DNA from: Candidatus Thorarchaeota archaeon
Lineage (GTDB): Archaea > Asgardarchaeota > Thorarchaeia > Thorarchaeales > Thorarchaeaceae
NCBI GenBank assembly: GCA_003345555.1
Contig: PRDJ01000040.1
Span: forward strand, 1-22,040
Length of the DNA: 22,040 nt
Direction: 5' to 3'
Shown: piece by piece, positions 1 to 22,040 of the stretch
Position numbering within the stretch: position 1 is the stretch's first letter
How the letters are laid out: every line of letters starts with the position of its first letter
Notes under the pieces: generated by a model
Database searches by the model: none
Seen by the model: the letters and a program-made list of their open reading frames with translations, nothing else
Told to the model about the DNA's origin: nothing
Translations under genes and position numbers: made by a program

Positions 1-331
1 CGATAAGGGTCAGCGTGATTCCTGCGAACACCAGGAGGAGAACTATCTTGATGGCCGCGTAGGCCCCGACGCACTTCCCCGGCTCCTCCCCGCTGCGGAT
101 GTGCATAGAGTGGACGGAGCCGACTCCGAAGTCGGAAAGGAAACTGAGAAGGCCGATGCCAGCGATCGAGAAACCGAGGACGCCCATCACGTCCGGTCCC
201 ATTTCTTGGGCGATGAAAACAAGGGCCATCGTGCTCAGGATCGCCCCGAACACCCCGTTCATGATCGACACGGCGGCCTTCGGGCTCATCAATCGTTCGG
301 GCCCTGTCCCCTCAACGCCCTTTTCGGGCAT
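1..331 (-). CDS. Oligosaccharide flippase / polysaccharide biosynthesis family membrane protein (N-terminal 110 aa; runs off window edge)
   Basis: Hand translation from ATG at 331: MPEKGVEGTGPERLMSPKAAVSIMNGVFGAILSTMALVFIAQEMGPDVMGVLGFSIAGIGLLSFLSDFGVGSVHSMHIRSGEEPGKCVGAYAAIKIVLLLVFAGITLTLI. It has three hydrophobic segments and the 'LSDFG' motif typical of Wzx/MOP-superfamily flippases. A TATA box (TTTATAT, 361->355) lies 30 nt upstream, consistent with a leaderless start. It is absent from the ORF track because it is open at the edge. Confidence 0.75.
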   Translation of the reverse strand, partial: MPEKGVEGTGPERLMSPKAAVSIMNGVFGAILSTMALVFIAQEMGPDVMGVLGFSIAGIGLLSFLSDFGVGSVHSMHIRSGEEPGKCVGAYAAIKIVLLLVFAGITLTLI

Positions 332-342
332 CGTTCCTTAAG

Positions 343-361
343 ATATGGCACGCCATATAAA
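343..361 (-). promoter_or_regulatory. TATA box (361->355) overlapping a perfect 7-2-7 palindrome (343-358), candidate operator of the flippase gene
   Basis: ATATGGC-AC-GCCATAT is a perfect inverted repeat; TTTATAT on the minus strand starts 30 nt before ATG 331. Confidence 0.5.
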
Positions 362-376
362 TCTGCTGGTACGTGG

Positions 377-1501
377 TCAGAGTTCGGCGGCGACGTCTTT
401 CACGATGTCCAGTCCCCGAGATATATTCTCTCGCGAATTGGCATAAGAGAATCTGAGATGCCCTTCACCGAGGCTGCCGAATGCGGAGCCGGGCGCACAT
501 ATCACTCCACGCTCAAGGATGCGCTGCGCGAAGTCCTCGGACGGCATCCTATGATCATATTCCGGGAACAAGTAGAACGCGCCGGAGACCGGGGCAGTGC
601 GGAAGCTCGAGATTTCCGACAGCCTCTTCATCGCTATCTCGCGTCGCATCCTGAATTCGGTCAACACATCGCGCATGAAGCGCTCCTGCACCTTCATGCC
701 TTCGAGGACCGCGTACTGGGTCGCGGTCGGCGGGCAGGCGAGCGTGTAATACTGAACCTTGGCGAGCTGCTTCACGATCTCCTTAGAAGTGGCGACATAG
801 CCAATCCTCCACCCTGTGGCCGCGAGGGATTTGGAGAACGAGTTGACGACGATTGTGTCATCGTGGAACCTCGCTGGGGACCAGTGTTCTCCCTCGTAGA
901 CATAGTCATTGTAGACTTCGTCGGAGAGAATGTAGAGGCTCTTGTCGTCCGCGATCTCACAGATGGCCTTCATCGTATCCCGGGGGAACACCGAACCCGT
1001 CGGATTCGAAGGCGAATTCATGACGATGGCTTTCGTCCGAGGAGTCACCAGCGAGCGGATCTGTTCAGGATCCGGAAGATACCCGTTCTCTAACCTCAAG
1101 GAGTATTCGACCGGCCTACCCCCCGCGAGCCTGACATCAGGGCCATAGATGATGAATCCGGGATTGGGGACGAGCGCCTCGTCTCCCTCGCCGATGATCG
1201 TCTCGCAGGCGATCCGCATGCCTTCCGTCGCGCCCGCAGTCACAATCACGTTCTCGAATGACACGTCTTTCCGGTACCTGCGAAGGTTGTCGGCTATGGC
1301 TAGCCTCAGCTCCATGATGCCTGCGCTCGGACCGTACTTGTTGAACCCCTTGTCAAGCGCGCTCTTCAGAGCGTCGATCATCTCGACTGGGGGCTGGATG
1401 TCCGGCTCCCCCAGCCCGAGATTGATCGCCCCCGGAGGAGCGGCCTCGAACAGCTTCCTGATGCCGGAGACCTTGAGGGAGGCCACTCTTGACGGGAACA
1501 T
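377..1501 (-). CDS. PLP-dependent aminotransferase class I/II (aspartate aminotransferase-like), 374 aa
   Basis: Motifs INLGLGEPD, NSPSNPTG, SDEVY, NSFSKSLAATGWRIGY (PLP lysine) and HLRFSYA. The substrate cannot be determined from sequence. Confidence 0.95.
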   Translation of the reverse strand: MFPSRVASLKVSGIRKLFEAAPPGAINLGLGEPDIQPPVEMIDALKSALDKGFNKYGPSAGIMELRLAIADNLRRYRKDVSFENVIVTAGATEGMRIACETIIGEGDEALVPNPGFIIYGPDVRLAGGRPVEYSLRLENGYLPDPEQIRSLVTPRTKAIVMNSPSNPTGSVFPRDTMKAICEIADDKSLYILSDEVYNDYVYEGEHWSPARFHDDTIVVNSFSKSLAATGWRIGYVATSKEIVKQLAKVQYYTLACPPTATQYAVLEGMKVQERFMRDVLTEFRMRREIAMKRLSEISSFRTAPVSGAFYLFPEYDHRMPSEDFAQRILERGVICAPGSAFGSLGEGHLRFSYANSRENISRGLDIVKDVAAEL

Positions 1502-1513
1502 CGCTTGACATGA

Positions 1514-1547
1514 CGTACATTTCCGTACATTAATCCCTCGAATGTAC
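1514..1547. promoter_or_regulatory. Promoter region of the aminotransferase gene with direct and inverted GTACATT repeats
   Basis: CGTACATT at 1514-1521 and 1524-1531 (10-bp period). GTACATT-N9-AATGTAC (1525-1547) straddles a TATA-like ATTAAT (1529-1534) about 30 nt upstream of ATG 1501. Confidence 0.4.
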
Positions 1548-1572
1548 TCCGTCCCCGAGGCTCAGGATTGTC

Positions 1573-1809
1573 TCAGCCGAGCCTTCCCACTCTCGGTAAC
1601 TTCGTGACCATCTCAGGGCCATGCGGAGCGTCCTTGAGTTCCGAGGTGAGGTCTAGACCTGCAAGATGCGCGTCCTGATGCTTGCCTCGAATCCACTGGA
1701 AACTCTTCGAGACATCGTACACGACTCCTTCGTGCGCCACCCAAGCCGACCCCCTGATCCCATCGTGCTTCCGGAGCTCCTCTTGCGTGATGATCCTGTC
1801 TACCGCCAA
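1573..1809 (-). CDS. Cytochrome b5-like heme/steroid-binding domain protein, 78 aa
   Basis: ITQEELRKHDG...WVAHEGVVYDVS...W..GKH..AH.AG.DLT..L..APHG matches the prokaryotic cyt-b5 pattern with the heme histidines; TTG start. Confidence 0.9.
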   Translation of the reverse strand: MAVDRIITQEELRKHDGIRGSAWVAHEGVVYDVSKSFQWIRGKHQDAHLAGLDLTSELKDAPHGPEMVTKLPRVGRLG

Positions 1810-1829
1810 GCTTCCGACTCTCCCTGAAC

Positions 1830-2159
1830 TCAGTCCGACCTCACCATGACATCCGCGCCTTCGACCTTGACTTCGAAGACCGGTTCGTCACCCGTCTTCA
1901 GCCTCATGCCTATGACCTTTGGTCCCATCAGGTTCTTCCCCGTGGAGACATCGAACTGCGACCCGTGCCTAGGGCAGGTCACGACGGTGCCGTTCAGTGT
2001 GCCGTTGGCGAGGATCCCTTGGCGGTGAGTGCACAGCCCGCCGATGGCGTGGAAGGTTCCGTTCACTTTGGCGATGAGGACCGGCGTCCCATTGAGATCG
2101 ACCTGTCTCATCTTGCCTTCGGGGATATCCGATACCCCGGCCACCCTAATGTAAGGCAT
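1830..2159 (-). CDS. Rieske [2Fe-2S] ferredoxin, 109 aa
   Basis: CTH...CPRH (CxH-Xn-CxxH) ligand motif. Start placed at ATG 2159 (MPYIRVA...), preceded by RBS AGGTGA plus 5 nt, rather than at the ORF-track start 2189. Confidence 0.93.
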   Translation of the reverse strand: MPYIRVAGVSDIPEGKMRQVDLNGTPVLIAKVNGTFHAIGGLCTHRQGILANGTLNGTVVTCPRHGSQFDVSTGKNLMGPKVIGMRLKTGDEPVFEVKVEGADVMVRSD

Positions 2160-2246
2160 TTCCCTCACCTGGTTCGCAAGATAGCTCAAGTTAGATAACG
2201 ATTGTCCCGACAGGGTGAGAGTGTGCGTGAATCATTTGAGCTGCCG

Positions 2247-2876
2247 CTAGGGTTTCTTGGCGCGACCCTTCGCAGAGGACATGCCGGATTTCAGAATGCT
2301 GCGCATCTCCTTATGTGATGCACAGTATTCGTCGAATTCCTTGTCCGACATTGCCAGCATCGTCGCGTACTCGGCCGCCCCCTGCTTGGCAAAGAAGTCG
2401 ACATCATCTAGCCCGCCTGCCTTGTCCATGTACGCCTGCTTGTGAGTTAGGTTCATCATTCTCTGTTCGAGGGCGACGAGCTTCTTGGCGATCTCGTCGC
2501 TGGCACGGACGTCGAATCCTAGCCTAGGAAGCGCGTCGAGGGCCTGCTTGGTCTGCTCTTCCGCCATCACCGCCTTATTCTGTTCGCCGTGCGAGAAATG
2601 GAAGACCTCTGCGGTCGCCCGATAGTACGTTTCGATGAAATGATCGATGCGCTCCTCACGAGCCACCTCCACCATGTCTGCCCCCTTCATCTTCCTGATG
2701 TGATGGTAGATCGCCTGAGGGGTCAGGTTGAGTTCAGACGCGATCTGGCTGACCGTCATCTCCTTGGCCCTCAGCAAGTAGATTATCCGCCTCCGAGTCT
2801 CATCGCCCAGCAACTGGAATGATTCAGGGTCCGTCAGTACTTTCAGTCCTTTCGTCCTATCACCAAGAAAACACAT
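2247..2876 (-). CDS. ArsR/SmtB-family winged-HTH transcriptional regulator with long C-terminal domain (~202-209 aa)
   Basis: DETRRRIIYLLRAKEMTVSQIASELNLTPQAIYHHIRKM..A.MVEV...YY is an archaeal ArsR-type HTH. The start is uncertain: ATG 2876 or near-cognate ACG 2855 (see findings). Confidence 0.9.
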   Translation of the reverse strand: MCFLGDRTKGLKVLTDPESFQLLGDETRRRIIYLLRAKEMTVSQIASELNLTPQAIYHHIRKMKGADMVEVAREERIDHFIETYYRATAEVFHFSHGEQNKAVMAEEQTKQALDALPRLGFDVRASDEIAKKLVALEQRMMNLTHKQAYMDKAGGLDDVDFFAKQGAAEYATMLAMSDKEFDEYCASHKEMRSILKSGMSSAKGRAKKP

Positions 2877-2887
2877 GGTTTTCTAGG

Positions 2888-2928
2888 AATATAAATGCTT
2901 TCCTCATTAAAACAATAGTTTTATTAAG
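2888..2928. promoter_or_regulatory. Divergent promoter region: TATA-like boxes on both strands and a TAAAAC-N4-GTTTTA palindrome
   Basis: Minus-strand TTTATATT at 2895->2888, plus-strand TTTATTAA at 2920-2927, and inverted repeat ATTAAAAC-AATA-GTTTTATT at 2906-2925 (7/8 paired). This is an AT-rich island in a ~60% GC region. Confidence 0.5.
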
Positions 2929-3016
2929 TAATACGCACATTACACTCTTCGGTGGGCGCTGCGGCAGCTACCCCTGAGATGGCGCCGCCGCGAATGCCAG
3001 AGGAAAGGAAGGACTG

Positions 3017-3304
3017 ATGTTAGGGCCGGCATACGCGATTCCAACCCTGAGGAAAAAGACCAACTGCGAACTCGACAGATACGTCAAAGCCGAGTTCAGG
3101 GACAACGAATGTTACTGGTTCAACTGCGCGTCGAACGACGGCAAAGCCGGGCGGAGATCCGACGGCCGACGTTCCCCACTCAACGATCTCTTCGTGCGCA
3201 CCAGGAAAGACCTGCAAGAGGCGAGGGAAGCTCACTCATCCTGCGCCCTGACGCTGAACAGGCTTGCAGAGGAGGACCCGGCTCGGGCCTCCGGACACAA
3301 GTAG
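3017..3304 (+). CDS. Hypothetical protein, 95 aa
   Basis: ATG preceded by a purine-rich RBS-like run (GAGGAAAGGAAGG); protein-like composition (TNCELDRYVKAEF...CYWF); fills the gap divergent from the ArsR gene. Family not recognised. Confidence 0.6.
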   Translation: MLGPAYAIPTLRKKTNCELDRYVKAEFRDNECYWFNCASNDGKAGRRSDGRRSPLNDLFVRTRKDLQEAREAHSSCALTLNRLAEEDPARASGHK

Positions 3305-3312
3305 GTGAGAAG

Positions 3313-3522
3313 CTGGAGATAGCGATACCACGCGATGTCGCGTACGATATCTGCACCGGAATCAGAGAGAAGAAGGCCAAGGCACTCTTCTCCCAATGCT
3401 GGGGGTGCGTCCGATTCTCCAAGGGCGACTTCTCGAGGATGTGTGTGAGCGGAAGCCCGGATTTCCGCGGGTGCAAACTGGTCAACCGAGAATTCGACCT
3501 CCACTCCGGGCCGAACGAGTAG
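3313..3522 (+). CDS. Small Cys-rich hypothetical protein, ~69 aa (probable non-ATG start)
   Basis: LEIAIPRDVAYDICTGIREKKAKALFSQCWGCVRFSKGDFSRMCVSGSPDFRGCKLVNREFDLHSGPNE has 5 Cys including CxxC. RBS GGTGA at 3304-3308 is followed 4 nt later by CTG. The only in-frame ATG (3109) lies deep inside the upstream gene. Confidence 0.65.
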   Translation: MEIAIPRDVAYDICTGIREKKAKALFSQCWGCVRFSKGDFSRMCVSGSPDFRGCKLVNREFDLHSGPNE

Positions 3523-3568
3523 GCTCGCCGAAAGCCCTCAGGCGCCGCGAGGTCGTTCTGACCCCGAC

Positions 3569-4765
3569 TCACTCCTCAATCCTCTTCGTTATCTCTTCGA
3601 ACACGGGGATGTTCTTCTCGGGGAGATACGAACAGAATTTGACCGGATCCACCGCCTCCGGCGGCTTGACCCCTTTGAGCGCGATCTCCTCCCTGGCGAA
3701 CATCTCGACCGCGACGGCCACGGGCATCGCAGTCTGATAGGCAGTGGCGTGTATTCCTGAGAGCTCGTAGGCCTTCTCGTGGGACATGTAGGTCCAGGTT
3801 TTGATGACGGTCTCCTCGCCTTTCATCTTCCCCGCGACCTCAGTCAGCACGCAGCATGTGCCCTTCAACTTCCCCGCGAGATCGTCCGGTCTTGGCATGG
3901 TGGCAATCACGACCTCGATTGGCGCCATCTCCATGCCGCGGATCTTGACGGGCTTGAACGAGAGCAACCCGAGCTTCTTGAGGAACTCGACGTACTCGAC
4001 GAAGGTCTCGTCCAGCGTGATCATGAAATCGCAGCGCTTGATCTTCTTGCCGATGAATCTCGGCACGAGCTCGCTCTCCTCGTGGTCAGTCATGTAGACC
4101 TTCATGGGTCCGATGGGGTCGGGGAACGAGTACACCTCGCTGGTACTGAGGGGAGGGACTCTCTTGTACCGCCCGTTCTCATAGTACAGCGGATCCCTGA
4201 TGCACTCCTCGATCATCGCGTCGGGTGAGAAGTATGTGGCGAACTCGTACCCCTCGAGCTTGCTGTTGTCCGCGTCGCGCACACGAACATAGTCCACGGA
4301 CTCCATCCTGTCCGCCGCTCGTTTGGCGAACAGGTCCGAGGTTCCCGGATCAATGCCCATGGAGCACAGGGCGAATGTGCCGGCATCCTTGAACTTCTTG
4401 TCATATGCCTCTTGGTCCTCGAACATCGGGTGGCCGAACTCTCGGTCGCCCGTCGCCATGTCGATGTAGTTCACGCCCGCCTTGAGGCAGCCTTCCATTA
4501 TCTTGAGATTGAGAGCGGGGATCGTGCCGTTCACCATGATGTCGACATTCTTGGCCAAGCCCGCGACCTCGTCAGGATTGGACCCGTCCGCCTTCGCGAC
4601 CTCGATCTTGTCGCTCTTGGTCCTCTTCCTGACCGCCTCAGGCCCCTTCAGATTCACGTCCGCGAGGACGAGATGCGAAACCAGCTTGCTCTTCACCAGA
4701 TCCTGCGCGACACACTGGCCCACCCCACCGCATCCCAAAATGGCTGCACGTATCTCCTTGGTCAT
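3569..4765 (-). CDS. Saccharopine dehydrogenase-family oxidoreductase (carboxy(nor)spermidine dehydrogenase / lysine 6-dehydrogenase-like), 398 aa
   Basis: Rossmann ILGCGGVG, NYIDMA, MGIDPGTSDLF, FATYFSPDAMIEE, FPDPIG and DHEE motifs. Confidence 0.9.
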   Translation of the reverse strand: MTKEIRAAILGCGGVGQCVAQDLVKSKLVSHLVLADVNLKGPEAVRKRTKSDKIEVAKADGSNPDEVAGLAKNVDIMVNGTIPALNLKIMEGCLKAGVNYIDMATGDREFGHPMFEDQEAYDKKFKDAGTFALCSMGIDPGTSDLFAKRAADRMESVDYVRVRDADNSKLEGYEFATYFSPDAMIEECIRDPLYYENGRYKRVPPLSTSEVYSFPDPIGPMKVYMTDHEESELVPRFIGKKIKRCDFMITLDETFVEYVEFLKKLGLLSFKPVKIRGMEMAPIEVVIATMPRPDDLAGKLKGTCCVLTEVAGKMKGEETVIKTWTYMSHEKAYELSGIHATAYQTAMPVAVAVEMFAREEIALKGVKPPEAVDPVKFCSYLPEKNIPVFEEITKRIEE

Positions 4766-4956
4766 GATTCCCTAACACCTATCTTCTTCAAATCCAGACA
4801 AAAACATCTGGTCGGCGTAGATACGGGGAGTCCCGATATAAGGCTTTCAGGAGGGAGCCAGATACTCCCGACGTTCCCCATTGTACAACTGGGTACATCG
4901 AGGGCGGACAACAGCAAAGCTAATCCGATTTGGGCGCCTCTGGATGGCCCGAAAAC

Positions 4957-6117
4957 ATGAAAGTCGTACAGCTAGGGTGCGGCATCTGCGGACTTGTCTG
5001 CGCTGAACACCTGGCGGGGAACCGGAAGATCGATACTCTAGAGCTGGCCGACGCCCGACTGGAGGGGGCACAGGCCCTCGCGGACCGCCTGAAGAACGAC
5101 AAGGTCAGCGTGAGAAAGATCGACGGGACGAAAGAGAACGAACTCACGAAGCTGCTGAGAGGGAAGGACATTGTCGTGGCGACTATGCCCTGGCGGCTCA
5201 ATAGGCTGGCCATGGAGGTCGCAGCGAGGACTGGAGTCGACTACGTGGATTTCGGAATGCCCTTCGACAGCACGGGACCGGATTTCGACCGATATTCCGA
5301 GATCTGCAGGTCGGCCGGGATATCCGCTCTAGTGGGAATGGGCGAGGAACCTGGAATCTCCGACATACTGGCAATGCACGGCGCGGGCAAGCTTGACCGC
5401 GCGGACGAGGCGCACATCTATGACGGGGACACCGCGACGGTCGATGGACTCGAGTTCTTCTCGTCCTGGTCCCCCGTGGATCTGCTGGACGAGACCAGCG
5501 TTCCTGCTGCGGTATTCAGGAACGGCAAGATCGAGTTCATTCCGCCCCTGAGTGGCAGGGCAGTATATGAGTTCCCAGACCCTGTCGGCCGCCTGCCCGT
5601 GTACAAGACGAATCACGATGAGACCTACTTCATGCCCCTCGGGATCAAGACCTTGAAGCACGCCTCTTTCAACATCTCCATCGACGACGGCTTCGCAGGG
5701 GCTGCCACGACATTCAGAAAATGGGGATTATTGAGCAAGGAGCCTGTCGATGTCAGGGGAACCAAGATCGTTCCTCTGCACGTCGTTGCAGCGCTCCTTC
5801 CGAGGCCGGAGAGCTTCTCTGCGAAGATCAAGGGAGACACCTGCTTCGTGGTCGAAATCCTGGGAGAGAAGAACGGCCAGAAGACGAAGGTCAAGCTGTG
5901 GACGATGATGTCACACAAAGACGCTTTCGCGCTCTGCGGAACCAACGCGGGAGCGTATCTCGTGGGGACCGGAGGGGCGGTTGCGACGGACATGTTGATA
6001 GATGGCGAGGTGACGAAGAAGGGCATCGTCATTCCTGAAGAGCTGAATGTCGAGAGCTTCTTGAGAAGGCTCAAAGAGAAGGCTGTTGCGATTCGTGAGC
6101 AGATCTCTCCAGCGTGA
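4957..6117 (+). CDS. Saccharopine dehydrogenase-family oxidoreductase, second paralogue, 386 aa
   Basis: MKVVQLGCGICG Rossmann start at ATG 4957; DYVDFG, MGEEPGISDIL, FFSSWSPVDLLDE, FPDPVG and NHDE motifs are colinear with the 3569-4765 protein. Confidence 0.9.
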   Translation: MKVVQLGCGICGLVCAEHLAGNRKIDTLELADARLEGAQALADRLKNDKVSVRKIDGTKENELTKLLRGKDIVVATMPWRLNRLAMEVAARTGVDYVDFGMPFDSTGPDFDRYSEICRSAGISALVGMGEEPGISDILAMHGAGKLDRADEAHIYDGDTATVDGLEFFSSWSPVDLLDETSVPAAVFRNGKIEFIPPLSGRAVYEFPDPVGRLPVYKTNHDETYFMPLGIKTLKHASFNISIDDGFAGAATTFRKWGLLSKEPVDVRGTKIVPLHVVAALLPRPESFSAKIKGDTCFVVEILGEKNGQKTKVKLWTMMSHKDAFALCGTNAGAYLVGTGGAVATDMLIDGEVTKKGIVIPEELNVESFLRRLKEKAVAIREQISPA

Positions 6118-6180
6118 AGCATGGAGCATTAGAACCGCCGGCCTGATATACGTCTCAAACTATTCCTGCAAGGCAGTGGT

Positions 6181-6498
6181 GTGATGGCCGCAAAATTCCA
6201 GACGGTGGTTCAGTGCAAGGCGTCCGCGAAGGAGGTCTACGATTTCTTGGCGACAGGCGCGCGTATGAGCATGAAAGTGAAATCGATGGATCCGACTACG
6301 ATGTCGGTCTCCCTCAAGAGCAAGGTCGGGTTTTTCAGCTATGGCGAAATAGTGGACTGCAGGGTGACCCCGACAGAACTGGGTTGCCGAGTGGATCTCG
6401 AAGGCAGGCCGGTGCTGGCCACTAACGTCACCGCCGATGTCCGGGGTACGGTAGAGAAGGTACAAAGCGCATTGATCAGCACCTTCGGGAACCGTTGA
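6181..6498 (+). CDS. Hypothetical protein, ~105 aa
   Basis: Clean ORF with alternating beta-strand-like pattern (GFFSYGEIVDCRV); start GTG 6181 or ATG 6184, with GGTG just upstream. Confidence 0.7.
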   Translation: MMAAKFQTVVQCKASAKEVYDFLATGARMSMKVKSMDPTTMSVSLKSKVGFFSYGEIVDCRVTPTELGCRVDLEGRPVLATNVTADVRGTVEKVQSALISTFGNR

Positions 6499-6506
6499 GG
6501 GGCGCA

Positions 6507-6535
6507 GCACCCTCTATGGTCCTTTCCAAGGGCGC
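6507..6535 (-). repeat. Intergenic hairpin repeat, copy I
   Basis: Minus strand GCGCCCT-TGG-AAAGGA-CCA-TAG-AGGGTGC: 7-bp + 3-bp stem with one G-T pair and loop AAAGGA. Shares AAAGGACCA(TA)GAGGGT with the copy at 19946-19978. Confidence 0.55.
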
Positions 6536-6582
6536 CGACTTGTCCAGAAGAGAATCCATCCAACTCCGATGATGCTGCCACT

Positions 6583-6732
6583 TCATCTACTGTGCCGCTT
6601 GGACGCTATGTCCATCATCTCCTCAAAGGGCATCTTCATTGGGGCACAGAGTCTCTTGAACTTCCTCTTGATCTTCAAGACTTTCAATCTTCTAGCTTTC
6701 ATGGGCTCGGCCTTCCTCTGTTGTGTTTCCAT
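6583..6732 (-). CDS. Putative small basic protein, 49 aa (39 aa from the second ATG at 6702)
   Basis: METQQRKAEPMKARRLKVLKIKRKFKRLCAPMKMPFEEMMDIASKRHSR; AAG/GAG-rich coding-like codons; no clear RBS; no family recognised. Confidence 0.35.
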   Translation of the reverse strand: METQQRKAEPMKARRLKVLKIKRKFKRLCAPMKMPFEEMMDIASKRHSR

Positions 6733-7107
6733 TGGGACTCGACAGACCGAGGAGAAGGTGCCGGAAGCGAGAAGGAACGGATTCAGGCCACCCGCGGAAG
6801 GGGAGAGAGTAGTCGAATACCGATTCGCTTGTGGCAACCGACCCGCCACCAAGCACCTTCCATACGTATTGCAGAGAGCAAGACACTATAAGCCAGCTGT
6901 GCAGCGGTTATCGGCAGTGATACCACTGGCTTGATTTGTACATTGAGTGTCCTTGCTGGCAAGGATTGACTCACAAGTCCATCTCTCCCTGCACGGATTG
7001 CCCTGATCCACATCAGGAATACACATGCCTGGCCCCTTTCCCGAAGAAGAGACCCCATCGATTCGAGAAGGGCAGCAAACGCTTATGGTTGTCTCCTCAG
7101 ATACCGG

Positions 7108-7129
7108 TCAGAGAAACCTTGGGGGAGGA
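7108..7129 (+). repeat. Inverted (plus-strand) partial copy F of the hairpin repeat, containing the clostripain RBS
   Basis: ACCTTGGGGGAGGA (7116-7129) is the exact reverse complement of 12068-12081 in copy E; its GGAGG lies 5 nt upstream of GTG 7134. Confidence 0.45.
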
Positions 7130-7133
7130 TGAA

Positions 7134-8375
7134 GTGAGGATTGGCAAAGCTGGCCTGGCATTGTGTCTCTTCGTAGCCGCCCTCATGGCGCTCCCGGTGA
7201 GCGTCGTGGGCGGACAGAACAACCATGGGGATGTCCAAAAGGACTGGACGCTGCTGATGTATTGGGATACGGACAACAGCCTTGAGATTTGCACGGAGTT
7301 CGCTTTGAGCACCTGGGAGGAATCGCTTCCAAGCAACGCTGATGTGAACATCGTCGCGCTCGTGGACCTGCTATCTGCGGATGGCACATGGATTTGGGAA
7401 ATTGTTGACGGCCAGAGGCACCTGGTCGATACGTGGGACGAACTGAACACATCGGATCCGGCAGTCCTTGAGATGTTCGTGGAGTATGGCATGACCGAGT
7501 TCCCGGCGGAGAAGACCCTGCTCGTGCTTCAGGATCACGGGTACAGCTGGAGAGGCATCTGTCAGGATGAGACCAATGGCGATCTGCTCATGCCAATAGA
7601 TGGTGTTCGCTCTGCACTGGAGTCTGCCAAGGCTGATATGGGCAACGGTGTTGATGTGCTCGCGTTCGACGCGTGCAACATGATGCTCCTTGAGGTCGTT
7701 TATGAGCTCAGTGACGTGGTGCCATACATCGTCGGCTCGCAGACGACGGTTTCGTACGACGGGCTCCCGTATGAGCTGTTCATCCCGGATCTCGTCGCGA
7801 ACCCAGACATGTCCCCGGCGGAACTCGCTGTTGACATCGTATACGACTATGCCGAATACTACAGCTCGAAGTGGGACTACTCGCACATGTTCAGGTATAA
7901 CCAGGACTTCGCGCCGGCATGCGCAGTGGACACCTCGAGGTTGGATGCCTTGGGAGACGCCTTCGGGCGGCTCTGCACAGTGCTCCAGCCGATAATCCAG
8001 GATCACATGAAGACAATCGAGGACGCGAGGGGATACTCGCTCATTGGCCAGTGGGCAAACATGGCAGGCTGGGAGTGGACCCCCGATATTGGCACATTCG
8101 TGAAGGGCCTGAGAGAGATTTCTGGGCACCCGGAGCTAGCCGCAGCTATTGACGAGTTCGAGATTGCGTACGACGTTGCGGTAATTGCCGAGGACCACAG
8201 CAAGAGGTATCATGACACTGTGACCGGTCTAAGCTTCTGGTTCCCGCCGTCTTTGGCGCAGTACAACTCGATGGGCTACTACTATTGCCAGCAGTTCGTG
8301 TACCATGACATAGGGCTGGACCTCGTCGCTGAGACCTCGTGGGTCGACTGTCTGATGACATACTACGGTTCGTAG
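7134..8375 (+). CDS. Clostripain-family cysteine peptidase (C11), secreted, 413 aa
   Basis: WTLLMYWDTDNSLE, catalytic His in LVLQDHG, catalytic Cys in LAFDACNM, and an N-terminal signal peptide (RIGKAGLALCLFVAALMALPVSVVG). Start placed at GTG 7134 behind GGGGGAGG. Confidence 0.92.
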   Translation: MRIGKAGLALCLFVAALMALPVSVVGGQNNHGDVQKDWTLLMYWDTDNSLEICTEFALSTWEESLPSNADVNIVALVDLLSADGTWIWEIVDGQRHLVDTWDELNTSDPAVLEMFVEYGMTEFPAEKTLLVLQDHGYSWRGICQDETNGDLLMPIDGVRSALESAKADMGNGVDVLAFDACNMMLLEVVYELSDVVPYIVGSQTTVSYDGLPYELFIPDLVANPDMSPAELAVDIVYDYAEYYSSKWDYSHMFRYNQDFAPACAVDTSRLDALGDAFGRLCTVLQPIIQDHMKTIEDARGYSLIGQWANMAGWEWTPDIGTFVKGLREISGHPELAAAIDEFEIAYDVAVIAEDHSKRYHDTVTGLSFWFPPSLAQYNSMGYYYCQQFVYHDIGLDLVAETSWVDCLMTYYGS

Positions 8376-8516
8376 ATGCGGATTCCAAACCTCTTCTTCG
8401 TCTCTCCTTCGTTTCTTGTGAATTGGGAGGATGCGTCAGGACTCCTTTCTGTCCACATTGTTCACCCTAGCGGATCAAGAGAGTTCTACCACACCCACCT
8501 CTTCTAGAGTCCGCAT

Positions 8517-8551
8517 CGCCTTTCCCCCGCAGGTGCCTTTCTTCAGGAAAG
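8517..8551 (-). repeat. Intergenic hairpin repeat, copy H
   Basis: Minus strand CTTTCCTGAAGAAAGGCACCTGCGGGGGAAAGGCG; 7-bp stem CTTTCCT/GGGAAAG; GGAAAGGCGA is identical to copy D. Confidence 0.6.
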
Positions 8552-8556
8552 AGTTT

Positions 8557-8595
8557 GGATATTAATTCACATTCAAGATTAAAATGTGCGAGGGC
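8557..8595 (-). repeat. att-like copy of the tRNA-Leu 3' end and trailer (copy A core)
   Basis: ATTAAAATGTGCGAGGGC (8578-8595) is identical to 21312-21329 and 17699-17716. GGATATTAAT (8557-8566) is identical to 17677-17686. Confidence 0.85.
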
Positions 8596-8613
8596 AGCTC
8601 GCTCGTGTCGTCA

Positions 8614-8648
8614 GCTTTCCTCCCCTGGGTCTTTTCCGAGGGAGGGAA
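8614..8648 (-). repeat. Intergenic hairpin repeat, copy A
   Basis: Minus strand TTCCCTCCCTCGGAAAAGACCCAGGGGAGGAAAGC; stem TTCC-(C)-TCCC...GGGA-GGAA, inner GG/CC, loop AAAAGA. Confidence 0.75.
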
Positions 8649-8668
8649 CACTCGTCTCCAACCCTGCC

Positions 8669-9409
8669 TTAGATCTGCTCTCTCGGTATGCAGCTCGGCT
8701 CGTGTGACACTCCATACTCGATGCCGAGCCTCTTCAGTCTCTCCTCGACTGCTGGATATAGTACCAGCTCCTCGATCTCGAAATCCTCGAACCCTATTCC
8801 TCTGAGCCTCTGCCTCAGCTTGCCGATGGCCTCATCAGAGCTGAAGCTCACCATGCATGCCGGATGTGCCCTGACGCCGTGATTCACAAGGTTCTCCAGT
8901 GCCCGTAGCTGCAGCCCGAAACCCTCAGACCTCGCCCCCGTGAGCTTCGAGAACTCCTCCTCGCAGGCTCCCTTCAAGCTCACTCTCACTCGCAAGTTTG
9001 GGAACTTCGACAAGTCCCCTGCATATGTCTCGTCGCAGCCTATGAGTATACCGTTGGTTTCCAGGATGAATACGTACTCTCTTGGGATGAGCTCCAGTAC
9101 TCTCAACAGATGATCCTTGGCAATAGTGGGTTCGTTCCCGCTTATCCTGATTTGGCGGAAGCCTTTACGCCTCGCCATAGCAACAAGATTTGAGGCTACT
9201 TCGTCGGGAGAGCACATCCTGCCGTATCTCTCGGGGTTGGCGACCTCCTTCCAGGACCAGCAGAAGACGCACTGAAGACAGCAGCCAACGCAGTCTGCCG
9301 TCGCGATGCCTCCGTAGAACCTGGCTGGCCTGAACCGATAGTAAGAGCGCATGTCGCCCCTGCACACGACTCTTGCTGTGGATTTGGCCAATTCGACTGG
9401 ATCGAACAT
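8669..9409 (-). CDS. Radical SAM protein (COG5014-like predicted Fe-S oxidoreductase), 246 aa
   Basis: RFYGGIATADCVGCCLQCVFCW contains CxxxCxxC; also RISGNEPT, LETNG and VRVSLKG. Confidence 0.92.
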   Translation of the reverse strand: MFDPVELAKSTARVVCRGDMRSYYRFRPARFYGGIATADCVGCCLQCVFCWSWKEVANPERYGRMCSPDEVASNLVAMARRKGFRQIRISGNEPTIAKDHLLRVLELIPREYVFILETNGILIGCDETYAGDLSKFPNLRVRVSLKGACEEEFSKLTGARSEGFGLQLRALENLVNHGVRAHPACMVSFSSDEAIGKLRQRLRGIGFEDFEIEELVLYPAVEERLKRLGIEYGVSHEPSCIPREQI

Positions 9410-9539
9410 TGAACGTTCTCAAATCGACATTCTGGATAGAAGAATCCTTCGAGCTGACGCTCGCTGACACTCCACACAAGAGAGAACCGAGCGAAGGGGA
9501 AACCAAAAGTCCAGCACTCGTACACGGTTGCCGTTCTAT

Positions 9540-9583
9540 CGCTTTCCTCCGAGGATGTGTGCCATGTCCTGTTCTGGAGACAT
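9540..9583 (-). repeat. Degenerate hairpin repeat, copy J (expanded spacer)
   Basis: Minus strand ATGTCTCC-AGAACAGGAC-N16-GAGGAAAGCG versus copy E ATGTCTCC-GAGAAGAC-N7-GAGGAAGGGCG. Confidence 0.4.
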
Positions 9584-9797
9584 GTCCCTCAGCGTCCAGT
9601 GTGTCGCCACGGAGCACTGTCGATAACTGGCTCGTTGGTTTCCGAGAAGGACATGAAGAGACGCCTTGAGCAATAGACCCCGCTCTCTGAAGGAACCCGA
9701 ATCCCGGACTGCTGCATGTTGTTTGGACATCGTCCATTGAATGGAATTGAGGTTCTCGACACTCCCATAACGAGTGGAATTGCCATTGCTAGATGAC

Positions 9798-9830
9798 AAA
9801 GAGAAAAAGAAAAAGGGTTGTGAAAAGGAT
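9798..9830 (-). terminator. Oligo-T terminator-like tract after the M28 peptidase gene
   Basis: Minus strand immediately after the stop reads ...ATCCTTTTCACAACCCTTTTTCTTTTTCTCTTT, typical of archaeal U-rich terminators. Confidence 0.55.
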
Positions 9831-9833
9831 TTC

Positions 9834-11897
9834 CTAGGTCGTCGCGAGCTGAATCAGCTGTGCTAGCACGGAATTGACTTGCATGATCTGCAGCGTCTCG
9901 ACGTCGATCCGATCCTGCAACACAGTCTTCTCAGACGCGAGTACAGTCTCCAGCGCCGCCTTCTCCCAGGAGATATCGGGCGACTGCACTTCCTCCTTCT
10001 GCCTGAGAGACACGTAGGCGTCGTAGATGTCAACGTACGGAGCGAGATGGCCCTGAGCGCCCCAGTTCAGATGCGGAGCATCTGGAGCATGCCTGTCGTT
10101 CTCCCACTCGAAGACTTCCTTGTCAAAGAAGGCATTCCACGTTAGCCCCACATTCCAGAGCTCGTCACAAGCATCATGCAGATTGCCGTCCTTCAGATAT
10201 CCGAGTGCGTTCGTCAACCATATCGCATCCCACTCGACCTGCTGAGTCGGATATATGACGCTGTCCCAACAGCTCAGGGCAGTCCACTCCCTGTTGATCA
10301 GCTGACTGGCCTCGGTCAGCAAGGCGTTTGCAGCATCTGCATCCCCCGCAGTCAACTTTGACGCTGCCGCATCATACTTCCGTGCGAGCGACTTGAACTC
10401 GGATATCGCTGGACCCAGCCCGCTTGCATCTACGCCAACGTAGGCGAAGTCATTTGCGTTGTAGCTCTTGGTGAGATCGACGGCGCGCTCCATGAACATG
10501 AACGGAAGTATCTTCGCGCTGTCAATTGCCTCCAAGAACTTGTGCATGACCTTCACCTGCATGGCCATGTCATCGTAGTGTATCAGGCCAAGGTTGTCCA
10601 TGTTGGTGTGGTAGATGGCGTCATATCCTGGAATCGTGTCCGAGAATGTTATCCCGGGGATGCCAGCGGCTGTCAGGGGCCATCCGTCCTGCCATGAGCT
10701 GAGCTCGGTAGTCACTTCCCATCCGTTCGGAAGCAGTGCTGGGTTCGCGCCAAAGACCGCCCTTGCCAGAGGTGCCAGCTGATAGTTCGCCCTGGCTGTG
10801 AACGGACCGGTCGAGCCGTCGAACCAACGACCTCCGATGCCTTCGATGTTCAGGAAGGCTACAGCCTCCATCGCCCAGTCGGGATGCGCCTGCGTAATCA
10901 TGTACCATGATCCGACCAGCCATTCATAGTAGGCATCGGTGTTGCCGTATTCCTCGCCCGTCGTCGCTATGAAGTAGAGGTCGTGCTCAGGCACGAAGCC
11001 CATCTTCTTCAAGGCCTTGGCCCAGGCCAGCAAGCCAGGTATTGCAGAAGTGTCGTCTGAGGCCCCGAAGAACCACGCATCATGGTGTCCCAGGATCAGG
11101 ATAGGATTCTGATGATTCCTTCCCGGATATACGCCCACGACGTTGTACCCAGAGCCTCCGTCCTCCGCAAGGGTCAACTTGACATTCGAAACCATCGTGC
11201 CGATGACGGGGCCATTAGCCATCATGCCCATGAGGCTGAAGCCGTCATTCCTCGATATGACGATCAAAGGAACTAGAGAGTCATCATAAGTAGCATCGAA
11301 ACTCCCGAGAGAGCTCGGCCACTCGTAATACACCGGATAGTTCATCGTGCTGATGATGACGCCTTTGGCACCATCAATGGTAGCCTGTTTCCCAATCAGG
11401 TTGACCCAGAAGTTGTCGGCATTCCAGTCACACAGCAAGAGCTTCCCCTGCACGCCGGTTGCAGGGTATTCCCCAGGCGTTCCCTGGCCCACATACACGA
11501 TCTCCCCGGTCAGGCCTGCCGGAGGAGTCCCTGGTACGCCACCCATCGAGGATGCCAAGAACTTGTAGGTGCCACTTGCACCGCTGACAGTCAAGCTCGC
11601 GCCCTTGAACTCCCAGGCATCAACAGGCACCCTTTCCATCCGGACATTCGATAGCCCGATCTTGACCATCTCCTGCTTGATGAAGGCCGCGCCCGCGTTT
11701 TCTGAGGAGCTTCCAGCCGCGCGGAATCCGTAGCCCGGCCATGTTCCTAGACCTACCAGCTTCTCTTCAACATACTTCTCATAGTTCTGGTCGATGTTGA
11801 GTTGTGGAGCAGGCTTCGCAACCACGAAGGACCCGCTAAAAGCCACGACTACAAAGACGAAGACTATGAGTGCTGCCAAGATTCTTCTACCAATCAT
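9834..11897 (-). CDS. Secreted M28-family zinc peptidase with PA domain, 687 aa
   Basis: Signal peptide (MIGRRILAALIVFVFVVVAFSGSFVVA); metal ligands GHHDAW, GASDD, TGEEYG, LNIEG and YHT; PA insert (GEIVYVG..G...GKLLL...A...GAKGVI). Start placed at ATG 11897. Confidence 0.92.
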   Translation of the reverse strand: MIGRRILAALIVFVFVVVAFSGSFVVAKPAPQLNIDQNYEKYVEEKLVGLGTWPGYGFRAAGSSSENAGAAFIKQEMVKIGLSNVRMERVPVDAWEFKGASLTVSGASGTYKFLASSMGGVPGTPPAGLTGEIVYVGQGTPGEYPATGVQGKLLLCDWNADNFWVNLIGKQATIDGAKGVIISTMNYPVYYEWPSSLGSFDATYDDSLVPLIVISRNDGFSLMGMMANGPVIGTMVSNVKLTLAEDGGSGYNVVGVYPGRNHQNPILILGHHDAWFFGASDDTSAIPGLLAWAKALKKMGFVPEHDLYFIATTGEEYGNTDAYYEWLVGSWYMITQAHPDWAMEAVAFLNIEGIGGRWFDGSTGPFTARANYQLAPLARAVFGANPALLPNGWEVTTELSSWQDGWPLTAAGIPGITFSDTIPGYDAIYHTNMDNLGLIHYDDMAMQVKVMHKFLEAIDSAKILPFMFMERAVDLTKSYNANDFAYVGVDASGLGPAISEFKSLARKYDAAASKLTAGDADAANALLTEASQLINREWTALSCWDSVIYPTQQVEWDAIWLTNALGYLKDGNLHDACDELWNVGLTWNAFFDKEVFEWENDRHAPDAPHLNWGAQGHLAPYVDIYDAYVSLRQKEEVQSPDISWEKAALETVLASEKTVLQDRIDVETLQIMQVNSVLAQLIQLATT

Positions 11898-12061
11898 GAG
11901 TCTTCCCCCCTTCGCGTCCTGCGAATTGCAGGACGAAGGCAAATCGAATTACGAATACAATAACCCTGTTGTTTACCATCGAGGGTCAATTCAGGAACTG
12001 TTCACGAGCGCCTGTAGGCAATTCTCTTGTTGCGATCCGAAAAATAGACCATGATTCTAGA

Positions 12062-12095
12062 CGCCCTTCCTCCCCCAAGGTCTTCTCGGAGACAT
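12062..12095 (-). repeat. Intergenic hairpin repeat, copy E
   Basis: Minus strand ATGTCTCCGAGAAGACCTTGGGGGAGGAAGGGCG; 8-bp stem TCTCCGAG/CTTGGGGG with three G-T pairs. Confidence 0.65.
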
Positions 12096-12142
12096 AGTGG
12101 GACCTACGAAGGACCGAAAGGGGTTCGAAAACGACCTCCACT

Positions 12143-15100
12143 TCACGGGTTGTAGGTCAGCACTCCGCTCGCGCTGCAATAGATCCAGTATCCCTGTCCC
12201 GGAACCAGCAAGAAATTGTTCATCGTCGGAATTGTGCTGATCCAGCTTCTGTAGGCCTTTGTTGCTGAATCCCAGGATACCACCATCTTGACGCCCCCTG
12301 CGACACTATACATCGCGGGGATGTCGCTCGCGTGCTTGGCCGTGTCGAGCGAGTTAAAGCCTATTAGCGCCCAACCCCCGCCGGCTGGGACGGCTACGGT
12401 CCTAGTCTGCGGAGTGCTCGGCAGGACTCCTTCGAGCGTGAGTGTTTCTGTCCCGCTTTGCACATAGATCCAATACCCCGTGCTGGGGACAATCGAGAAG
12501 TCCATCACCGACGGTGAGATTCCGACTATGTACATTCTGTAGGCTCCCGTAGCTGAGTTCCAACCACACACCACGTCGCCAGTATCAAGGCCGAGCGTGC
12601 TCGCTCTATGCCCTGACGCAACCACAGGTACGGCCACCAAGTTCCAGCCTTCGGATAGATTGAGGTAGAATGTGGCCGAGGCGGTGTCAAGCAGGATCGT
12701 GTCCGTGACAATCACTGAGTTGCCAGCTCTGTCCACGACCTGATAATAGACTGTCTTCATCCCATTCCCTGACAACAGGATCCAGGGCTTCGAGCTCACG
12801 GCGGGCTCCCATGAGGACCAGGACACGCCGTCGTTGCTATACCGCACCTTGTCCACATCGGATGTCGCATCGCTAGCGGTGAGCGAGAGCGCAACCGAAG
12901 TCGTGTTCGTATAGGCCGCCCCCGAGTTGATCACAATCGACGCTGTGGGCGCGACCCGGTCGAGCATTATGGAATCAGAATAGATGGCTGTATTGCCCGC
13001 GACGTCGCTGAACTGAACCTGAACCACCTTCAGGCCGCCGCCCGTGAGCGTCCACGCCTTTGTTGCCGAGAAGTTCTCCCACGTGCTCCAGCCCGAGGAA
13101 CCGTCGTTGAGCCGCATCTGCCCCATACCCGAGACCGCGTCGCTGGCCTTCAGGTCCAGCGTGACAGACGAGGAGTTGGTGTACTCCGCCCCGCTGTTGA
13201 CGACGATTGAGCCGGTCGGGGGCGTTCTGTCGAGCTTGATGCCTGTGAGGAGGCTGTGATCCTCGACGATGCCGTCGATGTCTTCGCTCCAGAATTCCAG
13301 CGTGTTGTTCGAGCCCTCGGTCGTGATCACCGGCAGGCCGTCGAGCTTCACCGTCTTCATCGGCCCGCCGTTGATGATGTAGTACGTGTCCAGAACCTGG
13401 CTTTCCGGAGCTGCTGCCGTCAGGATGATCGTAAAGTTCGAGGTGTGCCAGTAGTCGGTGTAGTCGTGGGTCGTCACGGGCCCGGTCGCCACTGGCCATG
13501 GGGCCATAAGCGGATATCTGTCGACGCTGTCGGAGTCGATCACCATAGTCGTGTCGCCTATGCCATCGCTCCCGGAGATGTCCTGGCCGGGGCCGCTGAA
13601 CGCATCCGAGCCAGAGTAGTTGCTCCAGTAGTTCCCGCCATTGGGGTAGTCATCATCCCACTGGTTCTGCGAGCCTGAATCGTCGTAGCCCCGAAGAACG
13701 TTGCCCAGGAGATTGTTGTGGAAGACCCTGATCGACGTCGAGCTCGCGATGTATATGGCGCATGTGTTGTTCCACAGATCGTTCGCCTTGATGGCGCCGT
13801 TCACCGAGCTCGTGACATATATCCCCCTGTAGCAGCATGATGAGACGTTATTCCTGACGATGTTGAATCCGTTGCACGAGCTAGCGAATATGCCGTTTCC
13901 GTTAGGGGCGGTGACGATGTTCGCCCTCACGTTGAACCCCGTGCACGAGATGACCTGAATAGCATCGCCTTTGCTCGAGACCACGTTGTTGGTGATGTTC
14001 GAGATCGTGATTCCGCTGAACACGACGCCCGTTATCTGAAGGTCCATGGCCACATTCTTCGTGACCTTCACGTCGAAGCCGGTCCAATCGACGACTATCC
14101 CGTAGTTGCTGATGGATGTGCCGGAGGCGTTGTTCCCGGAAACCACCGCGTGCTGGCAATTTGACACATGGATGTTCGCGGCCCTGTTCCGGACCGCGAT
14201 GTTGCCCGATATGAGGACATTCGTGCAGCCATTAGTGCAGATCCCGTCGCCGTTGGAGCTTCCAGACGCATTGTTCATGGAGACTGTTACGTTGGCACAG
14301 GAGACCGCTTCAATAAGGATGTTGGAGCAGTCGGAAATCGTGTTGCCAATGATGTTTGTCCATCCAGCAACCGTGGAGATCTGGACTGCTGAGCGGGACG
14401 AGCCGCCGTTGTTCGTGATGGTGTTTCGCGAAATCGTTAGATTCGAGCCTCCGGAAACGATTATGTTGTAGTTCGAGCCATGCGCCAGGCTACTGTTGTC
14501 GAGGGTGAAGTTCTCGCAGTAATTGGCTAGGACGCCATACATGTCCGTCCAGGAAACATTGGCCCCACGGATTGCGACATCCGCACAGTCATAGAACATC
14601 ATTCCCTGGCGCACGCGCGTCCCGGTTACATTCTCAATGCTCACGTCGCTCGCATACGCCATCTCGACAGCGACATCTGTATCACCGACTGACAGGTCCG
14701 CAGCAAGAACATGTGTGCAGTTCGCGACTATGAGCTGCCCAACAGGAATTCCCGTGACATCGACATGGCTCTCGTTCCTGAAGTAGTAGACCGGCTTTCC
14801 GTTGACCAGGTTGCTGGTAGCGATCGTGTGCGTATTGAATTCTTCCACGGATCCGTAGCCCATGTATGCCAATCCTGAGATCGAGATGCCATCCGACTCG
14901 AAGGTGTTGTTGACAATCGTCATCCCCACGGTGCCCTCGAGCGTGAGACCATGTTGGTCGTTCAAGAGGACGTTGTTCGCGATTGTGCAGCTGGAGGCCC
15001 AATAGAAGTTGATGCCCGTCGGTTCATCGGAGGCATTATTGCCTACGACGTTCACCTTTGAACAGAAATAGGCTACTGAGATTCCCACTTGCCAAGCTGA

Positions 15101-17023
15101 GGACACACTATTCTGCAGGATGTCTACCACCGAGCAGCCATAGATGCTGATTGAAATCGACATCTGGGCGAGATCATTGCGTGCGATGGTGGCGTTCGTG
15201 CACCAGGAGAGACTGAAGCTCCCTGCATTCCTGGCGGTGTTGTCCGCGATGAGTATGTTCGCGCTGTTTGCCAGGGCGATGCCACCGCCTCCATTGTTGA
15301 TGTGGTTGCCCACTATAGTGATGTTAGTGGCAGAGTCCATCGAGATTGCCCCGTTTGTATTGTCGGAGAAGTTGCTGCTCAGGACCCTGACGTTCGCGGA
15401 ATGGGCGGACACCAGAGTGTTTCCAACGTTTCCTCTGGCTGAACACTCAGTGACATCGATTCGTGAGCAGTGGTCGAGAAATATCGGGTTGTCGTAGTAG
15501 TTCGTGTTGTATGAGATGTCGCTGTCAGTGATATTCACGTCCTCGCAGTAGCAGAGGAGCAGAGCGTGATTATGCTCATGTGCAATCGTGACATTCTTCA
15601 TGATACAGTCGCTGACGAAGGCCATTTCGATGCCGATCTGCGTGCCGTCAATTGCCAGGTTCGCGACCTGCACATTCGTGTAGTTCGCTACGATCAGTTC
15701 ACCGACGACATCTTGATGGAAAGCCAGGTCTGTCCCGTCCTTGTAGTAATAGATTGGCTTTCCGCCAATCAGGTTGTCCGTCGTTATAGTGTGAGTGGCA
15801 TAGTAGTCGACCGAGTCTCCTTCCAGGTAGATACCACCAGAGGTGAAGACATTCCTGTTCACTTTGACGTCCTTGGAGTAGGACAGGCCAACACCAGCCG
15901 CATCCTCCCTCATGTCATTGTCGACGACAAGCGCACCGTCTGAATAGCTGAGGTAGATGCCGCTGCCCGAACTTGAGACATCGTTGGAGGCAACAATGAG
16001 GTCGCTCGAGTACGAACAGCTAATGCCGCCCGCACAATTCGAGGCATTGTTTCCGGTGATGTTGAATCCACCACAAGATGAGAGAGAGATTGCAGAACCC
16101 CAGCACCAAGAAAAGTTGTTGTCCAGAACAGTGGCGTTCCTGCAGCTCCCGCAAGATGCGCCAATGTAGGCATGCGATAGATCGTTCCCCGCGACCGTTG
16201 TATTCGCCGAGGAATACAGCCAGATGCCGCCATACACGCCCCCGAGATCATTCCCGATGATTGTGGAATTCACACAATTCTCGATGCTCATCCCGTTGGA
16301 GTATCCGAAGGGCGAGACACGATTGTTCGTCAGGGACGTGTTCCCGCAGAAGCTTGTACGGATTCCGGCGTCACCGCTCGAGGACACGTTGCATCCATTA
16401 ACGACGCTGTTCTCACTGTGCTCTATGAGGACGCTCTGGCGATTACCTGCAAACCTTGCCTGCTCAATCCGGCCGTTTGCCACACAGTCGAAGTGGATGC
16501 CCGAATAGCCGGCGGTCGTTGAGTTGATGTTCACGTCGCGTATGACGAAATAGGCGTCCGTGTTCCGGACGTCTATTCCTATCCCAAGAGAGGAATCGAT
16601 GTCCAACCCTTCGATTATGTAAGGGTCTGTGGCAGTCCCGCTTCCCGATACAACTCCGTTGGAGCTCGTGAAGTTGCTGTTCCCATCTATGAGGATGTTG
16701 GCGTGTGGCGTGCCGGATGTCCTTACTTTCATGGGCTCGTTGGGCGCGCGCTGGACGACAAACACACCCAGGGCGGAGATGATCATGACGACGGCCAACA
16801 CGACGGCAACGTGCTTTTGAGCGGGGGATCCGGAACGTCGTGACCCTGATCTGCGGATCCTGATGGAATTCTCGAGTCTATCAACGCCTGCAGAATTCGA
16901 TGCAGCGAGCGAGCGATCAGCGTTTGGCTCCTCAGCTGCCTCCTCCAGTCTTCCTTGCACTGCAAATCCCCCCAAATTCCGAATAGCGCCCGCGGAATCA
17001 CAACTGCGGTTGCCGTTTTGCAA
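12143..17023 (-). CDS. Large cell-surface protein: parallel beta-helix (NosD/CASH) repeats, Ig-like DxTPP domains and a duplicated GWxL...GYWI C-terminal domain, 1626 aa
   Basis: One hydrophobic segment (~aa 73-91); HANILIDGN...GSGT..DPYIIEG start of the beta-helix; many N-x-I-x-x-N repeats; GGNYWSNY.G.D..SG..QD..G.DGIGDT...DRYPL motif; two DR(T/V)AP/PP-x-SIV(V/I)NSGA.YTN repeats. Start codon uncertain. Confidence 0.9.
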   Translation of the reverse strand: MQNGNRSCDSAGAIRNLGGFAVQGRLEEAAEEPNADRSLAASNSAGVDRLENSIRIRRSGSRRSGSPAQKHVAVVLAVVMIISALGVFVVQRAPNEPMKVRTSGTPHANILIDGNSNFTSSNGVVSGSGTATDPYIIEGLDIDSSLGIGIDVRNTDAYFVIRDVNINSTTAGYSGIHFDCVANGRIEQARFAGNRQSVLIEHSENSVVNGCNVSSSGDAGIRTSFCGNTSLTNNRVSPFGYSNGMSIENCVNSTIIGNDLGGVYGGIWLYSSANTTVAGNDLSHAYIGASCGSCRNATVLDNNFSWCWGSAISLSSCGGFNITGNNASNCAGGISCSYSSDLIVASNDVSSSGSGIYLSYSDGALVVDNDMREDAAGVGLSYSKDVKVNRNVFTSGGIYLEGDSVDYYATHTITTDNLIGGKPIYYYKDGTDLAFHQDVVGELIVANYTNVQVANLAIDGTQIGIEMAFVSDCIMKNVTIAHEHNHALLLCYCEDVNITDSDISYNTNYYDNPIFLDHCSRIDVTECSARGNVGNTLVSAHSANVRVLSSNFSDNTNGAISMDSATNITIVGNHINNGGGGIALANSANILIADNTARNAGSFSLSWCTNATIARNDLAQMSISISIYGCSVVDILQNSVSSAWQVGISVAYFCSKVNVVGNNASDEPTGINFYWASSCTIANNVLLNDQHGLTLEGTVGMTIVNNTFESDGISISGLAYMGYGSVEEFNTHTIATSNLVNGKPVYYFRNESHVDVTGIPVGQLIVANCTHVLAADLSVGDTDVAVEMAYASDVSIENVTGTRVRQGMMFYDCADVAIRGANVSWTDMYGVLANYCENFTLDNSSLAHGSNYNIIVSGGSNLTISRNTITNNGGSSRSAVQISTVAGWTNIIGNTISDCSNILIEAVSCANVTVSMNNASGSSNGDGICTNGCTNVLISGNIAVRNRAANIHVSNCQHAVVSGNNASGTSISNYGIVVDWTGFDVKVTKNVAMDLQITGVVFSGITISNITNNVVSSKGDAIQVISCTGFNVRANIVTAPNGNGIFASSCNGFNIVRNNVSSCCYRGIYVTSSVNGAIKANDLWNNTCAIYIASSTSIRVFHNNLLGNVLRGYDDSGSQNQWDDDYPNGGNYWSNYSGSDAFSGPGQDISGSDGIGDTTMVIDSDSVDRYPLMAPWPVATGPVTTHDYTDYWHTSNFTIILTAAAPESQVLDTYYIINGGPMKTVKLDGLPVITTEGSNNTLEFWSEDIDGIVEDHSLLTGIKLDRTPPTGSIVVNSGAEYTNSSSVTLDLKASDAVSGMGQMRLNDGSSGWSTWENFSATKAWTLTGGGLKVVQVQFSDVAGNTAIYSDSIMLDRVAPTASIVINSGAAYTNTTSVALSLTASDATSDVDKVRYSNDGVSWSSWEPAVSSKPWILLSGNGMKTVYYQVVDRAGNSVIVTDTILLDTASATFYLNLSEGWNLVAVPVVASGHRASTLGLDTGDVVCGWNSATGAYRMYIVGISPSVMDFSIVPSTGYWIYVQSGTETLTLEGVLPSTPQTRTVAVPAGGGWALIGFNSLDTAKHASDIPAMYSVAGGVKMVVSWDSATKAYRSWISTIPTMNNFLLVPGQGYWIYCSASGVLTYNP

Positions 17024-17053
17024 TCGCTATGAATGGGTTAAGAATCTTTCGGT

Positions 17054-17089
17054 GCATTTCCGCCCTTGTGGTCTTTTCTTGAGCTGGAA
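17054..17089 (-). repeat. Intergenic hairpin repeat, copy K
   Basis: Minus strand TTCCAGCTCAAGAAAAGACCACAAGGGCGGAAATGC; stem TTCC-(A)-GCTC...GGGC-GGAA; GAAAAGACC is identical to copies A and D. Confidence 0.7.
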
Positions 17090-17195
17090 TTCCCACATTG
17101 TCGGAGCTGAAGGCTTATCACAAGGAATAGCCATCGATTCTATCACAACAAAGAAGTGGATAACGCAAAGAGGACAGTAGGAGGAGAAAGCGGCG

Positions 17196-17669
17196 ATGAG
17201 ATCGCTCTTGATTGTTGCTTCGTATCATCACGGAAACACCGAGAAGATTGCGAGCGTGTTTGCCCGGGTCCTTGAGGCGCAGACAAGGACGCCCAACCAG
17301 ATACATCCTGAAGAGCTTCAAGAGTATGATCTCATCGGCTTTGGCTCAGGCATCTACGATGCAAAGCACCATACTGATATTCTCGACCTTGCCGATAGAC
17401 TACCGCAAGTCACCAACAAGCTGGCATTCATTTTCTCAACTAGTAGTCACATAGGTGATGACCAAGTCGCCAAAGACCACTCCACACTCAGGGAGAAGCT
17501 GAAGTCGAAAGGTTACGTGATCGTTGACGAATTCAGCTGCAAGGGTTTCAATACGAATAGTTTCCTTGGGCATTTTGGGGGCATGAACAAGGGCAGGCCG
17601 AATGCGGATGACCTCATGCATGCGGAAGCGTTTGCCACGAACCTGAAGCAGACCACGCATGCCACATAG
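17196..17669 (+). CDS. Flavodoxin-family protein, 157 aa
   Basis: FMN phosphate loop SYHHGNTEKIA, DLIGFGSGIY, AFIFST and GRPN..DL..A..FA; RBS GGAGGAG upstream. Confidence 0.92.
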   Translation: MRSLLIVASYHHGNTEKIASVFARVLEAQTRTPNQIHPEELQEYDLIGFGSGIYDAKHHTDILDLADRLPQVTNKLAFIFSTSSHIGDDQVAKDHSTLREKLKSKGYVIVDEFSCKGFNTNSFLGHFGGMNKGRPNADDLMHAEAFATNLKQTTHAT

Positions 17670-17676
17670 CCAACCC

Positions 17677-17722
17677 GGATATTAATCTGAATTCTTAGAT
17701 TAAAATGTGCGAGGGCCCGGAT
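17677..17722 (-). repeat. att-like copy of the tRNA-Leu 3' end and trailer (copy B core)
   Basis: ATTAAAATGTGCGAGGGCCCGGAT (17699-17722) is identical over 24 bp to 21312-21335; adjacent palindrome ATATTAATCTG-AATTCT-TAGATTAAAAT at 17679-17706. Confidence 0.9.
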
Positions 17723-17773
17723 ATTTGCCCGGAATTTGCCGGCATTTAAACCCTCCACCTATAGAATTCATAA

Positions 17774-17782
17774 GTGCGAGGG
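17774..17782 (-). repeat. Short remnant of the tRNA-Leu 3' end
   Basis: GTGCGAGGG matches 21320-21328. It is short, and is supported only by lying within 60 bp of copy B and 80 bp of copy D. Confidence 0.4.
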
Positions 17783-17853
17783 AGAAATCGACGATCGATT
17801 ATTGACATCGAATCTACTGGCAATTAAAGGTCCCAGCAATAACTGCCGGCATG

Positions 17854-17909
17854 AAATGTGCGAAGTATTCCGCTCGTACCGTCGCCTTTCCTCCCGGTCT
17901 TTTCTGAGG
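17854..17909 (-). repeat. Hairpin repeat copy D plus degenerate att core; homologous to 8582-8641
   Basis: Minus strand CCTCAGAAAAGACC---GGGAGGAAAGGCGACGGTACGAGCGGAATACTTCGCACATTT aligns with copy A at about 46 of 60 columns (hand alignment). Confidence 0.8.
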
Positions 17910-17921
17910 CTCAGGATTAGG

Positions 17922-19775
17922 TCATGTCATGTTCTTCTTGAGGAAGCCGACAATACTCTTGATTTGACGAGCATTCTCTCTCCAATCGCATCTGGAGGAG
18001 ATGTGCCCTGCCTTGTCCTCAAGGATGAACTCGTGAGGGTGATTCATATCTTCCAGTTTCTTGACGAACCTCAGTACAGGCTGTATTGGACATCTTGCAT
18101 CTGTCTTTCCACCCTTGATTAAGACCGGAGCCGTGATCTTCGATATGTGAGTAATCGGGGACCTGCTTCGAAGCAACTCTCTTTTCTTGGAGACCGACCC
18201 TCCAAACTGCTCTTCGATAAACGACTTGAATGTGGCATCTGCCAATTCGTTCATCTCCAACCAGTCCGTTATTGGAACACCTGCGACGCCAGCGGCAAAG
18301 ACTTTCGGCTTCGTCGTCAGAGCCATCAGGGTCATGTATCCGCCGTAGGAGAAGCCGCCAATCGCTATCTTCGTAGCTTGAATGTCTTTCTGTCTGCGAA
18401 GCCATTCGGCGGCATACACTTCATCCTCCAGGTCACCTCCACCAAGGTCTCCAACATTCAGCCTCCTGAACTCGGCTCCGTAGCCGGTCGAGCCTCTGAC
18501 ATTCGGGGCGATGACTGCGAACCCGCTCAACGAAAAAGCGTGCAAGGAATCCGCAGATATCCAATCATCAAAAACCTGCCAGTTCGGACCCCCGTGCACC
18601 CAGACTATTGCGGGACTCGGCCCTGCCTTTGACGCCGAAGGCACGTACCATGCGTGAATATCGCGTCCATCAAAGGATTTGTACCAAACGGACCTTGGAG
18701 TGGCTAGCTTGGTCAGGTCGATACCATACTTCTGCGAGGTCAAAGCTACTGCAGACTTTGCGCCACTTCTTAGCCAATAGATTGCCGGTGGGGAAGTCAG
18801 CGACGAGTGGAGCGCGGCTACTGATCCGTCTGAAGTCACCTTCATGCATGTGATTGTGCCCTCGGGAAACGGGAGATTCTTGCCCTTCTTCTGGGTCAGT
18901 CTATGCTCACGGACGACGCTGCGGCTGTGCTTGCTGACGATGTAGAACACTCTATCCGCTTTAGGTCCCCACACCGGCCATCCAAGAACCTCTTCACCAA
19001 CCTCCAAATCCAAGAACTGCCGTGACTGGCTCCGAAGATCCTGGATGACAACCTGGCGTACTCCCTTTGCATCGCTCTCAAAGGCGAGCCTCTTGTCGTC
19101 AGGGGAGAAGGACGGAAAGTTGTCTCTAGAGTCTTTCTTTACACTGTAGGTGGTCATATCCGATGGATTGCCCCTCCTGAAGACCATGATCTCTTCACTC
19201 TTGGGACTGGCCGTCGCATCGCACGCAATGTATTTGCCGTCATGAGAATAGGTCACAGTTCCGATCGGAGGCGTCGCCTCCTTCAGCATGAAACACTCGC
19301 CGGTTGCCGTGTCGATAGTCTCCAGACCGCAGGATTCCTTCTTGGTGATCGCACGAGTGACTTCCTTTGCGTTCGGACTCCAATCGAAGAGCCCCCACAT
19401 CCTGTATGGGGTCTTGGTGATCCTCCTTGGCCTTCCACCCTCTGTTGGCAGCAGATACATGTCAAATGTCTCGTTTCCATCACGGTCTTTAGGGAAGACG
19501 AACTCGCGTCCGTTCGGAGAGAAAAGTCCGAGATCTACGGGATCTTCGCCTTTGGTCAGTTGAACTGGCTTCGAGCAAGGCTTCGTATGCTGGCAATAGA
19601 TTTCGAGATTCCCCGTCCGGTTCGAGGAATAGAGCAAGGTCTTCCCATCTCGAGTAACGTCGAAGACCTCGTAGAACGGAGATATCACTGGAATCTTGAG
19701 CACGTCCAGGTACGACGGCAGAATGTTGACCACCCGCTTGGGCCAATTCCATTCCATCTCCTTAGGTCTTTCCAT
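17922..19775 (-). CDS. S9-family peptidase (acylaminoacyl-peptidase/dipeptidyl peptidase-like) with beta-propeller, 617 aa
   Basis: VHGGP, NVRGSTGYG, nucleophile GFSYGG, Asp in D-ARC, His in AGH; N-terminal WD40/TolB-like FSPDxK repeats; no signal peptide seen. Confidence 0.95.
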   Translation of the reverse strand: MERPKEMEWNWPKRVVNILPSYLDVLKIPVISPFYEVFDVTRDGKTLLYSSNRTGNLEIYCQHTKPCSKPVQLTKGEDPVDLGLFSPNGREFVFPKDRDGNETFDMYLLPTEGGRPRRITKTPYRMWGLFDWSPNAKEVTRAITKKESCGLETIDTATGECFMLKEATPPIGTVTYSHDGKYIACDATASPKSEEIMVFRRGNPSDMTTYSVKKDSRDNFPSFSPDDKRLAFESDAKGVRQVVIQDLRSQSRQFLDLEVGEEVLGWPVWGPKADRVFYIVSKHSRSVVREHRLTQKKGKNLPFPEGTITCMKVTSDGSVAALHSSLTSPPAIYWLRSGAKSAVALTSQKYGIDLTKLATPRSVWYKSFDGRDIHAWYVPSASKAGPSPAIVWVHGGPNWQVFDDWISADSLHAFSLSGFAVIAPNVRGSTGYGAEFRRLNVGDLGGGDLEDEVYAAEWLRRQKDIQATKIAIGGFSYGGYMTLMALTTKPKVFAAGVAGVPITDWLEMNELADATFKSFIEEQFGGSVSKKRELLRSRSPITHISKITAPVLIKGGKTDARCPIQPVLRFVKKLEDMNHPHEFILEDKAGHISSRCDWRENARQIKSIVGFLKKNMT

Positions 19776-19945
19776 CAGTTTCTCGAAGATTCACGAAGTC
19801 AGGAGATTATCCCTGCGATTGATGGTTAAGGACAGTTCGTGTCTTGTTTTGGACATCACAGGGCAAATCCAAAGAGAAGGCGGTAAGAGTGTGAGTCTGC
19901 TCGGAGAGCTGGATCATTCTTTGCTGGCAAGAATCCCGTTTCTTC

Positions 19946-19978
19946 CGCCTTTCTTACCCTCTGGTCCTTTGCAGGATA
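19946..19978 (-). repeat. Intergenic hairpin repeat, copy G
   Basis: Minus strand TATCCTGCAAAGGACCAGAGGGTAAGAAAGGCG; stem TATCCT/AGGGTA; ends in GAAAGGCG like copies D and H. Confidence 0.55.
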
Positions 19979-20089
19979 GCCTGATGATTGCAGAGAATTC
20001 GCAACTCTAGTGACCCCGTCCTTGGAACGACGCAATGAATATCTGAGGATAGGTGATTGATCCTCAAGGAGCCTGGGAGTTGAAACAGA

Positions 20090-21232
20090 ATGAAGGGCAG
20101 ACGCATAGCGACCTGTTGGGCAATGCTAGCAATCGCCGTTCTGGGAATGACCGCTATTTCTGGTACGAGCTCTGCTCATCTGCCTATGTACTCTCCGGGC
20201 GGATCCACGATGAGCACTGCTCTGAAGATTCCAGATGCAAACACATCGTATGGCATAACCGCGGAGTTTCCATCTTCCACCAATCGAATCCAGTTCTACG
20301 CATTCTCAGTGTACGCGGGGCAAGACCTTTCCTTCGAACTGGACGTCCCAGCGACATCAAGCCTTCAGGATTTCGCGCCAGTGATCCTCCTCATTGGCCC
20401 GGGCCTCCATTCTCCCGACAGCAATACATCAAGAATAATCGATGAATTCAGCATCACACTATCATCTGGAGACGGGGCGACTATCTATCTCTACAATGGC
20501 ACTGAGAACGTCAGAGTGTTCGAACCTTTCACCCAGACAAACCTGTGGGTTCGCCAGAGCGGGGAGGTTACACTCCCCTCTACGGGGATCTACTACCTTG
20601 CTGTTGCTGTTCCTCAGGGGTGGCCGCACGATGCCACCTCGGGATTCGGCAAGTACATTCTGGCTCCAGGCACAGTAGAGAGGTTCACTCTGCTTGACTA
20701 TATGTCTATTCCAATAGACTGGGTGAAGTGGCACGCATTCTGGGGACAATCCGTTCTGTTGCTTATGGTTCCCACCTTCTTGGTCGTCGTCATTGGAGTC
20801 ACGGGAACTTGGTACTATCTCAAGAATCGCCGACCAGAGATGCTCGAGTCCAAGCCGAGCGTCACCAGAACCGGGTTCTATCTCGGAGCAGTTGGCGCGA
20901 TGTTGATGGTGGGCAGCACCGTCAACCAAATGGCGCTGCTCTTCTACTACACCAGGTTCTCGCTGGAGACGGCAGACTACATAGAGCTTATGCTACAAGT
21001 CATTGGACTCGTCCTCGGCATCCTTGCATTTCGTATGGTCTTCGGCTTGATGCAACCGAGATCCACTGCAAGGAAGGTTCTCAGCATCGCTCTTCTAGTT
21101 TTGATCGGGTTCGCTGCACTGATGGTCGGAGCTGGTTGGCTCGTCGGTCCAGTATTGTTTGCTTGTGCGGGCTTGACCGAGCTCTTGTCGGCAAATAGAA
21201 CTGAGCGAAGAACCGATGCGTTGGAACGCTGA
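20090..21232 (+). CDS. Hypothetical membrane protein (signal peptide, extracellular beta-rich domain, ~5 C-terminal TM helices), 380 aa
   Basis: Hydrophobic N-terminus ending in SSA-H; soluble region with FEPFTQT and G.YYLAV; several hydrophobic C-terminal segments. Confidence 0.85.
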   Translation: MKGRRIATCWAMLAIAVLGMTAISGTSSAHLPMYSPGGSTMSTALKIPDANTSYGITAEFPSSTNRIQFYAFSVYAGQDLSFELDVPATSSLQDFAPVILLIGPGLHSPDSNTSRIIDEFSITLSSGDGATIYLYNGTENVRVFEPFTQTNLWVRQSGEVTLPSTGIYYLAVAVPQGWPHDATSGFGKYILAPGTVERFTLLDYMSIPIDWVKWHAFWGQSVLLLMVPTFLVVVIGVTGTWYYLKNRRPEMLESKPSVTRTGFYLGAVGAMLMVGSTVNQMALLFYYTRFSLETADYIELMLQVIGLVLGILAFRMVFGLMQPRSTARKVLSIALLVLIGFAALMVGAGWLVGPVLFACAGLTELLSANRTERRTDALER

Positions 21233-21293
21233 ACATCATGCAAGAGTGTCCCATCTATTCTCAACTATGATCCTTTTCCCAAGAAGCTTGCGC

Positions 21294-21335
21294 ATTAATC
21301 CAAATCTATGAATTAAAATGTGCGAGGGCCCGGAT
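21294..21335 (-). repeat. Chromosomal att-like core (copy C): tRNA-Leu 3' end plus trailer and ATTAAT arm
   Basis: ATTAAT-N12-ATTAAAATGTGCGAGGGCCCGGAT; source of the copies at 17699 and 8578. Confidence 0.85.
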
Positions 21336-21405
21336 TTGAACCGGGGGACTCCTGCGAGAACAGATCTTGAGTCTGTCGCCTTTGACCGAGCTTGGCTACC
21401 CTCGC
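21321..21405 (-). tRNA. tRNA-Leu (anticodon CAA), 85 nt, CCA not encoded
   Basis: GCGAGGG/CCCTCGC acceptor stem plus discriminator A; D-arm GCC..GGC; anticodon arm ACAGA-CTCAAGA-TCTGT; variable arm CTC-GCAG-GAG; T-arm CCCGG-TTCAAAT-CCGGG; T4 tract directly downstream. Confidence 0.98.
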
Positions 21406-21432
21406 TCTGTTGCCTTGTTAGGCCGGATTTCG

Positions 21433-21439
21433 TAATAAA
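21433..21439 (-). promoter_or_regulatory. TATA box of tRNA-Leu
   Basis: TTTATTA on the minus strand starting 34 nt upstream of the mature tRNA 5' end. Confidence 0.55.
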
Positions 21440-21484
21440 GTATTGCATACCCCCATCCATTGGACGTTCATCCAGCGGAGTTGC

Positions 21485-21673
21485 TTAACATTTGAAAACA
21501 ATCTCCACGCGAAACGTACCCCGGCCAAGGAATTGCCTTCCAGGCCATGAGAACCGTCGCCTGGCAGGAACGTTGTTTGATGGGTGAAACCGAAAGGCAT
21601 TAATGTTATGGATGCATAATGTTTCACCCGGTAGAACGTGCGCGCGTTCTACCTCTCCAACATGGAGAGGCAT
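21485..21673 (-). CDS. Putative small hypothetical protein, 62 aa
   Basis: MPLHVGEVERAHVLPGETLCIHNINAFRFHPSNNVPARRRFSWPGRQFLGRGTFRVEIVFKC, preceded by RBS-like GAGGTG 8 nt before the ATG; co-oriented between map and the tRNA. No family recognised. Confidence 0.3.
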   Translation of the reverse strand: MPLHVGEVERAHVLPGETLCIHNINAFRFHPSNNVPARRRFSWPGRQFLGRGTFRVEIVFKC

Positions 21674-21859
21674 TACCAACACACCTCGCCATTTCCTCCA
21701 GAATTTCGAACCACCCACAACTTTTTCACAAAAGAGGTGTTCGTCGTGCCTCTCCACTCAGCTTTTTTCTGATCGGTTCGATGCTACGGCGATTGACGAG
21801 TCTACGAAGATCCATCTACGCCTGACCTGTAGTGCATCCCCCGCCACAGACCAGAACTC

Positions 21860-22040
21860 CTAGGTCAACTGCTCGCATCCGTCGGAAGTAACGAGCACGC
21901 TGTGCTCCGCCTGGGCGACGATTCCGGCTGCCGTGTCGGTGAGGACCGGATAGTTCATGACGATGCCCAGTCGGAACATCTTGCGCAGGAACGCCTGTGC
22001 GTCTGGATCCAGCTTATCGCACCATCTGCCTGCGAACGGG
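21860..22040 (-). CDS. map: Type II methionine aminopeptidase, C-terminal 59 aa (runs off window edge)
   Basis: Hand translation PFAGRWCDKLDPDAQAFLRKMFRLGIVMNYPVLTDTAAGIVAQAEHSVLVTSDGCEQLT* contains the MetAP2 PF..RW, YPVL and AQ.EH(T/S)V.V motifs. Confidence 0.92.
   Translation of the reverse strand, partial: PFAGRWCDKLDPDAQAFLRKMFRLGIVMNYPVLTDTAAGIVAQAEHSVLVTSDGCEQLT

Follow-up and report, generated by a model that had tools for sequence, protein, structure and literature searches.

Gene content of the window and of related loci

The window, by which we mean the whole analysed stretch of 22,040 nt, contains a tRNA-Leu(CAA) gene, with Sua5 and M24 genes upstream of it, followed by an array of seven to eight cassettes (6.5-21.3 kb) in which protein genes are separated by copies of a short repeat (Table 1). 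Among the cargo products, the 380-aa protein had no match in Pfam, NCBIfam or PHROGs.

Table 1. Features of the cassette array, listed from the tRNA-Leu gene to the far end.
Feature	Position	Strand	Evidence
tRNA-Leu(CAA), array anchor	21320..21405	-	ARAGORN; Rfam tRNA, 56.4 bits
Trailer behind the tRNA (CATTTTAAT ... ATTAATGCGCAAGC box)	21286..21319	-	Aligned with trailers of two displaced copies
Motif copy 'half', degenerate	21255..21279	-	Score 12, p = 0.0017; canonical place behind tRNA trailer
380-aa archaeal protein, not assigned to a family by matches	20090..21232	+	Archaeal hypothetical clusters in the Atlas
Motif copy G, degenerate	19946..19975	-	Score 18, 0/3000 random; orthologue is a canonical copy in L112
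S9 prolyl-oligopeptidase-family peptidase	17922..19775	-	Pfam
Motif copy D	17882..17909	-	E-value 5.5e-4 genome-wide (independent HMM); score 22.5
Displaced tRNA-Leu 3′-end module	17675..17881	-	P arm, pseudo-T-arm and exact core (17699-17716), trailer
Flavodoxin-like protein	17196..17669	+	Pfam
Motif copy K	17054..17078	-	2 mismatches to A/D consensus; score 17; orthologue is a canonical copy in L146
1626-aa NosD/beta-helix surface-type protein	12143..17023	-	Pfam
Motif copy E	12062..12091	-	E-value 1.8e-4 genome-wide, top window match of independent HMM; score 20
M28 peptidase	9834..11942	-	Pfam
Motif remnant (9540 copy)	9536..9554	-	Score 10.5, p = 0.007
Radical SAM protein	8669..9409	-	Pfam and NCBIfam
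Motif copy A	8615..8641	-	E-value 5.7e-4 genome-wide (independent HMM); score 23
Displaced tRNA-Leu 3′ end and trailer	8553..8598	-	Exact core (8578-8595); box 8553-8566
Motif copy H, degenerate	8516..8541	-	Score 13, p = 0.0007; canonical place behind trailer
121-aa ORF and C11 (clostripain-family) peptidase	6569..8375	+	Pfam
Motif copy I, last copy	6511..6531	-	Score 15, 0/3000 random

Related loci were gathered from metagenomes with an 18-mer of the tRNA-Leu 3′ end, which yielded 120 stretches; the link between motif and tRNA-Leu therefore holds by construction in this set. Many of the stretches come from related sediment metagenomes, and the loci are not independent. Their cargo is very diverse, with 434 ORFs falling into 314 clusters, the commonest of which consists of giant proteins; the NosD/beta-helix gene of the window has a DNA match to a member of that cluster, L081.

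Worn copies of one oriented 32-nt element make up the repeats

A preliminary description of the window had reported a family of repeats in one orientation, and all seven strings that it quoted (A, D, K, E, H, G and I) are exact at their minus-strand coordinates. What they represent, in degenerate form, is an element of 32 nt with a fixed strand orientation, CCTCGGAAAAGMCCATAGGGGAGGAAAGGCGA, which is kept as sequence and not as structure, and the family is real and previously undescribed. When a consensus of A and D alone was scanned over the whole 2.28-Mb genome with up to two mismatches allowed, A, D, E and K were found together with two other sites, and leave-one-out HMMs from the window copies supported only A and D, and weakly E. 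An independent HMM, trained on metagenomic copies only and run genome-wide on the 2.28-Mb MAG, recovered E, A and D (E-values of 2e-4 to 6e-4), with K marginal at 0.12, and gave zero matches in positions 1-6400, where the repeat had indeed been described as absent. Further, the window copies were aligned to the independent 32-nt consensus, using 3000 random 50-mers of the genome as the null, and none of the random sequences reached the scores of A, D, E, G, K and I. Copy I, which adjoins the core genes at the far end of the array, is identical to the 5′ two-thirds of this consensus at 18 of 21 positions and is not significant by HMM alone (E-value 4.2). Copy H has its 5′ flank in common with a motif copy in L086. 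Of the weaker copies proposed earlier, the 9540 remnant and the half copy stand, and the one at 6709 is unsupported (score 9, p = 0.03 against the independent consensus). In the 9540 remnant, CCTCG is joined straight to GAGGAAAGCGA, apparently representing the motif minus about 15 nt, for which the aligner chose a different placement; in L074 and L099, a canonical copy is flanked by sequence homologous to that beside the remnant (9555-9669).

Within the MAG, the independent HMM and model R1 gave matches only in C40 (four copies) and in a relic in C51 (one copy), so that an even spread across the genome was not found. The motif was not found in 400 GTDB species genomes of the phylum, and its whole-genome distribution could therefore be checked in one MAG only. 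The arrays docked behind tRNA-Leu(CAA) belong to a lineage of sediment Thermoplasmatota.

The element is co-oriented with the tRNA and bounds mostly single genes

About 185 copies of the element were found across the 120 related loci. Among 88-111 distinct copies, column conservation was 80-98% over the 32 nt, unselected flanks included. A total of 176 of the 185 copies are co-oriented with the tRNA (114/120, and 62/65 in 40 held-out loci), and ORF orientation in the intervals is the same in 45 cases and opposite in 40, which agrees with the earlier claim that the orientation is fixed regardless of the neighbouring genes. Copies are spaced at a median of 894 nt (interquartile range 558-1897), and 108 of 120 copies lie outside any ORF of 100 aa or more. 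Exactly one ORF (at least 100 aa) was found in 46 of 69 distinct motif-to-motif intervals; thus, as had been proposed, there is about one copy per gene boundary, and the motif delimits mostly single-gene units behind tRNA-Leu.

Homology between populations breaks at the motif

Gene content in related populations had been expected to change at the motif, and of 135 internal breakpoints in the homology between loci, 44 are no more than 10 nt away from it, compared with 4.1 expected (about tenfold). Where the shared segment is upstream, it ends at motif positions 25-33, and where it is downstream, it begins at positions 0-6. In the window, the flavodoxin cassette (17054-17742) has 87% identity to L146 and the homology stops at the 3′ edge of K, and the segment in common with L112 begins inside motif G. 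The S9 peptidase has a 92% orthologue in another context, the shared DNA starting about 90 nt before the ATG, at 19866, and reaching as far as the stop codon; for the S9 gene shared with L026, homology stops at the stop codon, 12 nt before D. Among 10 candidate insertions or deletions between loci, the motif was at the junction in only 3, and no excised circles or empty sites were seen. Since related populations differ in modules exactly at the motif, it would appear to be where an undescribed, integron-like system of gene capture joins its modules.

On balance, we favour the explanation that cassettes are exchanged by a trans-acting enzyme, with the motif as its oriented crossover site, and that the array here is eroding with age. 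Cassettes would be excised, inserted and exchanged at the 32-nt element, which would be att-like, by a recombinase encoded elsewhere, and docking would take place at the first copy, whose position is fixed at about 35-42 nt behind the start of the tRNA trailer. From these patterns, we infer that recombination is site-specific, works in trans and passes through cassette circles. The array is old in this genome; its copies are eroded, no recombinase was found in this genome, and the four cassettes closest to the core genes follow one another in the same order in other assemblies.

In line with mobilisation in trans, as the preliminary description had it, no recombinase was found in cis: neither the window nor the remainder of the MAG (about 93% complete) yielded an integrase gene, and the MAG gave no match to PF00589, PF16795, PF00239 or PF01797, and the ten largest ORF clusters of the related loci contained no recombinase family. 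An element with a tyrosine integrase lies directly behind the full tRNA-Leu in L030 and L098, and the L030 integrase has one close (L098) and one distant (L109) homologue among 80 loci; this integrase is a possible enzyme for the exchange.

Alternatively, the motif may be another functional signal, such as an insulator or a protein-binding or RNA-level signal, with the cassettes being shuffled by ordinary homologous recombination over the 32 nt. Homologous recombination between such short conserved blocks would yield the same pattern of motif-edge breakpoints, no recombinase linked to the motif was found, and no dyad symmetry of the kind usual for the cores of tyrosine or serine recombinases was seen in the motif beyond the CCTC/GAGG complementarity. 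In addition, about 40% of the copies are followed by a co-oriented ORF within 60 nt, and GGAGG occurs inside the motif. However, start codons stand at variable offsets from the motif and half of the ORFs next to it lie on the opposite strand, which speaks against a role as promoter, Shine-Dalgarno sequence or terminator. Such a signal is also missing elsewhere in the genome, homologous recombination is not efficient over as little as 32 nt, and this reading does not account for the strict polarity of 95% with respect to the tRNA. A functional signal of this kind is an unlikely explanation, and the crossover site is preferred.

Displaced tRNA-Leu 3′ ends lie inside the array

The array also contains two displaced tRNA-Leu 3′-end modules, which the preliminary description had missed. 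An exact 18-nt core is directly repeated at 21312-21329 and in both displaced modules (Table 1), with degenerate versions at about 17778 and 17858, so that direct repeats of the tRNA 3′ end, as in tRNA-targeted islands, are present inside the array. The larger conserved module consists, in order, of the P arm, the tRNA-end core, the trailer with the ATGTTCAAAC box, and the motif. In the module next to D, the P arm carries degenerate tRNA-end boxes at 17854-17863 and 17774-17782, and the region 17696-17913, motif D included, matches more than 20 metagenomic loci at about 75-87%. The trailer box of the tRNA-Leu gene is at 21299, and the same layout was found in most metagenomic loci. In 24 cases from related loci, a motif lies +35 to +49 nt after the core, mostly at +35 to +42. 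Motif and trailer are about 85-100% conserved, whereas the M24 peptidase of the neighbouring core gene has only 63% identity over its C-terminal 59 residues. The displaced modules look like the scars that ordinary integration would leave at the tRNA gene.

Another alternative is that the motif is a passenger of the att-site arm in one family of tRNA-Leu-targeting elements, multiplied by serial integration at the tRNA with later decay of the tRNA-end repeats, and that no recombination takes place at the motif itself. The near-fixed offset in most of the 24 cases would fit this, as would the positions of A and D, each some 20 nt upstream of what remains of a tRNA end, and of H and 'half' directly after trailers, the integrase-bearing elements at the same tRNA in L030 and L098, and the tycheposon islands, in which one integration after another at a tRNA leaves parts of it behind as repeats (10.1101/2020.12.28.424599). 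However, most motif copies have no core nearby, a core being present no more than 90 nt upstream for only 24 of 172 loose matches, and L112 has nine motifs but one core. As the core is exact where present, its selective decay beside intact motifs is improbable. Moreover, breakpoints peak at the motif rather than at the core, within 10 nt of which 17 were found. The passenger origin is thus quite improbable, and we retain the crossover site as the best explanation.

The element is conserved as a linear sequence

The preliminary description had seen the repeats as hairpins in which the purine loop is conserved and the stem around it varies. Fold energies of the window copies match those of shuffles (z from -1.2 to +1.1), and RNAalifold found no consensus structure in 104 copies on either strand. 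In 108 copies, the proposed pairs were paired in 69.6% compared with 69.5% in shuffles (246 of 500 shuffles were at least as high), and their covariation score was below the shuffle mean. The two supporting arguments, a compensatory T-A to G-C change between A and K and wobble pairs that are G-T only on the minus strand, therefore fail. The supposed loop and stems are conserved equally as sequence, and the element is instead a conserved linear sequence. An Rfam 15 scan passed only the tRNA in the window, and only tRNA, rRNA and a group I intron in four related loci. As had been noted, attC-type ends are lacking: pairs of RYYYAAC and GTTRRRY numbered 2 in 6100-21320 on both strands, compared with 2.06 in shuffles, and are also missing from the consensus. 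Any likeness to attC is at most functional. A single-stranded attC-like hairpin or a structured RNA is thus very improbable on these results, even though A, E and I are able to form stems of 5-8 bp and CCTC and GAGG flank the consensus centre, a 4-nt complementarity that is the only one in the motif and is accounted for by column composition. From the proposal of an undescribed recombination-site or RNA family, what stands is an oriented family bounding mostly single-gene units; folding and covariation do not.

Comparison with known systems

Read as crossover sites, the motif copies were compared with several known systems. Like REP/BIME and MITE-type repeats, the motif is short, conserved, intergenic and present in many copies, but it is not dispersed, significant matches in the MAG being confined to the array and one relic locus, and it has strict polarity and no palindrome; terminal inverted repeats were not noticed. 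Compared with Xer/dif-type and other simple recombinase cores, which have two inverted binding arms and a short spacer, the motif shows only the CCTC/GAGG complementarity, no more than composition predicts.

Tycheposons of Prochlorococcus are tRNA-gene-targeted integrative elements that build islands (10.1101/2020.12.28.424599). The motif arrays resemble them in their single tRNA anchor, partial tRNA 3′-end repeats inside and mixed cargo, and autonomous elements with integrase, helicase and ATPase occur at the same tRNA in L030 and L098. In contrast to tycheposons, a second, more frequent repeat that is not derived from the tRNA bounds units of about one gene, and an integrase/replication module was found neither in the window nor in most related loci.

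Integron cassette arrays, including sedentary chromosomal integrons and integrase-less attC clusters (CALINs), have been reported in Archaea (Ghaly et al. 2022, PMC9668308). The motif arrays differ from them in that the motif is a 32-nt linear sequence, whereas attC is an imperfect palindrome with RYYYAAC/GTTRRRY ends, and in that no IntI was found for them, PF00589 giving no match in the MAG (about 93% complete). Their cargo ORFs face both ways, their platform is the tRNA-Leu 3′ end with its trailer instead of attI beside intI, and recombination at their sites is a proposal. Both kinds of array nevertheless consist mostly of single-gene units with one co-oriented site per boundary, carry very diverse cargo whose content differs at the sites between related populations, and in many cases have no integrase nearby. 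One co-oriented site per cassette together with variable content at the site, as in integrons, was thus found in the motif arrays.

Gene order and host of the array

Contig C40, one of the 82 contigs of a 2.28-Mb MAG, makes up the entire window. Its core aminotransferase has its nearest named homologues in Thermoplasmata/Thermoplasmatota MAGs (74–79% identity), and the Atlas neighbours of a cargo protein of the contig are archaeal. On these sequence comparisons, which do not agree with the Thorarchaeota label for this contig, we treat the host as a putative sediment Thermoplasmatota archaeon. Genes of mixed orientation lie behind tRNA-Leu(CAA), separated by copies of a minus-strand repeat (A, D, E, G, H, I, K, “half”, and the copies at 9540 and 6709), and the contig end truncates an M24 peptidase gene that lies upstream of this tRNA. 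Searching related loci with the 380-aa ORF gave distant bacterial matches only, and no record of a contig encoding its product was found.

Features of the array in the window and of the tRNA-Leu-associated integrase element in related loci; units are numbered in the tRNA sense
Feature	Position	Strand	Unit and order
tRNA-Leu(CAA)	21320-21405	-	1: tRNA, trailer, “half”
380-aa unknown protein	within 6.5-21.3 kb	+	2: ORF, then G
S9 peptidase	within 6.5-21.3 kb	-	3: gene, then D + tRNA-end module
Flavodoxin-like protein	within 6.5-21.3 kb	+	4: gene, then K
1626-aa NosD/beta-helix protein	within 6.5-21.3 kb	-	5: gene, then E
M28 peptidase	within 6.5-21.3 kb	-	6: gene, then 9540 remnant
Radical SAM protein	within 6.5-21.3 kb	-	7: gene, then A, tRNA-end copy with trailer, H
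C11 peptidase	within 6.5-21.3 kb	+	8: gene with 121-aa ORF, then I, then core genes
Displaced tRNA-Leu 3′ end copies	17681-17722; 8576-8595		
Degenerate tRNA-end boxes	~17778; ~17858		
Integrase element	L030:4180-12427; L098 flipped 2985-8731		

An invariant long hairpin (21654-21770, minus strand; ~95 nt, 20 pairs) sits in the spacer that separates the M24 peptidase gene from tRNA-Leu; it is 94–97% identical across nine metagenomic loci and has no Rfam match. In one of these loci, L086, the M24 C-terminus is merely 63% identical to that of the window. This hairpin may be an unannotated non-coding RNA. In another related locus (L116:8926-11540), an archaeal 23S rRNA gene with a group I intron lies ~9 kb from tRNA-Leu.

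The window repeats belong to a conserved, oriented motif family

Scanning metagenome contigs with an 18-mer of the tRNA-Leu 3′ end (the core, GCCCTCGCACATTTTAAT) recovered 120 stretches. Sediment metagenomes that supplied motif-rich contigs are the Ga0315xxx series, Ga0153915/6, ERZ27227667/8 and ERZ272479xx, and the contigs to which L107, L069, L113 and L131 belong are 135–556 kb long. Most tRNA ends, in full genes as well as in fragments, were followed by a trailer consisting of CATTTTAAT, ~12 nt and ATTAATGTTCAAAC, and, ~8 nt past it, by a fuller and highly conserved form of the repeat noticed in the window. The consensus of this motif, derived from 88 distinct copies, is CCTCGGAAAAGMCCATAGGGGAGGAAAGGCGA, with conservation reaching into flanks that were not used for choosing the copies; its position 12 is polymorphic (A/C), and a ATGTTCAAAC box is frequently found directly before or after it. 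The motif had the same polarity as the tRNA in 114 of 120 copies (E ≤ 0.01; first 80 loci) and in 62 of 65 copies from 40 held-out loci (L147-L186), which were analysed for motif count and orientation alone; all these loci were picked via the tRNA-Leu 18-mer, and many of the source metagenomes are related to each other.

Motifs are spaced at a median of 894 nt, and among 69 distinct intervals one ORF of at least 100 aa was present in 46, none in 12 and two in seven. Cargo ORFs are of mixed orientation (45 versus 40), and 108/120 motif copies lie outside any ORF of at least 100 aa. The cargo is very diverse, 434 ORFs falling into 314 clusters, and includes peptidases, Fic, ABC ATPase, transporters and giant proteins.

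All seven repeat strings quoted in the preliminary description occur exactly in the window. When scored against the consensus of the metagenomic copies, six window copies (A, D, E, G, K and I) outscore all 3000 random 50-mers, while H and “half” reach p ~0.001 and the 9540 copy, which appears to be a motif that has lost an internal stretch, p = 0.007. Chance is rejected for eight of the ten copies originally proposed; the copy at 6709 is without support. An HMM built from the metagenomic copies alone and run on the whole MAG recovered E, D and A at E-values of 2e-4 to 6e-4 and K at 0.12, together with one further site in contig C51, and had no match in window positions 1-6400. Evidence drawn from the window by itself is mixed: an A+D consensus found six sites genome-wide, among them A, D, E and K; leave-one-out HMMs from the six window copies supported A and D and, weakly, E, and had too little power for K, H and G.

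Flanking homology also connects individual copies to related loci. Across the flavodoxin cassette (17054-17742) the window and L146 are 87% identical, with homology ending at K; a segment beginning in G is common to the window and L112, where a canonical copy stands at that place; the flank of the 9540 copy matches the DNA beside a canonical copy in both L074 and L099; and D with 200 nt downstream constitutes a module found in >20 loci.

The same genome also has a relic of this system at a site apart from tRNA-Leu (C51:1990-3090). It comprises a degenerate TTTAAT/tRNA-end-like module with a motif-like site at 2044-2066 and one cysteine-rich ORF (2145-2930), followed by a ATGTTCAAAC box and a motif at 3056-3090 (E-value 3.5e-4).

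Ends of homology between loci are enriched at the motif

Of the 135 internal homology ends between loci, 44 are no more than 10 nt from a motif, where 4.1 would be expected. Homology upstream of a motif extends to its 3′ edge and homology downstream starts at its 5′ edge, which indicates that units found in more than one context have the motif at either end. In the window, the S9 gene shares 91% DNA identity with L026 and loses homology at the stop codon, 12 nt before D. Ten candidates for presence or absence of a unit between loci were found, with the motif at the junction in three, too few to demonstrate that units are simply gained or lost there. Polymorphisms within the motif gave few informative pairs for placing a crossover. 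Separately, the Logan contig L027, with a 92% identical S9 orthologue, terminates exactly inside a box-plus-motif site (compare L026:2955-2980), an end that fits an assembly-graph branch at the motif.

We lean towards reading the motif as a directional site of crossover at which cassettes would be exchanged in trans, lying beside ordinary tRNA-targeted integration scars. That the homology ends instead record homologous recombination across a signal conserved for a different function appears unlikely.

tRNA-end modules and the search for an enzyme

A second repeat, missed in the preliminary description, consists of the last 18–24 nt of tRNA-Leu plus ~35 nt of trailer. The order of elements in such a tRNA-end module is motif, P arm (TATAG and a TTTAAT stretch), pseudo-T-arm, core, trailer and next motif, and some intervals contain the module alone between two motifs. 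Displaced modules (window 17675-17881 and related loci) begin with a second, degenerate tRNA-end box, carry the TTTAAT stretch ~25–30 nt upstream of a T-arm-like stem, and retain this stem (CCGGG...CCGG), the loop of which varies. Such modules could represent miniature, end-to-end remnants of the integrase element described below, and might be transcribed.

No tyrosine, SSV-type, serine or Y1 recombinase was found in this MAG (~93% complete), which has three TnpB-like genes, and no recombinase family is represented in the ten largest clusters of ORFs from related loci. In two of these loci, L030 and L098, a 324-aa tyrosine integrase (PF00589) and a helicase stand directly behind a full tRNA-Leu(CAA); in L030 the helicase is UvrD-like and is followed by a DUF87/HerA-like ATPase and a Cas4-like nuclease, and in L098 motif-bounded ORFs lie upstream of the integrase-associated tRNA-Leu. 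This element looks like an autonomous one that targets tRNA-Leu, and it suggests a possible source of the tRNA-end modules. For the motif itself to be a passive remnant of an attachment-site arm is still less probable than recombination across an unrelated signal.

The motif is conserved as sequence and not as a hairpin

The preliminary description proposed hairpins with a conserved purine loop in a variable stem, forming a recombination-site or RNA family. Window copies fold no more stably than shuffled sequence, RNAalifold found no structure in 104 copies on either strand, and none of the proposed pairs was among the top pairs by mutual information. Across 108 copies, the proposed helices were paired at 69.6% versus 69.5% in column shuffles, with covariation below the shuffle mean. 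The hairpin is therefore abandoned, its “loop” and “arms” being simply conserved sequence, and a folded version of the motif is highly improbable. With neither structure nor covariation, and with attC-type ends at chance level only, the attC reading was rejected. The motif had no match in Rfam.

A Shine-Dalgarno or leader reading was also rejected, since offsets to the start are variable and half of the ORFs lie on the opposite strand. REP-like dispersal, for which an even genome-wide spread had been named as the mark, was rejected for this MAG, where motif matches fall in C40 and C51.

Distribution and age

Searched with strict and loose patterns and with model R1, the motif was not above control in 25–400 GTDB species genomes of the group, and the other 85 genomes of the family lack the tRNA-Leu 18-mer. 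Viral contigs gave no tRNA-end match, four chance-level motif matches and none to the long consensus. Three other assemblies show the same arrangement of genes over the part read, which runs from the M28 peptidase as far as the core genes; the one with DNA is 99.95% identical to the window and thus offers no strain variation. This shared order, together with the eroded copies, suggests that the array in this population is old and fixed.

A candidate system of gene capture

Somewhat more tentatively than the crossover site itself, we propose an integron-like system of gene capture in Thermoplasmatota that shares no parts with integrons. A non-palindromic, oriented 32-nt site would delimit cassettes of one gene each, whichever way that gene faces, the platform would be docked at the tRNA-Leu(CAA) 3′ end, and a recombinase would act in trans, possibly the tRNA-Leu-specific tyrosine integrase of L030/L098 or possibly a new kind of enzyme. 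Should the 32-nt element prove to be a site of recombination, gene capture by cassette arrays would have arisen in archaea on a basis other than that of integrons, and the system would explain how these sediment archaea assemble and exchange accessory genes, among them those for secreted peptidases and giant surface proteins. The proposal is testable at the bench, given a site that is short and well defined and an integrase as candidate enzyme. The motif and the tRNA-Leu 18-mer serve as markers for the hypervariable region, which was above background in none of the other 85 family and 400 phylum binned genomes searched.

No description of the motif was found in the literature. Tycheposons are tRNA-anchored islands whose remodelling leaves partial tRNA repeats behind (10.1101/2020.12.28.424599). 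Integrons are reported in Archaea, mostly as CALINs, and depend on canonical folded attC sites (PMC9668308). Whereas integrons use such folded sites, the motif, if it is a recombination site, would be recognized as double-stranded sequence, with a tRNA gene as the platform.

Follow-up and report, generated by a model that had tools for sequence, protein, structure and literature searches.

A conserved intergenic motif in co-oriented accessory-gene arrays of an uncultured archaeal lineage

The array region and the tRNA-Leu locus

The window, meaning the whole 22,040-nt stretch of DNA that was analysed, contains an array region (6507–21285) with minus-strand copies of a short motif in its spacers. 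The region holds orf6569 and a C11 peptidase gene (plus strand), a radical-SAM gene and an M28 peptidase gene (minus), the gene of a 1626-aa NosD/beta-helix protein (minus), a flavodoxin gene (plus), an S9 peptidase gene (17922–19775, minus) and the gene of a 380-aa protein of unknown family (20090–21232, plus). This gene order is identical in near-identical assemblies. A tRNA-Leu(CAA) gene (21320–21405, minus), with a TATA-like CTTTATTA ~30 nt upstream, lies at the right-hand side, and 1–6.4 kb is motif-free, as the sequence-only reading of this DNA had noted.

That reading quoted seven clear copies of the motif, each of which was found as an exact string at its coordinates on the minus strand, and listed three weaker ones. 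Membership was examined independently with an nhmmer profile built from 106 copies of other genomes, the window being excluded. The profile recovered five copies, A, D, E, K and I, every one on the minus strand; of the ten on the list, three to five proved to be non-members. Between the stop of the radical-SAM gene and copy A (8612–8645) there are 21 nt, and a tRNA-3'-like repeat, DR3, comes 12 nt beyond the copy; A was matched at 8615–8641 (17.8 bits, E 7e-5 in the window) and took leave-one-out rank 2 in the whole bin. Copy D (17882–17912), with a core lacking ATA, comes 13 nt past the stop of the S9 peptidase gene, has a degenerate tRNA-3'-like remnant after it, and was matched at 17882–17909 (17.5 bits; leave-one-out rank 3 in the whole bin). 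The alignment of A with D extends past the motif. Copy E (12062–12094; match 12062–12084, 12.4 bits) sits in the spacer that separates the stop of the NosD-like gene from the M28 peptidase gene, ~90 nt upstream of the latter, which has its own conserved TATA-type promoter; a degenerate orthologue of E was found upstream of M28 at a metagenome locus (L025). Copy K (17054–17085; match 17054–17078, 10.6 bits) occupies the divergent spacer between the flavodoxin and NosD-like genes. The leftmost copy of the array, I (6511–6532), is partial, comprising the 5' two-thirds (CCCTTGGAAAGGACCATAGAGG), and was matched at 6511–6531 over profile positions 2–22 (9.7 bits).

The other claimed copies fared less well. 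Copy G (19946–19977, minus) is doubtful, either a degenerate relic or chance, and was not significant under the independent profile (3.9 bits, E 1.7; leave-one-out rank 99). Equally doubtful is copy H (8515–8548, minus; 1.3 bits, not significant under the same profile; rank 305), which lies immediately 3' of DR3 and aligns with the sequence after the true tRNA trailer (21267–21285). G and H scored only in models that had them as training sequences, and none of the weaker copies (9540–9583, ~6709–6737 and ~21267–21285) was recovered by the independent profile. Since the window copies are weaker than those of relatives and several have no co-oriented gene next door, the window array looks old and partly decayed.

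A repeat search revealed that the 3' end of tRNA-Leu is itself repeated in the window, always on the minus strand. DR1 (21294–21335) comprises the tRNA-Leu 3' end and trailer (CCCTCGCACATTTTAAT...GGATTAAT). DR2 (17681–17722), 83% identical to DR1, comprises the T-arm/acceptor 3' end and a trailer with the palindrome TTAATCT-N8-AGATTAA; the orthologue of DR2 in the related genome G073 is the true tRNA trailer. DR3 (8568–8602) is a third copy of the acceptor 3' end and trailer. Relative to G073, in which orf21485 and tRNA-Leu are conserved beside flavodoxin, a 3.6-kb block (17723–21293) carrying the S9 peptidase gene and the 380-aa protein gene is inserted between tRNA-Leu and flavodoxin. The sequence next to the block (17722–17058) has an 85% identical counterpart at locus L077 (5047–5712). 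Searches of the block's proteins against Pfam, NCBIfam and PHROGs found no integrase in the block, and none is left in the window; degenerate att-like remnants lie at about 17766–17782 and about 17850–17866. We conclude that the tRNA-proximal 3.6 kb came by a separate, classical tRNA-3'-end integration. The proposal that genes accrete behind tRNA-Leu holds for at least this one block, but the block is bounded by tRNA 3'-end direct repeats and not by the motif.

Sequence, lineage and fold of the motif

The motif is a linear sequence of 32–37 nt, (T)nnnCCTCGGAAAAG(A/C)CCATAGGGGAGGAAAGGCGAT, also written CCTCGGAAAAG(A/C)CCATAGGGGAGGAAAGGCGAT, in which two GGAAA(A/G)G direct half-repeats flank a CCATAGGGG centre. 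It is near-invariant over 28 nt across species. The repeats form a genuine family, as had been proposed, and an Rfam search returned no entry for it. When a profile was trained on the window copies, those beside M28 homologues in other metagenomes outscored its own training set. The repeats are copies of a conserved, lineage-specific DNA element, an undescribed kind of site. Chance resemblance among purine-rich intergenic stretches would explain G, H and the three weak copies, which score at chance level, and the fact that most copies fold no better than shuffles. It is refuted for the core family by the recovery of five window copies with a profile trained only on other genomes and by more than 100 near-identical copies in relatives, and has practically no probability.

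The contig has been placed in the wrong bin and comes from an uncultured archaeal group, the lineage of 'Euryarchaeota archaeon RBG_19FT_COMBO_56_21'. The motif was absent from all 60 genomes searched of the bin's nominal family and present in 20 of the 41 G073 relatives searched (1–49 matches each), and it was because of the mis-binning that it had seemed confined to an island within this genome. Rather than being scattered along the chromosome, copies show strong clustering into a few co-oriented arrays; orientation is uniform in nearly all loci, including 23/23 copies over 38 kb in the complete genome G074 and 10/10 on contig C4 of G073. Linkage to a tRNA does not define the arrays as had been supposed, for most arrays in relatives lie away from tRNAs. 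Their cargo is mixed and includes peptidases, redox proteins, transposases, a TIR protein and Zn-ribbon proteins.

The sequence-only reading had modelled the motif as a hairpin, folded as single-stranded DNA, with a conserved loop in a variable stem. The conserved part is instead a linear block, GGAAAAGMCCATAGGGGAGGAAAGGCGAT, that hardly varies, and the variable part is its 5' flank; alignment of 111 copies revealed neither covariation nor a consensus fold. A (z −1.7) and I (z −2.8) alone folded better than shuffled sequence, and RNAalifold predicted zero pairs on the aligned copies. The CCTC/GAGG stem was paired in 78.7% of cells, a level reached by 335 of 500 shuffles, and in 84.5% when the partner was shifted by one column; a single cell among the 111 copies had both sides changed. 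With no covariation found, the compensatory change read between A and K and the strand-specific G-T argument were not borne out.

These results bear on whether the repeats are divergent attC sites of a canonical integron (CALIN), which an IntI integrase would recombine in folded single-stranded form. Such a reading could draw on the co-oriented arrays with about one site per gene, on the accessory cargo and on a 287-aa tyrosine-recombinase-like gene in divergent orientation at the start of one G074 array; Archaea do have integrons with canonical attC sites (PMC9668308). Against it, the consensus has no readable R''/L''/L'/R' boxes and no RYYYAAC/GTTRRRY ends, a conserved stem and covariation are both missing, and sequence is conserved rather than structure, the reverse of attC. 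The site is also tied to the downstream and not the upstream gene, and the 287-aa gene has no orthologue in G073 or G079 and is truncated in G076. A canonical integron is contradicted on its defining structural features and is highly improbable, in line with the earlier statement that these are not canonical attC sites: the motif has no hairpin, R/L boxes or extrahelical bases.

Gene spacing, insertion and turnover at the motif

Motifs punctuate gene boundaries, and their orientation is fixed regardless of the direction of neighbouring genes, a reversed gene being accompanied by no reversed motif; both observations had been made in the window. A co-oriented ORF starts 10–29 nt past the motif in 40 of 93 strong copies, with a separate Shine-Dalgarno between motif and start codon, and almost none starts at 30–60 nt. 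In 26 of 79 strong copies a reversed gene instead turns its 3' end towards the motif, in at least nine of these within 1–20 nt. Spacing to the gene boundary on the 3' side is thus tight in either gene direction. Tandem copies 30–160 nt apart with no intervening gene also occur, as do partial copies, and homologous or duplicated blocks mostly consist of the motif and the gene downstream. No AT-rich or TATA signal was found at a fixed distance upstream of the motif, and no other TATA between motif and gene.

This spacing raises the main rival explanation, that the motif is a shared expression signal of accessory genes, either a 5' leader or a non-canonical promoter together with an operator. The A-rich GGAAAAG would replace the TATA box, transcription would start right after ...GCGAT, one regulator would bind the conserved G-rich stretch, and modules would look motif-bounded only since the motif is each gene's first functional element. 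The tight distance to co-oriented starts, the lack of any other TATA signal and the content of duplicated blocks all favour it. In addition, ~22–28 nt separate the GGAAAAG block from the end of the motif, as is usual in Archaea between TATA box and start, and the motif ends in T plus a variable base, like a pyrimidine-purine initiator. It accounts poorly for the roughly one-third of strong copies that face a reversed gene's 3' end (as A and D do in the window), for reversed array genes without a motif of their own, for tandem copies with no gene between and for functionally mixed cargo. GGAAAAGMCC is also a poor TATA compared with same-contig boxes (TTTATTA for tRNA-Leu, TTTATATT for ArsR and TTATTGTATT for M28), and near-invariance over 28 nt across species exceeds that of basal promoters. 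We regard a shared expression signal as rather unlikely.

The motif is a specific insertion target of IS110-family elements: two copies of such elements split it after CCATAG, and their flanks rebuild the consensus. A DDE-type IS lies at the 5' edge of the motif at two loci. Fixed-position insertion recalls ISPpu9, ISPpu10 and IS621, which insert likewise in REP sequences (PMC12288879; PMC1525189; PMC11208160). The motif might accordingly be a REP-like selfish or structural repeat, an insulator or an RNA-processing site, spread or maintained by a mechanism of its own and uninvolved in gene movement; the arrays would then be flexible, gene-dense islands in which the repeat builds up, and it would offer IS110 elements a safe place to land, as REPs do in bacteria. 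Its short, intergenic, multi-copy nature (20–50 per genome) and its tandem and partial copies suit this. The defining feature of REPs is a palindrome or hairpin. The motif has neither, its copies are concentrated in a few co-oriented arrays rather than chromosome-wide, and its tight spacing to a gene boundary is one-sided; neither G073 nor the complete genome G074 yielded a Y1/RAYT transposase. A REP-like repeat thus seems improbable.

Array content was compared between G074 and G076, which are 91–95% identical and syntenic over multiple kilobases outside arrays; the G076 assembly is fragmented, so that cassettes 'missing' from it are possibly unassembled. On G076 contig C55, six motifs in 2.6 kb lie between flanks conserved with G074, where two motifs in 1.9 kb with unrelated content are found. 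Contig C8 of G076 joins G074 blocks from 50.6–48.3, 28.9–28.1 and 40.3–39.8 kb, with order permuted, orientation kept and motifs between. Homology between the window and G073 (tRNA-Leu, flavodoxin and spacer) runs into motif K and stops there, with unrelated genes beyond. Array content and order thus turn over between genomes ~95% identical, with homology ending at the motif, and the breakpoint test that the sequence-only reading had set came out in its favour: presence and order of gene modules vary among close relatives. Not every edge coincides with the motif. A Zn-ribbon block shared by G074 and G076 ends 130–160 nt before the next motif, and the right edge of a locus variable between them has none. 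Motif windows, 1.5% of the sequence, contain 41 of 173 unique homology endpoints, an enrichment partly expected of any intergenic feature. The crossover point is not placeable, since BLAST alignments pass straight through the motif, which is conserved itself; neither an excised circle nor a precise empty cassette site was seen.

No recombinase tracked the motif among the 41 relatives searched for a co-occurring one. IS110 transposases occur in only 10 of the 41, Y1/HUH transposases in six and resolvases in 12, with neither of the latter two classes in G073 or G074. A 413-aa integrase family is found mostly beside tRNAs, with the motif in only 3 of 25 such loci. Since no recombinase was identified, the proposed recombination site mobilised in trans is something we infer. 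Actual recombination at the motif, site-specific or through short homology, is likewise an inference, as is any enzyme that would carry it out.

Together, these results tentatively suggest, with a probability of about 0.45, that an integron-like cassette system without a known recombinase uses the motif as a boundary or recombination element. In accessory-gene arrays that are co-oriented and hypervariable, the element would stand at the upstream edge of modules of one or a few genes, and would be recognised in double-stranded form, through its sequence rather than its fold. It may serve as the junction for module insertion, loss and reordering, much as in an integron cassette array, though with another kind of site, one that moves along with its downstream gene. 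It may additionally supply or insulate expression signals.

Comparison with known systems

Integrative elements targeted to tRNAs, whose tyrosine-integrase att sites overlap the tRNA 3' end, resemble the window in its three tRNA-Leu 3'-end-plus-trailer direct repeats, which bracket gene blocks, one of them (3.6 kb) absent in G073, and in the 7-8-7 trailer palindrome, which resembles a recombinase core site. They account only for accretion on the tRNA side; the purine-rich motif is another sequence, mostly away from tRNAs. Archaeal regulon promoter/operator motifs such as the Thermococcales TGM and SurR boxes likewise stand at a fixed short distance from many starts in one orientation. The motif is far longer and more invariant, lies also beside 3' ends of reversed genes and in tandem without an intervening gene, and has functionally incoherent cargo. 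REP/BIME elements with their RAYT are short, multi-copy, intergenic and lineage-specific, and are position-specific favoured targets of IS110-family elements. In contrast to them, the motif is non-palindromic, has no RAYT (Y1_Tnp) in G074 or G073, numbers 20–50 copies in a few co-oriented arrays instead of hundreds dispersed, and stands at junctions of shuffled modules.

Integrons (attC/IntI, including chromosomal 'super-integrons' and CALINs) differ in that attC belongs to the upstream ORF, whereas the motif moves together with the gene 3' of it, to which its spacing is tight; motif arrays also have no linked IntI-type integrase, and the motif conserves sequence, not fold. The two systems are alike in their tandem co-oriented sites at about one per gene, in a site orientation retained where a gene is reversed, in mixed accessory cargo with few canonical promoters, in array content and order that vary among close relatives, and in sites targeted by IS110/IS1111-family elements.

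A motif conserved in sequence, and the contig that carries it

The sequence-only reading had proposed a family of hairpin repeats forming a cassette array behind tRNA-Leu. The seven strings it took as clear copies (A, D, E, K, I, G and H) all occur exactly in the window, on the minus strand. A profile of these seven copies was run against the whole bin of 82 contigs and retrieved those seven and one copy on contig C51 only. Leave-one-out ranking across the genome placed A, D and E second to third and I eighth, with K, H and G at chance. A wider family was reached via relatives of the M28 peptidase in metagenomes and in a genome collection, and the seven-copy profile scored the copies near these relatives above its own training set. 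An independent profile of 106 copies, from which those of the window were left out, recovered A, D, E, K and I, all on the minus strand, but not G, H or the three copies described as weaker. It also found none at 1-6.4 kb of the window, as originally stated. The consensus reads TnnnCCTCGGAAAAG(A/C)CCATAGGGGAGGAAAGGCGAT; about 28 nt are almost invariant over 111 copies from at least six genomes, the edges are sharp, and no AT-rich element lies at a fixed distance upstream.

The copies do not form a hairpin family: RNAalifold predicted no pairs on 17 or on 111 aligned copies. When single sequences were folded on both strands, A and I beat shuffled sequence and D, E, H, G and K did not. The proposed CCTC/GAGG stem was paired in 78.7% of cells over the 111 copies; shuffles did as well, sliding the partner by one column did better, and both sides had changed in one cell only. 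Pair counts for three candidate stems gave no support, and the aligned copies showed no covariation. Because the CCTC/GAGG stem is unsupported in aligned copies, the compensatory change read between A and K and the strand argument from G-T pairs lose their footing at the family level. At the gathering threshold Rfam matched only the tRNA in the window, and an E-value scan of a 20-kb array returned nothing at motif positions. A coding reading was rejected, since one frame contains TAG and copies differ by indels of 1-4 nt. A scan for sigma-70 promoters and intrinsic terminators, which is unsuited to an archaeon, performed no better than on shuffles. Our literature search found no paper describing the motif.

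The only tRNA of the window is Leu(CAA), at 21320-21405 on the minus strand. The array region encodes a C11 peptidase, a radical-SAM protein, the M28 peptidase, a 1626-aa NosD/beta-helix protein, a flavodoxin, an S9 peptidase and a 380-aa protein without a family; to its left lie housekeeping-type genes for an aminotransferase, a Rieske protein, ArsR and two saccharopine dehydrogenases. TATA-like boxes precede the tRNA, ArsR and M28 genes, pointing to an archaeon. The GC content of the window contig (C40) and of C51 is 55.2%, against 51.1 ± 0.9% for the bin, and with tetranucleotide distance ranks of 2 and 1 of 82 they are the bin's two compositional outliers. The aminotransferase has 77% and 71% identity to proteins of the complete genome G074, versus 33-37% to the bin's same-genus genomes. 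The DNA shares no synteny with the bin's nominal relatives, where DNA-level matches were limited to the tRNA and the flavodoxin, in other contexts. Composition and protein identity indicate that C40 and C51 are mis-binned and come from an archaeon like G074 or its relative G073 ('Euryarchaeota archaeon RBG_19FT_COMBO_56_21'). Model R1, built from sequence only, had 0 matches in 60 genomes of the bin's own family, matched 28 places in G073, and matched in 20 of the 41 G073 relatives searched, at most 49 times in one genome. The motif's seeming confinement to this island within the bin is thus an artefact of mis-binning. The same explanation disposes of island specificity drawn from an exact-core search, in which GAAARGACC had 54 matches across the bin, with motif flanks only around those on C40.

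Exact-protein look-up found only near-identical assemblies with unchanged gene order; on one short contig the flavodoxin neighbours appeared different, which probably reflects a fragmented S9 gene. The ~80-nt region upstream of the M28 gene (11897-11976, minus strand) is kept in four genomes and contains a TATA-like TTATTGTATT, a GTCCTGC-N5-GCAGGAC hairpin and a GGGGGG Shine-Dalgarno sequence. M28 probably starts at the ATG at 11897, which gives 687 aa, and not at the TTG at 11942; a T-rich terminator lies downstream of the stop. The surface-type NosD/beta-helix protein (12143-17023, minus strand), 1626 aa here, has 1547, 1605 and 1610 aa in near-identical assemblies, which suggests variation in repeat number.

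Array layout, the tRNA-Leu locus and turnover between relatives

Orientation is uniform in nearly every locus: 23 of 23 copies across 38 kb of G074, and 10 of 10 on a G073 contig (G073:C4), lie on the same strand. Among the G074 matches listed (26 of 38), all fall within 7 regions, which together cover 186 kb of the 1.98-Mb genome. This clustering argues against a REP-like repeat dispersed over the chromosome, as does the lack of any palindrome able to form a stem-loop. Moreover, a search for RAYT (PF01797, Y1 HUH transposase) gave no match in either G073 or the complete G074 genome, and PF01797 occurs in only 6 of 41 relatives, compared with 20 of 41 for the motif; we consider a REP-like repeat improbable.

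A co-oriented start codon lies 10-29 nt from the 3' edge of the motif in 40 of 93 strong copies, with nearly none at 30-60 nt. In about a third of the copies the gene on this side is reversed and turns its 3' end towards the motif, in at least nine cases at a distance of 1-20 nt; such reversed genes are not accompanied by a reversed motif. Distances on the 5' side are loose, from 0 to 94 nt. The narrow spacing to start codons is what a shared non-canonical promoter or operator would explain, together with the absence of other TATA boxes; GGAAAAG, the motif's only A-rich block, also stands at the right distance from its end. Archaeal BRE/TATA promoters carry an AT-rich TATA box ~26 nt upstream of the transcription start. 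GGAAAAG does not resemble the TATA boxes that C40 has at its tRNA-Leu, ArsR and M28 genes. A promoter or operator leaves the copies facing reversed genes, the tandem copies and the mixed cargo unexplained. We regard this main rival as rather unlikely. The cargo includes peptidases (C1, M20, M28, S33 and S9), redox-type proteins (FMN reductase, nitroreductase, flavodoxins and ferredoxin-type proteins), Zn-ribbon and PKD proteins, ABC transport parts, a TIR protein, transposases and integrase-like genes.

Several smaller features were seen in the arrays. A motif-led ORF of 26 codons, whose product is a very basic peptide (MVRHAKPKHREY...KKKKVV), occurs at two places (L074:10417-10530, and L073:5709-5829 on G073:C29); the three bases of its TGA stop are also columns 1-3 of the motif that follows, and TGA at these columns is common to many copies. 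Two further short multi-copy elements of ~100-165 nt (L082:10516-10680 and L082:854-954 in G074), one of them ending in a motif copy, are present on many contigs of genomes G073-G090. On G073:C4, tRNA-Ala is directly followed by a 393-aa Rep-like gene (REP_ORF2-G2P, weak match; L072:3458-4748), then by a TIR-domain gene and the 10-copy array, which includes a 413-aa integrase-like gene; this locus may be an integrated plasmid or virus merging into the array. At locus L087 (G074:C1, ~1,604-1,611 kb), two oppositely oriented arrays run outwards from a centre of 1.5 kb with a 277-aa ORF, and every gene of the left arm is reversed relative to the motif.

In the window, the 3' end of tRNA-Leu with a trailer of ~30-45 nt is present three times (21294-21335, 17681-17722 and 8568-8602), and more degenerate remnants lie at ~17766-17782 (near 17775) and ~17850-17866 (near 17860). 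The first two repeats have 83% identity over 42 nt. The trailer carries a 7-8-7 palindrome, TTAATCT-N8-AGATTAA, that resembles a recombinase core site. In G073 the tRNA-Leu directly abuts the flavodoxin orthologue, forming an empty site, and window 17723-21293 is thus an insertion bracketed by tRNA-3'-end repeats. It contains the S9 peptidase and the 380-aa protein, and no window ORF matched an integrase family in Pfam, NCBIfam or PHROGs. These repeats indicate a classical tRNA-3'-end integration with no integrase left in the window. The ORF for the 380-aa protein within this tRNA-side insertion (20090-21232, plus strand; 340-348 aa in other assemblies) had no match in the same three databases. 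On its 3' side, each of copies A and D is closely followed by a tRNA-3'-end repeat, and the two copies align with each other beyond the motif. A or D as decayed tRNA was rejected, as only the last ~8-25 nt and the trailer match tRNA-Leu and the A unit has no T-arm. Motif copies in the relatives lie mostly away from tRNAs. The accretion behind the tRNA first proposed is therefore real in the window, given the repeats and the G073 empty site, but is a process separate from the motif.

To compare close relatives, we aligned G074 with G076, which share 91-95% identity and multi-kb synteny outside the arrays. At an orthologous array locus with conserved flanks, G076 has 6 motifs in 2.6 kb and G074 has 2 motifs in 1.9 kb, with unrelated content. 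One G076 contig joins G074 blocks 50.6-48.3, 28.9-28.1 and 40.3-39.8 kb, permuted in order and unchanged in orientation, and motif copies stand between the permuted blocks. The G076 assembly is fragmented, and cassette absence there is therefore weak evidence. Over all loci compared, 41 of 173 unique homology endpoints fell in motif windows, which make up 1.5% of the sequence. Downstream-running blocks begin at motif columns 6-18 and upstream-running blocks end at columns 30-43, which places the junction in or at the motif and no more finely. The window's tRNA trailer, flavodoxin and spacer match G073 at 85% identity up to a point inside motif K, with unrelated genes beyond. Some module ends do not reach a motif. 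The G074/G076 comparison and the endpoints over all loci bear out the expectation that array content varies between relatives with junctions at the motif.

Mobile elements at the motif and the search for a recombinase

G074 has two IS110-family (DEDD_Tnp_IS110) elements (L082:4496-5819 and L082:11219-12514; G074:C1 ~349.5-350.8 kb and 356.2-357.5 kb) that interrupt the motif directly behind CCATAG (column 22|23); left and right flank together restore the consensus. The motif halves on either side are AAAGMCCATAG and GGGAGGAAAGG. The right-end non-coding region of these elements, ~180-215 nt, is also found on its own, in many copies, in several genomes and holds CCATAG- and AATAGAGG-like stretches, which may serve as guide segments of a bridge or seek RNA. 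Half motifs that retain only the 3' part are preceded by an IS110-like right end (...GCATAACAT), which indicates that they reflect IS insertion; half motifs as crossover footprints of cassette recombination were rejected on this ground. One motif copy contains a 34-nt mini-insert. In addition, two G074 loci (L082:14202-15275 and L084:11131-12204) have a 1074-bp DDE IS (DDE_Tnp_1) precisely at the 5' border of a motif copy. The IS has 18-bp terminal inverted repeats and an 8-bp target duplication, TCGCCTCG, and its relative orientation is opposite at the two loci. IS110-family elements target REP and attC sites in bacteria (PMC11208160, PMC12288879, PMC1525189, PMC11187229), and insertion into the archaeal motif mirrors this behaviour. 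IS110 transposases are present in only 10 of 41 relatives, and the motif is therefore not dependent on them.

A recombinase accompanying the motif was also sought, as the sequence-only reading had advised. Among the relatives searched, the 413-aa integrase family, IS110 transposase, Y1_Tnp and Resolvase showed no co-occurrence with the motif, and none of the families searched was linked to it. A Phage_integrase-like gene of 287 aa points away from one G074 array and has a truncated copy in G076; neither G073 nor G079 has an orthologue.

A possible cassette boundary element and its likeness to integrons

The ~28-nt conservation, the fixed array-wide orientation, the close placement against whichever gene end is on the 3' side of the motif, the turnover at junctions between genomes of ~95% identity and the use by IS110 are in keeping with a duplex DNA element that forms the upstream limit of cassettes and at which cassettes are joined. 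We hold this reading tentatively, at a probability of roughly 45%. A more specific proposal, which we think unlikely as it stands, is a site-specific cassette system in Archaea, not described before, in which the motif is recombined by a recombinase not yet recognised. The site would be a ~32-nt duplex with two direct GGAAARG half-sites flanking a CCATAGGGG core. The enzyme, a tyrosine recombinase or a new one that possibly acts in trans, would capture, excise and reorder single-gene cassettes. Such a system would be a functional analogue of integrons with an independent origin, using sequence recognition instead of a folded attC.

Should the motif prove to be a recombination junction, Archaea would have a native, independently evolved second way of building integron-like arrays. 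This would bear on the means by which uncultured archaea gain and rearrange accessory genes, here including many for peptidases, redox and surface proteins. On more modest readings too, the motif offers a new marker, simple to search for, of the lineage's flexible genome, and RNA-guided IS110 recombinases have in it a natural and highly conserved archaeal target. It also exposes two mis-binned contigs in the source bin.

Integron attC sites consist of imperfect inverted repeats, R''-L''...L'-R', that fold to a hairpin and have RYYYAAC and GTTRRRY ends; their structure is conserved and their sequence varies between cassettes. IntI is a tyrosine recombinase with an IntI-specific extra domain, and integrons also have an attI site. 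The appearance of archaeal attC sites has been described (PMC9668308). The motif fails every structural feature of attC, which makes a canonical integron very unlikely; in agreement with the sequence-only reading, no RYYYAAC or GTTRRRY ends are readable in the consensus. Whereas attC conserves its fold, the motif does the opposite and conserves its sequence. As in integron arrays, motif sites are co-oriented and number about one per cassette, the content is strain-variable and junctions lie at the sites. The motif arrays work like a cassette array without belonging to the integron family.

Follow-up and report, generated by a model that had tools for sequence, protein, structure and literature searches.

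The window analysed here, that is the whole stretch of 22,040 nucleotides, is best read as holding a hypervariable island (~1502-21319) that lies between tRNA-Leu(CAA) and a conserved aminotransferase gene. At least six cassettes of one gene each, none with an integrase, are stacked over its tRNA-proximal 13 kb, and the remainder is the older, distal portion of the island. The stack probably arose as cargo-only cassettes were captured one after another, site-specifically, through an integrase supplied in trans. The original prediction had proposed that units with cargo but no integrase of their own had inserted serially at the tRNA-Leu 3' end; its observations are confirmed and its interpretation is supported in part. 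The core idea stands, and catalysis in trans is something we infer. The minimum of two to four insertions then given was right as to multiple units and too few in number, and the 13 kb between the outer repeat copies underestimated the extent: the island runs from 21319 to ~1502, well beyond the outer copy at 8578.

The contig carrying the window (C40) is a compositional outlier within its Asgard bin, and its membership is that of a Thermoplasmata family. It was wrongly binned, its host being an uncultured Thermoplasmata archaeon and not an Asgard archaeon. Because the contig is not Asgard, comparisons with the Asgard family are uninformative: DNA synteny matches with the bin's 40 nearest relatives were confined to the tRNA and the flavodoxin gene, flavodoxin homologues of Asgard genomes had no flanks in common with the window, the tRNA end pattern gave only chance matches within genes in that family, and conservation was not found for the C11 peptidase (at most 34% identity) or the saccharopine dehydrogenase (24-30% identity) against Asgard relatives. 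A genome-wide search for recombinases, proposed with the original prediction, yielded nothing above cut-off in the bin with PF00589, PF16795 (no match over cut-off in the assembly) or XerA, a result that says nothing about the host because C40 is mis-binned. In practice, such islands get mis-binned and break assemblies, and when an integrase seems to be missing from a genome bin, the provenance of the contig should be checked first. The family-level comparisons given below draw on 46 genomes of the Thermoplasmata family of G103.

The tRNA-Leu(CAA) gene, with orthologues 89-100% identical in 32 of the 46 family genomes, is complete at the island's end, as is the intact target of tRNA-targeted elements. 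All previously reported direct matches to its end (24, 18, 10 and 9 bp) were found. The 18-mer ATTAAAATGTGCGAGGGC, which consists of the tRNA trailer and the tRNA-Leu(CAA) 3' end, occurs in three exact copies (8578, 17699 and 21312, all on the + strand) against 0.03 expected, none of 100 shuffles reaching three, and a search for further copies found it nowhere else in the 2.28-Mb assembly. The identity grows to 24 bp between 17699-17722 and 21312-21335, the latter block consisting of 8 nt of trailer and 16 nt of tRNA 3' end. At the unit boundaries, the repeats of the tRNA 3' end (24 bp at 17699, 18 bp at 8578) are direct and lie in the orientation of the tRNA. The 10-bp (17854-17863) and 9-bp (17774-17782) matches are by themselves at background level in a local-alignment scan, and gain meaning only from their place within a junction element that other contigs conserve as a unit. 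The earlier count of up to five repeats holds as far as the matches exist, but those at 17699, 17774 and 17854 are parts of a single element, J, of ~255 nt here, which is one conserved unit and not three insertion scars (Table 1).

Table 1. Features of the window, from the conserved distal flank to the conserved proximal flank
Feature	Position	Strand	Evidence and remarks
Conserved distal flank	2-1501	-	Aminotransferase 377-1501; next gene 2-331
Distal island part, without clear junctions	1502-8513		Rieske, ArsR, two saccharopine dehydrogenases, two small ORFs, C11 peptidase; Pfam
Very degenerate distal J core beside aminotransferase	1666-1699	+	Weak nhmmer match, E = 0.35
J(A), internally deleted	8514-8647	+	Same element as J(B)
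Cassette 6: radical SAM protein	8669-9409	-	Pfam PF04055
Partial motif G and ~100-nt conserved element, radical-SAM/M28 boundary	9538-9657	+	Motif G 9538-9554
Cassette 5: M28 peptidase	9834-11942	-	Pfam PF04389
Motif-only junction E, M28/NosD-like boundary	12060-12091	+	nhmmer E = 0.011; regex match
Cassette 4: 1626-aa NosD/beta-helix surface protein	12143-17023	-	Pfam PF05048, PF13229
Motif-only junction F, NosD-like/flavodoxin boundary	17055-17083	+	L070 homology begins 17058
Cassette 3: flavodoxin-like protein	17196-17669	+	Pfam PF12724
Full junction J(B)	17663-17918	+	nhmmer E = 4e-82 and 1e-77
Cassette 2: S9 prolyl-oligopeptidase-family peptidase	17922-19775	-	Pfam PF00326, E = 2e-41
Degenerate junction D, S9/P0001 boundary	19841-19975	+	GTGTGAG core remnant ~19889; terminal motif 19944-19975
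Cassette 1: secreted/membrane protein P0001	20090-21232	+	No Pfam family
tRNA-proximal junction	21250-21335	+	Weak motif copy 21250-21286; trailer-like arm 21281-21319; 24-bp block 21312-21335
tRNA-Leu(CAA), array anchor (attB-like)	21320/21321-21405	-	ARAGORN; Rfam RF00005, 56 bits
Conserved proximal flank	21654-22040	+	Hairpin and oligo-T element 21654-21770 (105-117 nt); core gene start 21887-22040

That the repeats reflect chance, or an assembly or binning artefact, is scarcely credible. The contig is indeed mis-binned and the two shortest matches are at background level, but besides the excess of exact 18-mers, the same architecture recurs in independent assemblies (ENA, Logan, JGI and 37 genomes), which contradicts the assembly artefact envisaged at the outset, and five public runs from two studies contain 95-97% of the stretch's words, a sixth run containing 73%.

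In the Logan contigs of the public runs, breaks or branches occur at the tRNA and at J, and coverage of the window is incomplete. No circle, excision or deletion junction at J was seen in these Logan contigs, a search of contigs only that carries no evidential weight.

In its full copy, J(B), the element comprises a trailer-like arm (17663-17698), a core (17699-17722, 24 bp identical to the tRNA end together with its trailer) and a P arm (17723-17918) which contains both short tRNA matches as well as a terminal motif of ~30 nt (17880-17909). J(B) aligns with copies in contigs L060 and L061 and is 75-88% identical to ~30 copies in 18 JGI contigs; multiple co-oriented copies are also present in the ENA contig L060, and J was found in 37 of the 46 family genomes. 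In related arrays, every J copy points the same way as the tRNA, and the core is unchanged relative to the tRNA while the arms drift. J(A) starts with a motif copy (H, 8514-8547) and a trailer-like arm, then passes at once from an 18-bp core (8578-8595) to the terminal motif (8609-8641), ~165 nt of P arm being absent between two AAATGTGCGA(G/A) repeats. The J pattern had no match in the viral contig or genome contig collections.

The terminal motif marks other gene boundaries too, always on the + strand (five matches on + and none on - in the window, versus 0.08 expected) and at the same end of every unit regardless of gene strand; most of the cassettes are separated by this motif alone. Junction D is 83% identical to positions 717-847 of contig L069, homology with L069 ending at 19970 and homology with L059 beginning at 19968, and the stretch 9555-9657 next to partial motif G is 77-83% identical to L070, L068 and L063, where J copies adjoin. 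Towards the aminotransferase, the very degenerate core might be the outermost scar of the array, a possibility to which we attach low confidence.

Cassettes move as units and recur elsewhere with other neighbours, which supports the core idea of the original prediction. The P0001 unit (19968-21250) is 89% identical to L059 634-1915, the homology ending at 21250, and its breakpoints coincide with motifs; the flavodoxin gene together with J (17058-17832) is 83% identical to L070 7175-6400. The neighbours differ in both L059 and L070. Within the window, the breakpoints relative to L059, L069 and L070 fall at the terminal motif and not at the core; crossover might therefore take place at this motif as well as, or instead of, at the core. 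Four of the cassette genes lie on the - strand and two on the + strand, the latter having their own 110-120 nt of upstream sequence. In the distal part of the island, the Rieske protein has a homologue in G123 that is a J-bounded cassette. Both flanks are conserved: the aminotransferase has 70-79% identical orthologues in 45 of the 46 family genomes and is found, in many of them, on the tRNA-Leu/J contig, 8-75 kb off and in the same relative orientation, while the hairpin and oligo-T element (95-97% identical) and the start of the core gene (68-73%) lie beside tRNA-Leu in G103, G120, G124, G125, G138, G143 and G144.

Related arrays begin directly behind the tRNA in L072, G143, G140, G144 and G146, and their cassettes are reshuffled. 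Two cassettes common to L070 and L078 (95-98% identical) differ in order, one cassette is present twice in G143, J to J, with 98.7% identity, and further cassettes are common to G124/G125 and to G125/G143. Comparison with relatives, another check proposed at the outset, showed that content varies exactly from the tRNA end and at J copies. Upstream of the tRNA, G138, G143 and G144 share 93-95% identity; their homology ceases 6 nt beyond the 3' end of the gene, and their proximal content is wholly different. Such content differences between close relatives, with breakpoints at the att core, are characteristic of tandem tRNA-targeted elements. A distal array is common to G143 and G144, and at the junction where it resumes identity is 100% through trailer and core, ~90% in the P arm, and then the sequences are unrelated. 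This switch places the crossover at the tRNA-derived core in one close pair, which consists of relatives and not of the window's own species.

Alternatively, no dedicated integrase would be needed if J (150-280 nt) served as portable homology, general homologous recombination moving the cassettes as circles that loop out between direct repeats and, after DNA uptake, re-enter at any J or at this tRNA. We regard this route as unlikely. J copies within one genome are 80-90% identical over 110-130 nt, which may suffice for such exchanges, but the core remains identical to the tRNA while the arms drift, and the drop in identity in the G143/G144 pair falls exactly at the core edge. Most array-bearing genomes are without the tRNA-Leu integrase, but four genomes carry this cognate-looking enzyme exactly at the tRNA-Leu site, and three near-identical genomes have their insertions precisely where the tRNA ends. 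Motif-only junctions and the deleted J(A) resemble repeat-mediated deletions, which would suit homologous recombination. So would the arrays of G124 and G125, which lie 170-360 kb from a tRNA-Leu whose 3' flank is without J; therefore, either arrays are not always anchored at the tRNA or rearrangement is frequent.

In agreement with the original prediction, no integrase, transposase or replication gene was detected between the repeat copies, nor any Cas1 gene, when all large ORFs were searched with Pfam and PHROGs, and tblastn of 11 archaeal tyrosine recombinases and of the family's tRNA-Leu integrase gave no match in the window. By tblastn, neither integrase nor remnant was found in ~120 kb of the closest metagenome contigs, nor integrase fragments in 21 related contigs with dozens of units. 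Related genomes do hold an integrase of matching position: a tyrosine integrase of 324-325 aa, with a SAM-like N domain, a PF00589 domain and the R, HxxR and Y residues, is encoded in G120 and G138 at a distance of 0.6-0.9 kb behind tRNA-Leu(CAA), where G144 and G118 have truncated copies. Overall, only five of the 46 family genomes contain the tRNA-Leu integrase, which comes from genera other than that of the window, and four of its six copies are truncated. The Pfam matches of this integrase are the ordinary PF00589, PF13495 and PF02899. An RHH/coiled-coil partner gene accompanies the integrase directly behind the same tRNA in related genomes, and the J that closes the integrase unit of G144 possesses a P arm of the type seen with the cargo cassettes of G143. 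The position of this candidate enzyme suggests specificity for the tRNA-Leu(CAA) 3' end.

Another integrase, G140:C14 (85 bits), was rejected as a member of this type, being of a different type and 26% identical. A third, G115-type integrase is encoded close to J copies in both G111 and G115, and in G124 a fragment adjoins tRNA-Val; this integrase probably serves another site.

The array could also be a series of eroded tandem islands, each unit having once been autonomous with an integrase that was later deleted, so that the units would be CIME-like remnants never mobile as cargo only. We consider this improbable. The truncated tRNA-Leu integrases make integrase decay visible, decay is the accepted origin of CIMEs (PMC5704250), and tycheposon islands show degenerated integrases and scattered partial tRNAs (10.1101/2020.12.28.424599); the units described here, however, measure 0.7-5 kb, mostly contain one gene, and yielded no integrase fragment by tblastn in either the window or the 21 related contigs. 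The same one-gene units moreover recur across arrays and orders, even twice within one array, with complete J arms, and independent decay is therefore hard to credit.

In the serial capture that we favour, each cassette is bounded by a J whose layout is that of an att site as left by a tRNA-targeting tyrosine integrase. It consists of a trailer-like arm, a core identical to 8 nt of trailer and the final 10-24 nt of the tRNA, and a conserved P arm (75-190 nt) leading to the ~30-nt motif. A circular cassette bearing an attP-like J would recombine with the 3' end of the tRNA gene, thereby regenerating the tRNA and moving the older cassettes farther out. Catalysis would fall to a tyrosine integrase specific for tRNA-Leu, encoded by few elements of the family and acting in trans on cargo-only cassettes, as for CIMEs or integron cassettes. 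Later deletions between repeated motifs in J may have produced the motif-only junctions and fixed the cassettes in place.

More tentatively, Thermoplasmata may possess an integron-like form of gene capture on a tRNA gene, in which a rare, easily lost tyrosine integrase and its RHH partner behind tRNA-Leu(CAA) would act in trans on a large pool of environmental one-gene cassettes that carry a conserved attP-like site of 150-280 nt each and are stacked, shuffled and exchanged between genera; we lean neither firmly for nor firmly against this extension. If true, small-genome uncultured archaea would maintain fast-turnover accessory genes at one chromosomal address, and no cassette gene would need its own recombinase. 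The accessory pool includes peptidases, hydrolases, surface and membrane proteins, and some defence genes. The G120/G138-type integrase and the J site form a pair bearing on an archaeal functional analogue of integron capture, with a tRNA end as landing pad.

Several known systems share parts of this organisation. CIMEs are cis-mobilizable elements, i.e., decayed ICEs or IMEs, known from the ICESt1/ICESt3 family of Streptococcus (PMC5704250). As in CIME accretion (PMC5704250), one end is formed by an intact target gene, whose 3' end is repeated directly at the borders of units that have att sites and no integrase, an integrase from another element is assumed, and new elements would enter at the att site containing the gene end. 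Unlike CIMEs, most units found here consist of one cargo gene, with up to 10 or more units in an array, and they recur across an archaeal family without conjugation machinery; they have a long att-like element of 150-280 nt that is conserved from cassette to cassette, and origin by decay of ICEs or IMEs is not evident. The tycheposon islands of Prochlorococcus (10.1101/2020.12.28.424599) similarly lie beside tRNA genes with full and partial tRNA copies, successive integrations pushing older elements inward, and contain degenerate integrase remnants and niche-adaptive cargo. They are, however, bacterial and described with their own tyrosine recombinase and often with replication or packaging modules, and regular one-gene integrase-free arrays with a shared long arm are not in that description. 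In the ssrA islands of Dehalococcoides (PMC3146451), a single small-RNA gene likewise has several islands with strain-variable cargo stacked at its 3' end, with direct repeats of that end between them. These islands are bacterial, and the description in the title and abstract is of a vinyl chloride reductase island integrated at the single-copy ssrA (tmRNA) gene and of its site-specific mobilization, not of one-gene integrase-free arrays.

The arrays also resemble integrons, the archaeal integrons of Ghaly et al. (10.1101/2022.02.06.479319) and CALINs (attC clusters without integrase) in having a fixed entry site and small co-oriented cargo cassettes, every cassette having a single recombination site, always on the same side. 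These cassettes are shuffled, duplicated and common between genomes, and an integrase lies beside the entry site in some genomes and is missing in others. Integron cassettes are promoterless, mostly in one orientation and read from Pc, and attC sites are imperfect palindromes with R/L boxes. In our arrays, by contrast, the layout of the site is that of a tRNA 3' end copy with arms and not of an attC hairpin, a functional tRNA gene takes the place of attI as entry site, cassette genes lie on either strand with their own upstream regions, and the candidate integrase is, by its Pfam matches, an ordinary SAM-domain tyrosine recombinase. No integrase of the IntI type beside an attI was found in the window by Pfam or tblastn. 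SSV-type 'suicidal' integrases have their gene split by integration, with att inside the gene and the N- and C-terminal fragments flanking the insert; no integrase-like fragment was found anywhere in the window by tblastn or Pfam. Casposons encode a Cas1 casposase, usually with PolB, and have terminal inverted repeats. Neither Cas1 nor PolB was among the Pfam matches of the window's ORFs, and a casposon reading was rejected, the boundaries being direct and not inverted repeats.

By eye, a TTTAAA box and a T-arm-like CCGG hairpin are retained in the P arm of J, the end of which is similar to the 5' flank of the tRNA. From this eye alignment, we considered that J might represent a promoter, one half of a split tRNA, or an entire tRNA gene in degenerate form.

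The 3' end of tRNA-Leu(CAA) recurs in the window as an 18-mer, in which 8 nt of trailer are joined to the last 10 nt of the tRNA. Three exact, co-oriented copies are present where shuffles predict 0.03, and a search of the bin (2.28 Mb, 82 contigs) for further copies found none beyond these. The direct repeats reported in the original prediction were confirmed at 8578 (18 bp) and at 17699, where identity to the tRNA extends over 24 bp. The two shorter matches, of 10 bp at 17854 and 9 bp at 17774, do exist; scoring at background when taken alone and lying inside one larger element, they do not count as separate copies. All three 18-mers share a common ATTAAT...ATTAAAAT trailer on their left flank, and the sequence past 8595 matches that past 17863.

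Close homologues of the window's membrane protein P0001 led to contigs L059 and L060, the latter carrying at least four copies of an element that matches window 17699-17911 as one block. A pattern derived from this block matched 18 JGI metagenome contigs, in most of which nhmmer located 1-3 co-oriented copies. Since L060 and the JGI contigs carry the homologous block as a unit, the corresponding stretch of the window is a single junction element, J. Its P arm contains the 9-mer and the 10-mer and terminates in a motif of ~30 nt. The 8578 copy corresponds to J minus ~165 nt, deleted between two internal AAATGTGCGA repeats. A tolerant pattern of the terminal motif gave 5 matches on the plus strand of the window and 0 on the minus strand, with 0.08 expected, and the motif forms the left end of every one-gene unit, independently of gene strand. 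Because it stands at the same end of each unit, the 13-kb stretch consists of six or more single-gene cassettes in a row and not of two to four islands; the serial-insertion reading of the original prediction is retained in substance, with the number and nature of the repeat copies revised. The stretch between the copies codes for a radical-SAM protein, an M28 peptidase, a 1626-aa NosD/beta-helix protein, a flavodoxin, an S9 peptidase and a family-less membrane protein; no recombinase, transposase, Cas1 or replication gene was found among its ORFs. The gap between the radical-SAM and M28 genes includes ~100 nt of non-coding sequence with counterparts of 77-83% identity in contigs L070, L068 and L063; those in L068 and L063 adjoin J copies, in the opposite relative orientation.

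Coordinates of the features discussed (positions in the window unless another contig is named)
Feature	Position	Strand	Remark
Aminotransferase gene	377-1501
tRNA-to-aminotransferase interval	1502-21319
18-mer of tRNA end	8578, 17699, 21312		co-oriented
Terminal motif	8514, 8609, 12060, 17055, 17880, 19944; partial at 9538
Non-coding stretch	9555-9657
Flavodoxin gene	17196-17669
J	17663-17918		trailer-like arm, core identical to tRNA end, P arm
P0001 unit	19968-21250
tRNA-Leu(CAA)	21320-21405	-	tRNA gene calls
Candidate small RNA	21654-21770	+	hairpin arms 21663-21682 and 21737-21756
Duplicated G143 cassette	L176 12211-14449; L177 5627-7865
G120 gene following integrase	L183 5634-6758
Second integrase type, G115	L192 3252-4310
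Second integrase type, G124 fragment	L179 6651-6821
Split G125 aminotransferase	L182 9429-9638; G125:C1:1377455-1378021

The window is the whole of contig C40 (22,040 bp), which stands out compositionally in its bin, with a tetranucleotide correlation of 0.755 (bin median 0.968) and a GC content of 55.2%, where every other contig of at least 10 kb except C51 has 49-52%. Neither the tRNA end nor any close homologue of a C40 gene occurs in Asgard relatives, and the named relatives of the membrane protein are Thermoplasmata. In the family of the Thermoplasmata MAG G103 (46 genomes), tRNA and trailer are found at 89-100% identity in 32 genomes, orthologues of the aminotransferase at 70-79% identity in 45, and a 105-117-nt element with a gene start, located upstream of the tRNA, is kept beside tRNA-Leu in 7. 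Based on outlying composition, absent Asgard matches and Thermoplasmata orthologues, C40 is a Thermoplasmata contig mis-binned into an Asgard bin. Consequently, the lack of any tyrosine recombinase in the bin, which the proposed search did establish, is uninformative on the host. Other findings assigned to this 'Thorarchaeota' genome need their contig provenance checked. No contig of the bin other than C40 and C51 is a compositional outlier (both 55.2% GC; correlations 0.76 and 0.69, median 0.97), and the foreign organism behind C40 may also be the source of C51. At the DNA level, six Asgard genomes of other families hold genes 66-75% identical to the flavodoxin gene but have no match to the remainder of C40; this gene is unusually conserved or transferred.

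J copies occur in 37 of the 46 family genomes, mostly as co-oriented clusters. Behind the tRNA of G143 at least 10 copies lie within 21 kb, and arrays also begin at the tRNA in G140, G144, G146 and contig L072. Many genomes have the aminotransferase in matching relative orientation, 8-75 kb past the tRNA or J copies, so the interval between tRNA and aminotransferase is of very variable length. A Rieske homologue forms a J-bounded cassette in G123. Exchange is observed at the level of cassettes: the P0001 unit is 89% identical in L059, among different neighbours and bounded by nothing more than motif copies; the flavodoxin gene with J is 83% identical in L070; and L070 and L078 have two cassettes in common (95-98%) in changed order. 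A two-gene cassette of G143 (286 aa and 323 aa) is present twice, from J to J, at 98.7% identity, and further cassettes are common to G124 and G125 and to G125 and G143.

Comparison of relatives bore out variation at the site itself. The clearest case is offered by G138, G143 and G144, which share 93-95% identity upstream of the tRNA and lose homology 6 nt past its 3' end, insertion thus lying exactly at the tRNA end. Behind it, G143 carries four cassettes, G144 an integrase unit and two other cassettes, and G138 an integrase followed by ~30 kb. G143 and G144 have a distal array in common, and at the junction where they rejoin, identity is 100% through trailer and core and drops to ~90% over the initial part of the P arm, beyond which the sequences are unrelated. 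This profile, which maps one crossover to the core, is exactly what recombination within the tRNA-derived core would predict. In the public sequencing run X4, one Logan contig joins the tRNA 3' end, exactly at 21320, to unrelated sequence, and Logan contigs from X1 and X4 join 21407 to 21655, the 247 nt between tRNA and conserved element being skipped or replaced; the population therefore holds variants on both sides of the tRNA. The aminotransferase of G125 is split into two pieces, the N-terminal one 8 kb downstream of tRNA-Leu and the C-terminal one 5 kb upstream of it, and the J array of this genome is 170 kb away, which suggests an inversion or translocation with one end in this locus.

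A PF00589 scan of the 46 genomes, crossed with tRNA and J coordinates, revealed in G120 and G138 a tyrosine integrase of 324-325 aa, 0.6-0.9 kb behind tRNA-Leu(CAA), a position cognate to the site. The two proteins share 74% identity, and both retain the R, HxxR and Y residues. A gene of ~200 aa, beginning ~55 nt past the tRNA, precedes the integrase; its N-terminus looks RHH-like by eye, and Pfam gave only weak coiled-coil matches. G144 carries the same gene pair (98.6% identical to G138) with the integrase truncated past about residue 212, followed by an ORF, the J that closes the unit, and further cassettes; this J shares its P-arm type with the G143 cargo cassettes. Truncated copies also occur in G114 and twice in G118, once 0.6 kb from tRNA-Leu and once elsewhere. 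Neither the window nor its bin nor the 21 nearest contigs contain a homologue, and the near-complete, array-bearing genomes G143, G124 and G125 encode XerA and a few other recombinases, none inside their arrays. The gene right after the G120 integrase encodes a CAP12/Pycsar-type TIR effector domain, and this unit therefore likely carries a defence gene. A second integrase type (352 aa) lies a few kb from J copies in G115 and G111 (L190); a 57-aa fragment of it beside tRNA-Val(GAC) in G124 suggests a parallel system at another tRNA.

Anatomy and comparisons fit serial attP x attB recombination of the classical type at the tRNA 3' end. Most units carry only cargo and an attP-like J and would thus depend on the integrase of a minority of elements; the candidate integrase would recognise J and act in trans on cassettes passing through circles. 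Homologous recombination between J copies is a serious partial alternative, since breakpoints in the window itself coincide with the terminal motif, the arrays of G124 and G125 lie far from the tRNA and an integrase is missing from most arrays; such recombination is probably behind the deletions that leave motif-only junctions. For the array as a whole, sequence comparison argues for tRNA-anchored accretion of units presumably mobilized in trans, which would provide a testable archaeal analogue of cassette capture.

The nearest described systems include CIME-type tandem accretion (PMC5704250), islands seeded by tycheposons, with partial tRNAs scattered in them (10.1101/2020.12.28.424599), and islands stacked in tandem at small-RNA genes, ssrA for example (PMC3146451). 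Integrons, including archaeal ones (10.1101/2022.02.06.479319), behave alike; this is not an integron, however, because its junctions are copies of a tRNA end with arms and apparently not attC-type sites, and because it uses a tRNA gene as entry site, has genes on both strands and shows no IntI. SSV-type elements were rejected, as tblastn and Pfam turned up no integrase fragment in the window, and so were casposons, as the window's ORFs gave no Cas1 or PolB match and the boundaries are direct repeats. A limited literature search turned up no account of Thermoplasmata arrays in which one-gene cassettes without an integrase are regularly bounded by tRNA ends.

The 105-117-nt element upstream of the tRNA forms a long imperfect hairpin followed by an oligo-T run, and seven family genomes have it beside tRNA-Leu at 95-97% identity. 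Being neither a tRNA nor assignable to an Rfam family, it is a candidate for an unknown small RNA. Within it, the stretch CGCCATTTCCTCC resembles the cassette junction motif.
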